Position numbers and translations under genes: made by a program
Origin: an uncultured Gemmatimonadota bacterium
Lineage (GTDB): Bacteria; SM23-81; DAOVCL01
Reading direction: 5' to 3'
Length of the DNA: 64,000 bases
NCBI GenBank assembly: GCA_964626665.1
Contig: CAZVGK010000001.1
Coordinates: 1 to 64,000, forward strand
Part shown: positions 1 to 64,000 of the stretch, piece by piece
How the letters are laid out: every line of letters starts with the position of its first letter
Position numbering within the stretch: position 1 is the first letter of the stretch
The notes under the pieces: generated by a model
The model's database searches: none
Told to the model about the DNA's origin: nothing
What the model saw: only the letters and a program-made list of their open reading frames with translations

Positions 1-139
1 CAATAGAGGTAGAGAAGCCACCATCTTAGCATTTTCAATGTTTAATTTATTTCCAGAAGGTGGAATCCCTGCTGCACCTACTTTGTGAGCTTTGCGGTTA
101 AAAAAGTTTGTAAAAAAAAAACAAGATCTTGCAAAATTG

Positions 140-305
140 TAGTACAGGGATCAGCACGGATTTGCACAGAAAAAGGTTTAAAATGAGCAGGTTGCTGCGT
201 TTTGTTATGCAGCCAGAGTTCCTTCCCTGACCGGAGAAGATTTTTTGTGGATGATAACATCCACAAAGAGCGAGAGAATTTCCTGACTGCTGATCCCTGA
301 AAACT
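140..305. mobile_element. MITE-like element with CAGGGATCAG...CTGATCCCTG ends; related partial copy at 26126-26223
   Basis: tagtacagggatcagc (140) and gctgatccctgaaaact (305) are inverted. The internal palindrome ttgtggatg-N4-catccacaa+agag (245-270) recurs at 26198-26223. Confidence 0.55.
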
Positions 306-683
306 GTGAGCTGTTTTGCTGTGAGGATCTGGCCGAAATTGAACTATTTTCTCCAACTCTGGGGGAGAAAGCTCTTCCCTTCCCCAGCCCCTCTGGATGA
401 AGATGAGGGGATCCCTCAATTGGTAGTGATCACCGATACCCTCGATCTCCACGGATACTTTCCCGAGCAGGTTCCCCAGCTACTTGATGATTTTATTCAA
501 AATGCCCATCGGCTCAGGCTGCCGGAGGTGAAGATCATCCATGGGAAGGGGAAAAGTAGATTGAAAATGGTCGTGTGGGAGGAACTGGAGAAGAATCCAC
601 TGGTGGAGTCGTTCCGCCATGCCCATCCCCTCTCTGGTGGATGGGGGGCAACAATGGCCGTCTTGAGATTTCGGAATTTTTAA
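306..683 (+). CDS. Smr/MutS2 C-terminal domain protein
   Basis: Motifs LDLHG, IIHGKG and GGWGAT are typical of Smr domains. Start uncertain. Confidence 0.85.
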   Translation: MSCFAVRIWPKLNYFLQLWGRKLFPSPAPLDEDEGIPQLVVITDTLDLHGYFPEQVPQLLDDFIQNAHRLRLPEVKIIHGKGKSRLKMVVWEELEKNPLVESFRHAHPLSGGWGATMAVLRFRNF

Positions 684-838
684 GAAATCCCGAAATCTTA
701 GGGGGTTGTTTGAAGTCCCGACTTAGGTCGGGATTCAAGGGTGACAGCGGAGCAATCCGAACAAGCGCAGGATTGCGGAGTGCCAGAGGGTCGGTGAGAC
801 CCTATGGAGAACTTTGCGACCGAAGGGAGCTAAGTTCT
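666..838 (+). repeat. ~170-bp five-hairpin dispersed repeat, copy 1
   Basis: Aligns with 9078-9236 and 17848-18031 (ttgaa..ttcaa, gacagc, gattgcggag, gaccct, gaagggagcta). Confidence 0.9.
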
Positions 839-841
839 GAG

Positions 842-1234
842 TTGAAGATTAAACCATTTCTCCTTAGCTTGGTCTTGGTGGCTGCTGGTCTGGAGACCAA
901 TGAGAGCCTGGCCAACCAACATCAACCAATAAATCTGCGGAAGGGTTCAGCCCTGGCAGACGGGAAAGAGGGGGATGGGTGGTTGGGGGAGGATAAGCTC
1001 AAGCACCTGATGGTCAGCGTATTCCTCACCGGAATTGGCTATCGGCTCTGTGCTGATGGGCTTGACTGGCCGGCGAAACGCTCAAGAGCTATCGCCTCCT
1101 CCTTTACCTTCTCCTTAGGGTTGGGCAAAGAGTTAAGGGATCGGACCCAAGGGGGGGAGAGCTTCAGCCTTAAGGATCTGGGGGTCGATCTGCTGGGCAT
1201 TGGGATAGGCCTTTTGATTTTCACCACCTGGTAG
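842..1234 (+). CDS. YfiM/DUF2279-like small membrane protein
   Basis: Motifs DKLKH, GLGKELRD and FSLKDL. TTG at 842 chosen because the upstream part of ORF 575 is repeat DNA. Confidence 0.65.
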   Translation: MKIKPFLLSLVLVAAGLETNESLANQHQPINLRKGSALADGKEGDGWLGEDKLKHLMVSVFLTGIGYRLCADGLDWPAKRSRAIASSFTFSLGLGKELRDRTQGGESFSLKDLGVDLLGIGIGLLIFTTW

Positions 1235-1235
1235 G

Positions 1236-2543
1236 ATGGGGAAAAGCCGTCAGGTGTGGGGATGGGTAATCTACGACTTTGCCAATACCATCTACTCTAT
1301 GAATGTGGTCTCCCTCTACTTCTCCCTCTGGATTACGGTGGACAATGGCAGGGAGGACATTTGGGTTTCCCTGGCCAATTCGCTCTCTATGCTCTTGGTG
1401 GCCCTCTCTCTGCCTGGCTTGGGGGTGATCTCGGATAGATACAAAAGGAGGATGCCCTTCCTCTTCGGGTTGACCCTTTCCTGTGTGTTCTTCACCTCCC
1501 TGATCAGCATCGTGGGCTGGACCGTCCCCTCCTCTCGTTGGAGGGTGGGTTTAGCCCTCAGCTTTTTTGTACTGGCCAACTACTCCTATCAGGGGGGACT
1601 GGTCTTCTATAACGCCCTTCTCCCCCAGGTTAGTTCACCCAGGTTTATGGGAAGGGTCTCCGGCTATGGAACAGCTATGGGCTATTTAGGGGCCATTGTG
1701 GGGCTGGCTCTGGTTATGCCCTTTAGTCAGGGGAGGCTCTTTGGCTGGACAATCCCCCTCATCGGTGGGGGGGGGAGAGTGGCCACCTTCTTGCCCACCG
1801 GGATCTTCTTCCTCCTCTTTTCGCTTCCCGCCTTCCTTCTGGTCAGGGAGGGTGGGGAAAGGGGAGCCCTCCCTCAGCCCAATCTGCGGGAGGTATGGGG
1901 AAAGGTTTGGGAGGGGATATCGAACACCAGGAGATACCCAGGGGTCTTGCGGTTCTTGATTGCCAAATACCTCTATGAGGATGCCATTGCCACAGTGATC
2001 ATCTTTATGGGGGTCTATGGGAACAGGGTGATGGGTTTCAGTGACGCGGTACTCGTTCCCTTCCTGATGGTCTCCATCTCCACAGCCATCATCGGATCAC
2101 TTGGCTTTGGCCACCTCACCGATAGGATTGGTCCTAAGAAAACTTTATCCCTGGTCTTGGTCGGATGGATTGGCTGCTTGTCAGCACTGGCCCTCTTCTC
2201 CACTCCATCCCTCTTTTGGGTTATCGGCTCCCTGATCGGGGCTTTCTTAGGGGGAACCTGGGCCTCATCCAGGCCCCTTTTGGTGAACCTCGTCCCCCAG
2301 AAAATGTTAGGGGAGTTCTTTGGTCTCTATTCCCTTTCCGGCAAGCTTGCTGCTATAGCCGGGCCCCTCATTTGGGGAGGAGTTGTGCTCCTCTTTCGCC
2401 CCTGGGGGATAATCAGATACAAGCTTGCCGTGGTTGCCCTTATCCTGATGGTGGCTGCGGGCCTGTTGGTTCTCCTCAAAGTCCCCGCGGACGGGCCAGG
2501 ACAATTCAGAAAAGGTAAACAAGGATTTGACTATGAAGATTAA
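1236..2543 (+). CDS. MFS transporter, UMF1/Atg22-like family
   Basis: WVIYDFAN N-terminus, FYNALLP, GRVSGYG and GEFFGLY motifs, ~12 TM segments. Confidence 0.9.
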   Translation: MGKSRQVWGWVIYDFANTIYSMNVVSLYFSLWITVDNGREDIWVSLANSLSMLLVALSLPGLGVISDRYKRRMPFLFGLTLSCVFFTSLISIVGWTVPSSRWRVGLALSFFVLANYSYQGGLVFYNALLPQVSSPRFMGRVSGYGTAMGYLGAIVGLALVMPFSQGRLFGWTIPLIGGGGRVATFLPTGIFFLLFSLPAFLLVREGGERGALPQPNLREVWGKVWEGISNTRRYPGVLRFLIAKYLYEDAIATVIIFMGVYGNRVMGFSDAVLVPFLMVSISTAIIGSLGFGHLTDRIGPKKTLSLVLVGWIGCLSALALFSTPSLFWVIGSLIGAFLGGTWASSRPLLVNLVPQKMLGEFFGLYSLSGKLAAIAGPLIWGGVVLLFRPWGIIRYKLAVVALILMVAAGLLVLLKVPADGPGQFRKGKQGFDYED

Positions 2544-3879
2544 AGAGGGGTGTGGCCTTTTTGGCATCTGGGGCTCTCCCCAGGCAGCTCCCCTGACCTA
2601 TTTGGGCCTTTACTCCTTGCAACACAGAGGGCAGGAAAGCGCCGGGATTGTCTCCTTTGACGGGCGGAATTTCTGGGAGCACCGCGGGATGGGTTTAGTA
2701 TCCGAGATTTTCTCTTCCCAGACCTTAGGGGAGCTCAAGGGGAGGGTAGCTATTGGCCACAATCGTTATTCAACCAGTGGAGAATCCTCTCTGAGAAATG
2801 CCCAGCCCCTCTTGACTAACCTGCGGGGGAGGATGTTCTCCATAGCCCACAATGGGAACCTGGTGAATTCCCAGGAACTTATCAGGGAGTTAGAGGCTAA
2901 GGGCTCCCTCTTTAGGTCGAGCCTGGACAGTGAGGTGATCATCCATTTAGTGGCCAGGTCAAAGGGAAAAGATACCCTGCAGATGGTTGTGGAGGCCCTA
3001 AGGAGGGTGCGGGGGGGATATTCGCTCCTCATCCTCACTGCGGATGGCCTTATCGCGGTGAGGGACCCCTGGGGGGTCAGGCCCCTCTCTATGGGCAGAC
3101 TGCAGGGAGCCACGGCCTTTGCCTCAGAGTCCTGTGCCTTCGATCTCATTGGCGCCCAATACCAGAGGGAGCTGGAACCAGGGGAATTGATTAGGGTAGG
3201 GAAGGGAGGGGTGGAAAGCTTCCATCCCTTCCCAGCTCATCGCGGGGCCGCCTGTATATTTGAGTTTATCTACTTTGCCCGCCCGGACTCGCGGGTCTTC
3301 GGAGTGGCCGCAGACCGGGTGAGGAGGGAGATGGGAAGGCAACTGGCGCTGGAAAAACCGGCTCAGGCCGATATAGTCATCTCTGTTCCAGACTCCTCCA
3401 ACACCGCTGCCTTGGGATATGCTCAGGAGTCAGGGATAAAGCTGGAGATTGGGCTTATCCGCAACCACTATGTGGGGAGGACATTCATCAGGCCGGACCA
3501 GGCAAGCAGGGACTTAGATGTGCGGATAAAGTACAATCCAGTGGCCGGAGTTCTCAAGGGGAAGAGGGTGGTGGTAGTCGATGACTCCATCGTCCGGGGC
3601 ACAACTAGCGGAAAGCTGGTGCGGATGATCCGCAGGGCCGGGGCCAAAGAGGTCCACCTCAGGGTAAGCTCTCCCCCCATTAGATTCCCCTGTTTCTATG
3701 GGATCGATACCCCAACCAAGGAGGAGCTCATCGCCTCTAAATGGGATGTGGAAAGGATAAGGGAACATTTGGAGGCAGATAGCTTGGGCTACCTCTCCAT
3801 TGAGGGCATGCTTTCCTGTCCCTCGCTCCCCCCCGTTGACTTCTGCACTGCCTGCTTTAACGGGGATTATCCCATCTGA
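2533..3879 (+). CDS. purF: amidophosphoribosyltransferase
   Basis: CGLFG N-terminal nucleophile, LQHRGQE, VDDSIVRGTT PRPP motif, FeS cysteines (CFYG, FCTACF). Confidence 0.97.
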   Translation: MKIKEGCGLFGIWGSPQAAPLTYLGLYSLQHRGQESAGIVSFDGRNFWEHRGMGLVSEIFSSQTLGELKGRVAIGHNRYSTSGESSLRNAQPLLTNLRGRMFSIAHNGNLVNSQELIRELEAKGSLFRSSLDSEVIIHLVARSKGKDTLQMVVEALRRVRGGYSLLILTADGLIAVRDPWGVRPLSMGRLQGATAFASESCAFDLIGAQYQRELEPGELIRVGKGGVESFHPFPAHRGAACIFEFIYFARPDSRVFGVAADRVRREMGRQLALEKPAQADIVISVPDSSNTAALGYAQESGIKLEIGLIRNHYVGRTFIRPDQASRDLDVRIKYNPVAGVLKGKRVVVVDDSIVRGTTSGKLVRMIRRAGAKEVHLRVSSPPIRFPCFYGIDTPTKEELIASKWDVERIREHLEADSLGYLSIEGMLSCPSLPPVDFCTACFNGDYPI

Positions 3880-4019
3880 TATGGCGAAGCTTCAAATGTA
3901 GAATGAAGAATGTAGAATTAAGAATGAAAGAGACTATCGTCTGGTGGCGATCAAGTTTGGGCATTGGCTCCATTACCCTCCTCTTCTGCCCTCCAGAACA
4001 GGTATTTCTCAATCCACCC

Positions 4020-4074
4020 TTGCTGGCTCCAGAGACTTGACACAAATTTTAAGGTCTTGCCATATGAAGCCAGC
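4020..4074 (+). repeat. ~50-bp GCTGGCT...AGCCAG mini element, copy 1 (others 33462-33512 inverted, 42803-42849)
   Basis: Shared ttgctggct..gacttgacacaaattt..ttgcc..atgaagccag core with terminal inverted repeats. Confidence 0.75.
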
Positions 4075-4084
4075 CATTTAAGCT

Positions 4085-4927
4085 ATGGAGATTATGCCCC
4101 TGCTAAAGAAGGCTCAAGGCTATCTCCGCCAGAAGGGGATAGAAAACCCTCGATTGACGGCGGAGGTCCTCCTGGCCCATTGTTTGGGGCTAAAGAGGAT
4201 TGACCTCTATCTCAATTATGACTGTCCCCTCAATGAGAGGGAGCTCTCCCGCTATAGGGAGCTTCTGGTTAGAAGGGCCAGGTATTACCCTCTGCAGTAT
4301 CTCACCGGGGAAGTGGAGTTTTACTCCGCGAAGTTTAGGGTGGCCCCAGGGGTATTCATCCCCCGACCGGAGACGGAGGTGCTGGTCGAAAAGGTGAAGG
4401 AGGCCATAGAGGGTGAAGTTCTGGTGGCCGATATAGGAACGGGCTGCGGGGTGATCGCTATATCCCTGGCTAAGGATTTGCCCCAGGCCAGATTCTACGC
4501 CAGTGACATCTCCGCGGAGGCCCTCAAATTGACCCAAGCGAATGCGGCGGAGAATGGGGTTGCGGGAAGGATCGAACTCCTCTTGGGTGATCTCCTAAAC
4601 CCTTTCCAGGGGCTGGAGGGGAAGTTAGATGCCGTGGTTTCCAACCCACCTTACGTACCCCAGGATGAGCTGGAGAGCCTCCCGGATGAGGTGAGGTTGT
4701 ATGAACCCAAAGCTGCTATGGATGGGGGGAAAGGGGGGAGGGAGGTCCAGAAGCGGTTAATAGCCGAGGCCTGGCCCTACCTGAAAAAGGGAGGGATACT
4801 GGCCTTGGAGGTGGGAGACTCCCAGGCAGAGGTGGTGATGGATTTAATGGGGGTAAGGTATAAGGGGATAGAGGTCTTCCCAGATCTCAACGGTATCGCC
4901 AGGGTGGTGATGGGGAGGAAAACTTAA
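4085..4927 (+). CDS. prmC: release factor glutamine N5-methyltransferase
   Basis: PLQYLTG, IPRPETE, DIGTGCG and SNPPY motifs. Confidence 0.96.
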   Translation: MEIMPLLKKAQGYLRQKGIENPRLTAEVLLAHCLGLKRIDLYLNYDCPLNERELSRYRELLVRRARYYPLQYLTGEVEFYSAKFRVAPGVFIPRPETEVLVEKVKEAIEGEVLVADIGTGCGVIAISLAKDLPQARFYASDISAEALKLTQANAAENGVAGRIELLLGDLLNPFQGLEGKLDAVVSNPPYVPQDELESLPDEVRLYEPKAAMDGGKGGREVQKRLIAEAWPYLKKGGILALEVGDSQAEVVMDLMGVRYKGIEVFPDLNGIARVVMGRKT

Positions 4928-5141
4928 GGCGAGTAGGTTGATGGGGTGGGGGCATGGCCAGCGAGACTTCACCGGGGATTGGGAGCTGGTCATCGGGCTG
5001 AGGTTGATCAAGATCAGATCAGGGGATCTGACCGCTCATCTATTCCTATAGGTTTTGCAGTTGAGATATGAATTGACCTTCATCCCAGAGCGATGGGAAA
5101 GTCAGCTCAATCCTTTATTGGAAAGCTATAAAGGGGGAAAG

Positions 5142-7016
5142 ATGGCTCAGGTTTTCAGGATCGTCTATCGCTGGAGTATAGCTGAGGGAATAAGGGCGAA
5201 GGCTTTGTTGGGGGCGGCCGTATTGCCCTGGAGGCTACCTTCTCTTTTTAGCTCGAATGTCGCGGAAAGGGCCCAGGAGACAGCGAAGGAGGTGGATAAG
5301 GGGAGATCAGTTGGGTGGAAACCTAAGATTGGCCTGGTAGGCGGGATTCTTCTCTTCTTTCTTTTTCTGTTGGTTCCTCCCCAGGCCAAGATGTACATCC
5401 CTGCCACTAAGGTAGTTCTCAGGCACTGTCAGAAGGATGTCGTCGCGGCCCTTCTCAAGGGAACACCGCTTGCCGGGGTGAAGAGGCCAATATCGGCGAT
5501 CAATGCCCAAAATATCGGACTCATCCTGGAGAAGTCACGGGATGTGAAGGTAAAGGTTCCCAGGAACTTCTACTCCTCGGGTAGCCGGGGGATAAGCCTG
5601 TCCGCTGCCGGGGAATCGCTGCAGGGGGTGTGCAAAAGGCAGGTCAACGGTTTAAAGAAGGCCATAGCCTTGGCCCTGCTGATGGCCATCCTTTGGATAA
5701 CGGAGGCCATCCCCATCCCGGTCACCGCGCTTCTTCCCCTTGTTCTGCTTCCCCTTTTGGGTGTTGCCCACTACAAGTACGCCAAGCTGCCCGGGTATTT
5801 CGTGGCCTATGCCCCCTATATGCACTACTTGGTTGTCCTCTTCATTGGTGGTTTTACCATTGCCGAGGCGATGAAGAGGTGGCGGCTTCATGAGAGGATT
5901 GCCCTCCATTTTGTCAAGTTGATTGGCTTCTCCCCCCGTCGGATCATACTGGGCCTGATGGTGGCCACGGCCGTTCTCTCTATGTTCGTCTCCAATACGG
6001 CGAGCACGGCGATGATGATGCCCATAGGCTTGGCTATCATCCTCCAGGCTGGGGGAAAACCTGGGGAGAGCAGGTTTGGCCTTGCCTTGATGTTGGGCAT
6101 TGCCTATGCTGCCTCCATTGGGGGGATTGGCACCCTCATTGGCACCCCACCCAATGTTGTCCTGGCCGGTTTTGCCGATACCCTCCTGCACATCAAGGTG
6201 ACCTTTGCCGAATGGCTGAGGATTGGTCTGCCCCTGGTGGTGGTTCTTCTCCCCCTTACTTGGCTGATTCTTCTCAAGCTTAACCCCTTTGAGAAGCTGA
6301 GGATTGGGGGTTCCAAGGAGCTGATCACCAAGAGGATAAGGTCCCTGGGCCCTTTGAGGGGAGGGGAACTGAACACTTTTGTCGTATTCCTGTTGGTCGC
6401 CCTGATGTGGATCTTCCAGAAACCCATTTCGCGGGAACTTCACCTTCCTTGGCTGGGGGATTCGGTGATCAGCATCATCGGTCTTCTGCTTTTTTATCTC
6501 ATTCCAGTGAACCTGCGACGGTGGGAGTTTACCTTGGACTGGAAGACAAACCTGAAGATACCCTGGGGGACCCTCTTTCTCTTTGGAGGGGGAATTGCCT
6601 TGGGACAGGCCCTGGATCATACGGGAGGGGCGGAATTTATCGCTATGAATCTGGTTGCTCTGAGGGCCGTTCCCCAGATTCTCCTTCTCTTCTCCATCGT
6701 CCTCCTGGTCGATTTCCTTACCGAGATCACCTCAAATACGGCCACAACGAATATGATGATGCCCGTCTTAGTGGCTTTAGGTATGGCCATTGGACGTGAT
6801 CCCCTGACGATGATGATTGGGGGAGCAGTGGCCGCCTCTATGGCTTTTATGCTCCCGGTGGCCACCCCACCAAATGCCATCGTCTACGGCACTGGATTTA
6901 TCAAGATGGGGGATATGGTGAGAAATGGGTTTTGGCTCGATATCTTGGCCGCGACCACCTGGACCCTGATCCTCTACTTTCTCATCTCCCTAATCTCCCC
7001 CCTGGTCAGGATTTGA
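5142..7016 (+). CDS. DASS/SLC13 sodium:dicarboxylate or sulfate symporter
   Basis: WITEAIP, SNTAST, GTPPN, TSNTAT and ATPPNA motifs. Start uncertain. Confidence 0.9.
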   Translation: MAQVFRIVYRWSIAEGIRAKALLGAAVLPWRLPSLFSSNVAERAQETAKEVDKGRSVGWKPKIGLVGGILLFFLFLLVPPQAKMYIPATKVVLRHCQKDVVAALLKGTPLAGVKRPISAINAQNIGLILEKSRDVKVKVPRNFYSSGSRGISLSAAGESLQGVCKRQVNGLKKAIALALLMAILWITEAIPIPVTALLPLVLLPLLGVAHYKYAKLPGYFVAYAPYMHYLVVLFIGGFTIAEAMKRWRLHERIALHFVKLIGFSPRRIILGLMVATAVLSMFVSNTASTAMMMPIGLAIILQAGGKPGESRFGLALMLGIAYAASIGGIGTLIGTPPNVVLAGFADTLLHIKVTFAEWLRIGLPLVVVLLPLTWLILLKLNPFEKLRIGGSKELITKRIRSLGPLRGGELNTFVVFLLVALMWIFQKPISRELHLPWLGDSVISIIGLLLFYLIPVNLRRWEFTLDWKTNLKIPWGTLFLFGGGIALGQALDHTGGAEFIAMNLVALRAVPQILLLFSIVLLVDFLTEITSNTATTNMMMPVLVALGMAIGRDPLTMMIGGAVAASMAFMLPVATPPNAIVYGTGFIKMGDMVRNGFWLDILAATTWTLILYFLISLISPLVRI

Positions 7017-7072
7017 TGAACTTATCCGTAGGTGGCGGAAACCTTTTTGACAGGATAACAGGATTTACAGGG
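7015..7072. repeat. dispersed repeat with 9-mer (acaggat..) units; inverted copy at 63645-63703
   Basis: gatgaacttatccg..ggcggaaacctttttgacaggataacagg matches the reverse complement of 63645-63703. Confidence 0.6.
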
Positions 7073-7262
7073 CTCTTGTTAATCTTAGGAAGAGGGAGAA
7101 ATCCATAGAATTACCAATTAGGAAAGGAGTTTTCCAACTTCACGGTAAGCATCTCTGTGAGGGGGGGGTAGCTAATGGTTAAAGGAAAGGGATTTAGTGT
7201 ATCGGGAAAGTGGTTTTTTATAATTTTATGAACGTCTACGTTCCCCTCCACCAAACACCGAA

Positions 7263-7288
7263 AGTCAAGAGTAAAGATTTGACCCCCC
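7263..7288 (+). repeat. 26-bp direct repeat ending TGACCCC, copy 1
   Basis: agtcaagagtaaagatttgacccccc versus agtcaaaagtaaagatctgacccccc at 8295-8320 (2 mismatches). Confidence 0.8.
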
Positions 7289-7330
7289 CTATTTTCAAAT
7301 TTAATTTCGTAGCAACAAAAAGGAGAGAAT

Positions 7331-8095
7331 ATGAGAATAGTCTCATGGAATGTTAATGGGATAAGGGCATGTATCAAGAAAGGTTTCTTTGAATGGTTGT
7401 ATGAGGTCGAACCAGACATATTATGTCTGCAGGAGACGAAGATATCTGAAGCGGAATTAACAAAGGAGCTAATACAGCCGAAGGGTTATCATACATATTG
7501 GAATACTGGAGAGAAAAAGGGGTATGCCGGAGTGAGCATTTTCACCAAGGAAGAACCCACCAAAGTGGAGAGGGGAATAGGTGTGGGAAAATTTGATAAA
7601 GAAGGAAGATTCCTTATCTTAGAATACAATAAGTTAGGGTTAGTTAACGCCTACTTTCCTCATTCACAAAGGGATTTGAAGAGATTAAATTTCAAACTGA
7701 AATTTAACGACGCCTTTTTAAAATTTGTCGAAAAGCTAAAGGAAAAAACCAAAAGGATTATTTTGACCGGTGACTTTAATGTTGCCCATAAGGAAATTGA
7801 CTTGAAAAATCCGAAACAGAATGAAAATAATGCTGGATTTACAATTGAAGAGAGGAGATGGGTTGACGAGTTTTTATCAAAAGGCTGGGTCGATACCTTC
7901 AGGGAATTTGAAAAGGGGCCTGGACATTATACTTGGTGGTCATACCGATTTAATGCCCGGAAGAGAAACATTGGCTGGAGGGTGGACTATTTCTTTGTCC
8001 CCACGCAGTTTCTAAAAAACATTGAGAGTTCCTACATTTTAAAGGATGTTTTAGGTTCCGATCATTGCCCCATTGGGATCGAACTGAAGATTTAA
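7331..8095 (+). CDS. xth: exodeoxyribonuclease III / AP endonuclease
   Basis: SWNVNG, LQETK, GDFNVAH, GWRVDY and SDHCP motifs. Visibly AT-richer than its flanks. Confidence 0.96.
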   Translation: MRIVSWNVNGIRACIKKGFFEWLYEVEPDILCLQETKISEAELTKELIQPKGYHTYWNTGEKKGYAGVSIFTKEEPTKVERGIGVGKFDKEGRFLILEYNKLGLVNAYFPHSQRDLKRLNFKLKFNDAFLKFVEKLKEKTKRIILTGDFNVAHKEIDLKNPKQNENNAGFTIEERRWVDEFLSKGWVDTFREFEKGPGHYTWWSYRFNARKRNIGWRVDYFFVPTQFLKNIESSYILKDVLGSDHCPIGIELKI

Positions 8096-8294
8096 TTGCC
8101 TTGCGGCAAGAAGGTTGAAAAATCAGCCAGCCGCAGCCTTCAGGTTGCGCAAGGGCGATATAGGGGACGGTGGTGCAGAAAGTGCTTGAGGGGTTGATGG
8201 ATAGGGGGAGAGAAACGGGAGGAATACAGCTCAATTTTCGATTTTTCGCGGGCAGGAGACTTGCTGATAACCTATATTGACATCAGGCATCGAG

Positions 8295-8320
8295 AGTCAA
8301 AAGTAAAGATCTGACCCCCC
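8295..8320 (+). repeat. 26-bp direct repeat ending TGACCCC, copy 2
   Basis: Partner of 7263-7288. A further gctgacccc lies at 8343-8351. Confidence 0.8.
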
Positions 8321-8361
8321 TCATATTTGTCAAACATCGAGGGCTGACCCCATTCTCGTAT

Positions 8362-8420
8362 GTAGAGATGGAGCTCAGCGGCGGTGCCTTAGCGTCCTCC
8401 GCTGCAACGATTTGTTGGAG
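8362..8420 (-). mobile_element. degenerate integron attC-like site
   Basis: Minus strand reads CTCCAAC-AAATCGTTGCAGCGG...CCGCTGAGCTC, with paired L boxes and an extrahelical G. The GTT of R' is missing. Confidence 0.6.
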
Positions 8421-8569
8421 ATTTCTTTCCTTCTGTCAACTATAGCACTCCATGGATGACGCTCCATCTCTTGCAATGTTGCAACCATTTCATTGAGGTC
8501 GTAATTATGTCGTTTAGCGAATTCATCCCTGTTCCGCCATACTTCTAACAGAATTTTATTCTTCTCCAT
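8375..8569 (-). CDS. small hypothetical protein, putative partner of the PIN protein
   Basis: EVWRNRDEFAKRHNYDL pattern. Overlaps the PIN gene stop; GGAGGT SD upstream. Confidence 0.65.
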   Translation of the reverse strand: MEKNKILLEVWRNRDEFAKRHNYDLNEMVATLQEMERHPWSAIVDRRKEISNKSLQRRTLRHRR

Positions 8570-9050
8570 TTTCACTTACCTCCATAAACTCGATTGGGGT
8601 GCAAATTTCTGGGCATAAGTAGCCTTCTGCGCTACACACACTGCGCACTAAGGGTTTTGTTGCAGGATTGTTGATGTGACGGCAATTCCAAGTGAGTAAA
8701 TAATCTGTGCCATGAACGGTAGCTGTTGCAATATGAAGTGCATCAGCTTGGGCTTTACCAGGTAGAGCACCTTGTGCTACAAATGTAGCAGCCAACTGCC
8801 GGACACCATCAGTAATTTTCAGTTCAGGGATTCCCCGGAGCAACCTAAGTCGTTTTGCTGCTACATCTTGATCTCCTGCTTTGGCTTCAGCAATTACCAG
8901 CTCAGAGATGAAAAGATCATATATGTTTCGCTTGTCCTCCCACCATTCGGTTGTAATTTGTTGACATGCGGCAGTGAACAAGTCTCGGCTTGTTTTAGCA
9001 GCCAAGTAGCTAATAATCGAAGTTTCTATGTATACACTTAACCTTTCCAT
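8556..9050 (-). CDS. PIN-domain (VapC-like) protein
   Basis: VYIETSIISYL, DALHIA and YLLTWNCRHI motifs. Confidence 0.88.
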   Translation of the reverse strand: MERLSVYIETSIISYLAAKTSRDLFTAACQQITTEWWEDKRNIYDLFISELVIAEAKAGDQDVAAKRLRLLRGIPELKITDGVRQLAATFVAQGALPGKAQADALHIATATVHGTDYLLTWNCRHINNPATKPLVRSVCSAEGYLCPEICTPIEFMEVSENGEE

Positions 9051-9077
9051 ACACTCAGTTACCCCAGAACACTTAGT

Positions 9078-9236
9078 GATGTTTCGAAAATTCCATGAAT
9101 TCCGAAGTATCCGGAATTGTTTGAAAGAGGTGAGCCCCCTTCAAGGATGACAGCGGAGCAACCTGAGCGAGCACAGGATTGCGGAGCGCCATAGGGACCC
9201 TCTGGAGAGATTAGCGACTGAGGGGAGCTGATTTCT
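9078..9236 (+). repeat. ~160-bp five-hairpin dispersed repeat, copy 2
   Basis: Aligns with 666-838 and 17848-18031, with shorter stems. Confidence 0.85.
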
Positions 9237-9275
9237 ACCATAGGCCTGGCCTGCTGCATCGGCTCATCTATGCAT

Positions 9276-9304
9276 AAGATAGCACACCTCTTCCCCTGTG
9301 TCAA
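9276..9304 (-). promoter_or_regulatory. sigma70-type promoter facing the PIN cassette
   Basis: TTGACA-N17-TATCTT with TG extension on the minus strand. Confidence 0.6.
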
Positions 9305-9470
9305 GTTGTGATTAGCTATAATCTGGCTGATGGCCTCACAGGGTTACCACCCGGAATAGCTTCTCTCTTTTATCCAGGTAGGCAGAAGTTGGTCAACGAT
9401 TACAGAATATGAAGAACGGTGTGCAGAAAGTGCTTGAAGATTTGAGGAATATGGAGAGTATGGCCATATT

Positions 9471-9704
9471 TTAAATATGGTCAAGTATTTCCTCCAAGAC
9501 GGCCTCCGCCTCCTTTTCCCTCCCCTTGGGGACTAAGATCTTTACCTCCATCCCCCCACTGCCGTAGGCGGTAGAGAGAACGTCCCCCTTGATGATGGAG
9601 GGGATACCCCTCTTCTCCAGCACCTCCTTGACCATCTGAGCATAGTAATTTGTGGGAAGGGTGCGTAGGGGAACAAATTCGTTTTTATCCGCTTCCTGAA
9701 TCAT
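9471..9704 (-). CDS. DUF2007 (PII-like fold) protein
   Basis: AQMVKEVLEKRGIPS and VKILVP..EAEAVL. AGGAGG SD before ATG at 9704. Confidence 0.75.
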   Translation of the reverse strand: MIQEADKNEFVPLRTLPTNYYAQMVKEVLEKRGIPSIIKGDVLSTAYGSGGMEVKILVPKGREKEAEAVLEEILDHI

Positions 9705-9960
9705 TGTCCTCCTTTTCGGGTTGACCAAACATTCCTTCCAGTATAAAGAGGGCTTCCTCCCTCCTCTCCGCGGGGACGGAGAGGGAGATGAAAGATGACT
9801 TTGGGCTCCAAGTTAGTTCCAGGCCGATGAAGGTATTTCCCGGGTTCCCCTCAGCCAGGATGGTGGGAATGCCCTTTGCCTCCAAGGCCTCCACGGCCAT
9901 ATGGGCCTCTATGGGATGGGAGAATCTCCAAACCTCTACCGGTTCCGTAACTTCCTCCAT
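9685..9960 (-). CDS. DUF2007 (PII-like fold) protein
   Basis: EAHMAVEALEAKGIP and LSVP..EEALFIL. Confidence 0.7.
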   Translation of the reverse strand: MEEVTEPVEVWRFSHPIEAHMAVEALEAKGIPTILAEGNPGNTFIGLELTWSPKSSFISLSVPAERREEALFILEGMFGQPEKEDNDSGSG

Positions 9961-10357
9961 CTATAGTATTCCACGACTAAAATCATACATTTATCGGTAG
10001 TCAGCCTCTTATAGCACAAAAGATCGGGATCTGCCCTCACCTTGCCTTTTTTATCTCCTGGTGGGTAAGGATACTCCCTTCCCCTCCCCACTTCGCTCTC
10101 CCTTTATCCCTTTCAGGGATAAGGAGAGAATTGCCCACCCCTTGGTTGCCTCTAAATACTCTCTTGCCAAACCCTGCGGCGAAAAGCACATTTCCCCTTC
10201 CTACCCTCATGTAGATTTAGGGATGAAAAGGACCACTGGTCAGGGAGTGAGCCAACAGAGTTTGCGGCATAGATCCATTGCTCTCATCTCTCTTCTTGCC
10301 TATGGAACATCAATTTCTCAACCTATCCTTGATGGTTACAATAACCTGACACGAATC

Positions 10358-10732
10358 TCAAGATGAGGGTTTGTGTAAACATCTAAATATAAAGATAACC
10401 AATGCCAAGCCCAAGAGATCGGCCAGGAGGTCCCAAGGGGAGGAGTCTCTGCCCGGGACGAAATACTGATGTAGCTCGTCGGTTACCGCCCAGAAGGCTC
10501 CAAAAAGAAAGGAGAAACTATACCGGTGTTGGCTTAATCTCTTCCAGTTTCCCAAAGACCTGTAGAGGAGGAAGCCAAAGATGGCGAACTCGGCCATATG
10601 GTAGAGCTTGTCCTGGAAGGAGAGGCCCAGTTCCGGGGTGGAGATCGAGGAAAAGGAGGAGAGGCTAAAAATCAAGAGGGCGTAGATGAGGGCAGGTAGG
10701 TGGTATTTGATGAATTCTCTATGGGTTAACAT
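10358..10732 (-). CDS. VanZ family membrane protein
   Basis: DKLYH..EF and DELHQYFVPGR..DLLAD motifs. Confidence 0.88.
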   Translation of the reverse strand: MLTHREFIKYHLPALIYALLIFSLSSFSSISTPELGLSFQDKLYHMAEFAIFGFLLYRSLGNWKRLSQHRYSFSFLFGAFWAVTDELHQYFVPGRDSSPWDLLADLLGLALVIFIFRCLHKPSS

Positions 10733-11733
10733 ATCCGGGGTAATTGCTCTCCTTCCAACATAAGGAGGGGACGGGTCCCTCCAATTTTGGTCTGGAGGAA
10801 GACCCCCTCTGGTTCCTCCTCCACCCGGCCGACAACCTGGGCATTCTTCCCCAAAGGGTGAGATCTTAAAGCCCGTAGGGCCACCTGGGCCAGCGCGGCA
10901 GGCAGGATGAGAATAAGCTTTCCCTCATTGGCTACATAAAGGGGATCAAAGCCCAAGAGATCGCAGATCCCCCTTACCTCCTCCCTGATGGGGATATCCT
11001 CCTCCTTAAGGAATATCCCCACCTTTGAGGAGTTGGCGATCTCGTTGAGGGCTGTGGCCAGGCCTCCCCGGGTGGGGTCACGCAGGGAATGGATCTGGGT
11101 GGTCTCCTTGAGGATGATCTCTAAGAGGGGGGTGAGAGGAGCACAGTCGCTTTTCAGGGAGGATTTTATCTCTATCCCTTCCCTCTGTGAGAGGATGGCC
11201 ATCCCATGATCCCCCAAGGTGCCTGAGCTGATTACCGCATCCCCTGGCCTGGCCCCTGATCCGGAGATCTCTACACCAGGCCAGATCCTTCCCACCCCAG
11301 AGGTGGTGATAAAGAGCCCGTCTGCTCCTCCCCTCTCCACCACCTTTGTATCCCCGCAGACTATCTGCACCCCTCCCTCCTGGGCCGCGGCCGCCATAGA
11401 CTCCACCACCCTTTCCAAGAGACTTAAATCGAGGCCTTCCTCGATGATAAAGCCCGCTGCCAGGAAGAGGGGTTTGGCCCCCTTCATCAAGAGGTCGTTG
11501 ACCGTACCGCTGACCGCCAACCTCCCAATATCCCCTCCTGGGAAGAGGAGGGGCTTGACCACATAGGAGTCAATGGTAAAGGCCAGCCTCTCCTTTAGAG
11601 GAAGCTCGGCGGAGTCGTCAAGGGGGGCCAGGATGGGATTGGCAAAGCTTTTTAGGAAGATCCCCTCGATTAACCTTCTGGTGGCCCGGCCGCCGCCGCC
11701 ATGGGAGAGTAGTATCTCCTTAACTTTCGCCAT
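10726..11733 (-). CDS. hypE: hydrogenase maturation carbamoyl dehydratase HypE
   Basis: SHGGGG, GTVNDL, RDPTRGG, ANEGK and C-terminal PRIC. Start MAKVKE at 11733. Confidence 0.97.
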   Translation of the reverse strand: MAKVKEILLSHGGGGRATRRLIEGIFLKSFANPILAPLDDSAELPLKERLAFTIDSYVVKPLLFPGGDIGRLAVSGTVNDLLMKGAKPLFLAAGFIIEEGLDLSLLERVVESMAAAAQEGGVQIVCGDTKVVERGGADGLFITTSGVGRIWPGVEISGSGARPGDAVISSGTLGDHGMAILSQREGIEIKSSLKSDCAPLTPLLEIILKETTQIHSLRDPTRGGLATALNEIANSSKVGIFLKEEDIPIREEVRGICDLLGFDPLYVANEGKLILILPAALAQVALRALRSHPLGKNAQVVGRVEEEPEGVFLQTKIGGTRPLLMLEGEQLPRIC

Positions 11734-12790
11734 ATTTGTAATAGGCTGCGCAGGCCCCCTCGGAGGAGACCATACAAGGGCCCACTGGGGTTTGTGGGGT
11801 ACATCTCTTCCCGAAGAGGCCACAGTCTGGAGGGACCTTCAGCCCCATCATTATCGGCCCGCAGATACACCCCTTGGGCTCCTCGGCCCGGGGAGGATGA
11901 AGATCAAAGGCCTTTTTGGCATCATAATCCGCAAACTCTTCACTTAAGCTTAGACCCGAGGAGGGGATCTCTCCTATCCCCCTCCACTGGGAGTCGCACT
12001 GCTGGAAGACCTTCTCTATGGAGGCTAAAGCCTTAGGGTTACCCTCCTGGTTTACCCCCCTTTCATACTGGATTTCTACTTTGGGATCGTCATCTCTACT
12101 CTGGCGGAGAAGCATCCAGATGCCCTGAAGGATGTCCAGGGGTTCAAATCCGATGATCACACAGGGGATGCCGAATCTTTCGGGGATGAATTCGTAGGGG
12201 TGGGAGCCGATGATGGTGCTCACATGGCCGGGACAGATGAAGCCGTCGATCCTGGCCTCCTCTTGGGCGCAGAGGAAACCCATAGCCGGGGGGATGAGCT
12301 TGAAGGCGGGATAGATGAGTAGATTCTTTACCCCTTTCTCCCGGGCTAAAAGGATGGTGGCTGCCACCGTAGGGGAGGTGGTCTCGAAACCCACTCCCAC
12401 GAAGCAAACTTTCTTCTCAGGGTTCCTCTCGGCTATCTGCAGGGCATCTAAGGGCGAATAGACGACTTTGACCTCCGCTCCCTGAGCCATCTCCCCCTCC
12501 AAGCTGGAATGGGAGCCGGGGACCTTGATCATATCCCCAAAGGTGGTGAGGATAACCCCCGGGATCTTGGTCAGCTCGATTATCCAGTCGATATCCTCCG
12601 CGGGGGTGACACAGACCGGGCAGCCTGGGCCGGAGAGGAGCTTCAGTCCATGGGGGACCATCCTCCTTATTCCCGAGGAGGAGATGGCCATAGTGTGGGT
12701 GCCGCAGACCTCCATCAAGTTTGTCTCCCCGGTTACTAATTTCTCTATTCTGTGTAGCAGGGCCTGGGCCAGCCTAGATTCATTCCTCAT
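11720..12790 (-). CDS. hypD: hydrogenase maturation protein HypD
   Basis: MEVCGTHT, GPGCPVC, GFETT, PGHVS and CMVSSEGAC motifs. Confidence 0.97.
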   Translation of the reverse strand: MRNESRLAQALLHRIEKLVTGETNLMEVCGTHTMAISSSGIRRMVPHGLKLLSGPGCPVCVTPAEDIDWIIELTKIPGVILTTFGDMIKVPGSHSSLEGEMAQGAEVKVVYSPLDALQIAERNPEKKVCFVGVGFETTSPTVAATILLAREKGVKNLLIYPAFKLIPPAMGFLCAQEEARIDGFICPGHVSTIIGSHPYEFIPERFGIPCVIIGFEPLDILQGIWMLLRQSRDDDPKVEIQYERGVNQEGNPKALASIEKVFQQCDSQWRGIGEIPSSGLSLSEEFADYDAKKAFDLHPPRAEEPKGCICGPIMMGLKVPPDCGLFGKRCTPQTPVGPCMVSSEGACAAYYKYGES

Positions 12791-13001
12791 AGGAGCTGAT
12801 CTCCTCCCAAAGCCGCAAGGTCTCCTGGGCCCTCTCCTGGTCGATCCTCTGGATGGCAAAGCCGGCATGGACCAAGACCCAATCCCCCAATTTGGCCTCG
12901 GGCAGAAGCATCAACCCTATTCTCCTCTCCACCCCGCGGAAGTTGGCGATGCCAAACTCCCCCTCTATATTTTTAATCTTTCCTGGAATGGCTAAGCACA
13001 T
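12780..13001 (-). CDS. hypC: hydrogenase maturation chaperone HypC
   Basis: MCLAIP N-terminus and VLVHAGFA. Confidence 0.97.
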   Translation of the reverse strand: MCLAIPGKIKNIEGEFGIANFRGVERRIGLMLLPEAKLGDWVLVHAGFAIQRIDQERAQETLRLWEEISSYEE

Positions 13002-13063
13002 CTTGCTCCATCTTTTATCAATTTTTCAAGATCTTGTTTTTTAGCAAATTTTTTCGTAGCAAC

Positions 13064-13160
13064 CGCAAAAACGCAAAGATCGCGGAGAAAATAAAAAGCA
13101 AAAGAGAGATGAAATAAAGCGATAATAATCTTTAAACTTTGCGTCCTTTGCGACTCCGCG
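13064..13160. repeat. inverted short-unit repeat (cgcaaag.../ctttgcg...)
   Basis: cgcaaaaacgcaaagatcgcggag is mirrored by ctttgcgtcctttgcgactccgcg. Confidence 0.6.
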
Positions 13161-13189
13161 ATGAATTATTTGGTTGCGGCTTTGCTGGA

Positions 13190-15496
13190 CTATGCCATCT
13201 GTGCCCCGGCCACTACAGCTTGGCCCAAGGAGATGCCGCCGTCATTTGCCGGGACTAAGTGGTGGTAAAAAGGTTTAAGCCCCTTTTCCCTTAACCCATT
13301 TATCGTCTGGAAGAGGAGGTATCTGTTCTGGAAAACCCCCCCGGAGAGGAAGACCCTTTCCTCCTTCCACCTTCGGCTAAGCCTTAGGGAGGTTTGCACG
13401 ATGACCTCGACCAGGGAGCGGTGAAACCTCAGGGCAATATCTTCCCTTCTCTCCCCCTTGAGGAGGTCCTCTATGACGCCATCAATTATCCTTTGGTGTT
13501 CTAAGACCAGTTTTCCCCCATCATCTTTGATCTCACAAGGATATGCCCCCTCCCCTTTTCCCCCTGCAGCCAATGATTCCAGTTCCACCGCTGCCCTTCC
13601 CTCATAGGTGTTGTGGAAACAGAGCCCCAGGAGGGCGGAGCAGACATCGAACAACCTCCCTGCACTGGAGGTAAAGGGGGAGTTTATCCCCTTCTCCACT
13701 TGCCCGATCACCGCATCCCTCTCCCCCTGTTTAAATCCCTTCCAGAGGCTCAAGGGCAAGCTGAGGGCCTCCCTTCCCCGGAAGTGAAGGAGGTAACCTA
13801 AGGCTGTGCGGTAGGTTCTCCTGATGGAGAGCTCACCGCCAGGCAGGGGGAAGGGGGCCAAATGGGCCACCCGTTGGAACCCCTTTAGATCAAAGAGGAG
13901 GAATTCCCCCCCCCAGATTGTCCCATCCAAACCATAGCCGCTTCCGTCAAAGGCCACCCCTAATGCCCTCCCCTGCCAGCCGTTTTCGGCTGCACAGCTT
14001 GCCAGGTGGGCGTGGTGGTGCTGCACCCCAATTTTCACCTTTGCCTCTAACCCCTGGGCGAACCTGGTGGAGAGGTAATCAGGGTGCAGATCGTAGGCTA
14101 TTAGCTGGGGCTCTATATTCAACCAGGATTTGAACCTGCCCAAGGCCTCCTGAAAGAACCTTAAGGTTTCCAAGTTGTCCAGCTCTCCAATGTGCTGGCT
14201 CAGAAAGGCCCTCTCCCCCTTGGCTAAACAGAAGGTGTTCTTGTAGTAGCCACCACAGGCCAAGACAGGGGGGACGGAGATGGGGAGCCTGATGGGTGCT
14301 GGTGCCCAGCCCCGGGAGCGGCGAACCAATGAGGGGACTCCATCGATGGTGAGAGCAACGGAATCATCGGTCCTGTTCCAGATGGGCCGATTGTGCACCA
14401 GAAAGTAATCGGCCACTGATTTGAGCTTTTGCGTTGCCTCTTCGTTGTCCGCAATGATGGGTTCACCCTTGGGGTTGCCACTGGTCATCACCAGGGCCTG
14501 CAGTTTCCCCCCTTCAAAGAGGAGATGGTGGAGTGGGGTATAGGGGAGCATAACCCCTAAGTAACGGTTTTTGGGGGCGACAGCATCGGAGATCTTGAGA
14601 CCGGGATGGTCCCTTTTCCTCAAAAGGAGGATGGGGGATTGGGGGCTTTTCAGTATGGCCTCTTCCTCCTGGTTGGTTATACAGGCCTTCCTCACCTTTT
14701 TTATATCAGGGATCATTACGGCCAGTGGCTTTGCCTCCCGCCTCTTTAGCTCTCGCAACCTGTTGACTGGCCCTTTCTTGGTGGCATCACATACCAAATG
14801 GAATCCACCCAGCCCCTTGATGGCCAGGATGTGCCCTTTGTTTAAGAGCTTAATGGCCCCTTGCAGGGGATCTGGGGTAGAGATCTTTCCCCCCTCCTTA
14901 TCTAAAAGGGTAAGCCAGGGGCCACATTTCGGGCAGGCATTGGGTTGGGCATGAAACCGGCGGTTGGTGGGGTCCCTATATTCGGCCGCACACTGGGGAC
15001 ACTGCTTAAAGATCCTCATTGTGGTCAACGGCCGATCATAGGGGATCCCCTGGATGATGGAGAACCTGGGGCCACAGTTTGTGCAGTTGGTGAAAGGATA
15101 CCTATATCTTCTGTTTGTTGGATCCCTTATATCCTGCAGGCATTCCTCACAGGTAGCCATATCAGGGGAGATGAGGGTGGGCTCCACCTGGGCCGCCTGG
15201 CTCTTCTCTATTTTGAAGTCCCGGTAATTGCTCCATCCCTGGGGATGAACCTCTATCCCCTCCACCTGGGAGAGGGGAGGGGCCTTTGTTTGCAACTCCT
15301 CGAGAAAAACCCGGATATCCCCGGCAGGGCCCTCGGCCTCAATAATAACGCCCTGGGTGGAATTGGACACCCTTCCCCTTATCCCCCAGAAATGGGCCAG
15401 GTTGTAGACAAAGGGCCTGAACCCTACCCCTTGCACCACCCCCTTTACCACTATCCGTAGTGCCTCCCTTTTCTCCTGAATTGCCACCTTCATCAT
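13190..15496 (-). CDS. hypF: carbamoyltransferase HypF
   Basis: GVVQGVGFRP acylphosphatase domain, zinc fingers (CTNCGPR, CPKCGP), HHHAH and NDGGISLGQ. Confidence 0.97.
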   Translation of the reverse strand: MMKVAIQEKREALRIVVKGVVQGVGFRPFVYNLAHFWGIRGRVSNSTQGVIIEAEGPAGDIRVFLEELQTKAPPLSQVEGIEVHPQGWSNYRDFKIEKSQAAQVEPTLISPDMATCEECLQDIRDPTNRRYRYPFTNCTNCGPRFSIIQGIPYDRPLTTMRIFKQCPQCAAEYRDPTNRRFHAQPNACPKCGPWLTLLDKEGGKISTPDPLQGAIKLLNKGHILAIKGLGGFHLVCDATKKGPVNRLRELKRREAKPLAVMIPDIKKVRKACITNQEEEAILKSPQSPILLLRKRDHPGLKISDAVAPKNRYLGVMLPYTPLHHLLFEGGKLQALVMTSGNPKGEPIIADNEEATQKLKSVADYFLVHNRPIWNRTDDSVALTIDGVPSLVRRSRGWAPAPIRLPISVPPVLACGGYYKNTFCLAKGERAFLSQHIGELDNLETLRFFQEALGRFKSWLNIEPQLIAYDLHPDYLSTRFAQGLEAKVKIGVQHHHAHLASCAAENGWQGRALGVAFDGSGYGLDGTIWGGEFLLFDLKGFQRVAHLAPFPLPGGELSIRRTYRTALGYLLHFRGREALSLPLSLWKGFKQGERDAVIGQVEKGINSPFTSSAGRLFDVCSALLGLCFHNTYEGRAAVELESLAAGGKGEGAYPCEIKDDGGKLVLEHQRIIDGVIEDLLKGERREDIALRFHRSLVEVIVQTSLRLSRRWKEERVFLSGGVFQNRYLLFQTINGLREKGLKPFYHHLVPANDGGISLGQAVVAGAQMA

Positions 15497-15719
15497 TGTC
15501 AAGTTTTCCTCAGGATTCAAAAAACCTTGGTGATGGGATAAGATCTGGTCTCCCCACGAGCGGATTAGACTCATACTTGTAAGGGGAGAAGTCTCCAAGT
15601 TTTGTCCACAGTTCTCCCCCAGGGGGGATGGAATTTCACCCTCACCTCACCCTTCAATGGAGAGGTAAAGTAGGCCTCAGGAGGTTCCTCCCACATCAGG
15701 GCTCCTGCCCTGAGGGCAG

Positions 15720-15809
15720 AGATTGCTTCGCCGTTCCGAAGAGTTTTCGGGACTCCTCGCAATGACGGACTCTATTCTCGTGTCATTGCGAGCGATAGCG
15801 AAGCAATCT
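15720..15809. repeat. GTCATTGCGAG...GAAGCAATC palindromic REP-like pair
   Basis: Same family at 34755-34848, 46544-46645 and, as a variant, 33679-33758. Confidence 0.8.
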
Positions 15810-15886
15810 TGTTGATTTCGGTATTGGTTGTGGGAGAGATCCCCAGACCTCAACTGAGTGGTTTTGTGCAAGGCAACAGCTAAATT

Positions 15887-15915
15887 AACTTAATTTCCTC
15901 CCACCCAATTGTCAA
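15887..15915 (-). promoter_or_regulatory. putative promoter toward hypFCDE
   Basis: TTGACA-N17-TAAGTT on the minus strand, back-to-back with the rex promoter. Confidence 0.5.
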
Positions 15916-15940
15916 GGGGAAAGATTTTTTTAGAAAAAGC

Positions 15941-15969
15941 TTGACAGGGGGCAGTCGGCTTGCTATTAT
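15941..15969 (+). promoter_or_regulatory. rex promoter
   Basis: TTGACA-N17-TATTAT with TG extension. Confidence 0.75.
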
Positions 15970-15972
15970 ACA

Positions 15973-15990
15973 TTGTGAATTTCTTCACAA
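15973..15990. promoter_or_regulatory. Rex operator (autoregulatory)
   Basis: TTGTGAA-TTTC-TTCACAA, a perfect Rex consensus just downstream of the -10. Confidence 0.92.
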
Positions 15991-16002
15991 GGAGGGAGGA
16001 GT

Positions 16003-16638
16003 TTGGAATCTAAGGCTCCAACGGCAACCATAGCAAGGCTTTCTCGCTATTATCGTCGCTTAACCCACCTGGAGGTTGAAGGGGTAGATACCGTCTCCTC
16101 GGAGACCTTGGGGGAGGTGGAGGGGGTTACCCCCTCGCAGGTGAGGAAGGACCTCTCCCTTTTTGGCAGTTTTGGCACCAAGGGGTTGGGCTATCCGGTC
16201 TCCGAATTGAAGGGAAAGGTTGCCTCTATCCTGGGTTTGGATAGAAAGTGGAAGGTTGGTTTGATTGGGATGGGCAATGTGGGTTCCGCCCTGGTGGGGT
16301 ATAAGGAATTTCACAAACAGGGGTTTGAGATTGTGGTCACCTTTGACAATGACAAGAGGAAGATCGGGAGCAAACGGGATGGGCTGGTAGTTAAGGATGT
16401 GGAGGAGATGGAGGATTACCTGAAGAGGGAGAAGGTGGATATCGTGATTTTGGCTGTCCCGGCAGATCAGGCCCAGAAGGTGGCCGAAAAGGTGGTGGGA
16501 TGTGGGGTGAGGGCCATACTGAACTTTGCCCCAGTCTCCCTTAAGTTACCCCCCAAGGTCTTTGTGCGCAATGAGAATATGGCCATCGAGCTTGAGGCCC
16601 TCTCCTTCTCCTTGGTGAATAAGAAGATTATTGGCTAA
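16003..16638 (+). CDS. rex: redox-sensing transcriptional repressor Rex
   Basis: RLSRY, QVRKDLS.FG..G..G.GY, IGMGNVG and ILNFAP motifs. Confidence 0.97.
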   Translation: MESKAPTATIARLSRYYRRLTHLEVEGVDTVSSETLGEVEGVTPSQVRKDLSLFGSFGTKGLGYPVSELKGKVASILGLDRKWKVGLIGMGNVGSALVGYKEFHKQGFEIVVTFDNDKRKIGSKRDGLVVKDVEEMEDYLKREKVDIVILAVPADQAQKVAEKVVGCGVRAILNFAPVSLKLPPKVFVRNENMAIELEALSFSLVNKKIIG

Positions 16639-16761
16639 AGATTTGGCCCTCCCCTTAGCGGGGCCTGTTGGGGGAGTTTAGAACGGCTTGATACAACTGG
16701 GTTTTAGGCATAAGCTCTGGATTCAATTATACCGACCTTGAGAAATCCCTTAAAAAAGGAC

Positions 16762-16789
16762 TTGACATTCTTTGATTGATTGTTATCTT
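16762..16789 (+). promoter_or_regulatory. promoter of the hydrogenase operon
   Basis: TTGACA-N16-TATCTT with TG extension. Confidence 0.65.
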
Positions 16790-16799
16790 TAAGCTGAGT

Positions 16800-16817
16800 T
16801 TGTGAAAAAGTTCACAA
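16800..16817. promoter_or_regulatory. Rex operator of the hydrogenase operon
   Basis: TTGTGAA-AAAG-TTCACAA, ending 1 nt before the ATG at 16819. Confidence 0.92.
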
Positions 16818-16818
16818 A

Positions 16819-17895
16819 ATGGATACCCTATTCATCGAGAAAAAGGATATTATCCCCTTTTGCAAGGCTTTGACCCATAAAGCGGAGCTCTACTCCAGTG
16901 TGGGGAGGAATGGGGGGATACACCTGGAGAGGTTAGCGGGAGGTAATTTAGAGGATGTGCTAACTGGGGGGAGGAGGACGGTGGAACCACTTAAGGCCCT
17001 CTTCTTTCTGCCCCTCTCCAAGGTTGCCGAATATTCATCGGCCAATTGGACCTCTCAGGGGAAGGAGAGGATAGTTTTAGGGGTGAAGGCCTGCGATTTA
17101 AAGGGGTTTGAGGTTTTAGACAAGGTTTTCTTGGAGGGGGAATACAAGGACCCCTTCTATGAGGCCAGGAGGAAGGCGACCCTGATCATCTCCGTCGACT
17201 GTACTAAGCCTGAGGATACTTGCTTCTGCACCTCTATGGGTGGAAAGCCATACCCAGAGTCTGGATTTGACCTTAACTTCTCTTTCCTAAATGAGGGGGC
17301 GATAGTGGAGATAGGTTCAGAAAGGGGAGGGGAGATAACCGGCGAATACAAGGCCTTCTTCCGTCAGCCGACCGCCGCTGAGTTAAAGGAGAGGGAAAAG
17401 AGGAGAAAAGAGATAACCAGCCAGGTGGATGAATACAATGTTAGGTGGGGAATAAAGCCACCCTATCATAACCTGGTAAAAAGGGCCACGGGCTCCCCGT
17501 TATGGGCCAAATTGGCCGAACGATGCGTAGAGTGTGGGGCTTGCCTGTACATCTGCCCTACCTGCCGCTGTTTCCTGCTCTATGATCAGGGAGAAGGGAA
17601 GGCCAATGAGAGGGTGATGATCTGGGATGGTTGTTATTTCCCCGGTTACTGGAGGATGGCCGGAGGCCTTACCCCCAAGCCCAGACTAACCACCAGGTTC
17701 GAGAACCGATTTAACTGTAAGTTCGACTACTTTGTGGAGAATTACGATGTGGAGGCCTGCACCGGCTGTGGCCGCTGCATAGAGGCTTGTATGGGCAAGA
17801 TCGACATCAGGGAATGTCTTCAGGAATTGAGGGGAAAGGCTAAACCGGACATTTTGGAATTTCTTAAAAATTCTGAAATGTCAGGGGATGTTTGA
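16819..17895 (+). CDS. AsrA/HydB-like 4Fe-4S subunit
   Basis: GVKACD, CFCTS, CVECGACLYICPTC and CTGCGRCIEAC motifs. Confidence 0.88.
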   Translation: MDTLFIEKKDIIPFCKALTHKAELYSSVGRNGGIHLERLAGGNLEDVLTGGRRTVEPLKALFFLPLSKVAEYSSANWTSQGKERIVLGVKACDLKGFEVLDKVFLEGEYKDPFYEARRKATLIISVDCTKPEDTCFCTSMGGKPYPESGFDLNFSFLNEGAIVEIGSERGGEITGEYKAFFRQPTAAELKEREKRRKEITSQVDEYNVRWGIKPPYHNLVKRATGSPLWAKLAERCVECGACLYICPTCRCFLLYDQGEGKANERVMIWDGCYFPGYWRMAGGLTPKPRLTTRFENRFNCKFDYFVENYDVEACTGCGRCIEACMGKIDIRECLQELRGKAKPDILEFLKNSEMSGDV

Positions 17896-18031
17896 AGTCC
17901 CGCACTCATGCATGCATAAGTGCGGGGTTCAAGGGTGACAGCTCTGCAATCCGAGCGAGCGGAAGATTGCGGAGCGCCAGAGGGTCGTGAGACCCTATGG
18001 AGAAATCAGCAACCGAAGGGAGCTAAGTTCT
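17848..18031 (+). repeat. ~180-bp five-hairpin dispersed repeat, copy 3
   Basis: Aligns with 666-838. Its 5' end encodes the C-terminus and stop of the upstream gene. Confidence 0.9.
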
Positions 18032-18047
18032 AAAGGAGAAGGCTTAA

Positions 18048-18863
18048 ATGGAGAATCCCTATCTACCAGTAGAAGCAGAGCTTCTGAGGGTGGTGGAGGA
18101 GACCCCCACCATAAAGACATTTGTCCTCAAACCCTTCCAACCCATTCCCTTCCGGGTCGGACAGTTTATGCAACTCACCCTCCCCGGAGTGGGGGAAGCG
18201 CCCTTTACCCCCTCCTCCCCCCCCTATGAGGAGGAGAGAATGGAGATAACCATCCTCAAGACGGGCAGGGTAACCGATGCTCTGCACAGCCTGCAACCAG
18301 GGGAAACCTTAGGCCTGAGGGGCCCTTTTGGTAAAGGCTATCCCGTAGATAAATTTGTTGATAAGGAGATACTTATTGTGGGGGGAGGAGTGGGTTTAGC
18401 CCCCTTGCGGTCACTGCTCTATTATCTCTTTCAAAATCAGGACAAATTTAAGAGGGTCTCCATAAAGTATGGAGCAAAGAAACCAGAGGAGCTTTGTTAC
18501 CAGAAGCTCTATCCCCAATGGGAGAAGCTGAATAAGGTCGACCTTACGGTGACCATCGATGTACCGGCCCCGGGATGGAAGGGAAAGGTAGGCTTGGTAA
18601 CCACCCTTTTGGATGACCTGGATATTGACTTGAAGAACAGCTATGTAATCTCCTGTGGGCCAGAGGTAATGCTTAAATTCGTCACCTATAAGCTGATAGA
18701 TATTGGATTTGCCCCTGAGCAGATTTACCTCTCAATGAACAGGAATATGAGCTGTGGAATTGGTAAATGTGGCAGGTGCATCATCGGGAAATACTTCCTC
18801 TGTAAGGATGGACCGGATATGTGTTATGCGGATATAAAGGATATACCGGGGGTCTTTGGTTAA
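18048..18863 (+). CDS. AsrB/HydG-like FAD/NAD(P)-binding 2Fe-2S subunit
   Basis: GQFM, RGPFG, GGGVGLAP and MSCGIGKCGRC..C.DGP motifs. Confidence 0.92.
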   Translation: MENPYLPVEAELLRVVEETPTIKTFVLKPFQPIPFRVGQFMQLTLPGVGEAPFTPSSPPYEEERMEITILKTGRVTDALHSLQPGETLGLRGPFGKGYPVDKFVDKEILIVGGGVGLAPLRSLLYYLFQNQDKFKRVSIKYGAKKPEELCYQKLYPQWEKLNKVDLTVTIDVPAPGWKGKVGLVTTLLDDLDIDLKNSYVISCGPEVMLKFVTYKLIDIGFAPEQIYLSMNRNMSCGIGKCGRCIIGKYFLCKDGPDMCYADIKDIPGVFG

Positions 18864-20613
18864 GATGCAAAACGGGAGAAGAGGTATCTGTCCCTTCTGC
18901 TGTCTGCAGGATGGGTTGAGGATAGAAGGAGGGAAATTTGAGCCCCTCTTTGGTGAGGATTCCCTTTTACATTTAGACTACGACACAAATGATAAGGTGA
19001 ATCAGGGTTCCCTCTGTTCCCGGGGGAATTCGGTGATTGAGCTTTTAGAGCATCCTCAAAGGTTACTTGCCCCCTCTTTTCAAGGAAAGGAGATAGGTTG
19101 GCAGGAAGCTCGTAGGCTTATGGCCTCCAAATTAGGGAAGGGAACCTCCCTTATTTTAGGTCCAAACCTCACCTTAGAGGAGGCCTGGTTGGCTAAGGGC
19201 CTGGCAAGTTCCTTGGGTCTCCAGGGGATTGCCCATCTGGCCCCCGATGATGGGGAGGCCTTTCAGGTTTTGCGGTGGTTGGGGAAGGTAGGGGAAGTGG
19301 GGATGGAGGAGATAGAGAAGGCTGATCTTATCCTCGTAGTAGGTGATGCCTTTATGGAACATCCGGTTGGCTCTCAGAGGGTGCTCAGAGCCAAGTATGC
19401 CGAGAGGAAAAACAGGCTCCTTGTCCTCGACTCGGTGAAGACCAAGACAACCTGGTTTGCCAATCAACACCTCCAGCCAAAACCGGGGACTGAAGGGTTT
19501 GTCCTGGCTGGATTGGCCAAAGCGCTCTATAAGTTAAAGCCTTCATATTTAGCTTCCCTCTTTAAGAAGATCAATTTAGAAAAGATAACCCAGATCACTG
19601 GCCTGGGCCGAGATGAAATGGAGAAGGTGACCACTCAGCTTGCCTCTGCCCGACAGGGGGTGGTTATCCTCTCTAACCTTTGGGGAAGGGTGGGACCGGT
19701 GGGGTTGGCTACATTCTTTGGCAACCTATTGGCCTCCCTTTCCGGCGGAAAATTTCTGCATTTGCCTGTCTATCAAAATGGCTTCGGAACAAGCCTCATC
19801 TTAGGGGTGGGCACAACTGGCCCTCGGCTACTGGACGGGGTTCAAAAGGGGGAGACAAAGGGCCTCTTTGTTGTGGGGCTTGACCTCCTTTCTTCCCTTC
19901 CTGGTCAACAAAAGGATATTGGATGGAAAAAACTGGAATTTCTTTGGACGACTGCCATACTCCCCAATCAGACAACCAAAGAGGCGGATTTGATCCTCCC
20001 TGCTGCCTCTGGCTTGGAGAAGAGGGGGAATCTGCTCTATCTGAATGGGGATTTGCGAGAGATGGATCCCGTTTTGCCTCCACCAGGTGGGGCTAAAGCT
20101 GATGGGCAGATCTTCCGGGATATGTCCAATGGTAAGCTTTCCTCTCCGGAGGGAGCCAAACTGAAGGAGGCAGTGAAGGGGGAATCCCTTCCAGAAAAGA
20201 ATATCGCTCAGAGGATCGAGGCCCTCTGGGAAGAGGAGATAGCCAAGGAGAGCGAGGATAAATTGCCCTTTTGGTTTATCCCGTCTGCTCATCCCGCCCA
20301 TTTGGGGAATGGGGCGATAACCTCTCATCTGGGTTGGGCAAAGAAGGTCTGCCCGGAGCCATCCATTGCGCTTAACCCAGCTACGGCAGCTAAATTGAAG
20401 CTGGAGGCCGGGGATAGGGCATTAGTAAGCTCACAGGTGGGAAAAGAGACATTTCACATTGAAATAAACGAACGGCTAAAGGAGGATCAGGTTACGGTTC
20501 CCGCCCACTTCCCTCAGCTACGCAGGCTCTTCCCCTGGAAGGTGGGGGAAACCCTGGGGGAGTTCTCTTTGCGGCCGCAGAGGGTGAAGATTGCCAAGGC
20601 TAAGGGGGATTGA
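18856..20613 (+). CDS. molybdopterin oxidoreductase-family (NuoG C-terminal/FdhA-like) subunit, probably cofactor-less
   Basis: N-terminal CPFC...LC.RG, ADLILPAA..EK.G and LNPATA motifs. No Mo-ligand Cys/Sec motif visible. Confidence 0.75.
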   Translation: MVKMQNGRRGICPFCCLQDGLRIEGGKFEPLFGEDSLLHLDYDTNDKVNQGSLCSRGNSVIELLEHPQRLLAPSFQGKEIGWQEARRLMASKLGKGTSLILGPNLTLEEAWLAKGLASSLGLQGIAHLAPDDGEAFQVLRWLGKVGEVGMEEIEKADLILVVGDAFMEHPVGSQRVLRAKYAERKNRLLVLDSVKTKTTWFANQHLQPKPGTEGFVLAGLAKALYKLKPSYLASLFKKINLEKITQITGLGRDEMEKVTTQLASARQGVVILSNLWGRVGPVGLATFFGNLLASLSGGKFLHLPVYQNGFGTSLILGVGTTGPRLLDGVQKGETKGLFVVGLDLLSSLPGQQKDIGWKKLEFLWTTAILPNQTTKEADLILPAASGLEKRGNLLYLNGDLREMDPVLPPPGGAKADGQIFRDMSNGKLSSPEGAKLKEAVKGESLPEKNIAQRIEALWEEEIAKESEDKLPFWFIPSAHPAHLGNGAITSHLGWAKKVCPEPSIALNPATAAKLKLEAGDRALVSSQVGKETFHIEINERLKEDQVTVPAHFPQLRRLFPWKVGETLGEFSLRPQRVKIAKAKGD

Positions 20614-20614
20614 G

Positions 20615-21103
20615 TTGGAGGAGAAGAGGGTCGTAATTGACCTCAATTACTGCATTGGCTGTCAGTCCTGTGCCGCGGCCTGCTGGCAGGGACATCATAA
20701 GCAATCACGGCTTTTCCACGGGGAGATAAGGGGGTTGGCTCTCCTTCCCCTGAACTGTCGCCAGTGTGAGGAGCCAGCCTGTGTCAATGCCTGCCCTACC
20801 AATGCCTTAGAAAAGGGTGAGGATGGTGTGGTTCGGCGGAAGACTATGCTCTGTGTGGGCTGTCTCTCCTGTGTCTATGCCTGTCCCTTTGGGGTGATGG
20901 AGGCGGAGCTGAGCAAGCATCTTTCCCCCAACTGTGATCTCTGTCAGGACAGGGTTAGCCAGGGGAAGGAACCCAGATGTGTGGCCTCCTGTGTCTCTGG
21001 CGCTCTCAGGTTTGTCCCCTTATCCAAGGTGTTTGGTGAGGATAAGAGGGAACTTCAAGTGGGGGCCAGGATCATCTCCAAAAGCTTATTGAAGAGGTCT
21101 TAG
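20615..21103 (+). CDS. 4x[4Fe-4S] electron-transfer subunit (HycB/DmsB-like)
   Basis: CIGCQSCAAAC, CRQCEEPACVNACP, CVGCLSCVYACP and CDLC..PRCVASC. TTG start after SD. Confidence 0.88.
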   Translation: MEEKRVVIDLNYCIGCQSCAAACWQGHHKQSRLFHGEIRGLALLPLNCRQCEEPACVNACPTNALEKGEDGVVRRKTMLCVGCLSCVYACPFGVMEAELSKHLSPNCDLCQDRVSQGKEPRCVASCVSGALRFVPLSKVFGEDKRELQVGARIISKSLLKRS

Positions 21104-22039
21104 ATGGAACTGAGCCTCAAGCCTTTGTTATATTTTCTCGTATTCCCGGGATTTGTCTTTACCGCGGTGGTTGGTCTGCTCTCCTCCTGGGTGGACAGGA
21201 AGGTCACGGCTAAGGTGCAATGGAGGGTTGGTCCCCCCTGGTATCAGAACTTTGCGGATATCATCAAGCTTCTCCACAAGGAGATAATCGTCCCTCAGGG
21301 GAGCAGGTTCACCGGTTTCCTTTTGGCCCCTATCGTAGGGCTGGCCGGGGCCACCTTGGTCTCCACGATAATATGGGTGATAAACCTCAATCCGGATTCT
21401 GGCTTTGTCGGCGATCTGATAGTAGTCCTCTACCTCTTAACTCTTCCCTCCTTAGGGGTGATCATTGGGGGCTCTGCTTCCCGTAACCCCTTAGGTGCAA
21501 TGGGGGCGTCAAGGGAGATGAAGCTTATCTTGGCCTATGAGCTTCCCTTTATTATAGCCGTCTTTACCGTTGTCCTCAAGGTGGGCTCCATCCTCTTTGG
21601 GGACATAATTGGCTACCAGCAGGTATCCGGGATTATGCTTAGGCATCCCTCCTGTATAATCGCCTTTTTGGTGGCCCTGGTCTGCTCCCAGGCCAAGCTT
21701 ACCCTTGTCCCCTTTGACATCCCGGAGGCCGAACAGGAGATAATTGCCGGCCCATTTACCGAATATTCTGGAGCCCCTTTGGCCATCTTCAGGCTGACCA
21801 GGGCGATGATGCTCTTTGTCCTTCCCGTCTTCCTGATCACCGTTTTCTGGGGAGGGATGAACTTTCACGGTTGGCAGATATTAGCCTCTTGCTTAAAGTA
21901 TTTAGCAATTTTGGTCTTTATCATCTTAGTGAAAAACACAAATCCCCGTCTGAGGATAGATCAGGCCATAAAGTTTATGTGGGGTCCGATGACTCTTCTG
22001 GCCATCGGGGGAATGGTCCTGGCTGTAGTGGGGCTTTAA
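21104..22039 (+). CDS. NuoH/MbhM-like membrane subunit
   Basis: DRKVTAKVQWRVGPP, PFDIPEAEQEI and PRLRIDQ motifs. Confidence 0.93.
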   Translation: MELSLKPLLYFLVFPGFVFTAVVGLLSSWVDRKVTAKVQWRVGPPWYQNFADIIKLLHKEIIVPQGSRFTGFLLAPIVGLAGATLVSTIIWVINLNPDSGFVGDLIVVLYLLTLPSLGVIIGGSASRNPLGAMGASREMKLILAYELPFIIAVFTVVLKVGSILFGDIIGYQQVSGIMLRHPSCIIAFLVALVCSQAKLTLVPFDIPEAEQEIIAGPFTEYSGAPLAIFRLTRAMMLFVLPVFLITVFWGGMNFHGWQILASCLKYLAILVFIILVKNTNPRLRIDQAIKFMWGPMTLLAIGGMVLAVVGL

Positions 22040-22052
22040 AGGAGGGTGGCTG

Positions 22053-22466
22053 ATGGGATTTAAATCCTGGTCTCTAAAGAAATCCCCGTGGATATTCCAT
22101 GTCTGTACCGGTTCCTGCAATAACTGTGATATCGAGCTATTGGACTGCCTTACCCCTAAGTTCGATGTGGAGAGGTTTGGTATCCTTCTGGTGGGGAGCA
22201 TCAGGCATGCCGATGCTCTGATAGTTACTGGGGCGGTGACCAGGCAGGCAGCCCCTAAGCTCAAATACCTCTGGGAGCAGATGCCCAAGCCAGGATTGGT
22301 CGTTGCCTTGGGGGCCTGTGGTTGTTCGGGGGGGATTTTCCGGGACTCTTATAACATCGTTGGTCCGGTGGATAGGATCATCCCCGTAGATGTTTATGTC
22401 CCTGGATGTCCCCCCAAGCCGGAGGCGATCATCTCCGGGATCGTCAAGGGATTGGCCAAGCTTTGA
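22053..22466 (+). CDS. group 4 hydrogenase small subunit (NuoB/EchC/MbhJ-like)
   Basis: GSCNNCDIE, GACGCSGG and VPGCPP motifs. Confidence 0.93.
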   Translation: MGFKSWSLKKSPWIFHVCTGSCNNCDIELLDCLTPKFDVERFGILLVGSIRHADALIVTGAVTRQAAPKLKYLWEQMPKPGLVVALGACGCSGGIFRDSYNIVGPVDRIIPVDVYVPGCPPKPEAIISGIVKGLAKL

Positions 22467-22475
22467 GGCAATAGT

Positions 22476-22637
22476 TCACCACTGATAACCACAGACTGAC
22501 AAAGAATTGGTTAATGATCAATTAGCAATTAACAATTATCAATGGGAAATGGCACACACCTCAGGATTTTCTGGCTTTATTTCATTTTAACTTGCTAATT
22601 GTTAATTGACCATTGATGATTGCCATTCCGTGGTGAA
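22476..22637. repeat. inverted heptamer-repeat element inside the operon
   Basis: ttcaccac...gtggtgaa ends enclose caattagcaattaacaatt and its inverted ttgctaattgttaattg. Confidence 0.6.
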
Positions 22638-22653
22638 TTCTTACATTTAAGCT

Positions 22654-23079
22654 ATGGATGTAGCCAAAGAGATAAAAACTAAGTTCGGGGAAAAGGTGAA
22701 GTTGGCTATCAGGTCACCTAAGAGGCTATATTGCTTGGTGGACAAGGGAGATCTCCCTTTAGTGGCCCGTTTCCTCTTCGAGGAGCTGAAGGCCCGTTTC
22801 TGCACGGCCAGTGCAGTGGACACCAGAGGTGGGATTGAGGTCCTCTATCATTTCTTTTTTGATCAACTTTCCCTGATGGTTAGCTTACGAACCCTCCTTT
22901 CCAAGCCATCCCCACAGATAGAGTCGCTTGCCCCCTTCCTTAAAGGGGCTGAATGGATAGAAAGGGAGATAGCTGATCTTTTCGGGGTAAGGTTTGCTGG
23001 CCATCCCGATCCTCGCCGGCTTATCCTGCCGGACGATTGGCCCGAGGGGGAATATCCATATCTCAGGGGGGAGGATTGA
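22654..23079 (+). CDS. NuoC/MbhK-like subunit
   Basis: EWIEREIADLFGV.F.GHPD.RRL.LPDDWP motif. Confidence 0.92.
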   Translation: MDVAKEIKTKFGEKVKLAIRSPKRLYCLVDKGDLPLVARFLFEELKARFCTASAVDTRGGIEVLYHFFFDQLSLMVSLRTLLSKPSPQIESLAPFLKGAEWIEREIADLFGVRFAGHPDPRRLILPDDWPEGEYPYLRGED

Positions 23080-24266
23080 AGACTACCATTCCCATAGGGC
23101 CCTATCATCCCCTCTTGGAGGAGCCAGAACTTTTCAAGCTGGTAGTGGAGGGGGAGACCGTGGTGGATATGGACATCAGGATTGGTTGGAACCATCGGGG
23201 GATAGAGAAGATCGCCGAGAGCAAAACCTACGATCAGGTTATCTTCTTAGTGGAGCGCATCTGTGGCATCTGCTCCACCTCCCATCCCATAGCCAATGTG
23301 CTGGCTCAGGAGGATCTGGCCGGGGCTGAGGTGCCGGAGAGGGCGCAGTATATCCGCTCCATTGTGGCCGAGCTGGAGAGGCTACACAGCCACCTTTTGT
23401 GGCTGGGTTTGGCCGGCCATTTTATTGGATACAACACCATCTTTATGTGGGTCTGGAAGGCCAGGGAACCCATCCTCGATCTCTTTGAGCTCATCACGGG
23501 GAATCGCAACGACTATGCCATGCTCAGGCCAGGCGGAGTGCGGCGGGACATTTATAAGAAGGACCTGCCAGCAATTAGGAAGGTGATGGACGACCTGGAG
23601 TCGGCCAATGAGATGTTTACCAAGGCCATTTTAGATGACCCGGTGCTCAGCGCCCGGCTGAAAGGTGTGGGAGTGCTCACCAAAGAGGATGCCATCAGAT
23701 ACTGTGTGCTGGGACCCACGGCCCGGGCCTCGGGAGTGAATATAGATGTCAGACGGGATGAACCCTATGCCGCCTATGATAAGGTGGATTGGAATGTCAT
23801 CGTGCAGGAAGGGGGGGATGTGTTAGCTAAGGCAGTAGTGAGGCTATTGGAGAATGTTGAATCCATTAAGATAATTCGTCAGTGCGTCGATAGATTAGAA
23901 GAACTTCCCGAGGGGGAAATCTGGAACCCTATCCCCCAGATGCCTGTTGGGGAGGGGATCGGCCATGAGGAAGCCCCCCGGGGGGAATGTTTCCATTATA
24001 TTCGCTCCGATGGGGGGAACTACCCGGTGAGAGTAAAGATACGGGCCCCTACCTACAACAACCTGCCCACATTTAAGGCCTCCTGTCTGGGAGCAACTGT
24101 CTCCGATGTGGCCTTGATCACCGCAGGCATTGACCCTTGCTACTGTTGCACAGAGAGGATGGCCGCCGTCTATGACGGCTCGGACAAGAGGCTATATGAC
24201 TGGCAGGATCTGGTAAGGCTATCCCAGGAGAAGACAGAGAAGATCAGGAAGGAGTTAGGGAGATAG
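23076..24266 (+). CDS. group 4 [NiFe]-hydrogenase large subunit
   Basis: Intact L1 (ERICGIC) and L2 (DPCYCCTER) motifs plus a C-terminal extension. TTG start at 23076 after GGAGG. Confidence 0.95.
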   Translation: MKTTIPIGPYHPLLEEPELFKLVVEGETVVDMDIRIGWNHRGIEKIAESKTYDQVIFLVERICGICSTSHPIANVLAQEDLAGAEVPERAQYIRSIVAELERLHSHLLWLGLAGHFIGYNTIFMWVWKAREPILDLFELITGNRNDYAMLRPGGVRRDIYKKDLPAIRKVMDDLESANEMFTKAILDDPVLSARLKGVGVLTKEDAIRYCVLGPTARASGVNIDVRRDEPYAAYDKVDWNVIVQEGGDVLAKAVVRLLENVESIKIIRQCVDRLEELPEGEIWNPIPQMPVGEGIGHEEAPRGECFHYIRSDGGNYPVRVKIRAPTYNNLPTFKASCLGATVSDVALITAGIDPCYCCTERMAAVYDGSDKRLYDWQDLVRLSQEKTEKIRKELGR

Positions 24267-24267
24267 A

Positions 24268-26106
24268 GTGGATCCAGTGAATCTTCTATATCCGGTTTTT
24301 GTCCCGATAATCATCGGGCTGATAATCCTCTTCTTGCCCCAGAGGCTGCGGCCTCTGCATGGAGCTCTGGCCCTTCTGGCCACCCTCTTCACCTTCATTG
24401 GTTCGCTGAAGATATTTCTCTCCCCTAAGCTTAGCTATCAGCTTTTTACCCTGAAGTTGGGGAGGGTTAAGCTCCCTTTTGAGCTACTTTCCTATCATTT
24501 CGGAGCGTTTATGGCCCTTTTTGTGGGCCTCTTTGGCCTTCTCCTCGCCCTCTATTCCCTGGGCTATTGGAGGGGAAAGGAATACCCCAACCGTTACTTC
24601 TCCTATCTGCTGATCACCGTTGGGGCCTCCTGTGGGGTTGTCTTAGCCAACAACCTGATCTGGCTCCTGGTCTTCTGGGAGGTAGTTACTTTAATGTTTT
24701 ACCTTCTGGTGACCTTGGGGGGAAACAAGCTCTCTCCCTTAGCGGCCAAAAAAAGCTTTCTTATCCTGGGTTTTTCCGACTGTGCCCTGCTTTTGGGGAT
24801 CGTCCTGCTTTGGGGCCTCATCGGCACGCTGCGCCTCAGCGATATCTCCGTAAGTTTAGGAAGTGGGACCTCTTATTTTATATTTATCCTGATGATGATT
24901 GGGGCAATTACCAAGGCTGGGGCGATGCCTTTCCACTCCTGGATTCCCACCGCTGCCGAGGGAGCTCCTACGCCAGTAATGGCTTTTCTCCCAGCATCCT
25001 TGGATAAACTTCTGGGGATCTACCTTCTGGCTCGTATAAGCTTAGATCTTTTCATTATGGATAAATCTATGGGGATGGTTCTGATGATTATCGGGGCGGT
25101 AACCATTGTCTTGGCGGTGATGATGGCCTTGATTCAACACAACCTAAAGAAACTCCTCTCCTTTCACGCTATTTCTCAAGTGGGTTATATGGTATTGGGG
25201 ATTGGAACTGGCGTGCCCATAGGGATAATGGGAGGGCTGTTTCATATGGTGAACCACGCCATATATAAGAGCCTTCTCTTTCTCTGTGCCGGCTCAGTGG
25301 AACATGAGACCAAGGAGATGGAGTTGGATAAGTTGGGAGGATTGGCCTCTGCTATGCCCTATACATTTTTAGCCTCCACCGTGGCAGCTCTCTCCATCTC
25401 CGGGGTCCCCCCCTTCAACGGTTTTGTCTCCAAATGGATGGTCTATCAGGGGACGATAATATCCCATCAGCCCATATTCTTGGTGGCCGCTATGTTCGGA
25501 AGTTCCCTTACCTTAGCATCATTCGTCAAGGTTCTGTATTCGGTCTTCTGGGGGCAGAGGCCTAAGGCCTTGGGGGAGGTAAAGGAAGTGGGTTTCTCTA
25601 TGAAAGTCCCTATGCTGATCCTGGCCCTGCTCTGTATATTCTTCGGCGTTTTCGCCCAGTTTCCCCTCGGCCACTTCATCGGGCCAGTGATAGGGTACAG
25701 TTTCTCTCACCTGCCCCGGGCCATCACCTTCTCCGGTGCCTTCTGGAGCCCTACCTTGGCTACCCTCTTGATCATTATCGCCCTCATTGTGGGGCTGATC
25801 ATTTACCTGTTTGGTCACCTCAAGCTGAGGCGGACTGGACTGATGTATGTAGGTGGTGAGATAATAGATCCTGAGGAGGTGAGGGTTCCGGGGACGGGCT
25901 TCTATGAAACCATCAGCAATCTCAAGGGGTTTAAAGGGGCTTACGGGGATGCGGAGAAGGGGGCCTTTGACCTCTATTACTTGACGGGAAGGTATGGAAA
26001 TAATATAGTTCAGGTGCTGAGGAAACTGCATGATGGGGTCCTCTCCACCTACCTCTCCTGGTGCATAATCGGCCTTGGTTTTCTGCTCTTTCTCCTGATA
26101 AGGTGA
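24268..26106 (+). CDS. NuoL/MrpA-like antiporter-type membrane subunit
   Basis: FWEV, KAGAMPFHSWIP, KKLLSFHAISQVGY and PPFNGF motifs. Confidence 0.9.
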   Translation: MDPVNLLYPVFVPIIIGLIILFLPQRLRPLHGALALLATLFTFIGSLKIFLSPKLSYQLFTLKLGRVKLPFELLSYHFGAFMALFVGLFGLLLALYSLGYWRGKEYPNRYFSYLLITVGASCGVVLANNLIWLLVFWEVVTLMFYLLVTLGGNKLSPLAAKKSFLILGFSDCALLLGIVLLWGLIGTLRLSDISVSLGSGTSYFIFILMMIGAITKAGAMPFHSWIPTAAEGAPTPVMAFLPASLDKLLGIYLLARISLDLFIMDKSMGMVLMIIGAVTIVLAVMMALIQHNLKKLLSFHAISQVGYMVLGIGTGVPIGIMGGLFHMVNHAIYKSLLFLCAGSVEHETKEMELDKLGGLASAMPYTFLASTVAALSISGVPPFNGFVSKWMVYQGTIISHQPIFLVAAMFGSSLTLASFVKVLYSVFWGQRPKALGEVKEVGFSMKVPMLILALLCIFFGVFAQFPLGHFIGPVIGYSFSHLPRAITFSGAFWSPTLATLLIIIALIVGLIIYLFGHLKLRRTGLMYVGGEIIDPEEVRVPGTGFYETISNLKGFKGAYGDAEKGAFDLYYLTGRYGNNIVQVLRKLHDGVLSTYLSWCIIGLGFLLFLLIR

Positions 26107-26267
26107 AATACAGTTTACAGAGATTAGTTTTCAGGGATCAGGGAAAAACTACGGCCATGCCATCAGGGCTTCTGCCCTGACGGAAGAGGAAGTCTTATTG
26201 TGGATGGTAACATCCACAAAGAGTGAGGGGATAGTTCGCCCCGCTGTACGCCATGCCGTGTCATAAT

Positions 26268-26870
26268 ATGAAATACAATTCAGAGAAGCACCATAGAAGG
26301 TCGATAAGATTAAAAGGTTACGATTATTCACAACGGGGATATTATTTTGTAAACATTTGTACAAAGAATCGGGAGTTGTATTTTGAAAGAGATGATGTAA
26401 AACGGATGATTAGAAATATCTGGTGTGATTTGCCCAATAGATTTCCAAATATTGAATTAGATGAATTCATAATTATGCCCAATCATATTCATGGAATAAT
26501 TGTTGTAGGGGTAACCCTTGTGGTTGCCCGAGCTAATCAAACCCAAAGGGCAGGCACGAGGCCTGCCCCTACGAAAACGGTTGCATTAGGTGATATTGTT
26601 GGTGCATTCAAATCATTAATAACAAATGGATATATTAACGGGGTTAAAAACAAAAATTGGAAACGATTTGATGGAAGATTGTTGCAACGTAATTATTATG
26701 AACATATTATCCGCAACGGCAAGTCATTAAATAGAATTCGGGAATATATAATCAACAATCCATTGAGATGGGATACTGACATTGAAAATCCGGACAATTG
26801 GAGGAATAATTTACAGAAATCAGCTATTGGAAAGTATTATCAAAATTTATTTGCGGAAGATACAGGATAG
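26268..26870 (+). mobile_element. REP-associated tyrosine transposase (RAYT, Y1/HUH family)
   Basis: RRSIRLKGYDYS, MPNHIH (HUH), QRNYYEHIIR and YIINNP motifs. AT-rich. Confidence 0.92.
26505..26572. repeat. GTAG-type REP doublet embedded in the RAYT coding sequence
   Basis: GTAG-gggtaacc..ggttgccc ... gggcaggc..gcctgccc-CTAC. Confidence 0.85.
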
Positions 26871-26998
26871 TCGCAAGAGCCTCTTCTTATGGGAACAGAT
26901 AAAATTCAGCTTTTCCTATTTACAGCAAAGGCTTCTTTTATGCCGGAACCGTTAAAATATCCTGTTATATTAAGAGTGAGCCTTATTAGGAGTTTGTT

Positions 26999-27430
26999 AT
27001 GACCAGAAGGAAATTTGATGCATCCATTCCCAGAAAAATGTTCTGGTCTAATAAAATTACAAACAGCAAACTATGTCCCAACTGTAATGCAAAATTAAAA
27101 AGGGAATACCATACTTATTTAGTAGGCACACGGAAGAGGAATAATTATGAGACTTTTATTACTGGAAATGATGACGGTTACTTTTGCCCCAATTGCGATA
27201 TAGTGGTTTTGGATTGGGATGAGTTTGCACGACTGGTGTCGGTATTCAGTAAATTTTCAAACTCAGTTGAATTCGCAGTTTTAGGAATAGTAGATACGAA
27301 TGCCATTCCCAAAGATAAAAAAAGTATTCCACTGGGGAATGATGATAATCCAATTCCTTTAGTCCGGTTTACAAATCTTTCTGAGAGAAGAAAATCGGGA
27401 AAAACGCAGAGAAGAAAAAATAGAAAATGA
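26999..27430 (+). CDS. hypothetical protein with two CxxC motifs (putative zinc-binding)
   Basis: CPNC and GYFCPNC motifs, AGGAG SD, AT-rich. Confidence 0.7.
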   Translation: MTRRKFDASIPRKMFWSNKITNSKLCPNCNAKLKREYHTYLVGTRKRNNYETFITGNDDGYFCPNCDIVVLDWDEFARLVSVFSKFSNSVEFAVLGIVDTNAIPKDKKSIPLGNDDNPIPLVRFTNLSERRKSGKTQRRKNRK

Positions 27431-27438
27431 GCAGATAC

Positions 27439-27526
27439 TTCGTATATCATGGCATATCTGGTTCGGACTTACGTTATCAACTGAACTACCTTTCGGGTAG
27501 CTTCGTATAGCCCGAAACCGTTAAGC
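27439..27526 (+). mobile_element. possible degenerate attC-like site
   Basis: acttcgtata(t)c...cttcgtatagcccgaaaccGTTAAGC. A similar right end, tatgccggaaccGTTAAAA, lies upstream of the gene at ~26939-26957. Confidence 0.4.
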
Positions 27527-27589
27527 AAACTTGATAGAAGTTTTAGAATAGATTGGGTTAGGTGTTTTAACCTTAATGGGAGGTTGTAA

Positions 27590-28153
27590 TTGGCTTTATT
27601 CATTGTTCTTCTTGTATTTATGATTATCGGCTCCATCATTGCAATTGAGACCAGGAACCTGCTCTCCGCAGTGATATCTGTGGGAGTTGTGGGCTTTGCC
27701 CTAAGCATCGCTTTCCTCCTCCTGAAGGCTCCGGATCTGGCCATTACCCAGGTGGTGGTAGAAGTAATCGCCCTCATCCTCTTAATCAGGGGAACCATCT
27801 CCTTGGATAACACGGCTATAGAGAAGCATAGGGACACATTTGCTCTGGTTTCTTCCCTGGTCTTCTTCGGCATCTTCCTGGCCTTTGGCTGGGCGGCCCT
27901 CCAGCATCTGCCTAAGTTTGGTGAACCCTTGATGAAGGTCTCCCAGGACTATCTGCAGACGGGTCTCCAGAAGACCGGGGCAGCCAACATAGTTATGTCC
28001 ATAGTCCTTGATTTCCGGGGTTATGACACACTGGGAGAGGCCACCGTGCTCTTCACCTCCATCTTAGGGGCCTTTGTGGTTTTGAGGAAGAGGGGGAGGA
28101 AGAAGAAGGAGGAAAAGGATACCGCCAGGGTGGGGATACCTGGTGATCTTTAA
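27590..28153 (+). CDS. MbhD/MbhE-like fusion (DUF4040 + MnhB N-terminal part)
   Basis: APDLAITQ and DFRGYDTLGE motifs. Confidence 0.88.
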   Translation: MALFIVLLVFMIIGSIIAIETRNLLSAVISVGVVGFALSIAFLLLKAPDLAITQVVVEVIALILLIRGTISLDNTAIEKHRDTFALVSSLVFFGIFLAFGWAALQHLPKFGEPLMKVSQDYLQTGLQKTGAANIVMSIVLDFRGYDTLGEATVLFTSILGAFVVLRKRGRKKKEEKDTARVGIPGDL

Positions 28154-28166
28154 GGGGGGGAAGGAT

Positions 28167-28637
28167 ATGCAAGGGATGACCCTGATAGTGAAAACCGTAG
28201 TGCGCATCGTCAGCGCCTTTATCGTGCTTTATGGGATCTACATCATCCTTTATGGTCACCTTACACCCGGTGGAGGCTTCCCCGGGGGGGTAATCATAGC
28301 CGCTGCCTTTATCCTCATTATGCTGGCCTATGGGAAGGAGGTGGCCTTAAAGAGGTTTGGCGATAGGTCCGCCTCCCTGTTGGATAACTTAGGGGCCTTG
28401 GGCTTTCTCTCCATTGCCCTTTTGGGGATAACCGGAGGTTATTTCTTCCTCAACTTCATCAATCATGGTCAGCCCTTCAGGCTGATCAGTGCGGGCACTA
28501 TACCCCTCTCTAACATCGCCATTGGGATAAAGGTCTCGGTCTGCCTCTATGCTGTGTTTATAGCGTTGGCCATATTTGGCCGGGCGGTTTATCGGGCGAG
28601 GGGAGGAAAGGATTTAAAGGGAGGTGGGGAGAGATGA
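28167..28637 (+). CDS. mnhB: MnhB/MbhF-like subunit
   Basis: YGHLTPGGGFPGG motif. Confidence 0.9.
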   Translation: MQGMTLIVKTVVRIVSAFIVLYGIYIILYGHLTPGGGFPGGVIIAAAFILIMLAYGKEVALKRFGDRSASLLDNLGALGFLSIALLGITGGYFFLNFINHGQPFRLISAGTIPLSNIAIGIKVSVCLYAVFIALAIFGRAVYRARGGKDLKGGGER

Positions 28638-28984
28638 TTGTTTATTTTCTTGCCCTTGTCCTCTTTGTGCTAGGTCTTTACTGCCTTGTGGCCAAAAAGA
28701 ACATCGTCAAGAAGGTAATTGGTATGGCGATTATGGACTATGCGGTGAACCTCTTCCTTGTCTTAGTGGGCTATAGGAGGGGAGGGGTAGCTCCCATCCT
28801 CCTTAAAGGGATGGATAGGGCCAAGTTCGTTACGCAAAGCGTAGATCCTCTTCCCCAGGCCCTTGTCTTAACCTCCATAGTCATTGGCTTAGGGGTGTTA
28901 GCCCTGATGGTTGCCCTCTGTATCAGGCTATACGAGAAGTATAAGACCTTCGATATGAGTGAGATAAGGAGATTGCGGGGATGA
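28634..28984 (+). CDS. mnhC: MnhC/MbhG-like subunit
   Basis: DPLPQALVLTSIVIG motif. Confidence 0.93.
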   Translation: MIVYFLALVLFVLGLYCLVAKKNIVKKVIGMAIMDYAVNLFLVLVGYRRGGVAPILLKGMDRAKFVTQSVDPLPQALVLTSIVIGLGVLALMVALCIRLYEKYKTFDMSEIRRLRG

Positions 28985-28999
28985 TAATTTCAAGGAGTT

Positions 29000-30478
29000 G
29001 TGATGCATAGCCTTCTGCCGCTTTTTATTGCCATCCCTCTGGGCGCCGCCTTTTTGGGCCTGATCATCGCCAAACTCTGGAGAGGGGCAGGAGGTCTCTT
29101 TGCCTTTTTGGGCACTCTCTCCCTGATGGTCTTCTCCTTCTGCCTATTGGGCCAACCCCCATTCATCTACAAGATGGGGGGGTGGATCCCCCCGGTGGGG
29201 ATCAACTTGGTCTCCGATGGGTTGAGTGGCTTTATGCTCGTGGTGATCAATACCGTGGCCTTTTTGGCCATAGTCTTCTCCCTGAAGTATATGGAGCTCT
29301 ACACGGCCAAGCCCAAGTACTATGCCCTCTTTATGCTTATGCTGGCCGGGATGAACGGCGTCGCCCTTACTGGGGACATGTTCAACCTTTTCGTGTTCCT
29401 GGAGATAGCCTCCATCTCCTCTTATGCCTTGGTGGCCTTTGGCTGTGAGCACGAGGAATTGGAGGCTTCCTTTAAATACCTCATCTTAGGTGGGGCCGCC
29501 TCTACCTTTATCCTCTTAGGGGTGGCTATCCTCTATAGTTTGACCGGCACCCTGAATATGGCCGATATGGCCCAGGTATTCTCCTCGGGAAAGGTAAACA
29601 GTGCAGCCCTCTTTGCCCTGGCCTTTTTTACTATGGGCTTTGGGGTAAAGGGGGCGCTGGTTCCCTTTCATGCCTGGCTTCCCGATGCCCATCCCTCCGC
29701 CCCTGCCCCCATTTCAGCTATGCTCTCTGGAGTTCTGATCAAGGTCTTGGGGATCTATGCCCTGACCAGGATTATCTTTAATGTCTTTGGCTTTACCCCA
29801 ACTATCGGGGCCATACTGATGGCCCTGGGTGGGCTCTCTATGGTTGTGGGAGCCCTTTTGGCCATTGGCCAGGATGACTTAAAGAGGCTCTTGGCCTATT
29901 CCACCATTAGCCAGATTGGCTATATAGTTTTGGGGTTGGGACTGGGCACCCCATTGGGGATATTAGGGGGGCTTTTTCACCTCCTCAACCATGCCACCTT
30001 TAAGTCCCTCCTCTTTATGTCCTCAGGGGCCATTGAGTATTCTACGGGAACAAGGAAGTTAAGCCAGATGGGAGGGCTGAACAAGAGGCTGCCGTTGACC
30101 ACTGCCGTCTCCACTACGGGCTTTCTCTCCGTCAGCGGTATCCCCCCCTTCAATGGCTTTTTCAGCAAGCTGATTGTCATTATCGCCTGTGTGCAGGCTC
30201 ACCAATACATATATGCGGGGGTGGCTGTCTTCGTGGGCCTCTTTACCCTCCTCTATTTTATGAAAGTGCAGAGGCACCTTCTCTTTGGAGATCTGCCAGA
30301 ACGGCTCAAAGGGATCAAGGAGGTTCCATTCTTAATGGGTTTTTCGCTGGTGGTTTTGGCCCTTCTCTGTTTAGGGTTAAGCTTTCTCTATCCGTTGATG
30401 TCCAAGACCATCCTGGCCTCGGCACGGGATGCCCTTTTGCACACCTCGGCTTACATTAAACTTAGCTTAGGGGGTTAA
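29000..30478 (+). CDS. mnhD: MnhD/MbhH-like subunit
   Basis: GGWIPPVGI, DMFNLFVFLEI, HAWLPDAH and KRLLAYS motifs. Confidence 0.93.
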   Translation: MMHSLLPLFIAIPLGAAFLGLIIAKLWRGAGGLFAFLGTLSLMVFSFCLLGQPPFIYKMGGWIPPVGINLVSDGLSGFMLVVINTVAFLAIVFSLKYMELYTAKPKYYALFMLMLAGMNGVALTGDMFNLFVFLEIASISSYALVAFGCEHEELEASFKYLILGGAASTFILLGVAILYSLTGTLNMADMAQVFSSGKVNSAALFALAFFTMGFGVKGALVPFHAWLPDAHPSAPAPISAMLSGVLIKVLGIYALTRIIFNVFGFTPTIGAILMALGGLSMVVGALLAIGQDDLKRLLAYSTISQIGYIVLGLGLGTPLGILGGLFHLLNHATFKSLLFMSSGAIEYSTGTRKLSQMGGLNKRLPLTTAVSTTGFLSVSGIPPFNGFFSKLIVIIACVQAHQYIYAGVAVFVGLFTLLYFMKVQRHLLFGDLPERLKGIKEVPFLMGFSLVVLALLCLGLSFLYPLMSKTILASARDALLHTSAYIKLSLGG

Positions 30479-30969
30479 TGGCAAGGAAGATAATAATATT
30501 TCTGGTCAGCTTTGCTACCTGGCTCCTGCTAACCTGGTCCCTTGACCCAGAGGAGTTGATTGCCGGGGCCGCCGTAGGGGTTTTGGTCGGTGTCCTCTTC
30601 TGGGATATCTTCCTCCAAGAGGGGAAAAGAACGGTTTTTGCCCCCAGGAGGTTTCTCTGGCTTGGCCTCTACATCCCAGTGTTTCTTTACTATATGATCA
30701 AGGCAAATTTAGATGTAGCTTACCGAGTCCTTCATCCGGAGATGCCCATAAACCCAGGGATAGTAAGGGTGAAGACCTCCCTGAAGACGGAGACAGGAAA
30801 GACCTTCCTGGCCAACTCCATAACCCTTACCCCGGGGACCCTTACCGTGGATATAGTTGACGATAACCTCTATGTCCATTGGATAAACATTTCTACCCTC
30901 GATCAAGAGGAGCAAACTAAGATAATCGTGACCAGGTTTGAAAAATTCTTAAGGAGGATATGCGAATGA
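30478..30969 (+). CDS. mnhE: MnhE/MbhA-like subunit
   Basis: ANLDVAYRV and LANSITLTPGT motifs. Confidence 0.93.
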   Translation: MARKIIIFLVSFATWLLLTWSLDPEELIAGAAVGVLVGVLFWDIFLQEGKRTVFAPRRFLWLGLYIPVFLYYMIKANLDVAYRVLHPEMPINPGIVRVKTSLKTETGKTFLANSITLTPGTLTVDIVDDNLYVHWINISTLDQEEQTKIIVTRFEKFLRRICE

Positions 30970-31220
30970 TCTGGCTTATCTGGGCATTGGTCTTCTCTTG
31001 CTTTCTCTGTCTCTATCGGGTAGGGGCGGGGCCTACACCCCCAGATAGGACGGTAGCCATTGATATATTAGGTACCCTGGTGGTGGGTGTCTGTGCTGTC
31101 TGGGCGGTGATCACGGGAAAGGATTTTTATATCAACATAGCTATTGCCTGGGCCCTTTTGAGCTTCATCGGCACCATCACCCTGGCTAAATATTTAGAGG
31201 GGAGAGGACTCGATGAGTGA
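30966..31220 (+). CDS. mnhF: MnhF/MbhB-like subunit
   Basis: GPTPPDRTVAID motif. Confidence 0.9.
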   Translation: MIWLIWALVFSCFLCLYRVGAGPTPPDRTVAIDILGTLVVGVCAVWAVITGKDFYINIAIAWALLSFIGTITLAKYLEGRGLDE

Positions 31221-31572
31221 GCCATTGGCAATCGTCCTCTTTGTCGTCGGAGGTCTCTTTGACCTCTTCGGCTGCATTGGGCTGGTCAGGCTGCCGGATA
31301 TCTATAATCGGCTGCAGGCAGCCACCAAATGTGTAACCTTGGGAACCTGTTTTATCCTTTTGGGGGTTTTCTTTTGGTCTGGCTTCTCGGCTATGGGGAT
31401 AAAGGCCCTGATTTGTGCTATATTTATCCTGATTACCTCCCCCACCGGAGCCCATGCCCTGGCCCGAGGGGCCCACATATCCGGGGTGAAACTCTGGGAG
31501 AAGAGCGTGATGGATAGGTATGCTGAGGATAAGGAAGGAAAGTTAGCCGGAGGAAAAGGTGAGAAAGCCTAA
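31213..31572 (+). CDS. mnhG: MnhG/MbhC-like subunit
   Basis: RLPDIYNRLQAATK and PTGAHAL motifs. Confidence 0.92.
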   Translation: MSEPLAIVLFVVGGLFDLFGCIGLVRLPDIYNRLQAATKCVTLGTCFILLGVFFWSGFSAMGIKALICAIFILITSPTGAHALARGAHISGVKLWEKSVMDRYAEDKEGKLAGGKGEKA

Positions 31573-32164
31573 GCTCAGGGAGCTAAAGGAGGCGGTGCGG
31601 GCCTTTGTTAAGGGCCCCTATACCACCAAATTTCCCAAAGTTCCGTCCATACCTCCGGAGAGATTTCGGGGGAAGCCGAAATATGATGAGGATGGTTGTG
31701 TGGGCTGTGGGGCCTGTGCCCAGGTCTGCCCTTCAGCAGCCATCGAGCTAATTGATGAAAGAGGAAAAGGTGTAACAGGAACAAGGGAATTGGTCCTCCA
31801 TTACGATAGGTGTATATTCTGTGGGCAATGTGAGGCCAACTGTATCACCGAGAAGGGGATTAAGCTCTCCCTGGAATATGACCTGGCCACCTATGACCGT
31901 AAGGAGACGGTGGAGTCAGTGGAGAAGGAGCTTCTCTTCTGCGAGTTCTGTGGCGCCCCCATTACCACTGTAGATCACCTTAAGTGGCTGGCCAAGAAGC
32001 TTGGCCCCCTGGCCTTCTCCAACCAGACTTTGATCTTGGTTTCCCATAAGGAGTTGGCCCTGGTGGACAAGACAGCCCCCCGGGACAAGAGGACGGACTA
32101 TATGAGGATTCTCTGTCCCCAGTGCAGGAGAGAGGTTATCTTTACAGAGGAGTGGGGGGCATAA
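31559..32164 (+). CDS. NuoI/MbhN/HycF-like 2x[4Fe-4S] subunit with extra C-terminal CxxC pair
   Basis: CVGCGACAQVCP, CIFCGQCEANC, CEFCG and CPQC motifs. Confidence 0.92.
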   Translation: MRKPKLRELKEAVRAFVKGPYTTKFPKVPSIPPERFRGKPKYDEDGCVGCGACAQVCPSAAIELIDERGKGVTGTRELVLHYDRCIFCGQCEANCITEKGIKLSLEYDLATYDRKETVESVEKELLFCEFCGAPITTVDHLKWLAKKLGPLAFSNQTLILVSHKELALVDKTAPRDKRTDYMRILCPQCRREVIFTEEWGA

Positions 32165-32253
32165 GGGCTCTCCCTCCTGAGGAGGGAAGTCCAAAGCCTT
32201 TTCCGCCAAAGGAGAACCCCTGTAAACAAGGTTTAATTGCCTTAATTTTTTCC

Positions 32254-32281
32254 TTGACATATTATCTTTCCCATATAGATT
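32254..32281 (+). promoter_or_regulatory. putative promoter of the CsoR-family gene
   Basis: TTGACA-N16-TAGATT in an AT-rich stretch. Confidence 0.45.
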
Positions 32282-32334
32282 TAAAGTTTTGAGAAGTTCA
32301 GACCCTTAAAATCTCTTTGAGAGATTAACTCAGT

Positions 32335-32607
32335 ATGCCCGTCAGTGCAGAGACAAAGGCAGACCTCTCCAGCAGGTTGGAAAAGGCCAGAGGGCAGCTT
32401 TCTGGCCTGCAACGGATGATTGAAAATGGTGAGGACTGCACGCAAATTCTCACCCAGATCAGTGCTGTGCGGGCCGCTATTGGTAAAGTAGGGATAATAA
32501 TCGTGCAGAATTATATGAAGGACTGTTTGGATATCTCAGAGGAGAGGGAGATCACAGAGGTGAGGGTGGAAAACCTTGTGGGTATCTTATCCAGGTTGAT
32601 CAGATGA
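32335..32607 (+). CDS. CsoR/RcnR/CstR-family repressor lacking the metal-binding His
   Basis: RL..ARGQL.GLQRMIE..EDC..IL.QISAVRAA and QNYMKDC motifs. Confidence 0.92.
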   Translation: MPVSAETKADLSSRLEKARGQLSGLQRMIENGEDCTQILTQISAVRAAIGKVGIIIVQNYMKDCLDISEEREITEVRVENLVGILSRLIR

Positions 32608-32648
32608 AGGGGAATCCCAATTGGTATATTTTTTTTAATCTTTTGCTA

Positions 32649-32667
32649 TACCCTACACCGTAGGGTA
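32649..32667. promoter_or_regulatory. CsoR/CstR-type operator
   Basis: Palindrome TACCCTAC-ACC-GTAGGGTA, 17 nt upstream of the first mbs-like gene. Confidence 0.8.
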
Positions 32668-32684
32668 AAGGAAAGTATACCCAT

Positions 32685-33206
32685 ATGCGGTCGGGAACTT
32701 ACATTTTTAAAGATAAGCTGAAATGCTTTCTCTACCTGTTCGTTCTGTCTGTTCTGGTATGGCTGGCTCTCACCTCCACCTTTCAGTGGGAGGAGTTGAC
32801 CACAGGGGTGGTGATCAGCTTTTTCCTTTCCCTCCTGTTGAGTGGGCGGTATCTTGATTTGGGGTTACCTCCATTGAGCTTGAAGAGAATTATTCTTGCC
32901 CTGTGGTATATCTTTGTCCTTTTTTGGGAGATAATAAAGGCTAACCTTGATGTAGCCTATAGGGTTATCCATCCTAAGATGCCCATCAGGCCAGGTATCG
33001 TGGTGATCCGCACCGGGCTTAAATCAGATATCGCTAAGCTGGTCCTGGCCAACTCTATCACCTTAACCCCAGGGACATTTACCCTGGATATCCAGGGTGA
33101 GAACCTTCTTATCCACTGGATAAATGTCCAGGCCGAGGATATGGAAGGGGCAACGAGAATTATTGGGGAAAAGTTTGAAAAATACCTGAGGGTGATCTTT
33201 AAATGA
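32685..33206 (+). CDS. mbsA: MbsA/MbxA (MnhE-like)
   Basis: LANSITLTPGT motif; first gene of the cluster. Confidence 0.88.
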   Translation: MRSGTYIFKDKLKCFLYLFVLSVLVWLALTSTFQWEELTTGVVISFFLSLLLSGRYLDLGLPPLSLKRIILALWYIFVLFWEIIKANLDVAYRVIHPKMPIRPGIVVIRTGLKSDIAKLVLANSITLTPGTFTLDIQGENLLIHWINVQAEDMEGATRIIGEKFEKYLRVIFK

Positions 33207-33454
33207 GCATAACTATTTTCTTGGTGATAATAGGTTTGGGTGTTATTCTCTGTCTGCTCCGGATGTTGCAGGGCCCAACGGCACCTGATCGGGCGGTGGC
33301 CGTGGACACCTCGGCTACAGTAACCACTGCCCTGCTGGTTCTTCTGGGTTTTTTCTTCAAGAGATATGTCTACCTGGATGTCTCCTTGGTCTATGCGGTC
33401 TTAACCTTCATAGGGACTGTGGCCATTGCCAGATATTTAGAGAGGGGGATATAG
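33203..33454 (+). CDS. mbsB: MbsB/MbxB (MnhF-like)
   Basis: GPTAPDRAVAVD motif. Confidence 0.88.
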   Translation: MSITIFLVIIGLGVILCLLRMLQGPTAPDRAVAVDTSATVTTALLVLLGFFFKRYVYLDVSLVYAVLTFIGTVAIARYLERGI

Positions 33455-33461
33455 CCCCTTA

Positions 33462-33512
33462 GCTGGCTTCATAAGGCAACTTCTTAAAATTGAGGTATGG
33501 TTTGCAGCCAGC
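33462..33512 (-). repeat. ~50-bp GCTGGCT mini element, inverted copy
   Basis: Reverse complement matches 4020-4074 and 42803-42849. Confidence 0.7.
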
Positions 33513-33620
33513 AATTGCAAATTGCAGATTGTAAATTGAAAATAGCAAAATGAAAACCAAAATGTGGGGTTAACAGGTTGGAAGCAATAATGATTTTTAC
33601 TTTTACACTTTGCAATTTTC

Positions 33621-33822
33621 GTAACCGTTTAGCCATTTGAATAGCTTCATTGAAACTAAAACAAAGACGCTCTATTCTGTCATTTCGAGCGTAAGCGAGA
33701 AATCTGGTGACATAAAGGGCTAAGATGAATTTAGATTCCTCCCTTCGGTCGGAATGACAATCCTGGATTTCTCTGCACTCAATCGACTATTATCACCTTT
33801 CTTCACATAGCTAAACAGTTAC
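33621..33822. mobile_element. 202-bp MITE with 13-bp TIRs and 8-bp target-site duplication
   Basis: GTAACCGTTTAGC...GCTAAACAGTTAC, flanked by CAATTTTC on both sides (33613-33620 and 33823-33830). Confidence 0.85.
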
Positions 33823-33881
33823 CAATTTTCAATCTGAAATTCGCAGCTTCGCTGGTTTAGATCTCAAGGAAGAGGTTTGAG

Positions 33882-34217
33882 ATGGGAGTTGTAGGTCAGA
33901 TAGTCACGGGGATTGGCGTTATTTTCCTCTTTTTAGGGAGCTTGGGGGTGTTCAGGCTGCCTGATGTTTACAACCGGCTGCAGGCAGGAACGAAGTGCAC
34001 CACCTTAGGGGCATTCCTCACCATCATTGGGGTAGGGATGATGGAACCGGCCTGGTTTGTGAAGACACTGCTCATCGGTCTGTTCATTCTGGCCACCAAT
34101 CCCATCTCCAGCCATGCCTTGGGGAGGGCAAGCTGCAAGAGCGGAGTTCCCCTCTGTGAGAAAAGCGTAGTGAACAAGAGCAAGGACCTATGCAAGAAGG
34201 GGGAGGAGGCGGAATGA
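33882..34217 (+). CDS. mbsC: MbsC/MbxC (MnhG-like)
   Basis: RLPDVYNRLQAGTK motif. Confidence 0.88.
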   Translation: MGVVGQIVTGIGVIFLFLGSLGVFRLPDVYNRLQAGTKCTTLGAFLTIIGVGMMEPAWFVKTLLIGLFILATNPISSHALGRASCKSGVPLCEKSVVNKSKDLCKKGEEAE

Positions 34218-34450
34218 TCTTCCAGGCATTTTTAATATTCATAATGCTTATCGGGGCCATCGCCGCGGCCCTCTTCCGGGATTTAATGAACTCCGTCATC
34301 GCCTGTGCTCTGGTCAGTTTGATTGCCGCCATTCTCTTCTATTTCCTCCAGGCCCCTGATGTGGCTATGGCCGAGGCATCCATTGGAGCTGGGTTAACTA
34401 CCGCTATTTTCGTCATTGCCATCAGGAGGACGAGGAGACATGAGGAATGA
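34214..34450 (+). CDS. mbsD: MbsD/MbxD (DUF4040)
   Basis: QAPDVAMAEASIGAG motif. ATG overlaps the upstream stop. Confidence 0.88.
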   Translation: MIFQAFLIFIMLIGAIAAALFRDLMNSVIACALVSLIAAILFYFLQAPDVAMAEASIGAGLTTAIFVIAIRRTRRHEE

Positions 34451-34565
34451 AGGCAGCCGAGGGTTAGTGTTCTGGCTACATTAAGTAGTCCATAGATTAC
34501 TATTTTACGAAAACGTGTCAGAATGCCCAGTCCTGTGAACGGGAATGAGTGACATCCTTATAGTT

Positions 34566-34658
34566 CCCTCTCCCCTGGGGGAGAGGGTTAGGGTGAGGGG
34601 GGGATCGGAGGTAATTCTCACCCTCTCCTTAGTCCTCCCCCATCAAGGGGGAGGAGAG
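34566..34658. repeat. CCCTCTCCC/CCCTCACC palindromic repeat family (also ~15610-15665, 51360-51380, 63495-63580)
   Basis: ccctctcccctgggggagaggg hairpin. ctccttagtcctcccccatcaag matches the reverse complement near 63495-63530. Confidence 0.7.
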
Positions 34659-34754
34659 TGTTTTAGCTGAGCGGTCAGATCCCCTGATCTGCATTACGGC
34701 ATATTCTCAAAAGCCCAGAAAAGGTTAGTCCGGTTAAAGCCGGGTAGAATAAGG

Positions 34755-34848
34755 CTACTTCGTCACCTTGCTTCCCGCAATGACATATCTTTGCCTGTCA
34801 TTGCGAGGCTTGCCCTGAGCGGCAGCAAGGGGCAAGCCGAAGCAATCT
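34755..34848. repeat. GTCATTGCGAG REP-like pair
   Basis: cgcaatgac...gtcattgcgaggcttg...gaagcaatc. Confidence 0.8.
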
Positions 34849-34894
34849 TTAACCTCTGCTGCACTGTAAATCTTGTGTTTAACGCATTAAAGAT

Positions 34895-35584
34895 ATGAGA
34901 AAGTTAATTAGCTTAATCTTGCTTTTGGTTGTGGCCTTAGGGGTGGGCTTCTCCCTTTCCCAGGTGCCTTTTGGCCAGGAAAAGACTAAGGTGGGCAAAT
35001 ACTATGTAGCCAAAGGGGTCAGGGAAACAGGAGCAACAAATATCGTTACCTCAGTGGTCCTTAACTATCGAGGTTTTGATACCCTGGGTGAAGTCACGGT
35101 TCTCTTCATTGCTGCTCTGGGCCTGGGGGCCGTGCTCTATCGTCGCGGCAAGAGGAAAACCAGAAAGGGTTTAGAGCCGGCAAGCCTAATTCTCTCTACA
35201 GGGTGCCGTTTCCTCTTCCCCTTAATTCTCCTTTTTGGGGGTTACATCTTCATTCATGGTCATCTCACCCCTGGTGGGGGTTTCCAGGGAGGGGCGATCA
35301 TCGCCTCCGCTTACCTCTTGATTTATTTGGGTTGTCGGGGGGGGAGGATAAACAAAAGAGCCTTTAACGCTATAGAATCCTTAGGCGGTTTGACCTTTGT
35401 GGTGATTGGATTGCTTGGGCTGGTAGTTGGCGGCTATTTCCTCCTGAACTTTTTCCCCCTGGGGAGGGCAAATTTCCTCTTCAGCGCAGGCATAATTCCC
35501 ATTATCTATGTGGCTATTGGGTTTAAAGTTGGTTCGGAGCTGGCCGGAATTGTGGACAACCTGATGGAGGAAACAGGTGATTGA
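34895..35584 (+). CDS. mbsE: MbsE/MbxF (fused MnhB-type subunit)
   Basis: NYRGFDTLGE and HGHLTPGGGFQGG in one polypeptide. Confidence 0.88.
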   Translation: MRKLISLILLLVVALGVGFSLSQVPFGQEKTKVGKYYVAKGVRETGATNIVTSVVLNYRGFDTLGEVTVLFIAALGLGAVLYRRGKRKTRKGLEPASLILSTGCRFLFPLILLFGGYIFIHGHLTPGGGFQGGAIIASAYLLIYLGCRGGRINKRAFNAIESLGGLTFVVIGLLGLVVGGYFLLNFFPLGRANFLFSAGIIPIIYVAIGFKVGSELAGIVDNLMEETGD

Positions 35585-35632
35585 AGAAGGGAGCGCCAAT
35601 AGTCTTCTGGCTAAGGGTTTTTAGCTGAAGAG

Positions 35633-35998
35633 GTGGAGATGGGTTTTCTCTCTAAAAGCATCTATTACATAGCATCTTTCGGGTTGATATTCATCGGTCT
35701 ATACATCGTTATGGTGAAGAAGAACCTGATCAAGGTGATCATCGGATTGAGCATCATAGACACCGGGGTGAACCTTTTTCTCATCACCATTGGCTATATC
35801 TGGCGAGGAACTGCCCCCATTTATTCCCGGCCAGGTTTATCAGCGAAGTCTATGGTTGACCCTGTCCCCCAGGCTCTGGTTCTTACCGCCATTGTCATTG
35901 GTGTCTCCGTTTTGGCTTTAGCACTTTCCTTAGCCATAAAATTATATCACCATTACGGAACGCTTAACCTACGGAAAATAAAGGAGTTGAGATGGTGA
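35633..35998 (+). CDS. mbsG: MbsG/MbxG (MnhC-like)
   Basis: DPVPQALVLTAIVIG motif. Confidence 0.9.
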   Translation: MEMGFLSKSIYYIASFGLIFIGLYIVMVKKNLIKVIIGLSIIDTGVNLFLITIGYIWRGTAPIYSRPGLSAKSMVDPVPQALVLTAIVIGVSVLALALSLAIKLYHHYGTLNLRKIKELRW

Positions 35999-36059
35999 AG
36001 GGGTTAAACCACAAATTTCTCCAGAATATTTGGGCCCTTTCTCCGGCGAGGTATAAGGA

Positions 36060-37550
36060 ATGTTGAGTCCGGTGCTTTTAATTGCTGTCCCTTTGGGTCT
36101 TGCCTTCCTTTTACCCCTTTTGGGGCTTGGCTCTGAGAAGATTGGGAAATACATCCCTATTGTGGGAACGGGTTTCAATCTGGTCATCGGTCTCCTGCTT
36201 CTCCCCAAAGCCTTAAACCATCCCATCGTTGTCTCCCTTGGGGGTTGGCATCCTCCCCTTTGTATCAATTTGGTGGCCGGCCCCTTAGGAGTTCTGCTCT
36301 CCCTGCTTATCTCCTTGGTGGGCTTGCTGGTGGCCATCTATGCCCTTGGTTACATCAAAGAAGGTGCCCAGGAAAGGTATCATACCCTTTATCTTTTGCT
36401 TCTCACCGGGGCTACAGGTGTTGTCCTCACCGGGGATATATTCAACCTCTTCGTCTTCTTTGAGATCCTCTGTATCTCCTCCTATGCCCTGGTAGCTTAT
36501 TGGGGAAATAAGCCAGGGGTTGAAGCGGCAACAAAGTATCTCATCCAGGGTTCCCTTGGGGCTTCCTTTATCCTTATCGGCATTGGTTTGCTCTACGGCC
36601 TTTTTGGGACGCTTAATATGGCAGATATTGCCAATAGTATAACCAACCAGGCAGCGGTGATCAATCAGCACCCGATGATCTTGTTTGTCTCTTTGGCATT
36701 TTTGATAACCGGATTTGGGGTGGAGGCGGCCATTTTTCCATTAAATGCCTGGTTGCCTGATGCTCACTCATCAGCTCCCTCCTCGATCAGTGCCATCCTC
36801 TCCGGGTTGGCTATCAAGGCAGGTATCTATGCAGTGGCCAGAGTTGTCTTTACCATCTTTGGCGCTCAAAATATCCTCAGCTTGATTGCCGTGATTGGCC
36901 TGCTGACCCTCCTTGTGGGGGAGATGTCTGCCTTTAAACAGAGGAATATCAAACGGCTTTTGGCCTATTCCAGCGTGGGGCAAGTAGGTTTGATAGTATT
37001 TGCCCTGGGGATAGCCTCACCGCATGGGGTTGCTGGTGGTCTGTTTCAGATTGTTAGCCATGCCCTAGCCAAATCTATGCTCTTTTTGGGTGTGGGATAT
37101 ATGATCTATCGCACCGGTTCTATGGAGATCTCCTCTATGGAGGGTATGGGAAAGAGGATGCCCTTGACCTCTCTCTCCTTTACCATTGGGGCCTTTTCCC
37201 TTGTTGGCCTACCTCCCTTTATTGGCTTTTCCAGCAAACTCTCCATTGTGCGGGCCGCCCTGGAAAAGGGAGAGGTCTTCTTTGTCGTCCTGGTCATATT
37301 TGCTCTGTTGGGCACGGTAATAGAGGGGGCTTATTTCTTTAGGGTGGTGCAGGCCCTCTACTTCAAGGGGGAGAGGAGCCAGCTAAAGAGGGAGGAGGCT
37401 CCCGTATCCGCCTTGATTCCCATAGTTCTCCTTGCTGGCTTGATTGTGGGGATTGGGGTATACCCACATTTGGTGAGTAATCTCTTTGGGGCAGCAGCAG
37501 GGGAGCTGGTGAACAGGATGGCCTATATCAGGGGTGTATTAGGGGGATAG
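36060..37550 (+). CDS. mbsH: MbsH/MbxH (MnhD-like)
   Basis: DIFNLFVFFEI, WLPDAH and KRLLAYSS motifs. Confidence 0.9.
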   Translation: MLSPVLLIAVPLGLAFLLPLLGLGSEKIGKYIPIVGTGFNLVIGLLLLPKALNHPIVVSLGGWHPPLCINLVAGPLGVLLSLLISLVGLLVAIYALGYIKEGAQERYHTLYLLLLTGATGVVLTGDIFNLFVFFEILCISSYALVAYWGNKPGVEAATKYLIQGSLGASFILIGIGLLYGLFGTLNMADIANSITNQAAVINQHPMILFVSLAFLITGFGVEAAIFPLNAWLPDAHSSAPSSISAILSGLAIKAGIYAVARVVFTIFGAQNILSLIAVIGLLTLLVGEMSAFKQRNIKRLLAYSSVGQVGLIVFALGIASPHGVAGGLFQIVSHALAKSMLFLGVGYMIYRTGSMEISSMEGMGKRMPLTSLSFTIGAFSLVGLPPFIGFSSKLSIVRAALEKGEVFFVVLVIFALLGTVIEGAYFFRVVQALYFKGERSQLKREEAPVSALIPIVLLAGLIVGIGVYPHLVSNLFGAAAGELVNRMAYIRGVLGG

Positions 37551-37591
37551 GGGTAGTTTTCCGCCAATATAAGGTAAATGGGAAAAATTTT

Positions 37592-39439
37592 ATGTCCATA
37601 GGTGTAATACTAATAATTGCTTTTGGGGGAGCGTTTTTCACCTATCTTTTGGGCAAGATCTCCTCTACTCTGAGGAACCTTTTTGCCGTTCTGATTTCCC
37701 TTCTGCTTGTTGGTTTGATCTCTCTTGCCTATGGCAGGTTAGGGTGGAGGGTCGGCTACGAATTCCTTGGTTTTAACCTTGTTTTGAGATTAACTGTCCT
37801 CTCCTGGTTTTTTGCTATTTCGATAGCTGGCATTGGGTTTCTCTCCATAGTCTTTTCACTGAGCTATATGAAGGGGAGGGAAAACCTCGATTTCTATTAT
37901 CTGATGATGCTCCTGGTTAATGCCGGAATGTTAGGGGTTGTCTTCAGCGGTGATCTGCTTTCCTTTTATATCTTCTGGGAAATTATGAGTTGGGGAACAT
38001 ATCTGTTGATCAGCTCCGGGCGAGGTAAGGCCTTGGATGCGGGTCTGAAATATATCATCTGGTCAATTATCGGTTCCAGCCTTATGATGCTTGGCTTTCT
38101 CTACCTATATGTTAGCTATGGGACATTAAGTTTCCCCGGTCTCTCCCTCCGGCTTAGCTCTGCCCCATCCGGGGTTCTCCTTCTTACCCTCATCCTCTTC
38201 GGCATTGGGTTTGGCATCAAGAATGCCCTTCTTCCCCTCCATACCTGGTTGCCAGATGTTTACACCGAGGCTCCTTCCCCGTTTACCGCTGTTCTCTCCG
38301 GGATGCTCACGCGCATGGGGGTTTACGGTTTCCTTCTGGTGATGTATGTGCTGGTAGGGTTGAGGGAGGTAGTTCACCTCGGCTCTGGTTGGTTTACCTT
38401 CAACAATGTCCTCTCCTGGCTGGGCGCTATCACCATAGTTATCCCCACCTTTATTGCCCTGCTGCAGAATGATGCCAAGAGGCTCTTGGCCTGGAGTAGC
38501 GTAGGCCAGGGAGGGTATATGATCTTGGGGATAGCCTTCGGGACGAGTATGGGGGTGGCGGGAGGGATACTGCACACCTTGGGATATGCACTGAGCGTGG
38601 TGCTACTCTTTATGGTGGTGGGGGCGGTGGAACATCGCACCCAGGGGATAAGAGACTTAAACCAATTGGGTGGGTTAATAAAGAAGATGCCCCTTACATT
38701 CATCGGGGCTTTGATCGGTATCTCTGGGTTGATTGGGGTTCCCTTGGTTTGTCCCTTTGTTTCCAAGTGGTTGATCTATAAAACATTAATTGATCAAGGG
38801 CATCCAATTTTGGCCTTTGCCGCTTTAATCGGAACCTGGGGAGCCATACTTTATGCCTATAAATTCATTCACAACATTTTCTTGGGGCAAACGCCTAAGA
38901 GGCTAGAGAATGTAAAGGTGGCCCCTTTTAGCATGCAATTTCCTATGGCCGTTCTCTCGGTGATCATTGTCCTCTTCGGTATCCTTCCAGGTATTCCGCT
39001 TAAGGTTATTGGGAACATTGAGAGCTCCTTTGGCTTTGCCCCTCTTGCCCTAAATGTATGGGGGATAAGATCCGAAGTGGCCATCCTAAATACATTAAAC
39101 ATCTTTGCGGCAGTATTATTGGCGGTCTTCTTCATTTTCCTCCTCTTTCGCATGGGAGCCGGATCGCGGAGGGTTCCCCAGGAGGATAGTTACACCGCGG
39201 GAGCAGCGCCAGTTCCTGCAGATAGGTATCATCATACGGTCGATTTCTATAACCCATTCCAGAGAATAATTTCACCCTATCTGCGGGATAGGATTGACGA
39301 TCTTTACTACTGGATTGCTGGGGGCGCAAGGGGGATCTGTGACGGAATCAGACGCATCTATACAGGGGATGTGGGGACCTATGCTCTCTACATCGTCCTT
39401 TTTCTGGCGTTTCTCATTCTAATGCAGAGGTTTGGCTAG
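37592..39439 (+). CDS. MbsH'/MbxH' (second antiporter-like subunit, MrpA/NuoL-like)
   Basis: FWEIMSW, HTWLPD, KRLLAWSS and C-terminal YTGD..Y motifs. Confidence 0.88.
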   Translation: MSIGVILIIAFGGAFFTYLLGKISSTLRNLFAVLISLLLVGLISLAYGRLGWRVGYEFLGFNLVLRLTVLSWFFAISIAGIGFLSIVFSLSYMKGRENLDFYYLMMLLVNAGMLGVVFSGDLLSFYIFWEIMSWGTYLLISSGRGKALDAGLKYIIWSIIGSSLMMLGFLYLYVSYGTLSFPGLSLRLSSAPSGVLLLTLILFGIGFGIKNALLPLHTWLPDVYTEAPSPFTAVLSGMLTRMGVYGFLLVMYVLVGLREVVHLGSGWFTFNNVLSWLGAITIVIPTFIALLQNDAKRLLAWSSVGQGGYMILGIAFGTSMGVAGGILHTLGYALSVVLLFMVVGAVEHRTQGIRDLNQLGGLIKKMPLTFIGALIGISGLIGVPLVCPFVSKWLIYKTLIDQGHPILAFAALIGTWGAILYAYKFIHNIFLGQTPKRLENVKVAPFSMQFPMAVLSVIIVLFGILPGIPLKVIGNIESSFGFAPLALNVWGIRSEVAILNTLNIFAAVLLAVFFIFLLFRMGAGSRRVPQEDSYTAGAAPVPADRYHHTVDFYNPFQRIISPYLRDRIDDLYYWIAGGARGICDGIRRIYTGDVGTYALYIVLFLAFLILMQRFG

Positions 39440-39617
39440 CTCCTCGTTGGTCATAGCGAGCCGTCAGAACCCCGATTCTGACGGCAAGGGGGGAAAGTGG
39501 CAGGGAAGCCGGGTAGAAACCGCAGATTCACGCAGATTCTACTCCGTCAGGGCAGGAGCCCTGACGGCACAAGCTCTATAATTCAGACCAGGCGAGTTGC
39601 CGTTGGAAGGGTGTGAT

Positions 39618-40505
39618 ATGGTAAGAACTGTTGCTGAACTTATTGGCTCTCCCCTTATTGCCTTTGTGGTCGGGGTTTTCTTCCTGGGCTTGGCCAGGAA
39701 GGTTACCGCGCGTATTCAGCGAAGATATGGTCCTCCCCTCTACCAGCCGGTCATCGATGTGGTGAAGCTCCTCTATCAGAAGAGCGTCTCCCATGGTTTG
39801 ATGTTTGATTTTGGGGTCCTCCTCTCTTTGGGGGGGGCGATAGTGACCATTCTCTTCATTCCGGTGGGGAGGATATGTCCGCTGAATATGTCCGGAGGGA
39901 TGCTGGTAATTATCTATCTTATGCTCCTTTCCCCTCTGGGAACTGCCCTCAGTGCGGGGGAAGCGGCGAACCCCAACGCCAGCATTGGCATCTCCCGGAA
40001 GATGTTGCTTGCCTTGGGATATGAAGTCCCCTTCCTGCTAATTATACTTTCGGTTATGACCCATTATGGGACTACCTCCATCACAGAGATTGTCCACCTA
40101 CAGCAGATAGGGCATTGGGGGATAGTTTCTCTGCCCCTTCCTGGTATAGCGGCCCTTTTGATCCTACCTCCGATGTTGGGGATAAGGCCCTTTGATATGG
40201 TCGACGCCCCGCAGGAGATAGCATCTGGCCCACTGGCCGAATATGGGGGGAAGTATCTGGCCCTCATCTCCATCGAGCATGCCATGCACATCTTCTTAGT
40301 CATTGCTCTCTTCGTTGATCTCTTCTTGGGCGGTTCCGGTAATCTCCTCATTTTCCTGGTGGAGGTGACAGTCATCTTTTTGCTGGGCCTTTTAGTTAGT
40401 GTTGTATTCCCCCGCTTCCGGATTGAGCAGGCGCTGAGGTATTGCTGGAAGTGGCCTACAATTCTGGCTTTTATTGGCTTGATAATAGTGATGATATGGA
40501 GGTAG
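39618..40505 (+). CDS. mbsM: MbsM/MbxM (NuoH-like)
   Basis: RKVTARIQRRYGPP, PFD..APQEIASG and PRFRIEQA motifs. Confidence 0.9.
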   Translation: MVRTVAELIGSPLIAFVVGVFFLGLARKVTARIQRRYGPPLYQPVIDVVKLLYQKSVSHGLMFDFGVLLSLGGAIVTILFIPVGRICPLNMSGGMLVIIYLMLLSPLGTALSAGEAANPNASIGISRKMLLALGYEVPFLLIILSVMTHYGTTSITEIVHLQQIGHWGIVSLPLPGIAALLILPPMLGIRPFDMVDAPQEIASGPLAEYGGKYLALISIEHAMHIFLVIALFVDLFLGGSGNLLIFLVEVTVIFLLGLLVSVVFPRFRIEQALRYCWKWPTILAFIGLIIVMIWR

Positions 40506-40539
40506 TTGGTGGGCTTTATTCTCTTAAAAGGAGATAGAA

Positions 40540-41064
40540 ATGGATAGAGGGAACATCATAAAGGCCTTAAAAAGCCCCGGGAAATGGGGTGAGAAGTACT
40601 CCCTCTGGGTGACATACTTTTGTACAGGGTGTGGTATCATGGAGATCCCCCCTATTTTGACCTCCAGGTGGGATGCCGAGCGATTTGGGATAATTCCCAT
40701 GGCCACCCCCAGGCAGGGGAACCTCTTTTTGATCACCGGTTATGTGTCGCTTAAGACCCTGCGGGCGATCATCAGAACCTACGAGCAGATGAATGATCCC
40801 AAGTACTTGATCGGTTTTGGCTCCTGTCCGGTGAATGGTGGTATGTATTGGGACTCTTACAACACGATAAAGCGCCTCGATAAGTATCTTCCTGTGGATG
40901 GCTGGATTGCTGGTTGTATGCCCAGGCCAGAAGCCATATTCATTGCCGTGGTCCATCTGTGGACGATGATAGATAAGGGGATGGCCACTGGTTACAAGAA
41001 GTATGTGGAGAACTATGATTATTATAAGGGAAATCAACGAAAGCTGTTGGGAGAGGAAATATAG
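40540..41064 (+). CDS. mbsJ: MbsJ/MbxJ (NuoB-like)
   Basis: FCTGCG..E, GSCPVNGGMYWDSY and GCMPRPE, an Mbx-type signature. Confidence 0.9.
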   Translation: MDRGNIIKALKSPGKWGEKYSLWVTYFCTGCGIMEIPPILTSRWDAERFGIIPMATPRQGNLFLITGYVSLKTLRAIIRTYEQMNDPKYLIGFGSCPVNGGMYWDSYNTIKRLDKYLPVDGWIAGCMPRPEAIFIAVVHLWTMIDKGMATGYKKYVENYDYYKGNQRKLLGEEI

Positions 41065-41105
41065 AACTTGTCTGGCTGAACAGTTGCGGCTAAAAGGGGA
41101 ATGAT

Positions 41106-41609
41106 ATGAGGGAGGAAGAGCTGAAGAAGGAAATCGAGAATATGTTTGCGGGCAGCCAGGGGACCATCCAAAGGCAGGGGAGGTTGATTGTAAACTGCCC
41201 GAAGGAATCCCTTTCCTCCCTACTCATCTATCTGAAGGCAAACGGATTTGAACACCTATCCGCTATCTCCTGTGTGGATTGGATGGGGGAGAACCAATTT
41301 GAGTTGATATATCATCTCAACTCGTTCTCCACTGGGGTGCATATAATGGTGAAGGCGAGGATCGATAGGGATACCCCAAATTATGTGACTGTTTTACCCC
41401 TTTTCCCTAATGCTCAGACCTACGAACGGGAGATACATGAGATGTTCGGGATAGATTTTGCCGGCAACCCCAGGCAGATCCCCCTTCTTTTGGACCATTG
41501 GAAGGAGATGCCCCCATTTCGGAAGGATTTCGATATGCGGGAGTATGTGAAGCGCACATTTGGAAATGACCAAGGAAACCAGACTAAGGAAGGAAAAGGG
41601 AGCGGTTAG
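41106..41609 (+). CDS. mbsK: MbsK/MbxK (NuoC-like)
   Basis: YEREIHEMFGI.F.GNP and PPFRKDF motifs. Confidence 0.9.
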   Translation: MREEELKKEIENMFAGSQGTIQRQGRLIVNCPKESLSSLLIYLKANGFEHLSAISCVDWMGENQFELIYHLNSFSTGVHIMVKARIDRDTPNYVTVLPLFPNAQTYEREIHEMFGIDFAGNPRQIPLLLDHWKEMPPFRKDFDMREYVKRTFGNDQGNQTKEGKGSG

Positions 41610-41625
41610 TCCTTTTGATGAAGGA

Positions 41626-42735
41626 ATGAGTGAAGAAAGAAGAGAACTGGAACTATACTTTGGCCCTCAGCATGTGGGTATGGTGGGGAACTTCAGCATC
41701 ACCCTTCAGGTGGAGGGGGACAAGATCGTGGAGGCAAAGGCCAATCCTGGTTTCCTCCATCGGGGTTTCGAAAAGCTGATGGAGTATAGGACCTGGATTC
41801 AGAACTTCCCTTTGGTCTGCCGGATCAATGTAATGGATCCAGATCCCGAGGAGTTGGTTTATGCTCTGGCCGTTGAGGAACTGGCCGGCATAGAGGTGCC
41901 GGAGAGGGCCAGGTACATAAGGACGATGGTTTTGGAGATGTCCAGGATAACATCCCACCTGGCCAGTATATGGGCTTACGCCAATATGTTGGGGTTTGAC
42001 ACCATTGGTCAATGGAGTGTGGGAGACAGGGATTATTTCCTTGATCTGTTTGAAGATCTTACTGGAGGAAGGATCTACCATATCTATATCACCCCTGGTG
42101 GGGTGCGCAGGGATTTGCCGGAAGGGTTTGAGGAGAAGGTGAAGGAAGTTATGGGAAATTTAGAAAGCCATCTGCCAGAATATGATAACCTCTTCTTTAA
42201 CAACAGGCTCTTTGTGGAGAGAACCGGGGGAGTGGCTAAGTTGAATAAAGATGAGGCCATTGCCCTGGGGGCAACAGGCCAGGTGCTACGGGCTACAGGG
42301 GTGGAGTGGGATATAAGGAAGGTCGAGCCCTATGCTGCCTACTCGGCTATGGATTTTGCTGTCCCGGTGGAGGAGGGCGGTGATTCTTATTCCCGAATGA
42401 TGTTGATCAGGAAGGAGATAGATCAAAGTCTGTCCATTATCAAACAGGCTTTAAGGAAAATGCCTGGAGGGCTTGCCTTCCAAAAGGTTCCCAACCCTTT
42501 CAAATGGAAGATTCCACCTGGGGAGGTTTGGGTGCGGGTGGAATCGGCAAGGGGGGAGAAGGGTCTCTATATGGTTAGTGATGGAGGGGATAAACCACAT
42601 AGTGTTCGTTTTCGGAGCCCCTCCTATCCCCACGGGATTCTCATTTTGGAAAAGCTTTTACAGGGAGTAAGCATAGCCGATACCGGTCATATTATGATGA
42701 GTCTGAATGTTGCTGCTCCGGAAATAGACAGATAG
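41626..42735 (+). CDS. mbsL: MbsL/MbxL (NuoD-like) catalytic subunit without NiFe ligands
   Basis: FGPQH, HRGFEKLME, CRINVMDPD and C-terminal APEIDR. No CxxC motifs. Confidence 0.88.
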   Translation: MSEERRELELYFGPQHVGMVGNFSITLQVEGDKIVEAKANPGFLHRGFEKLMEYRTWIQNFPLVCRINVMDPDPEELVYALAVEELAGIEVPERARYIRTMVLEMSRITSHLASIWAYANMLGFDTIGQWSVGDRDYFLDLFEDLTGGRIYHIYITPGGVRRDLPEGFEEKVKEVMGNLESHLPEYDNLFFNNRLFVERTGGVAKLNKDEAIALGATGQVLRATGVEWDIRKVEPYAAYSAMDFAVPVEEGGDSYSRMMLIRKEIDQSLSIIKQALRKMPGGLAFQKVPNPFKWKIPPGEVWVRVESARGEKGLYMVSDGGDKPHSVRFRSPSYPHGILILEKLLQGVSIADTGHIMMSLNVAAPEIDR

Positions 42736-42802
42736 TAGAAGGCAACTTAGATATAAGCTCGCTAGCGAAACTGCGTAATGTAAAATGAAAAATGCATTTT
42801 CA

Positions 42803-42849
42803 ATTGCTGGCTGCAAGACTTGACACAAATTTTTGCCTATGAAGCCAGA
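42803..42849 (+). repeat. ~50-bp GCTGGCT mini element, copy 3
   Basis: ttgctggctgcaagacttgacacaaatttttgcctatgaagccag. Confidence 0.75.
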
Positions 42850-42851
42850 TA

Positions 42852-43027
42852 GCCTGAATTATTCATAAACTGATGATGAATTCATTATTCAAGTGCCTTC
42901 CTATCGCCCGTAGGGACAGACCTTCAGGTCTGTCCGCCTCTTTCGGACAGGTCTAAAGACCTGTCCCTACAAGAAGAAACCTACGGGGTTTGAAGATGAA
43001 CCAAAGTAATTCATGAATAGATCGGGA
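42852..43027. mobile_element. MITE-like element flanked by TA, containing a GTAG REP doublet (42910-42970)
   Basis: Imperfect TIRs gcctgaattattcataaa...ttcatgaatagatcggga. A solo matching end lies at ~50336-50359. Confidence 0.55.
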
Positions 43028-43068
43028 TAGAATCTATCCCCTTTGATTAAAATAGGAGGATGAAGGGA

Positions 43069-44925
43069 ATGGCTAAGAAAGGAAGTATTTTCACCCCTTT
43101 GACCGCGTTGAAGTTCCTCTTTAAAAAGCCTCATACCTTGCGGTATCCCTTCGAACAGAAGGAGATCTCCCCCCGTTATCGGGGGTTCCATATAAACGAT
43201 TGGGAAAAGTGCACTGGATGTGGTAACTGTGCTGATATCTGCCCTAATGAGGCTATCACTATGAAGGAGATGCCTGAGATCAAGCCAAAACCGGGCGAGA
43301 AGAACGAGCGTCCGGAGATCGACTACGGCAGATGTTGCTTTTGTGGCCTGTGTGTAGATATCTGCCCTCCTGGTTCCCTTAGCCTGAGCAGGGATTACCT
43401 CCATATCGTCCCCAAATCCGATATGTTCATCTCCTTGGCTGATAGCGAGAAATCAGGGAACAAATCCTTTGTAAAAAAGGAGGAATACTCTTTAATGAAG
43501 GCCAGCTTGGCCCATCGGTTGGCCGGAAATGAGGGATTTGCCTCGGACAAGGACTACTCCTATGTGGAGTTTGAGCGGGTGCCTATGCCCATAGTTGAGC
43601 CGGAGAAGCGGAAGGGCTCCTTTATCGAGCTGGTCCTCGGCTACGAGGAGGAAGAGGCAAGAAAGGAGGCCGCCCGCTGTCTGGAGTGCAAGCTCTGCGA
43701 AGAGGCCTGCCCTGCTCACCTAAAGATCTCCGATTATGTAAAGGAGATAGCTGAGGGCAGATATGAGAATGCCCTAAGGAAGATCTTTGAGGATAACCCC
43801 ATTCCCTTGATCTGTGGCAAGATATGTATGGCCCACTGTGAAGATGTCTGCTCAATCAGCTATCGGGGGGAGCCAATAGCTATCAGGTGGTTGAAGAGGT
43901 TTGCCGCAGATCAGGTGGTGGATTACAGGGAGGCGCTGTGGCCGGAGATCCCCCCGGATACCGGCAAGAAGGTAGCCATCATCGGGGCGGGTCCCAGTGG
44001 TTTGTCCCTTGCTTACTTCCTGAGATTAAGGGGGCATAGCATTACTGTATATGATGCCTTGCCCGCTGGGGGAGGGATGTTGCGGGGGGGGCCCCCACTC
44101 TACCGGCTTCCCTTGAAGAGCATAGACAAGGATGTCAATTATATTGCCTCTCTGGGTGTAGATTTTGAGTTTAACACAGAGGTGGGTAAAAACATAGATT
44201 TTAAGGAAATCCTTCGTAACTACGATGCAGTTTATCTGAGCATTGGGATGTGTAGGGGGAGGTATATCAAACTGGAGCACGAGGAGCTCATTCCGCAGGC
44301 AGTAGATTTCCTGCAGAGGGTGAAGTTCGGTAAGGAGGTGCAGGTAGGCAAGGATGTGATTATCATCGGGGGAGGGAATGTGGCAATGGATGTGGCCCGC
44401 ACCTGCTTGAGGCTGCAGCAAATACAATATCCTGGGCAAAAAACCTCGGTTAATATCGCCTGTCTGGAATCCTGGGACATTATACCGGCTACCGAGGAGG
44501 AGTGGAAAGAGGCCAAGGAGGAAGGTGTGCAGTTTAATGTCTCCTGGGGGCCCAAAAAGGTCTTGTTGGATGGTGGTAAAATAAAGGGGTTGGAGTTTAA
44601 AGCCGTAAAGTCCGTGTTTGATGAACAGGGCAGATTCGCCCCCACATTTTACGAGGAAAAGCTAATGACCCTGGAAGGGGATATGATCATCGAGGCTGTG
44701 GGCCAGATGTCAGACTTTTCATTTCTGCCAGAAGAGCTGATGAGTAAATTAGAATTTACCCCCCGCAGGAAGGTGAAGGTCGACGAAAATGGTCAGACCT
44801 CTATCCCCGGGATCTTTGCCGGCGGTGATATAGTCAACCTAAATCTGGATGCGGTAACTGCCATTGCCGATGCCAAAGTCGCCACGGAGGGCATAGACAA
44901 ATATCTGAAAGGGAAGATGAAATGA
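43069..44925 (+). CDS. MbsN/NuoI-like ferredoxin domain fused to a GltD/NfnB-like FAD/NAD(P)H oxidoreductase
   Basis: CTGCGNCADICP and CCFCGLCVDICP, then RCLEC..C..ACP, CGKIC..C, GAGPSG, GGGNVAMD and FAGGD. Confidence 0.92.
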   Translation: MAKKGSIFTPLTALKFLFKKPHTLRYPFEQKEISPRYRGFHINDWEKCTGCGNCADICPNEAITMKEMPEIKPKPGEKNERPEIDYGRCCFCGLCVDICPPGSLSLSRDYLHIVPKSDMFISLADSEKSGNKSFVKKEEYSLMKASLAHRLAGNEGFASDKDYSYVEFERVPMPIVEPEKRKGSFIELVLGYEEEEARKEAARCLECKLCEEACPAHLKISDYVKEIAEGRYENALRKIFEDNPIPLICGKICMAHCEDVCSISYRGEPIAIRWLKRFAADQVVDYREALWPEIPPDTGKKVAIIGAGPSGLSLAYFLRLRGHSITVYDALPAGGGMLRGGPPLYRLPLKSIDKDVNYIASLGVDFEFNTEVGKNIDFKEILRNYDAVYLSIGMCRGRYIKLEHEELIPQAVDFLQRVKFGKEVQVGKDVIIIGGGNVAMDVARTCLRLQQIQYPGQKTSVNIACLESWDIIPATEEEWKEAKEEGVQFNVSWGPKKVLLDGGKIKGLEFKAVKSVFDEQGRFAPTFYEEKLMTLEGDMIIEAVGQMSDFSFLPEELMSKLEFTPRRKVKVDENGQTSIPGIFAGGDIVNLNLDAVTAIADAKVATEGIDKYLKGKMK

Positions 44926-44932
44926 CCGCAAA

Positions 44933-45850
44933 ATGAAGGATATTCACATAAAAAAGTGCAGACCATATGACACTAGCTGCCACTTAGAGGTGATTCAAAG
45001 CTGGCACGATGAATTCGAGTCCAGTATTGAATCACTCATCTCCTACCTTCAAATCCTCAATAAGAGCTCAAAGCAAGCTCGGGTTGAATGCGGCAAACAC
45101 TACTCTAAGATCGTCGAACTTACCCAAGCCAAGACAAGGTTTACTTTTGAGGTTTCTCACGAACTTAAGTCTCCATTAGCTGCTGTGTATAACATCCTTA
45201 ATACCATCATTGGAGGCTATCTCAAGGATGACACCGGGAAACAGATTGAACTTTTAATTCGCGCCCGCACCCGGGTCAGAGAGGTTATTGCCCTTCTCAA
45301 CGATCTCTTAATTCTATCCCGTCTTGAGGAAGGGACGGGGAGGTTAAGGAAGGGACTGATTTCTATAAATGAAGTTCTCCTTTCCGTATGTAAGGAGATG
45401 GAGGGGTATGCCGAGGAGAAGGGGGTTCAATTCTCGTATAGGTTTGCAGACGATTTGCCCTCTGTCTTTGGTAATCCCGAGCTTATCCGTAGGGTCTTTG
45501 CGAACATCATAGATAACGCCATTAAATATACCGACTCAGGGGGAAGTGTAAAGGCAAAAGCCGTAAGAGAGGGCAGCTTTCTACTGTTCCAGGTGAGGGA
45601 TACCGGTATTGGCATCAGGGAGGAGGAGCTTCCCAAGGTTTTCGATGTTTTTTTCCGCGGCAGTGAGGCAAAGCAAAAGGGCAAGAGGGAGGGAATGGGA
45701 CTGGGGCTCTCCCTGGTGAAACAGATTATAGATGACCATAAGGGGACAATCTCCATAAATAGCAAGTTTGGCCAAGGAACCACCGTAGTGCTCCGGTTTC
45801 CTGAAGCCCAGAAAGGAGGGGATAGTGGCGAAACGGATCCTCATAGTTGA
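44933..45850 (+). CDS. soluble sensor histidine kinase with short Cys/His-rich N-terminus
   Basis: SHELKSPL, NIIDNAIKY, DTGIGI and GMGLGL motifs. Confidence 0.9.
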   Translation: MKDIHIKKCRPYDTSCHLEVIQSWHDEFESSIESLISYLQILNKSSKQARVECGKHYSKIVELTQAKTRFTFEVSHELKSPLAAVYNILNTIIGGYLKDDTGKQIELLIRARTRVREVIALLNDLLILSRLEEGTGRLRKGLISINEVLLSVCKEMEGYAEEKGVQFSYRFADDLPSVFGNPELIRRVFANIIDNAIKYTDSGGSVKAKAVREGSFLLFQVRDTGIGIREEELPKVFDVFFRGSEAKQKGKREGMGLGLSLVKQIIDDHKGTISINSKFGQGTTVVLRFPEAQKGGDSGETDPHS

Positions 45851-46211
45851 TGATGACCCAGATTTTGTAGAGTCCACTAAGATCATTTTAGAGGCAAGCG
45901 GTTATGCAGTCCGCACAGCCAGCAATGGGAAAGATGCACTTGCCTTGTTACAGGAAAGGAAATCAGATCTTATTTTACTTGATGTTATGATGGATACAAA
46001 AGGAGAAGGTGTCTGGTTCAGTCAGAAGCTGAGAAAGGATAAAAATCTTCAGGATATTCCAATTCTGATGATTACTGCGGTAGATCAGGAAAGCAATATG
46101 CATTTTAATCTGGAAACAGATGAAGAGTATCTCCCAGTGGATGGATTTATTGAGAAACCAGTGGAGCCAGAGGATCTACTGAAGGAAATAGCCAAGCTTA
46201 TTGAAGGGTAG
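45825..46211 (+). CDS. single-domain response regulator
   Basis: ILIVDDD, LLDVMM and IEKP motifs. Confidence 0.93.
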   Translation: MAKRILIVDDDPDFVESTKIILEASGYAVRTASNGKDALALLQERKSDLILLDVMMDTKGEGVWFSQKLRKDKNLQDIPILMITAVDQESNMHFNLETDEEYLPVDGFIEKPVEPEDLLKEIAKLIEG

Positions 46212-46543
46212 TATCAGAGGTAAAGCAAGCACGTACTCCATATCTCTCAGGTTTTCTTTCTCCACCAGGTGGTAGCAACTGTCTTTGCAGCATCCCTTCC
46301 CACATCTCCATAAACCCTTCCCGTGAGGGCTGTCTGGTGACGGGGTTTTCCATGCTATTTACGATCGAACACTATTTTCAGCCCCTTTCGCCATCCTTTA
46401 CCCCACCGCACCTCAAAGGATTTCCCCCAGTCTACCTGGATAATATAGGAATTCCCAATAGCAGGTGAGGACAGATTTCGGTCTGTCCCTGCAGGGTGTT
46501 ATTACTCAGGTCACACTATAGTTTGCACATTGGTATTTCATTG

Positions 46544-46645
46544 GTCATTGCGAGGCTTGTCCCGAGCGCCAGCGAGGGAACTCAACGAAGCAATCCCACT
46601 GGTTTTTTGAGCGGTTAGGGATTGCTTCGCTTCGCTCGCAATGAC
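46544..46645. repeat. GTCATTGCGAG REP-like pair
   Basis: gtcattgcgag...gaagcaatccc...gggattgcttc...ctcgcaatgac. Confidence 0.85.
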
Positions 46646-46962
46646 TTTGTTCATTGTAGAGTTATTAGTGGGTGGGAAAAGTGCTCCGGAGCCAATCCCT
46701 TGGCCATTTCACCCAGTTTCCCACATGAGCCAAAGACAGTTTCGATTTTGGCTTAAAGATTTAATGAGACAACCCCTCGATTTCAAAATTGGTTTGACAC
46801 ATTGGAGTCCACCGTATATATTTCAATTGCCAGTGTTTCCGGGATGGGAAAGCGATAGTCAACCAGTGATTCGTCAGTGGAGTGTTTTAGGGGGAGGGGT
46901 AGATGTTTCTACAACACTTAACTTGTCTTAGGCCGTGCTTGTTTAGAGAAATGGGTAGGTGA

Positions 46963-48945
46963 ATGCGACACGCTACATTAAGAACAAAGTTAACATTTAG
47001 CTTTTCCCTGGTTATTGTGGTAGGCGTTTTCTTGTCAGTAATTATAGGTATACGGTTGATTGGTAACACAATTATAAGGCAAGCGCAGGATAAAGTGAGG
47101 CTCGATCTCAACTCTGCGCGAGAAGTGTATCACCAGGAAAGCCAATGCATTAGAAACACAGTCCGTTTAATTGCAATGAGATTTTTTGTGAGAGAGGCTA
47201 TATTAACGGGTAACAGGAAAAAGTTGAGAACTGAGTTACAGGCGCTCAGGAAAAGGGAATCCTTAGATATACTTACTTTAGTTGATAAGAAGGGATGTGT
47301 TCTTCTCAGGGCAGGTAATCCAACGATCTATGGTGACCAACTGAATGATGAGATAGTTAATTGGATAATGGCAAAGAAACAGGCCGTAGTATCAACGCAA
47401 ATCGTCTCTAAGGAAAAGCTACAAAGGGAAGGTGAAAGCCTCGTTCAGCAAGCCAGGTTGGAATTGATCCCCACTCCCAGGGCCCGGCCAAGGACAGAGT
47501 TGGTGGAGACTTCGGGTATGATGATTAGAGCGGTAGCACCTGTTTTTGACTATAATGGTAACCTGATTGGAATATTGTATGGGGGGAAACTACTTAATCG
47601 AAACTATGAGATCGTTGATAAAGTTAAGGGCATAGTTTATAAAGGGGAAAAATATAAGGGAAAGGACATTGGGACTGTTACCATTTTCCAAGGAGATCTT
47701 CGTATATCCACAAATGTGAGAAGGATTGATGGTTTAAGAGCCATTGGAACTCGGGTCTCTCAAGAGGTATACGATCAAGTAATCGGAAAGGGGATCCCAT
47801 GGATTGGCAGGGCATTTGTGGTAAATAACTGGTATATAACTGCATATGAACCTATAAAAAACTTAGGGGGGGACATTATTGGTATGCTTTATGTGGGAAT
47901 GCTTGAGGCACCATACATCGATTTAAGGAATAGAGTCATATTCACCTTCTTAGGGATCGCATTCCTGAGCGTCATCCTTCTGTCAATAATAGCGTATCTT
48001 ACTACAACGAATATCGTCAAACCACTAAGAGAGTTGCTATATGCCACTAAGAAAGTCGCCAAGGGCGATTTAGCTCATCGGGTACCAATAAAGTCCCAGG
48101 ACGAAATAGGGCAGTTGACAGATTCTTTTAATCATATGACTATGGAGCTGCAGAAGGCTACCGAGAACTATCTGATGTTAAATAGGACATTGGAGGATAA
48201 AGTGAAGGAAAAGAGCAGGGAATGCAAGGAGGCCCAAGACCAGCTCATTCAGTCGGAGAAGTTGACCTCACTGGGTAAATTGGCTGCTGGGATAGCCCAC
48301 GAGATAAATAATCCTCTGACATCAATACTGATTAACAGTCATCTGATAGCAGAAAAATTGAAGGACGATGATCGCTTTCAGGAGAACCTGAATCTAATGA
48401 TAGATGAAACAACTCGGTGCAGCGAGATCGTTAAGGGGCTTTTGGAATTTTCCCGGCAGACTCTCCCCGAGAAGAACCCTGCAGATGTTAATGAGGTGAT
48501 TGCAAAAACTCTGTTGCTTTTGAGAAGCCAGCTCCTCGTCCATAATGTGAAAGTCGCTAAAGACCTGGTCGGCGACTTACCAAAGTTAATGATAGACATT
48601 AACAAAATCGAGCAGGTTTTTACAAACATTGTGTTGAATGCCATCGAGGCTATGCCAGATGGAGGGATGCTATCCGTTAGTTCTCAGATCTCAGCAGATA
48701 GCCGATTTGTGGAAATTGAATTTCGAGATGAAGGCGGTGGTATTCCTAAAGAGAATATTAGGCGGATTTTTGACCCATTCTTCACCACAAAAGGGATAAA
48801 AGGTACTGGATTGGGACTTTCCGTTAGCTATGGGATCGTGCAACAGCATAGGGGGACTATAGATGTGCGCAGTGAGTTAGGAGAGGGGACATCCATAACC
48901 ATACATCTACCCATAAATGAGGCAAAAAAACCTAAGTCAAAGTAG
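46963..48945 (+). CDS. membrane sensor histidine kinase (Cache + HAMP, NtrB-type)
   Basis: Two TM segments, RISTNV..RAIGT Cache motif, DEIGQL HAMP, AHEINNPL and FDPFFTTK. Confidence 0.93.
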   Translation: MRHATLRTKLTFSFSLVIVVGVFLSVIIGIRLIGNTIIRQAQDKVRLDLNSAREVYHQESQCIRNTVRLIAMRFFVREAILTGNRKKLRTELQALRKRESLDILTLVDKKGCVLLRAGNPTIYGDQLNDEIVNWIMAKKQAVVSTQIVSKEKLQREGESLVQQARLELIPTPRARPRTELVETSGMMIRAVAPVFDYNGNLIGILYGGKLLNRNYEIVDKVKGIVYKGEKYKGKDIGTVTIFQGDLRISTNVRRIDGLRAIGTRVSQEVYDQVIGKGIPWIGRAFVVNNWYITAYEPIKNLGGDIIGMLYVGMLEAPYIDLRNRVIFTFLGIAFLSVILLSIIAYLTTTNIVKPLRELLYATKKVAKGDLAHRVPIKSQDEIGQLTDSFNHMTMELQKATENYLMLNRTLEDKVKEKSRECKEAQDQLIQSEKLTSLGKLAAGIAHEINNPLTSILINSHLIAEKLKDDDRFQENLNLMIDETTRCSEIVKGLLEFSRQTLPEKNPADVNEVIAKTLLLLRSQLLVHNVKVAKDLVGDLPKLMIDINKIEQVFTNIVLNAIEAMPDGGMLSVSSQISADSRFVEIEFRDEGGGIPKENIRRIFDPFFTTKGIKGTGLGLSVSYGIVQQHRGTIDVRSELGEGTSITIHLPINEAKKPKSK

Positions 48946-48985
48946 TAAGCGAAATGTTATGGGTAGAAAAGAAAGGAGGACATAG

Positions 48986-50281
48986 ATGACCTGGATTGAT
49001 GATTACAAGGGGAAAATCTCATCTCTTGAGGAGGCAGCATCTGTTGTAAAAAGTAAAGACAGAGTTTATACAAGCGGTAATGCAGCGACCCCTCTTACCT
49101 TACTGGAAGCATTAGCGAATCGGAAGGATGAACTTCAGGATGTTGAGATTACACATGTGCTGTTACTCGGCAATGACCCGCTTTCCAAACCGGGAATGGA
49201 AGGCCATTTCAGACACAATTCGCTTTTTGTGGGACCCGCCGACAGAGAAGCCATAAACGAGGGACGTGCCGATTATATCCCCATATTCTTGTATGAAATA
49301 CCAGACCTGTTTTACTCCGGGCTGCTTAACCTTGATGTGGCGTTTGTGCATTTGTCACCTTCTGATAGCAAAGGCTTTATGAGCTTTGGCGTTGAATGTC
49401 TGGCTTCAAAAGCCGCGGCCGAATCGGCAAAAATTGTTGTGGCTGAGGTAAATGATAAAATGCCAAGAACATTGGGCGATTGTTTCATCCATATTTCTCA
49501 GGTAGACAAAATTGTGGAAGTCTCCGTAGACTTACCCGAGCTTTTGCCAAAAGAGTTTACAGAGGTGGAAGAAAAAATCGGCAGCTATATTGCAGGTTTG
49601 GTTGAAGATGGCTCTACGATTCAACTGGGAATAGGAGGAATACCAAATGCTGCACTTCAGGCTATGACAGGTAAGAGAGATCTGGGGATACATACGGAGA
49701 TGGTTTCAGATGGGATAATAGAGGCAATGGAGAGTGGCCTGATAACAGGAGCCAAGAAGACCTTACATTCCCACAAGGTTGTTGCCACATTCCTTTTTGG
49801 TTCAAAAAAGGTCTACGAATATGCACACGATAATCCGGCATTTGAAATCCACCCCGTGAATTATACAAACGATCCTTTCATTGTCGCTCAAAATGAGAAG
49901 ATGGTAGCCATAAATTCGGCGATAGAGGTTGATTTGACCGGCCAAGTATGTTCGGATTCAATCGGAACCAGAATTTATTCCGGTTTTGGCGGTCAGGTTG
50001 ATTTTATCCGAGGTGCTGCTCGATCGAAGGGTGGTAAACCCATTATTGCGTTGCCCTCAACAGCGAAAAGGGGCGAAACCTCAAGAATAGTTCCCTATCT
50101 TAAACACGGAGCGGGAGTTGTGGATACAAGAGCAGATGTTCATTATATCGTGACGGAATATGGGGTCGCACACCTGCATGGTAAAAACCTGAGGGAACGT
50201 GCTCTGGCGTTGATTAGGATTGCCTGCCCAGAGTTTAGGGAGGAACTGGAAAAAGAGGCAATTAAGAGGAAATTGTTGTAG
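48986..50281 (+). CDS. acetyl-CoA hydrolase / 4-hydroxybutyrate CoA-transferase family
   Basis: QLGIGGIP, HTEM, SGFGGQVDF and VTEYG motifs. Confidence 0.93.
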   Translation: MTWIDDYKGKISSLEEAASVVKSKDRVYTSGNAATPLTLLEALANRKDELQDVEITHVLLLGNDPLSKPGMEGHFRHNSLFVGPADREAINEGRADYIPIFLYEIPDLFYSGLLNLDVAFVHLSPSDSKGFMSFGVECLASKAAAESAKIVVAEVNDKMPRTLGDCFIHISQVDKIVEVSVDLPELLPKEFTEVEEKIGSYIAGLVEDGSTIQLGIGGIPNAALQAMTGKRDLGIHTEMVSDGIIEAMESGLITGAKKTLHSHKVVATFLFGSKKVYEYAHDNPAFEIHPVNYTNDPFIVAQNEKMVAINSAIEVDLTGQVCSDSIGTRIYSGFGGQVDFIRGAARSKGGKPIIALPSTAKRGETSRIVPYLKHGAGVVDTRADVHYIVTEYGVAHLHGKNLRERALALIRIACPEFREELEKEAIKRKLL

Positions 50282-50409
50282 GGACTCCGCCTTAGTGGAG
50301 TCCGAGGAGAGCGGAGGGGTATAAGCGTCTCTCCTGATCAGTTTATGAATAATCCAGGTTTGAAATGTAGTGTGGTCAACCACAAAAATCACAGTTTAAG
50401 GAGGGGAAA

Positions 50410-51201
50410 ATGGGAGAAAAAGCAAAGATTTTGGTTGTTGATGATGAGATATCAGTTTGTAAGAGTATAGCCAGTGCATTAGAACCTGAACAGTATATTG
50501 TGGATATGGCACTTAGCGGAGAGGAGGCCCTGAAGAAGGAGGCAAAGAGCAAATATGATGTTATCGTTACAGATTTAATGATGCCGGGTATAAGCGGCAT
50601 GGAACTCCTGAAGAAGGTTAAAAAGGAAGGGCCCGGTGCAAAAGTAATAATGATTACTGGATATCCCTCAATTAAATCGGCTGTGGAGTCCATTAGATTG
50701 GGAGCTTTTGACTATATACCCAAACCATTCACCCCCAATGATCTACGGAGCCTTGTCTCCAGAGCCCTGGAAAGTAGGCGCTATCGTGAACGGGAGGTGG
50801 CTGGGGAAGCCGGGCCAAGGAAGAAAGAGGAAGAAAAGATTTCTGTTCCTCAGGGTTTATATTGTATTCCGGAGAATTCGTGGGCGATGATAGAGCAAGA
50901 CGGCAATGTACGCGTAGGGATACATCATGTTTTCCTGAGAACTATTGGAGAAATAACTTCCGTCGATCTTCCCAGAGAGAATGAAATAAGGTATCAGGGA
51001 GAAGCTTGTTCAAGAGTGACGGATTCTCACCTACATGTGCACAGGGTATGGACACCAGTTGGTGGGGAAGTTATTGCGGTAAATGAAGAAGTAGCAAGGG
51101 ATTACTCCAAATTGGTGAAAGACCCCTACAAAGAGGGGTGGACATTGCTAATGGCGCCTATACATTTAGATGAAGATTTGAGGAATTTAGTCCCTTCTTA
51201 A
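50410..51201 (+). CDS. response-regulator receiver fused to a glycine-cleavage-H-like domain
   Basis: REC motifs (VVDDE, TDLMMP, PKPF) plus VRVGI..GEI..VDLP..PVGGEVIAVN..DPY.EGW. Confidence 0.88.
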   Translation: MGEKAKILVVDDEISVCKSIASALEPEQYIVDMALSGEEALKKEAKSKYDVIVTDLMMPGISGMELLKKVKKEGPGAKVIMITGYPSIKSAVESIRLGAFDYIPKPFTPNDLRSLVSRALESRRYREREVAGEAGPRKKEEEKISVPQGLYCIPENSWAMIEQDGNVRVGIHHVFLRTIGEITSVDLPRENEIRYQGEACSRVTDSHLHVHRVWTPVGGEVIAVNEEVARDYSKLVKDPYKEGWTLLMAPIHLDEDLRNLVPS

Positions 51202-51477
51202 GGCGCAAATTGCGGGACGAGAAACTAACCCCCCTTCTTGAAAATCCCCGCGGAGTTGAAAGAAATCCCCTGTTGCTGAGCCAAATTCCCGCTGTCGCAG
51301 CCATTAGTCTGCTCTCTATCGCCACCTATGAGGGCACAACTACTGTTGTGGTATATAGTCCTCCCCCATCAAGAGGAGGAAAGTGTTTAGAAATCCTGCT
51401 TATCTGCGTCCCATAGGATTTTCACTTTTAGACGGGATTGCCGGGATGAACAAGGTTCGTTAACACCGAAAATCATT

Positions 51478-54400
51478 TTGGATATTCCTAAAATCAAAAA
51501 CTTACTCCCTTCATTGAAAGCCCTCTTAGAAGGGCTTGATCCCACCACATTAGTGTATTTGGATAGCAATGGCCGATGGCTAAGGGACCCTCAGACTTTG
51601 AGAGACAGAATAGCCAATGAATTGTGGTTTAGAATCTGGGAGATAAAACTGAAGAGGGATTTCACCAAACAAATCAAAAGCATCATTTATCCCTTTATCC
51701 GAGATGAAGGCTCCTGGGATGTTACTTGTAGCGTTTTCCGTGGGATATTTGCTGAAAACTGTGAAGAAACTGACGACTTGCTTGTTATTATGGAAGTGCT
51801 CTATTTGCTAGTTGAATACGGTGCATACAAAACGGCCAGTGAGGCATATGTAGCTGATTGGGATGATAAAGGAAGGACAAGAAGAACCCAATACCTAAAA
51901 AAAGCCGAAGAATTCTTGGGTGACTTGAAGCGGATAGGGGGTGATAACTCCAAAGTTGATACCTTGTTCAAGATAATCGACCTACTAAAGGGAGATAAAG
52001 AATCCATCTTTAACAAGGTAAGTTTGATCATTGCTGAGGAGGAAAAGGTCAGGCAATATGTCAATGGTCTGCTCACCGACCTCAAGAGCGCTAAACAGGA
52101 AGATATTGTTAACGATTTGATTAACGGGGGGACAAGTTCAACACTTGGAATGATAACTACTGTGCCCGCGGCTCTTCTCCGCCCATGTTTGGCGTTGCTC
52201 ACTGATCCAGCCATTGATGTTTCCAGTGGCCTTCAATATGAGGCATCAATTATTTTGGGGAGGTTGAATGATCCCCGTTCTGCGGATACCCTGTTAAAGG
52301 CCTTGGAAACCTATGATCTAAAATACACCCATCTTAGGTGCAATTTAATATATGCTGCAGGTAATCTTAGACAGAAGAAGGCAGTAAGTCATCTCATTGA
52401 CATACTGGAGGGTCCTGATTCCATTGATGTTCGATCAAGTGACGGTTCCTTGGGGTATAATCAACCGTTGAGCTCGGAGAAACGTGAGGCTATCTGGGCA
52501 CTTGGCAAACTGGGAGCCAATGCGGTAGGGGTAATACCCGTGCTTATGAAGTGCATCGATATCGCAGATAGGGAAACACAACTTTGTCTGGCCTGGGCAA
52601 TGGGAATGATAGGCCGCGGACAGAAGGGGAAATTTGGAGGCATTGATGCAGGTATTGTAATAGCATTGTTGAACTTACTTATGGTTAAAGATGGCCAGAT
52701 ATTTGAAGAAGCCTCCTTTGCGTTAAGAGAATTGGATTTGCCTGATTTTCTTCATACCCTCTATCTACGCAACTTAGCCGCGGCCCCCGTGCTCTCCCTC
52801 AAACCGAGCAGCAACGGATTATACGAGCTTTCTGAAACCTTACTTCACCTGATGTCGATAAAGGGACTGGTTGTTATGGCAGTCACTGGCGACTCTGGAA
52901 CTGGTAAGACATATTTTTGTGAGGTAATAGCCAAGGGATTTGCTGGATTACGAGAAGATGAGATATTGTATCTCCTGAGGGATGATCCGGGACATATGAA
53001 GATATTTAACAGGATGCTGGGCATAAAATGGTTGAAGGGGAACGTTAGCCCGCAGTTTTACCAGGATTATTCGCTGACGGAATATGATGAGAACCCGGAT
53101 GAGTTTTTTGATGAATTTATCAGAGAATATTCACATAAGAAGCTAATTATTCTGGATGGATGGATGGACGAGGTATACTTTCAGCGCATAGTTGAAACCT
53201 TCTACGCCAAAGGCTATCTGGATATCGTAGTCAATTTTCGAACGACTTTCTCTACAAAGAGGCTCAACCTGGAAGAACGTGAGGGGTCATTAGAAAGCGT
53301 CCGCACTCATCTCTCCTATATCGAGGAGTCCGTGATTCAAGAGACGAGGCTTTATCGTGAAGGTCTCGTTCTCATATATGGTCTTGACAATTCGATACCG
53401 TCGCGGTTAAGCAGGGGAGAAATATTTGAGGTTTTCCAGAGAAAAAAGGTGGAAGCCTGGGGTGACTACATCAGGATCGGCAGGTTTGAGAGGGATGTCC
53501 AGCCATTGAGTATCGAGGATGGCACTTTATCGTCTCGCTGGGAGGAGATTATCTTTGAGATTGAGGGGATTTCCTCAGAGGGAGTTTCCCCCCTTACCCC
53601 CAATGAGGCAAGTTTTTCTCGCATATTGAATGAGGATATCGCTCAGGAGCCTAACCTTCTTCAAGTGATAAGGCTCAAGGATCTCAGCATCAATCGAATA
53701 GTATTCTATACGCAGGGGCAGATAGCCTACTGTGGCTATGACGGAAGTATTGGCATTCTCACAGGCCTGAATGACCGAATCCTCTATACCTATTTGTGCA
53801 ATAAGAAAGTAGATCGATTAACCATCGTTGATGGAGATATCTGGGCAGTTGATAGCGACGGAGATCTGAAGGTTGTATCTTTTCATAAAGCCACGATAAC
53901 AGATTTGGGGACAAGTAAATCCCCAATCTGTTCAATCGCTTCATTCCGGAGCGGCCGAGTAGTTACCGGACACTTTGATGGGACAATGAGAATATGGGAT
54001 ATTCAATCGAAACAAGTGAAAGTGATTAAAGGTTATGGGAATCCCATACTATCCCTGGCTGTCAATCGCCACGGAAGGATATTTTCAGGTGGCCAAGACA
54101 AAGAATTAAGGATGTGGGAGATAGAAAAGAATAGGGTGAAGATACTTGTTGGATATGAGGCCCCCATCGTGGCCATCGGTATATATCCTGATGGCAGAAT
54201 AGTAACAGGAAGTGGATTGGCCGACAAATCCGAGAATGGGAGGCCCAGAGGCAATGCTAAAATCAGGATAGTTGATTTTGAAACCGATACCTGCAGGATA
54301 TTCGCTCCCGGTGATACCGGATTGGTAAATGCAATTAATGCTTACTTTGATGGACGAGTTGTTGTTGGTTTAAAGGCCCCAGTCAATCGTGGTCCAGGAT

Positions 54401-54645
54401 GTAACCTCATCATTATAGACCCGCGTCCAGATTCCCCACAATATAAGACTTTGGGGGGGCATAGGCTTGAGACGAGGGATTGTATAACTATGGGGCCAAG
54501 GATCATTACCTCTGGAAGCGAAAGCGATTCTGAGCACACACTGCGCATCTGGGGCACAGAATCATATGTAAGAATGGAGTACGATAAATTAAGATTAATG
54601 CCTGAATCTATGGGTAAACCGCCCTATTATCGCACTCTCTTTTGA
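51478..54645 (+). CDS. large HEAT-repeat / P-loop kinase-like / WD40 protein
   Basis: HEAT-like REAIWALGKLG, Walker A GDSGTGKT, LIILDG, and WD40 units (GHFDGTMRIWD, GGQDKELRMWE). Confidence 0.8.
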   Translation: MDIPKIKNLLPSLKALLEGLDPTTLVYLDSNGRWLRDPQTLRDRIANELWFRIWEIKLKRDFTKQIKSIIYPFIRDEGSWDVTCSVFRGIFAENCEETDDLLVIMEVLYLLVEYGAYKTASEAYVADWDDKGRTRRTQYLKKAEEFLGDLKRIGGDNSKVDTLFKIIDLLKGDKESIFNKVSLIIAEEEKVRQYVNGLLTDLKSAKQEDIVNDLINGGTSSTLGMITTVPAALLRPCLALLTDPAIDVSSGLQYEASIILGRLNDPRSADTLLKALETYDLKYTHLRCNLIYAAGNLRQKKAVSHLIDILEGPDSIDVRSSDGSLGYNQPLSSEKREAIWALGKLGANAVGVIPVLMKCIDIADRETQLCLAWAMGMIGRGQKGKFGGIDAGIVIALLNLLMVKDGQIFEEASFALRELDLPDFLHTLYLRNLAAAPVLSLKPSSNGLYELSETLLHLMSIKGLVVMAVTGDSGTGKTYFCEVIAKGFAGLREDEILYLLRDDPGHMKIFNRMLGIKWLKGNVSPQFYQDYSLTEYDENPDEFFDEFIREYSHKKLIILDGWMDEVYFQRIVETFYAKGYLDIVVNFRTTFSTKRLNLEEREGSLESVRTHLSYIEESVIQETRLYREGLVLIYGLDNSIPSRLSRGEIFEVFQRKKVEAWGDYIRIGRFERDVQPLSIEDGTLSSRWEEIIFEIEGISSEGVSPLTPNEASFSRILNEDIAQEPNLLQVIRLKDLSINRIVFYTQGQIAYCGYDGSIGILTGLNDRILYTYLCNKKVDRLTIVDGDIWAVDSDGDLKVVSFHKATITDLGTSKSPICSIASFRSGRVVTGHFDGTMRIWDIQSKQVKVIKGYGNPILSLAVNRHGRIFSGGQDKELRMWEIEKNRVKILVGYEAPIVAIGIYPDGRIVTGSGLADKSENGRPRGNAKIRIVDFETDTCRIFAPGDTGLVNAINAYFDGRVVVGLKAPVNRGPGCNLIIIDPRPDSPQYKTLGGHRLETRDCITMGPRIITSGSESDSEHTLRIWGTESYVRMEYDKLRLMPESMGKPPYYRTLF

Positions 54646-54679
54646 TATTTTGAGGAATGGGGTCGGCAATATTAGACAG

Positions 54680-55372
54680 ATGAATCCTTTTAAAAATCAG
54701 ACAGTTACCGCTATAGTTAAAATCATAGTAGCCCTACTTTTGGGACTTTTCGTCCTTATGGTTGGGGCATTTGTAATGTCCTTTGATGACCTACCTGAGC
54801 TGATAAGGTCCAATCATACAACTATGCTATTCCTCTCCTTCCTGATTATATTGATTTTGAGCAAGGGCAGAATCTCAACTTATGGTTTTAAGCTAACAAG
54901 GGACATTCAGTTAAAGCAGATCACTTTGTGGAGTCTGGGCATAGAGGCTGTGGGGACCTTAATACAATCATTTATCCCAGGAGAAGAGGCGACTTTTTTT
55001 GAGGAATTTTCTTTCCCCCGGATAGTAATCTCCATCTGGATCTATGCCAGCATCTGTGAAGAGGTTCTCACCCGAGGATTAATTCAGAGCTATTTGAACT
55101 CGTTGGCTAAATATGGGTTTACCCTGTTCAAAGCGAGAGTTAGCCTACCCGTGCTGGTAGCTGCCCTGTTTTTTGGCTCTATGCATCTTGCCCTGTTAAC
55201 GATGGGTGTAGGCGGTTTTGTGGTATTTACTATTGTTTTCTTTGCCTTTATCCTGGGAATTATCGCTGGTTATTACCGCGAAAAAACAGGGAGTATTATT
55301 CCTGCCATCATTATCCATATGGCCTTCAATATATCGGGGACGATTATAGGATTACTGACTAAACTTTTTTAG
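54680..55372 (+). CDS. CPBP (Abi/CAAX) intramembrane glutamic endopeptidase
   Basis: EEVLTRG, FFGSMH and HMAFN motifs. Confidence 0.9.
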   Translation: MNPFKNQTVTAIVKIIVALLLGLFVLMVGAFVMSFDDLPELIRSNHTTMLFLSFLIILILSKGRISTYGFKLTRDIQLKQITLWSLGIEAVGTLIQSFIPGEEATFFEEFSFPRIVISIWIYASICEEVLTRGLIQSYLNSLAKYGFTLFKARVSLPVLVAALFFGSMHLALLTMGVGGFVVFTIVFFAFILGIIAGYYREKTGSIIPAIIIHMAFNISGTIIGLLTKLF

Positions 55373-55403
55373 GATGATATTCAAAGGAAGAGGAGGGTTT
55401 TTT

Positions 55404-56369
55404 ATGTTTCATATCCTGATTTCTTTGGTCCTGGTTCTCACCACCTCTGCTCAACCACAGGATAAGCTCTCTGCCGGAATTGAATCCTTTAAAGCCGGTA
55501 GATTCAATCAGGCCAAAGCCATCTTTGAAGAAATATTGAAGGCAGATCCGAAGGATGATCAAGCTCTCTTTTACCTTGGCCGATTGGATTTAGTGGAGGA
55601 TGATTACAGGGGTGCTACGCGTTACTTGGAAAAAGCCTTGAAGATCAATCCGCAGGAATCCGATTACCACCTCTGGCTGGGGCGGGCACTGGGAGAGAGA
55701 CTCCCCTATGTAGGGATATTTAAAAAGATAAAGCTATCGATGAGGATGAAGAAAGAGTTCGAAAAAGCGGTAGAGCTGGATTCAACCAGTATTCCTGCGC
55801 ATTTTCAAATGTTCTATCTCTATCTCCATTCACCACCTATGGCCGGAGGGGGAGTGGAAAAGGCTAAAAAGGAGGCAGAGATTATCAAAAGTCTTGATGA
55901 GGTGGAGGGTCATCTGGCATTTGCCGCACTCTATGATGAAGCCGGGGAGTTGGAAAAGGTAAGGGAAGAGTATAGAAGGGCACTTCAGCTTGCCCCGGAG
56001 GAAATTGAGGTAATATACAACTATGGCATATTTCTCCAGGGGCATAAGGAATATGATGAGGCTATTGGCTACTTCAATAAGATTCTGGAATTGGACCCTC
56101 AAAACTACAATGCCCATTATCAAATAGGAAAAACCCGCATCCTCGCTGAGAAAGACCTCACAGAAGCGAAGCATCACTTGGAGAAATGTTTAATAATGAA
56201 CTCAGCCGACCACCGATCACCATCCAAGGCTACGGTCCACTACCGATTGGGTCAGGTATATCACCTTCTGGATCAACTGGAGAAGGCTCGCCAAGAATGG
56301 GGAGAATCTCTCAGGCTTGAGCCCAATTTTAAGGAGGCAAAGGAATCCCTGAAAAAAGTTAAGAATTGA
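55404..56369 (+). CDS. exported tetratricopeptide repeat protein
   Basis: Signal peptide followed by multiple TPR units. ATG at 55404 after GGAGG. Confidence 0.88.
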   Translation: MFHILISLVLVLTTSAQPQDKLSAGIESFKAGRFNQAKAIFEEILKADPKDDQALFYLGRLDLVEDDYRGATRYLEKALKINPQESDYHLWLGRALGERLPYVGIFKKIKLSMRMKKEFEKAVELDSTSIPAHFQMFYLYLHSPPMAGGGVEKAKKEAEIIKSLDEVEGHLAFAALYDEAGELEKVREEYRRALQLAPEEIEVIYNYGIFLQGHKEYDEAIGYFNKILELDPQNYNAHYQIGKTRILAEKDLTEAKHHLEKCLIMNSADHRSPSKATVHYRLGQVYHLLDQLEKARQEWGESLRLEPNFKEAKESLKKVKN

Positions 56370-56725
56370 AGCCAAACTTTAGGTTGTTACACCTGGGGTC
56401 TACATTTTCTACTTTAGAGGTTTTTCTAATTGCTCAAGCCTCTCCATCAACCCCAGATCCTTAACCCTTATTTTCTCCTCCGACATCTTGCAAACCCCCC
56501 TGTAATCTCGTTTAGGGTTAACCTTTTAAAATGTACCCTTTAGCCTCCAGATGTAGGAGCATTATGCTGAGGCAATCTACTCTTCAATTTCCACAATGCA
56601 ATTAGTCAAACATCTAATAGAGATATATTTGTGAGATTAGTTGGTAGGAACTTATGAACCTCTTCAGATTGAGGAAGGACCTCTAAGATGTCTTTGGGGG
56701 GGGGGTGCTGCTCAGATTTACGCAG

Positions 56726-57649
56726 TTAGAATTTGGCTTCTAAGGAGTAAATCTTGGCTGGTTGAGTGGCGACCTTCTCGGGCAGATAGGCAAAGCTGAA
56801 GCCAAACCTGAAGCTTTTATACCTCCGAGCCACCCCCCCTCCGAAAGTGAATCGGTCGTTGTTGTAGCCTAACCTCAGATTGAAATCCTTATATATCGTA
56901 AAATCAGCTCCGAGGTGATACCTCCAGGACTGCTTTAGATTCTTCTCCAAGTCAAAGGCAGTGAGCAACCTCTCACTAAGCAGCCAGTAGGAAATGCCTA
57001 TCCGATAGTTAACTGGGATGGTGTCTGTGGTCGTAGTTCCCCTTGCCCAGAGGTCCTTTGTGTCCCATTTATATCTGGATCTGATGTTTTGGATTGAGGC
57101 CCCAACGGAGAACTTCTTCTCCCTTCTGTAAATCCCTCCAAACCCCAGCCCTACGGTGTAGGCGCTTATCCCAACCACCTTCTGCTGGAAATACCTAATG
57201 GCCAGGCCAAAGGCCAGATGGGGAATTGTTCTTTTGGAAAAGCAGAAGGTAATAGCATTCTCATTATCGGAGAGCTTTTCCGTGGGTTGTCCATCTTCAT
57301 CCCGTCCATCGATATCATCCAGTCCAGCGCTGATCCATCCTATTCCCACCCCGGCTTCATGTCTCAAGGGTTGGACATATCCCAAATATTTGAACTTCCT
57401 ATCCAGGGAGAGTGCCCGATAAGCGGTGGTGAAGACCCTCTTCCTGATGAAGGAGGGAGCTGCTGGATTGTAGTGGATGGCAGAGGCATCATCGGCCACC
57501 GAGACAAAAGCTCCTCCCATACTGAGGGCCTTTGCCCCTGCTCCCATCCTTAAGAAGGCTCCTGCATATCCCCTCTCTTCGGCAGCCATCAGGCAAGGGT
57601 GAATGAAGAAGAGAAGAAGAAATAAGATGGGTATCTTTTTGGTATGCAC
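56726..57649 (-). CDS. PorV/PorQ-family outer-membrane beta-barrel
   Basis: FLRMGAGAKALSMGGAF..ADDASAIHYNPAA motif, signal peptide, terminal Phe. Confidence 0.85.
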   Translation of the reverse strand: MHTKKIPILFLLLFFIHPCLMAAEERGYAGAFLRMGAGAKALSMGGAFVSVADDASAIHYNPAAPSFIRKRVFTTAYRALSLDRKFKYLGYVQPLRHEAGVGIGWISAGLDDIDGRDEDGQPTEKLSDNENAITFCFSKRTIPHLAFGLAIRYFQQKVVGISAYTVGLGFGGIYRREKKFSVGASIQNIRSRYKWDTKDLWARGTTTTDTIPVNYRIGISYWLLSERLLTAFDLEKNLKQSWRYHLGADFTIYKDFNLRLGYNNDRFTFGGGVARRYKSFRFGFSFAYLPEKVATQPAKIYSLEAKF

Positions 57650-57659
57650 TTTTCCCCCT

Positions 57660-59597
57660 TTAGTCCATAACTACTATTTTGCCCCAGGCCACCCGTCCAT
57701 CGGCCCCCTCCACCTTGTAGAGATAAGCGCCATTGGCTACCCTGTCTCCCTTTCCGTTTTTCCCGTTCCAGTTTATCCCTCGGTCGCCTCTGGGATCTTC
57801 GGAACTGAGTGTTTTCACCAGATCCAGGGCCAGGTCGTAGATCTTAACCACCGTCCTGCCTGCTTTTGCTGTGTGATAGACAATCCTGATCGCCCCGGAA
57901 CGGGAAGGAGAGAAGGGATTGGGGAAAGCGTAGGTTGAGGGAGCCTTGTCAACTCCAATGGGCCCATAGGCTTTGATTATCCGCCAGCTTTTCCCATCGT
58001 CCTTAGATAGGGCCAAGCCCTGGTAAGTCCCCACCCAAACGGTTGTATCCTCCGACCTTTCCACCACTTTTACCGAGATCACCTCATCGATATAGATCCG
58101 GTCATTGCTTGGATAATCGACGATGTCGAAGAACTCCCAATGCCTACCTCCATCCCTTGACCTGATCAGCCCATGGTCGGTCGCCGCCCAGACCACGGAG
58201 TCCTGGAAGCTAAAGTTCCAGGCAGTATACCCCTCCATATAGTTTCGCCAGGTATTTCCCCCATCCTCAGTCTTCACAATTCCCGTAGACCCATTGTCCT
58301 TGTCCGTGGGCCTTGTCCCGGCCCAGAGAACCGTCTTCAAACTATCCTTCTGCCTATATTTTTGCACCCCTAAGCTGACCACGAAGTTCCCCGGGATGCG
58401 GGTCTGCTCAGAGTTATAGTTTACCCAGGTCTTCCCCTTATCTGCCGAGCGGTTGATCCCATCCGCGGTTCCAGCCCATATAGTATCACCACAGGTGACC
58501 ACGGAGAAAGCCCGCTGGTTGTAGTCGCTGTAACTGGGGTCAAAGGGCTTGTTATCTGGGGTGACCTTATCCCAAGTTAAGCCCCAATCGCTGCTTTTGG
58601 CCAGGCCTCCGTAGAATGCGGCGATCCAGACGGTGGTATCCTGCAGGGCAATATCATAGATGGGACGTCCCACATCAATGATCTTCTCCCCGAACTGGAA
58701 GCTATCGTTCTTTAACCAGAAGCCTGTGGAATCCTTGGCTGTTCTCACCTTGGCCCGCAGGATCCAATTCCCCCCCAGGCCGGTCTCCTCAGAGAAGTGC
58801 CATCTCCCCTGGGTGCCCCGGTAGATGAGGTTTCTTCCCTTGCTAATTCCCCGGGCATCCCGCCCAATGGAGAGAGGGGGGGGAGCCTCAAAGATGAGAC
58901 CAATCCTGAAAGAGGGTATATTAACTGTGATGGCCTCGGAAGTGAGGTCAATGTCGATAAATTTGGTTGTGTCCCCTTTTATTTCGTAGGACTTAGTGAA
59001 GATAGTGTCGCCTGGATTCTCCTTTCCCTCATCTTGCCAAATTCTCAAGAGAAAGGGGGCGGTTCCCTCTTTGCCTATATAGACCCTCACGGTGTCAATG
59101 GAGACAGGCAGGTTGGAGGTATCCACCTCGAAGACGGAAGCGAAGCAATCGCCCCTTTCAAATCCGGGTTGAAAGTAGTAGTTGCGAAAGATGTATTGGG
59201 TGGGAAAGGAAAACCAACTATCTCCCCCCTCTTTAGTCAGACTCAATCCTGCCCCAGCAGGGAAGTAGTCCTCCCCCACCTGCTCCCCATACCCTGTAGC
59301 TGCCCAGATGATATTGGGTTTCACCGAAGCTAAGGCAAAAATGTTGTCCCTGGCTAACCCATCCTCGGTGGTATAGGTTTTCCATCCCTGGGGGCCGAAG
59401 GGATCCCCCACCAGTTTGTTTATCCCACTTGAGGTTCCCACCCAGAGCGAGTCACCATCCCAATCAATATCCCCGATGCCATTTCCCGAGATCCTCCCCA
59501 GGGTCTCGGTGGCAAAATCCTTGGGGATCTGGGCGGATAAAGAGAGTGGGAAAAAAAGTAGGTGAATTATGGATAGAGTAATGATGCTCCTTAGCAT
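57660..59597 (-). CDS. secreted beta-propeller (BNR/Asp-box) protein with FlgD-Ig/T9SS-like C-terminal domain
   Basis: Repeated S.D.G.TW boxes, then AFPNPF..KIYD..WNGKN.KGDRVANGAYLY. Confidence 0.85.
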   Translation of the reverse strand: MLRSIITLSIIHLLFFPLSLSAQIPKDFATETLGRISGNGIGDIDWDGDSLWVGTSSGINKLVGDPFGPQGWKTYTTEDGLARDNIFALASVKPNIIWAATGYGEQVGEDYFPAGAGLSLTKEGGDSWFSFPTQYIFRNYYFQPGFERGDCFASVFEVDTSNLPVSIDTVRVYIGKEGTAPFLLRIWQDEGKENPGDTIFTKSYEIKGDTTKFIDIDLTSEAITVNIPSFRIGLIFEAPPPLSIGRDARGISKGRNLIYRGTQGRWHFSEETGLGGNWILRAKVRTAKDSTGFWLKNDSFQFGEKIIDVGRPIYDIALQDTTVWIAAFYGGLAKSSDWGLTWDKVTPDNKPFDPSYSDYNQRAFSVVTCGDTIWAGTADGINRSADKGKTWVNYNSEQTRIPGNFVVSLGVQKYRQKDSLKTVLWAGTRPTDKDNGSTGIVKTEDGGNTWRNYMEGYTAWNFSFQDSVVWAATDHGLIRSRDGGRHWEFFDIVDYPSNDRIYIDEVISVKVVERSEDTTVWVGTYQGLALSKDDGKSWRIIKAYGPIGVDKAPSTYAFPNPFSPSRSGAIRIVYHTAKAGRTVVKIYDLALDLVKTLSSEDPRGDRGINWNGKNGKGDRVANGAYLYKVEGADGRVAWGKIVVMD

Positions 59598-59608
59598 GGA
59601 AATAGCTC

Positions 59609-60346
59609 CTATTTAGGGTTTATAGTGAAATACGAGGTGTCTGGCTGACTTTCCAACCCACTTCTATCTTTAGCAATGAAAACCCAAGTATAGGTTCCAA
59701 CCCAAAAGGTATCGGGTGGAAAGGGAATCATCATTGAAAAGACATTGTCATCTTCAACTTTATCACAGGAGTAAGGATGTGTGCCACCGTCATTGAACAA
59801 GTAAAAGGGACTTAACTTTGCCTCTTCTCCATTGGGTATAAAACTATGAAAACGGACATCATTGACATCGCTCCAACCCTGGTGATCATTTATCTGAGCA
59901 TAGATATATATGGTACCCTGGGCAATAGAGTCAATGGAGGAGGGGCTAACAGTTACGCTTTCTATCCAGGGTGGCTGGTTCTTCCCTGGCAGGGCCCAAT
60001 CCTGGTTGGAGTATTCGCTCTCTCCCTGAGAGTAAAAAGCAGTTACAACATAGTAGTAGATGATGTCATCTGTAACGGTGATATCGGCATATTCTGGCTG
60101 GGGCATCTTCTCGATCGTAGCAATGGAAGAATAGCCTTCGCCAGATTTTTTCCTGTATAGCTTATACCCGGTCACCCCTTCAGCCTTAGGAACCTGCCAG
60201 CTAAGATAGACTCTCCCCTCCAGCCCGGAATCGGCCACGAGGTTAAAGGGGGGCTCTAAATATTTTTCCTTTACAGGATTTTTGCCGCATTGAAGCCAGG
60301 CAAAAGAGAGGAAGATCAGGACGAATGGCAGAACTTTTCTTAACAT
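59609..60346 (-). CDS. lipoprotein with fibronectin type III domain
   Basis: Lipobox WLQC and FN3 pattern LSW..GYKLYR..YYYVVTA..ES. Confidence 0.8.
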   Translation of the reverse strand: MLRKVLPFVLIFLSFAWLQCGKNPVKEKYLEPPFNLVADSGLEGRVYLSWQVPKAEGVTGYKLYRKKSGEGYSSIATIEKMPQPEYADITVTDDIIYYYVVTAFYSQGESEYSNQDWALPGKNQPPWIESVTVSPSSIDSIAQGTIYIYAQINDHQGWSDVNDVRFHSFIPNGEEAKLSPFYLFNDGGTHPYSCDKVEDDNVFSMMIPFPPDTFWVGTYTWVFIAKDRSGLESQPDTSYFTINPK

Positions 60347-60455
60347 TTCTCACCTCCCCCTGTTGGTTGGGAAGTTAACCAAATTTGAACTCGGATACCG
60401 AGCTGCGGAAACCTATTTCTGCCACATTTGCCAACAGGCCGTAAACAACCCCCCC

Positions 60456-60484
60456 ATAATAAAGGGTCAAACCAAGCCTGTCAA
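60456..60484 (-). promoter_or_regulatory. promoter of the lipoprotein-propeller-PorV operon
   Basis: TTGACA-N17-TATTAT on the minus strand. Confidence 0.65.
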
Positions 60485-60516
60485 GCCAATTTAATTCCAT
60501 TCTTACTTTAAGGGCG

Positions 60517-61533
60517 TCAAAATTCCTTTCCTCGTAGGCGGCTGATCCTCCGACGGGCGTTTATATGCTCACGATTGGTGCGGGAGAATATGTGGCTGCC
60601 ATCCCCCTGGGCAACAAAGTAGAGGTAATTGGTGGAGGCAGGCCAGAGGGCTGCCTTTATGGACTCCAATCCCGGATTGCAGATAGGGCCAGGGGGGAGA
60701 CCTGGATGGAGATAGGTGTTGTAAGGGGATTTTACCCTAAGGTCCCTTTTTGTGAGAAGGTGGTTGGGGAGGGAAAGGGCATAGAGCACCGTGGGGTCAC
60801 ATTGCAGGGGCATCCTCATCTTCAAGCGGTGGTGAAAGACGGCTGATATTAAAGGCCTCTCCTGAGGGAGTCCGGTTTCCTTCTCGATGAGGGAGGCCAG
60901 AGTTAGAACTTGGTTCAAGCTCAGGCCCAACTCCTCAGCTTTGGCCTTTAGATCGGAGGTGAAAACCTTAAAGAGTCCATCTACCATTAGCTTGGCTATC
61001 TCCTCCTCCTTCATCCCCCAGCAGAGCTTGTAGGTGTTAGGGAAGAGATAACCCTCTAAATTGGAGGTATTAACCCCTAATTTTTGGCAGAAACCCTTAT
61101 CGGTGGCTGTGGCCACAAGCGCGGTGGAGTCAACCTCCAACTTTCTCTGGAGGAGGCCAGCAATTTCCTTGAAGGTGAGGCCCTCGGGTATGGTGACATC
61201 CTCGGTGACTGATTTCCCCTGGCTGAGCAGGTGTAAAATCTGCCAAAGGGAAACCCCAGGCCTAATCCGGTAGCGGCCTGCCTTGAGACCTTTCTCCCAA
61301 CCGCAGACCTTGGCAAAGAAGACGAAGAAATTCTCGTTTCCAATTAAGTCCCTCTTACTGAGGCTATGAGCGATCTCCCTTACATTCATCCCCCTTTTGA
61401 TATATATCTCCCTTGGGGGTTGGTGGGTGTTGGGCACCGGAGGGGCAAAGAGGGCAAATCCCAGAAGGATCACCAAGGTAAAGGCGACAACTATAAGTAA
61501 CTCCCTGAGGAGACTTTTCAGTTGGCTGTTCAT
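60517..61533 (-). CDS. mltG: endolytic transglycosylase MltG
   Basis: TIPEG, LEGYLFPNTY, ASLIEKET and SPYNTY..GLPPGPI motifs. Confidence 0.96.
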   Translation of the reverse strand: MNSQLKSLLRELLIVVAFTLVILLGFALFAPPVPNTHQPPREIYIKRGMNVREIAHSLSKRDLIGNENFFVFFAKVCGWEKGLKAGRYRIRPGVSLWQILHLLSQGKSVTEDVTIPEGLTFKEIAGLLQRKLEVDSTALVATATDKGFCQKLGVNTSNLEGYLFPNTYKLCWGMKEEEIAKLMVDGLFKVFTSDLKAKAEELGLSLNQVLTLASLIEKETGLPQERPLISAVFHHRLKMRMPLQCDPTVLYALSLPNHLLTKRDLRVKSPYNTYLHPGLPPGPICNPGLESIKAALWPASTNYLYFVAQGDGSHIFSRTNREHINARRRISRLRGKEF

Positions 61534-61952
61534 CTTTGGCTCTCCAGGTAGGACTGGAGGATGATGGTAGCAGCTAATCTATCCACCTCTCCCTTCCTTC
61601 CCTTTGTTCTTCTCCTCATATCATTTAGGGCCCGCCGAGCGGATATAGTGCTGAGCCTTTCATCCCAGGTCACAATCGGTTTTTTTAGCTTCTCCCGAAG
61701 TTTTTCCGTGAATTTTAAAACCTTTTTGGCAGTTGGCCCTTTGCTCCCATTCATATTCAGGGGAAGACCAACCACTACCTTTGTTATTCCCTTTTGGGTC
61801 ACCATCTCCTCTATTTTGGTGAGGAGTTCTCCCTCATCCTCTGGCTCCAAGGTCTCCATCCCTTGGGCGGTGAGCCCCAGGGGGTCGCTTAAGGCCAAGC
61901 CTACCCTTTTCTCCCCAAAGTCCACAGCCAGTATCCTTTGCTCCCCTTTAAT
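61530..61952 (-). CDS. ruvX: RuvX/YqgF nuclease
   Basis: RILAVDFGEKRVG, VVGLP, WDERLST and VD..AA.IILQ motifs. Start probably ATT at 61952. Confidence 0.93.
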   Translation of the reverse strand: MKGEQRILAVDFGEKRVGLALSDPLGLTAQGMETLEPEDEGELLTKIEEMVTQKGITKVVVGLPLNMNGSKGPTAKKVLKFTEKLREKLKKPIVTWDERLSTISARRALNDMRRRTKGRKGEVDRLAATIILQSYLESQR

Positions 61953-62021
61953 CTCTACACCTCCCTTTGGGGAAATATAGCGTCCGCTTGTTTAGAGGTC
62001 AACCCCTTTATCCTCCTGAGG

Positions 62022-63383
62022 TCAACCCGGGGAATCCGGCTTCTTGGGGCGAATCTCTTCCTCTTTGTGCCTCTTCCAATATTCCATCCTTTTTTTGATC
62101 TCCCTTTCAAAGCCGAAGTCGCTGGGAGTGTAATACTTTCTTCCCTGCAGGTTCTCCGGAAGATAATCCTGGGCTACGAAATGGTCGGGGAAGTTGTGGG
62201 GGAACTTATAGCCCTGACCATAGCCTAAATCTTTCATTAGCCCGGTGGGGGCATTCCTTATGTGAAGGGGAACGGGTAGGGCCTGGGTATTTTGCACATC
62301 CTTTTTAACCCAAGCAAAGGCCCGATCCACGGCATTGGATTTGGGGGCGGTAGCCAGATAGACGGCCGCCTGGGCCAAGGCCAGCTCCCCCTCCGGGGAA
62401 CCGAGGAAGTGGTAGGCCTCCTTGGCCGCCAGGGCTACCTGCAGTGCTTGAGGGTCAGCATTTCCCACATCCTCGGAGGCGAACCTGACCATTCTGCGGG
62501 CGATGTAGAGGGGGTCTTCCCCGGATTCCAGCATCCTGGTCAACCAGTAGAGGGCAGCATCGGGATCTGAGCCGCGCAGGCTTTTGTGCAGAGCGCTGAT
62601 CAGGTTGTAGTGTTCTTCACCTGACTTATCATAGAGGAGAACCCTCTTCTGCAGGGCCTCCTGAGTTAACTTGAGGGTGATCCTCTTCTGACCATCCTTC
62701 TCCGCAGGGGCCGTCGTTAGGGCAAACTCCATTCCGCTGAGGGCTACGCGGGCATCGCCGTTGGCTACTTGGGCGATATAGCTTAGGGCGTCTTTCTCCA
62801 CCTGGGCCCTGTAATTACCCAGTCCCCTTTTCTTGTCCCTCAGGGCTCTCTGGAGGATGAGCAAGATCTCCTCCGGGGATAAGGGGTTGAGGGTATATAC
62901 CTGGCAGCGGGAGAGAAGGGCGGAGATAACCTCAAAGGAGGGATTCTCGGTGGTGGCCCCAATAAGTGTGATGGTTCCCTTCTCCACATAGGGGAGGAAG
63001 GCGTCCTGTTGGGCTTTGTTGAAGCGGTGGATCTCATCGACGAAGAGGATTGTCCTCTTCTGATGGGTTCTCCACTGGTATCTGGCGATCTTGATGACCT
63101 CCCTAATCTCCTTTACCCCGGAGAGGACTGCACTAAAGGAGATAAAGTAGGAATTGGTATATTTGGCTATCAGCCGAGCCAGGGTGGTCTTCCCGCCTCC
63201 TGGTGGCCCCCAGAAGATTAGCGATCCGGTCTCCCCGGATTCGATTGCCCCCCTGAGCGGTTTCCCCTTTTCTAAGAGGTGTTCCTGGCCCACAAACTCA
63301 TCCAGGCTTTGAGGCCTCATCCTTTCGGCTAAGGGGGCGGGCCCTTCCTCCTCCTTTTTCCCGAAGAGATCTATCTCCTCCAT
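62022..63383 (-). CDS. rarA: replication-associated recombination protein A
   Basis: PLAERMRP, GPPGGGKT, DEIHRFNK, ATTENP and SALHKS.RGSD motifs. Confidence 0.97.
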   Translation of the reverse strand: MEEIDLFGKKEEEGPAPLAERMRPQSLDEFVGQEHLLEKGKPLRGAIESGETGSLIFWGPPGGGKTTLARLIAKYTNSYFISFSAVLSGVKEIREVIKIARYQWRTHQKRTILFVDEIHRFNKAQQDAFLPYVEKGTITLIGATTENPSFEVISALLSRCQVYTLNPLSPEEILLILQRALRDKKRGLGNYRAQVEKDALSYIAQVANGDARVALSGMEFALTTAPAEKDGQKRITLKLTQEALQKRVLLYDKSGEEHYNLISALHKSLRGSDPDAALYWLTRMLESGEDPLYIARRMVRFASEDVGNADPQALQVALAAKEAYHFLGSPEGELALAQAAVYLATAPKSNAVDRAFAWVKKDVQNTQALPVPLHIRNAPTGLMKDLGYGQGYKFPHNFPDHFVAQDYLPENLQGRKYYTPSDFGFEREIKKRMEYWKRHKEEEIRPKKPDSPG

Positions 63384-64000
63384 CTCTCTTTCGACTTGAT
63401 TACCTTGAAAGCATAGGAATTACCATTTTTAGACAGGATAAATGGGATGAACAGGATAAGTAAACCTCCCCACCCACAAGGGGTATCCAAAAGGTCTCCT
63501 CCCCCTTGATGAGGGAGGACTAAGGAGAGTGTGAAAATTATACCCGTTTCCTCCTCCACCTTCACCTACCAGGGGAGAGGAAACTATGAGGAGGGCTATC
63601 ATCCCTATTGAAAGAAGGGGGTATTTTGATAGGTGTTCATAAAAATCCGGTAAACCCTGTTCATCCTGTCAGAAAAGCTCCGCAGCAGGCGGCTAAGTTC
63701 ACCCCCAAGTTCCCTCTATCTCTGGTAATATAATCAGGAAGGTTGGTTTCGGCAACTATTTTCGAGCCTTGACTGGCATGGCCCAAATTGAGCCCCCCTG
63801 AAGGGTTAAGGAGGTCAAATCTTAAATGGGTAACCAGCATCTGGGTTTAGCTGATATGGCCTTTTCAATTTTTCTCCAACCTATCCCATTAGTAAAAGAT
63901 CGTCACGGAATCTCACGGAGAAAAGCAATTAAAAATTGACAATTAAGAATTAAAAATGGGGTTTCCGCTGGTTATCTCTGCTCCCCGATCCCTGTAAACT

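Follow-up and report, generated by a model that had tools for sequence, protein, structure and literature searches.

The window, the 64,000-nucleotide stretch of DNA analysed here, belongs to a Zixibacteria genome and encodes two Mrp-type complex-I-like ion-translocating oxidoreductases as separately promoted operons on the + strand. Operon 1 (15.9-32.2 kb) carries rex, Rex boxes, a group-4 [NiFe] hydrogenase and an Mrp module, while operon 2 (32.3-44.9 kb) carries a csoR-family gene, an operator, MBS/MBX-type genes and a gene for a fused flavoprotein (N-GltD). All elements listed in an earlier sequence-only reading of this DNA were found on the + strand at or near the positions it gave, and the anatomy of the two complexes set out below is very probably correct. 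Contigs from two runs not flagged as source span the boundary from operon 1 through csoR to operon 2, and matching DNA is present in salt-marsh metagenomes. Dispersed repeats, which the earlier reading lacked, occupy four intergenic gaps. The features of operon 1 and the neighbouring maturation genes are as follows.

10726-15598, - strand: hyp maturation genes, assigned by Pfam (HypE-like 10726-11823, HypD 11720-12868, HypC 12780-13001, HypF 13190-15598)
15941-15990, + strand: promoter-like site TTGACA-17-TATTAT (11/12 matches), then Rex box 1 (15973-15990)
16003-16638, + strand: rex, redox-sensing repressor (Pfam PF06971, PF02629)
16762-16817, + strand: promoter-like site TTGACA-16-TATCTT (10/12 matches), then Rex box 2 (16800-16817)
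16819-17895, + strand: AsrA-like / sulfhydrogenase-beta-like Fe-S subunit (Pfam Fer4_22; NCBIfam ShyB and HydB below cut-off)
18048-18863, + strand: AsrB-like / sulfhydrogenase-gamma-like FAD/NAD(P)H/[2Fe-2S] subunit
18856-20613, + strand: divergent molybdopterin-fold (MopB) subunit, 585 aa, FS0 motif CxxCxxxD...C
20591-21103, + strand: HycB/CooF-like polyferredoxin, absent from the earlier reading
21104-26106, + strand: hydrogenase module of five genes
21104-22039, + strand: NuoH-like
22053-22466, + strand: NuoB-like small subunit
22654-23079, + strand: NuoC-like
23037-24266, + strand: [NiFe] large subunit
24268-26106, + strand: NuoL-like
26107-27589, + strand: insertion, absent at this site in the related loci G003 and G006
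26253-26870, + strand: REP-associated tyrosine-transposase-like ORF within the insertion
26999-27430, + strand: 143-aa ORF without assigned function, within the insertion
27590-32164, + strand: Mrp module and N subunit of complex 1
27590-28984, + strand: MbhD/E (27590-28153), MnhB (28143-28637), NuoK-like (28634-28984)
29000-31572, + strand: MrpD (29000-30478), MrpE (30478-30969), MrpF (30960-31220), MrpG (31213-31572)
31559-32164, + strand: 2x[4Fe-4S] N subunit of complex 1

The perfect Rex box claimed for this locus was confirmed and a second, previously overlooked, was found, the pattern TTGTGAAnnnnTTCACAA occurring with zero mismatches at both 15973-15990 and 16800-16817. A sigma-70-like promoter lies upstream of each box, the rex and operon-1 promoters each have a box that overlaps their start region, and box 2 ends 1 nt 5' of the ATG of the AsrA-like gene. 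The looser form TTGTGAn6TCACAA has just two matches in the entire 3,173,157-bp genome, both at operon 1. As a one-mismatch Rex box precedes the AsrA-like gene in four of five related loci (G002, G003, G006 and L015, not L025), the proposed Rex control of the hydrogenase arm appears to be conserved at the sequence level, and we consider the Rex assignment likely to be right.

The large subunit of complex 1 has the intact L1 and L2 motifs ascribed to it (RICGICSTSH and DPCYCCTER), has a counterpart of MbhL Glu21, extends into a C-terminal tail of 35 residues, and finds its best solved matches in MbhL (5.8e-83) and HycE (1.4e-78). By its sequence, complex 1 is a group-4 [NiFe] hydrogenase wired like formate hydrogenlyase, with a chain running from the HycB-like protein through N and the small subunit to the large subunit, and with the place of formate dehydrogenase taken by the sulfhydrogenase-beta/gamma-like NAD(P)H flavoprotein pair together with an accessory molybdopterin-fold subunit. 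The AsrAB-like module, the molybdopterin-fold subunit and the HycB-like protein would feed the hydrogenase. The molybdopterin-fold subunit and the transposase-like insertion inside operon 1 were both absent from the sequence-only reading.

The molybdopterin-fold subunit raises the alternative that operon 1 encodes a hydrogenlyase of the Fdh-Mfh-Mnh kind acting on a formate-like substrate of this subunit, with the AsrAB-like pair as a side branch. Its structural model (pLDDT 94) has formate dehydrogenases and Nap as best Foldseek matches, with a query-normalised TM-score of about 0.8, its gene overlaps both neighbouring genes, and a HycB-like partner is encoded, as for E. coli formate hydrogenlyase (7Z0S). 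Within the family of this subunit the FS0 cluster motif is retained in all 36 members having an N-terminus, as is an Asp at the Mo-ligand position in 38 of 43. This residue, Asp132 in the window's subunit, however, occupies the Sec/Cys position of formate dehydrogenases, leaving Asp-Gly in place of the Sec/Cys-His pair, and the subunit scores 116 bits against an NCBIfam Fdh-alpha cut-off of 666. It is moreover wholly absent from the otherwise syntenic operons of L015 and L025, it shows 39-41% identity between Zixibacteria families versus 55-77% for its neighbours, and the homologue described in PMC6349859 was not classifiable as a formate dehydrogenase. A hydrogenlyase therefore seems improbable, and the NAD(P)H-fed hydrogenase is retained below. 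Operon 2 comprises the following features.

32254-32281, + strand: promoter-like site before csoR, TTGACA-16-TAGATT (10/12 matches)
32335-32607, + strand: CsoR-family repressor with Cys35/Tyr60/Cys64 (x-C-x-C pattern)
32642-32674, + strand: operator, inverted repeat with core TACCCTACaccGTAGGGTA at 32649-32667
32685-42735, + strand: MBS/MBX-type genes A to L
32685-34450, + strand: A (32685-33206), B (33203-33454), C (33882-34217), D (34190-34450)
34895-39439, + strand: E (34895-35584), G (35633-35998), H (36060-37550), H' (37592-39439)
39597-42735, + strand: M (39597-40505), J (40540-41064), K (41106-41609), L (41560-42735)
33455-33881 and 34451-34894: dispersed repeats within operon 2
43060-44925, + strand: N-GltD, a NuoI-like 2x[4Fe-4S] N subunit with a GltD/SudA-like FAD/NAD(P)H domain fused to it
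44933-46211, + strand: histidine kinase (44933-45850) and receiver-only response regulator (45825-46211)

The histidine kinase gene, whose start lies 8 nt 3' of the N-GltD gene, may share a transcript with the latter. The gene order of operon 2 (A,B,C,D,E,G,H,H',M,J,K,L,N) is the 13-gene MBS/MBX order, as had been proposed, and its L subunit has none of the four NiFe cysteines. L scores 359.8 bits against MbsL (6U8Y_L) and 248.8 bits against the best complex I subunit, placing it far nearer to Pyrococcus MbsL than to complex I, and quinone ligands were not found in it, the His38 and Tyr87 positions both being Val. The J subunit matches MbsJ at 228 bits, with the next match at 123 bits, in a gapless alignment that includes the CTGC loop, which in MbsJ is tied to a three-Cys catalytic cluster (PMC7684303). 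Weighing against a sulfur reading, L has Asn and Ala where Pyrococcus MbsL keeps two cysteines; these vestigial cysteines are not catalytic according to PMC7684303. The N-GltD fusion spans NCBIfam PRK13984 from end to end and is found in 58 of the 59 related loci with room for such a fusion. The two divergent Mrp-type complexes previously suggested for this locus are thus upheld, one a true [NiFe] hydrogenase and the other of the MbsL/MbsJ type, each with its own NAD(P)H flavoprotein module (AsrB-like FAD/NAD/2Fe-2S versus N-GltD). From its sequence, complex 2 is a Thermotoga-type MBX/MBS complex in which electrons enter at an N subunit joined to a GltD-like NAD(P)H flavoprotein. Earlier papers have noted both types of complex, in silico only (PMC6349859, PMC4758237).

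The csoR-family gene and predicted operator ahead of operon 2 were likewise recovered. The core TACCCTACaccGTAGGGTA is a perfect 8+8 palindrome 18 nt upstream of the start of gene A, and such an operator precedes mbxA wherever csoR lies upstream of A (eight of eight loci) and is absent from all 30 loci that lack csoR there. A TTGACA promoter lies immediately 5' of the operator in five of these eight loci (L019, L102, L103, L104 and L109), while L106 has TTTGACA before the operator and the window and L098 have a degenerate site only. In 9 of 13 metagenome loci the CsoR orthologue has mbx-like neighbours, and the order of hydrogenase end, csoR and mbx recurs in the diverged lineage of L103 at 54-66% identity. 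Control of mbx by the CsoR-like protein through this operator is therefore probable, and the repressor appears, on this comparative evidence, to be a conserved, dedicated regulator of mbx-like operons. Our literature search returned no paper linking mbx with CsoR, CstR or Rex and no description of a CsoR-family regulator of mbx-like operons; a CsoR-like thiol-based sensor offers a new handle on what bacterial mbx-type pumps do. No terminator-like site was seen on the + strand between operon 1 and csoR, so read-through may link both operons.

What the CsoR-like protein senses is less clear from its closest matches. Its best solved match is 7MQ1, the S. pneumoniae CstR (PMC8643695), at 2.5e-10, close to the scores of a Cu-CsoR (1.3e-09) and FrmR (2.7e-09), and its NCBIfam top ranks, FrmR (43.4 bits) and RicR (43.6 bits), are both far below cut-off. 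These ranks, together with Pro2 and Cys35 as in FrmR, are what favours a metal or aldehyde sensor whose tie to mbx has nothing to do with sulfur. Pro2, however, is missing in all three orthologues compared, the Cu(I), Ni/Co and FrmR patterns of PMC8643695 require a His that this protein lacks at its Y position, and metal-efflux or frmA-like neighbours were not seen among the 13 csoR loci, where a thioredoxin and a TauE-family exporter occur in L100 and L110. Metal or aldehyde sensing is accordingly quite unlikely. Cys35, Tyr60 and Cys64 are unchanged in four of four orthologues, no Tyr precedes Cys35 in the window's protein, and the x-C-x-C pattern is that of persulfide sensors, which makes a sulfur species a possible, if tentative, effector. 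Counting against sulfur, no cst-type sulfurtransferase genes lie beside the csoR-family gene of the window.

Our best overall explanation, which we rate slightly below an even prospect, is that a Rex-switched H2 arm and a CsoR-like-switched sulfur arm provide two sinks for one pool of reductant, with protons as the default and sulfur taken when available. As the NADH/NAD+ ratio rises, Rex would leave the DNA and complex 1 would pass electrons from NAD(P)H to protons to make H2, a reaction near equilibrium that its Mrp module would tie to the ion gradient. Complex 2 would be held off by the CsoR-like tetramer until reactive sulfur species cross-link Cys35 and Cys64', as in CstR. In complex 2, NAD(P)H could then supply electrons that run via FAD and five Fe-S clusters as far as J, whose three-Cys proximal cluster would reduce sulfane sulfur (polysulfide or persulfide) while the complex pumps ions. 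Sulfane sulfur as the acceptor is slightly more doubtful than a sulfur effector; by standard potentials the span from NAD(P)H to polysulfide is only about 50-60 mV, a small driving force given the two antiporter-like pumps of the complex. The "H2/sulfur switch" is thus plausible, and it is unproven because its effector and its acceptor are both inferred.

Several features of related loci weigh against such a switch. A rex gene lies at most 3 kb upstream of the mbx-like operon in 10 of 29 loci and a Rex-like box adjoins the CsoR operator in six of eight, and the Rex-linked mbx-like operons of other lineages need no sulfur signal there. Both operons are adjacent, in reverse order and without csoR, in G003 and G006 (two other Zixibacteria, with gaps of about 137-138 nt between operons where measured), and they also adjoin without an intervening regulator gene in L015 and L025. 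These observations suit a model in which the complexes work in series, the mbx-like complex being an ion-pumping ferredoxin:NAD(P)+ oxidoreductase, as in the older Mbx model, with GltD as its NAD(P)+-reducing site, complex 1 venting NAD(P)H as H2 and the CsoR-like protein reporting general thiol or electrophile stress. The gltD-like subunit is read as the site of NAD(P)+ reduction in PMC4758237, and a Mesotoga preprint (10.1101/322537) presents the same ferredoxin:NAD(P)+ model. However, coupling in complex-I-type machines takes place at a pocket below the proximal cluster, and electrons moving from ferredoxin via N to FAD would bypass J and L, even though J of complex 2 keeps its MbsJ-type loop. 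An Rnf/Nqr-type complex is already present in the genome (one RnfD match), and the hydrogenase operon of G003 and G006 retains its own Rex box though directly 3' of mbx, which indicates that hydrogenase and mbx are separate units. We therefore regard operation in series as unlikely, though less so than either alternative considered above, and favour two alternative sinks.

The closest known counterpart of this arrangement is the MBH/MBS pair of Pyrococcus furiosus, likewise an Mrp-linked [NiFe] hydrogenase and a 13-subunit MBS with a gene order identical to that of complex 2, whose MbsL and MbsJ are closest to L and J and which shares the idea of protons or sulfur as sink. The donor in Pyrococcus is ferredoxin via a free N subunit, whereas both complexes here have NAD(P)H flavoprotein modules; SurR is replaced by Rex and a CsoR-family protein; the vestigial cysteine pair kept in Pyrococcus MbsL is lost; and complex 1 is ordered hydrogenase then Mrp, unlike P. 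furiosus MBH. The electron path of complex 1, from HycB-like to HycF/N-like to small to large subunit, is also that of the Thermococcus Fdh-Mfh-Mnh clusters. E. coli formate hydrogenlyase (7Z0S) follows it too, but in contrast to formate hydrogenlyases operon 1 lacks the Fdh Sec/Cys-His pair and has an NAD(P)H flavoprotein pair. The 'enigmatic' group-4 hydrogenase of Saganbacteria RX5A, among whose nearest relatives Zixibacteria are named, shares hydrogenase and Mrp subunits, cooF, asrA, asrB and an unclassifiable molybdopterin oxidoreductase (PMC6349859); operon 1 differs in its apparently conserved Rex control and in that the molybdopterin subunit proves dispensable in two relatives.

Thermotoga-type mbx-like operons also combine Mrp and Nuo-like subunits and end in a gltD-related flavoprotein (PMC4758237), and L of related loci titled Thermotogae is 61-62% identical to that of complex 2; the T. 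maritima MBX operon is S0-induced, with mbxA up 4.36-fold (PMC9431562). Here, by comparison, the flavoprotein keeps a fused NuoI-like domain, and the operon stands behind a CsoR-family repressor gene and an operator. The CsoR-like protein has the x-C-x-C pattern in common with the CstR persulfide sensors of S. aureus, E. faecalis and S. pneumoniae, in an alignment of only about 70 residues at low identity, and shares with SpCstR an Asp before the first Cys, where three orthologues have Pro or Ser; unlike CstR sensors it has Tyr at the Y position. Its operator is CstR-like, AT-flanked and of the ATACCC...GGGTAT type by comparison with PMC8643695, but while CstR regulates sulfurtransferases or persulfide dioxygenase, the genes behind this operator encode a respiratory complex.

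The genes of both operons lie on the + strand throughout the region, and the maturation genes just upstream of operon 1 lie on the opposite strand. Operon 1 runs from rex to the N subunit of its hydrogenase complex.

Features of operon 1 and of the maturation genes beside it
10726-15598, - strand: HypC, HypD, HypE and HypF, just upstream of operon 1 (Pfam)
16003-16638, + strand: rex, winged helix and Rossmann fold (Pfam/NCBIfam)
16819-17895, + strand: Fer4_22 protein, nearest to the sulfhydrogenase beta subunit and AsrA (Pfam/NCBIfam)
18048-18863, + strand: FAD/NAD/[2Fe-2S] protein, nearest to the sulfhydrogenase gamma subunit and AsrB (Pfam/NCBIfam)
18856-20613, + strand: molybdopterin-oxidoreductase-fold protein, 585 aa (Pfam/NCBIfam)
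20591-21103, + strand: HycB/CooF-like polyferredoxin (Pfam/NCBIfam)
Between polyferredoxin and large subunit, + strand: NuoH-, NuoB- and NuoC-like genes (Pfam/NCBIfam)
23037-24266, + strand: [NiFe] large subunit, followed by a NuoL-like gene
3' of a 1.5-kb insertion and ending at 32164, + strand: seven Mrp-type genes and a 2x[4Fe-4S] N subunit (Pfam/NCBIfam)

Alignment of the large subunit to MbhL and HycE revealed both NiFe cysteine motifs, RICGICSTSH and DPCYCCTER, in agreement with the intact L1 and L2 motifs of the sequence-only reading, and the equivalent of MbhL Glu21 is also kept. Its best matches among solved structures are P. furiosus MbhL (6CFW_L, 5.8e-83) and E. coli HycE (1.4e-78), with near-equal bit scores of 282 and 268, respectively. 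A C-terminal tail of 35 residues follows the L2 motif and the genome holds two matches to the HycI-family endopeptidase, which together with the hyp genes make up a maturation set; by its cysteine motifs and this maturation system, the protein is a group 4 [NiFe] hydrogenase large subunit. Operon 1 can be described as encoding a hydrogenase of hydrogenlyase-like build that has a sulfhydrogenase-type NAD(P)H module as its input. A region of similar content from Saganbacteria, termed an 'enigmatic' group-4 hydrogenase, is described in PMC6349859 as containing Mrp subunits, an unclassifiable molybdopterin oxidoreductase, cooF, asrA and asrB, with its nearest relatives in Zixibacteria and Omnitrophica, and a bacterial Mbh-Mrp cluster has been binned as group 4g in PMC9324843, which we treat as a lead only. 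Both of the NuoD homologues in the genome lie in this locus, and no canonical complex I was found with the NuoD query and family used; the genome also gave one match to RnfD and none to [FeFe] hydrogenase. The genome encodes another [NiFe] hydrogenase at C4:133046-134817, and this one has a protease of its own.

The molybdopterin-fold subunit has relatives in 68 representative clusters at E <= 1e-30 (proteins P0001-P0064), a family whose members mostly measure 550-615 aa. The 43 members that were aligned share the FS0 motif CxxCxxx(C/D)...C, and 38 of them conserve Asp132, which aligns with the Sec/Cys of an F420-dependent formate dehydrogenase. The predicted structure (pLDDT 94) is nearest to formate dehydrogenases and Nap, with a TM-score of ~0.8 at 13-18% identity. 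However, the Sec/Cys-His of formate dehydrogenases (FdhA/FdhF) is replaced by Asp-Gly, the score against the formate dehydrogenase family is 116 bits versus an NCBIfam cut-off of 666, and the subunit is absent from two related loci (L015 and L025), where a HycB-like gene directly follows the AsrB-like gene. Identification as a plain formate dehydrogenase was downgraded on these three grounds, and we read the subunit instead as an accessory one, serving either electron transfer, like the C-terminal part of NuoG, or catalysis on some substrate.

Two perfect copies of the palindrome TTGTGAAnnnnTTCACAA, which we take to be the Rex-box consensus, are present, each 3' of a strong promoter-like site. 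They are the only matches to TTGTGAn6TCACAA in the 3.17-Mb genome, so that the perfect Rex box previously noticed at operon 1 stands. The Rex protein and its palindrome at promoters together point to a Rex regulon. A box with one mismatch lies directly 5' of the AsrA-like gene in four of five relatives, namely the same-genus genome G002, the Zixibacteria genomes G003 and G006, and locus L015; in L025 no Rex box was found before this gene. As the box in G003 and G006 sits within the ~138-nt gap between the AsrA-like gene and the preceding gene for N-GltD (the N subunit of complex 2 fused to a GltD-like flavoprotein), the hydrogenase operon is its own Rex-controlled unit even where it abuts mbx genes. 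No Rex-like box (up to three mismatches) was found in 32160-32700 of the window, nor any terminator-like site on the + strand in the stretch from the end of operon 1 to csoR. Another palindrome, TGTGACTCCTGTCACA, recurs directly or as its complement ~30 times across contigs (for example C3:144846 and C4:57825) and is probably the core of one dispersed repeat, not a Rex site.

Operon 2 follows on the same strand, with csoR at its head.

Features of operon 2 (subunits by MBS naming)
32335-32607, + strand: csoR-family gene (Pfam)
After csoR, + strand: A, B and C, homologues of MrpE, MrpF and MrpG (Pfam)
Operon 2, + strand: D, then E with MbhE and MnhB domains, then NuoK-like G (Pfam)
Operon 2, + strand: H (496 aa) and H' (615 aa), antiporter-like subunits (Pfam)
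Operon 2, + strand: M (NuoH-like), J (NuoB-like), K (NuoC-like) and L (NuoD-like) (Pfam)
Operon 2, + strand: N-GltD, 621 aa, the first ~120 residues NuoI-like and the remainder a GltD-type NAD(P)H flavoprotein (Pfam/NCBIfam)

Compared with the MBS subunit list in PMC7684303, the order of the 13 genes (A,B,C,D,E,G,H,H',M,J,K,L,N), two of them for antiporter-like subunits, is that of MBS/MBX complexes. The L subunit scores 359.8 bits against MbsL (6U8Y_L), versus 248.8 for the best complex I subunit and 140.3 for MbhL, a classification drawn from best-hit margins against solved chains. None of the four NiFe cysteines is present in L, the equivalent of MbhL Glu21 is likewise missing, and both quinone-ligand positions (His38 and Tyr87) are occupied by Val. 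The J subunit matches MbsJ at 228 bits, with the next match at 123, and aligns without gaps to 6U8Y_J through the motifs FCTGCG (the CTGC loop), GSCP and AGCMP; judged from this alignment, its shortened CxxC loop would leave the proximal cluster with three Cys ligands. The N-GltD protein covers NCBIfam PRK13984 end to end (residues 7-619 versus 8-609 of 611) at 701.7 bits, under the cut-off of 946. These results uphold the Mbs/Mbx order and lack of NiFe ligands reported for the second operon, and the AsrB-like protein and N-GltD match the separate flavin NAD(P)H module proposed for each complex. Complex 2 is a complex-I relative with a grafted NAD(P)H flavoprotein other than NuoEF, and both complexes bear on the evolutionary exchange of complex I input modules. 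Starting 8 nt 3' of the N-GltD gene, a sensor-less histidine kinase is followed by a receiver-only regulator (window 44933-46211), and homologues with 30-55% identity adjoin mbx-like operons in three other loci (L016, L044 and L080).

In the CsoR-like protein, Cys35, Tyr60 and Cys64 are invariant in four of four orthologues, and the residue before Cys35 is Asp in the window's protein and Pro or Ser in the orthologues. Cu(I)-sensing CsoR proteins have x-C-H-C with a second-shell Tyr/Glu, whereas here Tyr takes the place of His. The predicted ligand pattern is that of CstR, x-C-x-C with no His at the Y position, by which persulfide sensors are recognised in PMC8643695. The best solved match is 7MQ1 (2.5e-10), which is S. 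pneumoniae CstR (PMC8643695), followed by Cu-CsoR (1.3e-09) and FrmR (2.7e-09), and because these margins are small the classification within the CsoR family rests on the ligand pattern and not on score. Sensing through Pro2 and Cys35, as in FrmR, was dropped as an explanation because Pro2 occurs in the window's protein only and not in its orthologues.

Metagenome contigs were scanned with an alignment of four CsoR-like proteins, which gave 13 loci. Genes of mbx type adjoin csoR in nine (L098, L100, L102, L103, L104, L106, L107, L109 and L110); in L099 the end of a hydrogenase operon lies 5' of csoR and an operator-like site lies close to the contig end, mbx genes are absent from the available stretch of L101 and L105, and L108 is 1.2 kb only. 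L098 repeats the window's arrangement almost identically (96% identity). Locus L103 has diverged, with identities of 54% for CsoR, 54% for subunit N of complex 1 and 59% for A, yet its order is that of the window: MrpG and N of complex 1, a 74-nt gap, csoR, then A, B and C. Two csoR-like copies lie ~20 kb apart on one 50-kb metagenome contig; one (L102) precedes an mbx-like operon, and the other (L101) has no operator-like site nearby and adjoins a LacI-like regulator and two alcohol-dehydrogenase-like genes, as identified from translations and not Pfam. In L100 and L110, csoR lies beyond the end of N-GltD, with a conserved set of DUF5981, DUF1638 and methyltransferase-like genes between, joined by a thioredoxin in L100 and by a TauE-family exporter and rex in L110.

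The palindrome before gene A (32649-32667) occurs once in the window; the core of the S. mitis cst operator is ATACCCTTATGGGGTAT (PMC8643695). A strict regular expression, TACCC-N5-11-GGGTA, returned only a coding site within gene A (L074, L082 and L085) or unrelated places among 80 genome loci and was replaced by a mismatch-tolerant half-site scan, in which an operator-like site has up to four mismatches to TACCCTAC-N3-5-GTAGGGTA, applied to 38 loci with at least 350 nt 5' of A. Such a site precedes A in eight (the window, L098, L019, L102, L103, L104, L106 and L109), exactly those with csoR immediately upstream of A, and in none of the other 30; the pairing of a CsoR-family gene with an operator at operon 2 is thereby borne out. 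Since window and L098 are near copies, as are L102 and L104, this amounts to about six independent cases. L016 has an operator-like site 5' of A despite its csoR lying downstream. Directly 5' of the operator there is a TTGACA-N17 promoter in L019, L102, L103, L104 and L109, and TTTGACA in L106, and in these same six loci a Rex-like box, T[A/G]GTGAAnnnnTTCACAA, stands 17-80 nt before A; the window and L098 lack this box. A search of the main text of open-access papers found no paper joining mbx with CsoR, CstR or Rex, and the arrangement or the x-C-Y-C group may already be catalogued in the supplements of PMC6349859 and PMC8643695.

A scan with one genome per species gave 80 loci across many phyla with L identities of 60-70%. 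Of the 59 loci with space of at least 1950 nt for it, 58 have the fused N-GltD gene 3' of L (the exception being L044). Ten of the 29 loci with enough flanking sequence carry rex up to 3 kb 5' of A, and five of 45 carry it up to 3 kb 3' of N. A csoR-like gene stands 5' in one of 29 (L019); in two of 45 (L014 and L016) it stands 3', on the opposite strand. The order mbx, AsrA-like gene, hydrogenase occurs in three of 45 (L015, L025 and L047, a contig of G003) and also in G006. No MbsL-like match was obtained from the same-genus genomes G001 and G002 (90% and 97% complete), and G002 retains operon 1 (75-93% identity) with unrelated genes 3' of it. In quick maximum-likelihood trees, the hydrogenase large subunit of the window groups with those of G002, G003 and G006, and its L stands apart from the L of G003 and G006. 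Forcing the three Zixibacteria L sequences together cost 131 log-likelihood units (AU p = 0.0002), for a group named after the tree was seen and with a long branch for the window's L. Given this discordance and the AU test, the csoR-mbx cassette looks like a separate acquisition. A free GcvH-like gene lies near an mbx-like operon and rex in another genome (G029), and window 50410-51201 encodes a response-regulator receiver domain fused to a glycine-cleavage H-protein (lipoyl-carrier-like) domain, an unusual architecture; nearby, 51478-54645 encodes a 1055-aa protein with HEAT repeats and a WD40 beta-propeller.

All ORFs of the locus are intact. The gaps at 22467-22653, 33455-33881, 34451-34894 and 42736-43059 are taken up by dispersed repeats, ~60-160 bp long, which blastn matches 27-93 times in the genome, and the largest gap, 26107-27589, is partly repeat as well (26158-26233) and contains an ORF resembling a REP-associated tyrosine transposase (26253-26870) and a 143-aa ORF with no Pfam match (26999-27430). 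G003 and G006 do not have these repeat-filled gaps. In G002 the NuoL-like and MbhD/E genes are separated at this point by a different insert, of 2.2 kb (L095, 9095-11057), whose two ORFs of 112 and 522 aa had no Pfam match; the site may be an insertion hot spot. Contigs from two metagenome runs not flagged as source (X20 and X21) span the junction between csoR and the N gene of complex 1 as well as the stretch csoR-A-B, and an X20 contig also runs across the border of the NuoL-like gene and the transposase-like ORF. The 24 listed runs, none of them RNA, comprise 23 salt-marsh metagenomes, all from the same year and possibly one campaign, and a hydrothermal-vent run that shares only 0.05 of the words.

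Support is good for the anatomy of the locus and for both regulator assignments. To our knowledge the substrate of bacterial MBX complexes has never been measured, and a dedicated repressor with a conserved operator offers a direct experimental handle on them, as whatever releases the CsoR-like repressor is probably the substrate of complex 2 or a close proxy. From the known behaviour of Rex and CstR, the signals would be NADH and reactive sulfur species: a CstR-like persulfide sensor would unlock an NAD(P)H-dependent MBS-type sulfane reductase, and Rex an NAD(P)H-dependent, Mrp-coupled hydrogenase. With the sensor gene at the tail of the hydrogenase operon, the sulfur arm would be off by default under such a switch. 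The unit of CsoR, operator and mbx, usually with a Rex box, may form a widespread, laterally mobile regulon, which if real would establish the acceptor that bacterial MBX complexes use physiologically. If the switch operates as read here, bacteria of sulfidic sediments would pick H2 or H2S production by simple two-repressor logic.

Set beside known systems, the locus departs from each in part. The vestigial cysteines of Pyrococcus MbsL, Cys85 and Cys385, are replaced by Asn and Ala in the window's L; as they are dispensable for activity in Pyrococcus (PMC7684303), strict MBS membership is weakened and the mechanism is untouched, and the shortened loop of the Pyrococcus protein likewise gives a three-Cys proximal cluster, the proposed catalyst (PMC7684303). 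Pyrococcus MBS has a free, ferredoxin-accepting N, whereas the window's N is fused to GltD as in Thermotoga-type complexes; a flavoprotein related to gltD replaces NuoI in mbx-like operons from Thermotoga and proteobacteria (PMC4758237), and mbxA of T. maritima is up 4.36-fold with S0 (PMC9431562). These MbsJ and MbsL features and the T. maritima induction suggest that complex 2 may reduce sulfane sulfur. The rhodanese, persulfide dioxygenase and CoA persulfide reductase of the CstR neighbourhood are not seen among the 13 csoR loci, unlike in the known system. We hold it possible, if rather doubtful, that a CstR-like sensor and Rex gate the two arms as parts of a widespread mobile regulon, making the locus a bacterial counterpart of the SurR switch assembled from unrelated parts.

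Follow-up and report, generated by a model that had tools for sequence, protein, structure and literature searches.

A small regulator of the CsoR/RcnR family without the copper-ligand histidine is encoded at the head of a 13-gene operon for an MBS/Mbx-type respiratory complex in the analyzed window, a stretch of 64,000 nucleotides from an uncultured Gemmatimonadota bacterium. Between the two lies a perfect palindrome that overlaps the inferred promoter of the operon. We assign a probability of roughly 0.5 to the reading that the protein is a dithiol-switch repressor which occludes this promoter and that its most likely effector is sulfane sulfur. That repressor, operator and operon belong together is very probable and that the regulator acts by a thiol switch is likely, whereas sulfane sulfur as the effector falls slightly short of even odds. 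The features concerned are:

32254-32281, plus strand: promoter-like sequence for the regulator gene, with TTGACA and TAGATT separated by 16 nt (consensus scan, 10/12 matches)
32335-32607, plus strand: regulator gene, encoding a 90-aa CsoR/RcnR-family (PF02583) protein with P2-C35-Y60-C64 at positions W-X-Y-Z
32621-32649, plus strand: inferred operon promoter (-35 TTGGTA at 32621-32626, 17-nt spacer, -10 TGCTAT at 32644-32649)
32649-32667, no strand assigned: operator candidate, perfect palindrome TACCCTAC-ACC-GTAGGGTA, overlapping the -10 region and the transcription start
32685-44925, plus strand: 13-gene MBS/Mbx-type operon, identified by Pfam, NCBIfam and solved-structure matches

The initial annotation had placed the regulator and its operator at 32335-32667; the gene does start at 32335 but ends at 32607, the right-hand limit being the end of the palindrome. 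The translation matches the CsoR/RcnR profile (PF02583, DUF156) over residues 8-85 with 77.8 bits (cut-off 22.8, E 8.6e-22). As had been noticed from the sequence, it keeps two cysteines, C35 in EDC (residues 33-35) and C64 in MKDC (residues 61-64), and carries a tyrosine, Tyr60, four residues before the second. The protein is therefore a member of the CsoR/RcnR family without the copper-ligand histidine, as first proposed. Repressors of this family are homotetramers, and most members sense metals; in CsoR, the two cysteines are the ligands of Cu(I). The predicted fold consists of three helices (residues 5-31, 35-65 and 75-89; pLDDT 78.9), the second of which is opened by C35. Every match listed with E <= 0.03 in a Foldseek comparison of the model with the PDB is a CsoR/RcnR-family structure. 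The top matches were FrmR (5lcy, first), CsoR, CstR and InrS at TM values of about 0.56-0.72, and the comparison did not separate CstR, CsoR and FrmR. By sequence, the best solved-structure match is CstR of S. pneumoniae (7mq1, 2.5e-10), ahead by only about 2 bits; the PDB sequences of CstR, CsoR, FrmR and InrS score from 43.6 to 35 bits, with differences of only 2-3 bits among the first three. NCBIfam gave 43.6 bits for RicR, 43.4 for FrmR (cut-off 133) and 33.2 for RcnR (cut-off 138). The designation 'CstR-like' consequently holds for the x-C-x-C motif, with C35 and C64 invariant and a residue other than histidine at position Y, but not for the sequence as a whole, which is about equally distant from CstR, CsoR, FrmR and InrS and belongs to a separate x-C-Y-C radiation.

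A word-index protein search returned only three close relatives of the regulator, 84-96% identical and located on short contigs, and a single-sequence pattern scan of genome contigs gave 534 matches and no relative; the relatives' loci were found with a 7-sequence alignment. Among the top 150 matches, 56 of the 137 examinable ones of at most 140 aa are of the x-C-Y-C type. Placement of the protein in a family tree, which had been suggested with its first description, yields a supported clade of 12 sequences on one branch (SH-aLRT 97), whereas the deeper nodes are without resolution (93 columns, 207 rows). The clade stands among x-C-Y-C sequences only. It belongs to an uncharacterised x-C-Y-C radiation and receives no support for a grouping with the CstR clusters in this tree, whose references were an annotated S. 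aureus CsoR and a Burkholderia FrmR. A literature search found no biochemically characterised x-C-Y-C protein. C35, Q58, N59, Y60 and C64 are invariant in all 12 members, and Pro2 occurs in only four, which form the window protein's own subgroup. Mbx-like genes adjoin the regulator gene at five of the seven nearest loci (L002, L003, L004, L006 and L007) and at none of the 73 others. Other x-C-Y-C members adjoin aspS, tcdA, glyA, thrE and thioredoxin genes, not sulfur genes.

The x-C-x-C pattern of the regulator is given in the available text of Fakhoury 2021 (PMC8643695) as the mark of three RSS clusters (SSN clusters 3, 4 and 10). According to the same text, a histidine and a tyrosine, conserved in all Cu-sensing clusters, cage the N-terminal cysteine. 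Both are missing here. Position Y, occupied by the histidine ligand in the x-C-H-C motif of Cu(I)-sensing CsoR, is Tyr60 in 12/12 clade members, and the second-shell tyrosine before the first cysteine (Y35 of M. tuberculosis CsoR) is replaced by Asp34, with D, S or P in 12/12; in the four alignment columns concerned, the annotated S. aureus CsoR has Y-C-H-C and the window protein D-C-Y-C. These differences argue against a sensor of Cu(I) or another thiophilic metal that would use Cys35, Cys64 and, as third ligand, Tyr60 or a carboxylate. So does the absence of the His3 of Ni/Co sensors (V3 here), by which, together with Y60, the H-C-H-H or H-C-H-C motif of RcnR and InrS is lacking. The neighborhoods point in the same direction: HMA or P-type ATPase domains, including copA/copZ, were absent from 90 scanned neighbor proteins of x-C-Y-C loci (90 of the 193 ORFs within two genes of 51 such loci) and from the window ORFs scanned, which comprised 17 proteins from the operon and its surroundings and, outside 32300-46300, 39 of 49 ORFs with a length of 70 aa or more. 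A metal sensor is thus highly improbable, even though most of the family sense metals, the two cysteines correspond to CsoR's Cu(I) ligands and the conserved Glu79 is close to the allosteric glutamate of M. tuberculosis CsoR, a correspondence in spacing only (15 vs 16 residues past the second cysteine). The operator, moreover, is of the CsoR type 2 kind as described in the available part of PMC3902906.

The N-terminus, MPVS, provides a second point of comparison. Pro2 and Cys35 together correspond to the formaldehyde site deduced for FrmR, as far as the available text of PMC5016687 describes it. The alignment to Salmonella FrmR runs from residue 1 to residue 1 with both residues in register, and FrmR is the first fold match and shares the top of the NCBIfam scores with RicR. 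An aldehyde or formaldehyde sensor, in which Pro2 would be bridged to Cys35 of the neighboring subunit, would also fit the one-carbon genes near the relatives' operons, which encode FolD, a protein with an MTHFR C-terminal domain and RACo, and the glyA genes beside clostridial homologues. Such a sensor is very unlikely, however: Pro2 is restricted to four of 12 clade members whereas Cys64 and Tyr60 are invariant, the P-C-H-x motif is incomplete with His60 replaced by Tyr and Pro5 by Ala, the NCBIfam FrmR score is far under its cut-off, and neither frmA nor fghA was present near the regulator among the window ORFs scanned. Pro2, like the NuoI-GltD fusion described below with its NAD(P)-linked reading, had escaped the initial annotation.

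The hexamers of the inferred operon promoter match the consensus weakly and were not picked up by the consensus scan, but they align column for column with the TTGACA...TGTAATAT promoters of the operons at L003, L004 and L006. The hexamer TTGCTA (32643-32648) had been noticed directly before the palindrome. Its assignment as a -35 element was rejected, since in the alignment with the relatives' promoters it falls into their -10 region, of which it more likely forms part; the putative -35 element is TTGGTA. No terminator-like site was found in the scan of the plus strand between regulator and operon. The regulator's own promoter (32254-32281) showed no operator-like palindrome, so autoregulation is not indicated.

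The palindrome lies, as originally reported, downstream of the regulator and 17 nt (32668-32684) before the ATG of the MnhE-like gene at 32685. Taken alone, it is not beyond chance. Its exact form occurs once in the window, and no second copy was found there at up to 2-3 mismatches; with at most three mismatches, at least one match occurred in 17 of 100 shuffles. For the generic pattern TACCC-N(3-15)-GGGTA, the expectation is 0.83 occurrences per window, and it appeared at least once in 55/100 shuffles. The window contains 37 perfect palindromes whose 8-nt arms are 0-6 nt apart, compared with 9.7 in first-order random sequence; palindromes with TAC/GTA ends reach only 0.10 per kb over 956 kb of loci. 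The palindrome becomes convincing through its position and because orthologous loci conserve it at the corresponding place. The counterparts at the equivalent position are TACCCTAC-AGT-GTATGGTA at L004, TACTTTAC-AGC-GTAAGGTA at L006 and, in degenerate form, TACTATAG-GGC-GTAGGGTA at L003. A TACnnTA(C/G)-N3-GTAnnGTA site after a TTGACA/TAATAT promoter is thereby present in 3/3 relatives with the head-of-operon layout, which bears out the conservation upstream of orthologous operons that had been proposed as a check. The spacer is 3 nt in all four loci of the clade, and the site holds its position relative to the -10 element, with the start codon following at anything between 17 nt and more than 100 nt. 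Another perfect palindrome at L006, TACCAGAC-AGT-GTCTGGTA, was rejected as a second regulon site; it precedes a HEPN/nucleotidyltransferase pair.

The arms can be extended to 15 nt at 87% complementarity (32642-32674), and as RNA the segment 32630-32700 folds at -17.3 kcal/mol, a structure whose extended stem includes pairs with AAAGGAAAG. Together with the general excess of palindromes in the window and the lack of a terminator-like site, this would suit a hairpin formed in the RNA of read-through transcripts, where it would cover part of the ribosome-binding site, or simply one of the genome's many palindromes. Either explanation is extremely unlikely, since the fold has a z-score of only -1.16 (26/200 shuffles fold equally well), the element is unique in the window, unlike REP-like hairpins, its TAC/GTA ends are specific for the family, and its place relative to the -10 element is kept in the relatives despite the shifting start-codon distance. 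The description of the palindrome as a cognate-looking operator is correct with regard to the TAC...GTA type of the family, but the same type serves Cu and RSS sensors: TACCC...GGGTA sites are described for both S. lividans CsoR and S. mitis CstR in the available texts of PMC3902906 and PMC8643695. The operator type therefore has no power to tell the two kinds of sensor apart.

The downstream operon consists of the following genes, all on the plus strand:

start 32685: MnhE-like gene
start 33203: MnhF gene
start 33882: MnhG gene
start 34190: MbhD gene
start 34895: MbhE/MnhB gene
start 35633: NuoK-like gene
starts 36060 and 37592: two MnhD-like genes
start 39597: NuoH gene
start 40540: NuoB/MbsJ-like gene
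start 41106: NuoC gene
start 41560: NuoD/MbsL-like gene
start 43060: NuoI-GltD fusion gene

Its earlier designation as mbs-like is upheld by the matches to MbsL and MbsJ, and on this sequence evidence the operon is regarded as a true MBS/Mbx orthologue. The best solved-structure match of the large subunit is P. furiosus MbsL (6u8y_L, 2e-106; complex I 1.1e-72, MbhL 9.8e-40). The NuoB/MbsJ-like protein best matches P. furiosus MbsJ (6u8y_J, 7.7e-67) in an alignment that is gapless over residues 15-172 and conserves FCTGCG, GSCP and AGCMPRPEA. According to the available text of PMC7684303, the shortened MbsJ motif gives a proximal catalytic cluster with three cysteine ligands (C28, C93 and C123, with C25 nearby), and the gapless alignment indicates that the window protein has the same motif length. 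The vestigial NiFe cysteines of MbsL, C85 and C385, are not retained, Asn and Ala being found at the aligned positions; the C85A/C385A enzyme is described in that text as active in P. furiosus. A plain two-cluster MbsN, the subunit that takes up electrons from ferredoxin, is absent from the operon, and a NuoI-GltD fusion of 621 aa (PRK13984, 701.7 bits, under the cut-off of 946) is present in its stead, as is also the case at L002 and L007. Such fusions occur in Thermotoga-type mbx-like operons, where the available part of PMC4758237 interprets them as giving the complex the activity of a ferredoxin:NAD(P)+ oxidoreductase.

Immediately upstream, the window contains an MBH-type hydrogenase cluster with a Rex gene and two perfect Rex boxes; hyp genes are present as well, and this set of genes suggests a strictly anaerobic organism. 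Rhodanese, persulfide dioxygenase (PDO), SQR, TauE and CoAPR were not found among the scanned window ORFs of at least 70 aa. The Cys35-Cys64' pair may instead be a general thiol-redox or oxidant switch, closing as a disulfide, that tunes an ion-translocating ferredoxin:NAD(P)+ oxidoreductase and is not specific for sulfur. This is unlikely, although several observations lend it weight. In the Thermus protein TTHA1953, DNA binding is lost on disulfide formation by Cu(II) or H2O2 and, in the available text of PMC10318464, not by NaHS in vitro. Double-thioredoxin genes adjoin x-C-Y-C relatives at L052 and L057, and an Fe-S/cytochrome b module does so at L073 and L038. The NuoI-GltD fusion suggests a link to NAD(P)(H), and Wood-Ljungdahl and one-carbon genes are located near the relatives' operons. 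On the other side, the nearest solved relatives of the target are MbsL and MbsJ, including the length of the catalytic-cluster motif; S0 induces bacterial MBS/Mbx in two cultured species, strain 3DAC and T. maritima, in the available portions of the published accounts; and in an organism that looks strictly anaerobic, thiols would most plausibly be oxidized by sulfane sulfur. The non-sulfur neighbors of x-C-Y-C genes, the one-carbon genes, the NuoI-GltD fusion and the loss of MbsL C85/C385 were counted against the dithiol-switch reading, as were the lack of sulfur-detoxification genes among the scanned ORFs, the NaHS result for TTHA1953, the weak promoter hexamers and the modest statistics of the palindrome. 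In its favor, apart from the sensor residues, the linkage and the target, stand TTHA1953, as a dithiol protein of the CsoR family that already governs a sulfur energy pathway, and the upstream MBH-like cluster with Rex.

The dithiol-switch repressor would work as follows. A distinct x-C-Y-C clade of repressors appears to travel with MBS/Mbx-type respiratory operons. The reduced repressor would bind the 19-bp palindrome over the -10 element and the start site, where it would exclude RNA polymerase and also stop any transcripts arriving from the promoter of the regulator gene. Once the intersubunit Cys35-Cys64' pair is covalently modified, most likely by per- or polysulfide and with the di-, tri- or tetrasulfide bridges known from CstR, the affinity for DNA would fall and the 13-gene complex would be switched on. 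Together with the Rex-controlled MBH-type cluster, this would send electrons to sulfur whenever it is present and would parallel, in a bacterium, the SurR switch of archaea. A more far-reaching proposal, which is possible but doubtful, is that the protein represents a new class of x-C-Y-C sensors that read sulfane sulfur via a Cys-Cys' switch tuned by the invariant tyrosine and, with Rex, choose between proton and sulfur reduction; it would then be the first regulator identified for a bacterial MBS/Mbx, with the logic of SurR reinvented on an unrelated scaffold, and would mark genetically that these Mbx complexes with NuoI-GltD do act on sulfur.

The function of bacterial Mbx/MBS, as sulfane reductase or as ferredoxin:NAD(P)+ oxidoreductase, is so far debated on the basis of homology and a small number of expression studies. 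Literature searches found no regulator for bacterial MBS/Mbx and, among the papers listed, none that combines CsoR/CstR with Mbx/MBS terms. The initial annotation had regarded the regulator as independent support for a sulfur function of bacterial Mbx. Such an inference is partly circular, as it starts from a presumed effector, and direct evidence for the induction of bacterial MBS/Mbx by S0 is already in print. The sensor is small and expressible, and an inducer found in vitro would tell what the complex is for. If the proposal is true, a respiratory switch would be added as a fourth context of thiol-based sensing in the CsoR family, the other three being detoxification (CstR), Sox (TTHA1953) and actinomycete CstR. 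The large uncharacterised x-C-Y-C group would thereby gain its first point of access to function.

Compared with known systems, the regulator shares with CstR of S. aureus, E. faecalis and S. pneumoniae (SSN clusters 4 and 10) the fold, the size, the x-C-x-C motif, the lack of histidine at Y, a non-aromatic residue before the first cysteine and a TACCC...GGGTA-type operator over the promoter, to the extent that these are described in PMC8643695. It differs in its low identity of only about 31% (Foldseek alignment), without tree support for a grouping, and in an invariant tyrosine at the 'wedge' position, where S. pneumoniae CstR has asparagine. Its target is a respiratory MBS-type complex, whereas CstR controls rhodanese, persulfide dioxygenase, CoA-persulfide reductase and SQR, and its host is an uncultured lineage instead of Firmicute pathogens. 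Like TTHA1953 of Thermus thermophilus HB8, as portrayed in the available text of PMC10318464, it is a CsoR-family protein with two cysteines (C39 and C68 there); there, oxidation weakens DNA binding and the sulfur energy pathway controlled is Sox. The double TAC/GTA operator of TTHA1953, TACNNTAC-N4-GTANNGTA, has no long G/C tract, and the window palindrome fits this consensus except for its spacer (3 vs 4 nt). The two systems, set apart here by description and not by sequence, differ in that the regulator adjoins its target in the window whereas TTHA1953 is far from its regulon, and in a reductive MBS-type target as opposed to the oxidative Sox. With the Cu(I)-sensing CsoR of M. tuberculosis, B. 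subtilis, S. lividans and S. aureus it has in common the family, the fold, the two cysteines and, going by the available part of PMC3902906, a type 2 operator with a TAC/GTA inverted repeat; it is distinguished by tyrosine for histidine at Y, aspartate for tyrosine before the cysteine and the lack of copA/copZ neighbors. FrmR of Salmonella and E. coli, in the available description (PMC5016687), carries Pro2 and Cys35 at the same positions, and its structure 5lcy is the first fold match. Unlike FrmR, the regulator has a second cysteine at Z, lacks His60 and Pro5, has Pro2 in only 4/12 clade members and has no formaldehyde-detoxification genes nearby. The archaeal SurR works by a redox switch. 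In Thermococcales it is the master regulator through which mbh and mbs respond to sulfur, according to the available texts of PMC12162507 and PMC12401011. SurR belongs to an unrelated family and acts as both activator and repressor, whereas the window protein would do no more than repress locally. The resemblance is one of function and lies in the proposed logic, by which a thiol switch would turn on the MBS operon with sulfur while the MBH cluster is controlled separately.

The regulator gene, the candidate operator and the operon behind it are arranged as follows; the -35 and -10 elements of the operon promoter are those predicted by alignment with the related loci L003, L004 and L006.

32254-32281: promoter-like site of the regulator gene itself
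32335-32607, plus strand: regulator ORF, a 90-residue protein of the CsoR/RcnR family
32621-32626: -35 element of the operon promoter, TTGGTA
32644-32649: -10 element, TGCTAT
32649-32667: palindrome TACCCTAC-ACC-GTAGGGTA, the candidate operator, 42 nt past the regulator stop and 17 nt before ATG 32685 of the MnhE-like gene
32685-44925: 13-gene operon (MnhE-, F- and G-like, MbhD, MbhE/MnhB, NuoK-like, two MnhD-like, NuoH, NuoB, NuoC, NuoD, NuoI-GltD)

The regulator matches Pfam PF02583 (CsoR/RcnR 'metal-sensitive repressor') with 77.8 bits (cut-off 22.8). Because its scores with the NCBIfam models of FrmR, RicR and RcnR (43.4, 43.6 and 33.2 bits) lie far under the cut-offs of 133-175, it is no equivalog of any named family member. 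An AlphaFold2 model from 7 sequences (mean pLDDT 78.9) contains three helices (5-31, 35-65 and 75-89), and every PDB match listed by Foldseek with E <= 0.03 was a CsoR/RcnR-family member, in the order FrmR, Geobacillus CsoR, S. pneumoniae CstR, InrS and M. tuberculosis CsoR. The residues named in the initial annotation are all correct in the translation: C35 belongs to EDC and C64 to MKDC, and Y60 precedes C64 by four residues. The sensor positions W-X-Y-Z read P2-C35-Y60-C64. Excerpts of Fakhoury et al. 2021 (PMC8643695) state that the His, together with a Tyr before the first Cys, is retained in every Cu-sensing cluster and that the two cage this Cys. The three persulfide-sensing clusters described there have x-C-x-C in common, and SSN clusters 6-9 are uncharacterised. 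The window protein differs from Cu-sensing CsoR in having neither a His at position Y nor a Tyr before its first Cys. Metal sensing is very improbable, as the regulator has neither the ligand set nor matching neighbour genes.

A HMMER search of 1.84 billion representatives returned 3195 relatives at the threshold of E <= 0.001, of which not one reached E <= 1e-30; the best match over the full length is 52% identical. A word-index protein search gave three closer homologues, 84-96% identical. Since 56 of the 137 examined hits of up to 140 aa, taken from the top 150, carry C-Y-C (47 carry C-H-C), the Tyr at position Y is the mark of a large group and no oddity. In a maximum-likelihood tree (207 rows, 93 columns, quick search, LG+G4) a single branch with an SH-aLRT of 97 unites the window protein, the protein-search relatives P0002-4 and P0007 and the proteins of loci L001-L007. 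C35, Q58, N59, Y60 and C64 are invariant in this clade, and C35 is preceded by D, S or P. The nearest rows outside (P0010, P0040 and P0079) are all C-Y-C; with 207 rows and 93 columns, nodes deeper than the clade are not resolved. The earlier designation 'CstR-like' holds for the x-C-x-C motif, but no tree support was seen for placing the protein with CstR, and the genes around it are not of the detoxification type on which the CstR assignment rests. Formaldehyde sensing in the manner of FrmR is improbable, if slightly less so than metal sensing. The protein starts with MPVS and aligns with FrmR residue for residue, which the initial annotation had missed, and it has both Pro2 and Cys35, the deduced formaldehyde site of FrmR (PMC5016687); one-carbon genes also occur near relatives. 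However, His60 and Pro5 are absent, and Pro2 is restricted to the window's subgroup, with only 4 of 12 clade members.

To survey the neighbours of the wider x-C-Y-C group, 193 ORFs lying no more than two genes from 51 C-Y-C loci were considered and 90 of them scanned, after very short ORFs and repeated instances of one clostridial context had been dropped. The neighbours include aspS, a ThiF-family gene, glyA, ThrE exporters, double thioredoxins and others; among the 90 ORFs no HMA or P-type ATPase domains and no sulfur signal were seen. Clostridial homologues among L008-L080 (e.g. L008, L010, L013, L017, L019, L020 and L022) show a recurrent housekeeping context in the order aspS, ThiF-family gene, regulator, after which comes either glyA (SHMT) or a pair of divergent ThrE exporters. 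A double-thioredoxin gene lies behind the regulator in Caldanaerobacter (L052) and a Clostridia MAG (L057). In two deltaproteobacterial MAGs (L073 6995-9134 and L038 14-2150) an Fe-S protein and a cytochrome b follow directly, within about 10-25 nt; the former is a multi-[4Fe-4S] protein of 339 aa, the latter a membrane protein of the cytochrome b561 type. The L073 regulator is P-C-Y-C and the L038 copy is cut by the contig edge; this is another x-C-Y-C regulator heading a membrane redox module.

The palindrome noted in the initial annotation is present 17 nt ahead of the first ATG of the operon. The TTGCTA hexamer placed before it directly abuts its 5' side, but the four-region alignment assigns this hexamer to the -10 region. 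The palindrome's complementarity extends imperfectly to 15-nt arms, and its sequence occurs once in the window. By itself it is not statistically exceptional: matches with up to 3 mismatches arose in 17 of 100 shuffles, 0.83 occurrences per window are expected for the looser TACCC-N(3-15)-GGGTA, and the window holds 37 perfect 8-nt-arm palindromes versus 9.7 in random sequence. Many of these resemble REP-type hairpins.

The decisive evidence is comparative. GTDB species genomes were scanned with the 7-sequence alignment, which returned 80 loci, and these were searched with the window's operon proteins. The operon adjoins the regulator in five of the seven nearest relatives (L002, L003, L004, L006 and L007) and in 0 of the 73 other loci. 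The seven are 47-56% identical and come from Aerophobetes MAGs and 'uncultured Clostridia' MAGs. L003, L004 and L006 have the window layout, with the regulator followed by the MnhE-like gene. The regulator of L002 and L007 is convergent on the operon 3' end, and the operon head lies beyond the locus; the L001 contig stops 318 nt past the regulator gene, and L005 has sugar-isomerase-type neighbours instead of the operon. In all three head-of-operon relatives the promoter reads TTGACA, 16-17 nt, TAATAT, with an operator-like site following at once:

L004: TACCCTAC-AGT-GTATGGTA
L006: TACTTTAC-AGC-GTAAGGTA
L003: TACTATAG-GGC-GTAGGGTA, degenerate, with three left-arm mismatches

The candidate operator is thus conserved in place before these three orthologous operons, against a background of 0.10 palindromes with TAC/GTA ends per kb (956 kb of loci). 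An RNA hairpin or a chance palindrome is the least probable explanation of the site, as the fold z-score is only -1.16 and the position relative to the -10 element is constant while the distance to the start codon varies. Because the alignment sets the -10 element at 32644-32649, the candidate operator would span it together with the transcription start, where a repressor classically occludes the promoter. The regulator gene is preceded by a promoter-like site of its own, and no terminator-like site was found on the plus strand downstream of its gene, so a bound repressor would stop read-through too.

Other features were observed in these loci. L006 has a short zinc-ribbon-like ORF (7379-7480) carrying two CxxC pairs between operator and MnhE-like gene. 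Elsewhere in L006 a perfect palindrome TACCAGAC-AGT-GTCTGGTA (3462-3480) precedes a HEPN/nucleotidyltransferase pair by 8 nt and probably belongs to that module. In L007 (Aerophobus profundus, 3664-6752) the regulator has the operon 3' end on one side and, on the other, genes for an Rrf2-family regulator, a PLP-dependent protein (cysteine-synthase-type) and sulfur incorporation in homocysteine biosynthesis, a weak additional link to sulfur metabolism.

Similar sites are bound by other family members. The streptomycete CsoR consensus is ATATACCCCTNAGGGGTATAT, in which the TAC/GTA inverted repeat is reported as essential for binding (PMC3902906), and the S. mitis cst operator used with CstR is described as containing ATATACCCTTATGGGGTATAT. 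TTHA1953 of Thermus, a two-Cys repressor of Sox genes, selects TACNNTAC-N4-GTANNGTA according to an excerpt of PMC10318464; the architecture is shared, whereas the spacer is 3 nt in the window and in L003, L004 and L006. The operator type speaks for family membership and does not reveal the effector.

The operon was described initially as mbs-like, and its subunits agree. The best solved relative of the NuoD-like protein is MbsL of the P. furiosus membrane sulfane reductase MBS (6u8y_L, 2e-106), with far lower similarity to complex I (1.1e-72) and MbhL (9.8e-40). The NuoB-like protein aligns best with MbsJ (7.7e-67), gapless over residues 15-172 including FCTGCG. In the account of Yu et al. 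2020 (PMC7684303, in part), the shortened motif gives a proximal [4Fe-4S] cluster with three Cys ligands, the polysulfide-reducing site, and the C85A/C385A enzyme is active; these vestigial MbsL cysteines are replaced by Asn and Ala here. At 41560-41640 the MbsL-like ORF has a listed TTG start that overlaps the NuoC-like gene by 50 nt; since the alignment to P. furiosus MbsL starts only at residue 28, the true start may lie further downstream. Unlike in archaeal MBS, MbsN is joined to a GltD/SudA-like NAD(P)H flavoprotein domain (NuoI-GltD, 621 aa). Such fusions are known from Thermotoga-type mbx-like operons and were interpreted as the NAD(P)+ reduction site (excerpt of PMC4758237). That the switch responds to redox state or oxidants in general and feeds an NAD(P)-linked complex is unlikely, but this reading fits the fusion, the behaviour of TTHA1953, and the presence of thioredoxin and Fe-S genes beside other C-Y-C proteins.

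Three gaps of about 320-445 nt within the Mbs-type operon (33454-33882, 34450-34895 and 42736-43059) contain GC-rich hairpins, possibly insertions of REP-like type or regulatory sites inside the operon; the corresponding MnhF/MnhG and MbhD/MbhE junctions of L004 measure only about 45-90 nt.

34566-34587: hairpin
34634-34654: hairpin
42914-42935 and 42945-42966: hairpin pair

A histidine kinase (HisKA + HATPase_c, no sensor domain found) begins 8 nt past the NuoI-GltD stop and overlaps a receiver-only response regulator (44933-46211); both are probably co-transcribed with the operon. A second, larger kinase (46963) and an NtrC/FixJ-like receiver protein (50410) lie further downstream.

Upstream of the regulator lies a hydrogenase region.

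10726-15598, minus strand: hypF, hypD, hypE
15973-15990: perfect Rex box, before rex
16003-16638: rex (NCBIfam Rex subfamily model, 257.8 bits, cut-off 126)
16800-16817: perfect Rex box, 2 nt before the first hydrogenase-cluster gene
16819-32164: MBH-type [NiFe] hydrogenase/Mrp cluster (AsrA/ShyB-like, AsrB/ShyC-like, molybdopterin (Fdh/NuoG-like) and DmsB-like genes, then NuoH/B/C, large subunit, Mrp-type genes and a NuoI/HycF-like ferredoxin)

The Rex box consensus is taken to be TTGTGAA-N4-TTCACAA. The large subunit matches P. furiosus MbhL best (6cfw_L) and has the NiFe motifs RICGICS and DPCYCC. The cluster is interrupted at 26198-27430, between an MnhD/L-like gene (ending 26106) and an MnhB-like gene (starting 27590), by a REP-associated tyrosine transposase-like ORF (26253-26870; 63.3 bits, under the cut-off of 80) and an unassigned Cys-rich ORF of 143 aa (26999-27430). 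Position 245 holds a second copy, with one base changed, of the palindrome TTGTGGATGGTAACATCCACAA found at 26198.

In the proposed mechanism, reduced tetramers would sit on the palindrome and hold the promoter closed, and modification of the C35-C64' pair would release them. Sulfane sulfur is favoured as the modifier, with a probability of roughly 0.45, because the only invariant sensor residues are two Cys with a Tyr between, the target is an MBS orthologue with its catalytic motif intact, S0 raises MBS/mbx expression in two bacteria, and the counterpart MBH-type cluster with Rex sits in the same window. In bacterium 3DAC, S0 induces MBS genes while MBH genes fall (PMC10356935), and in T. maritima mbxA rises 4.4-fold with S0 (PMC9431562), as stated in excerpts of these papers. 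The regulator's family and mechanism class are known already; the x-C-Y-C signature is uncharacterised and a respiratory complex as target is new, and no paper combining CsoR/CstR with Mbx/MBS terms was found among the open-access papers searched. Control of the hydrogenase by Rex, paired with control of the sulfur reductase by a thiol switch, would parallel the regulatory logic of SurR in Thermococcales, achieved with different proteins.
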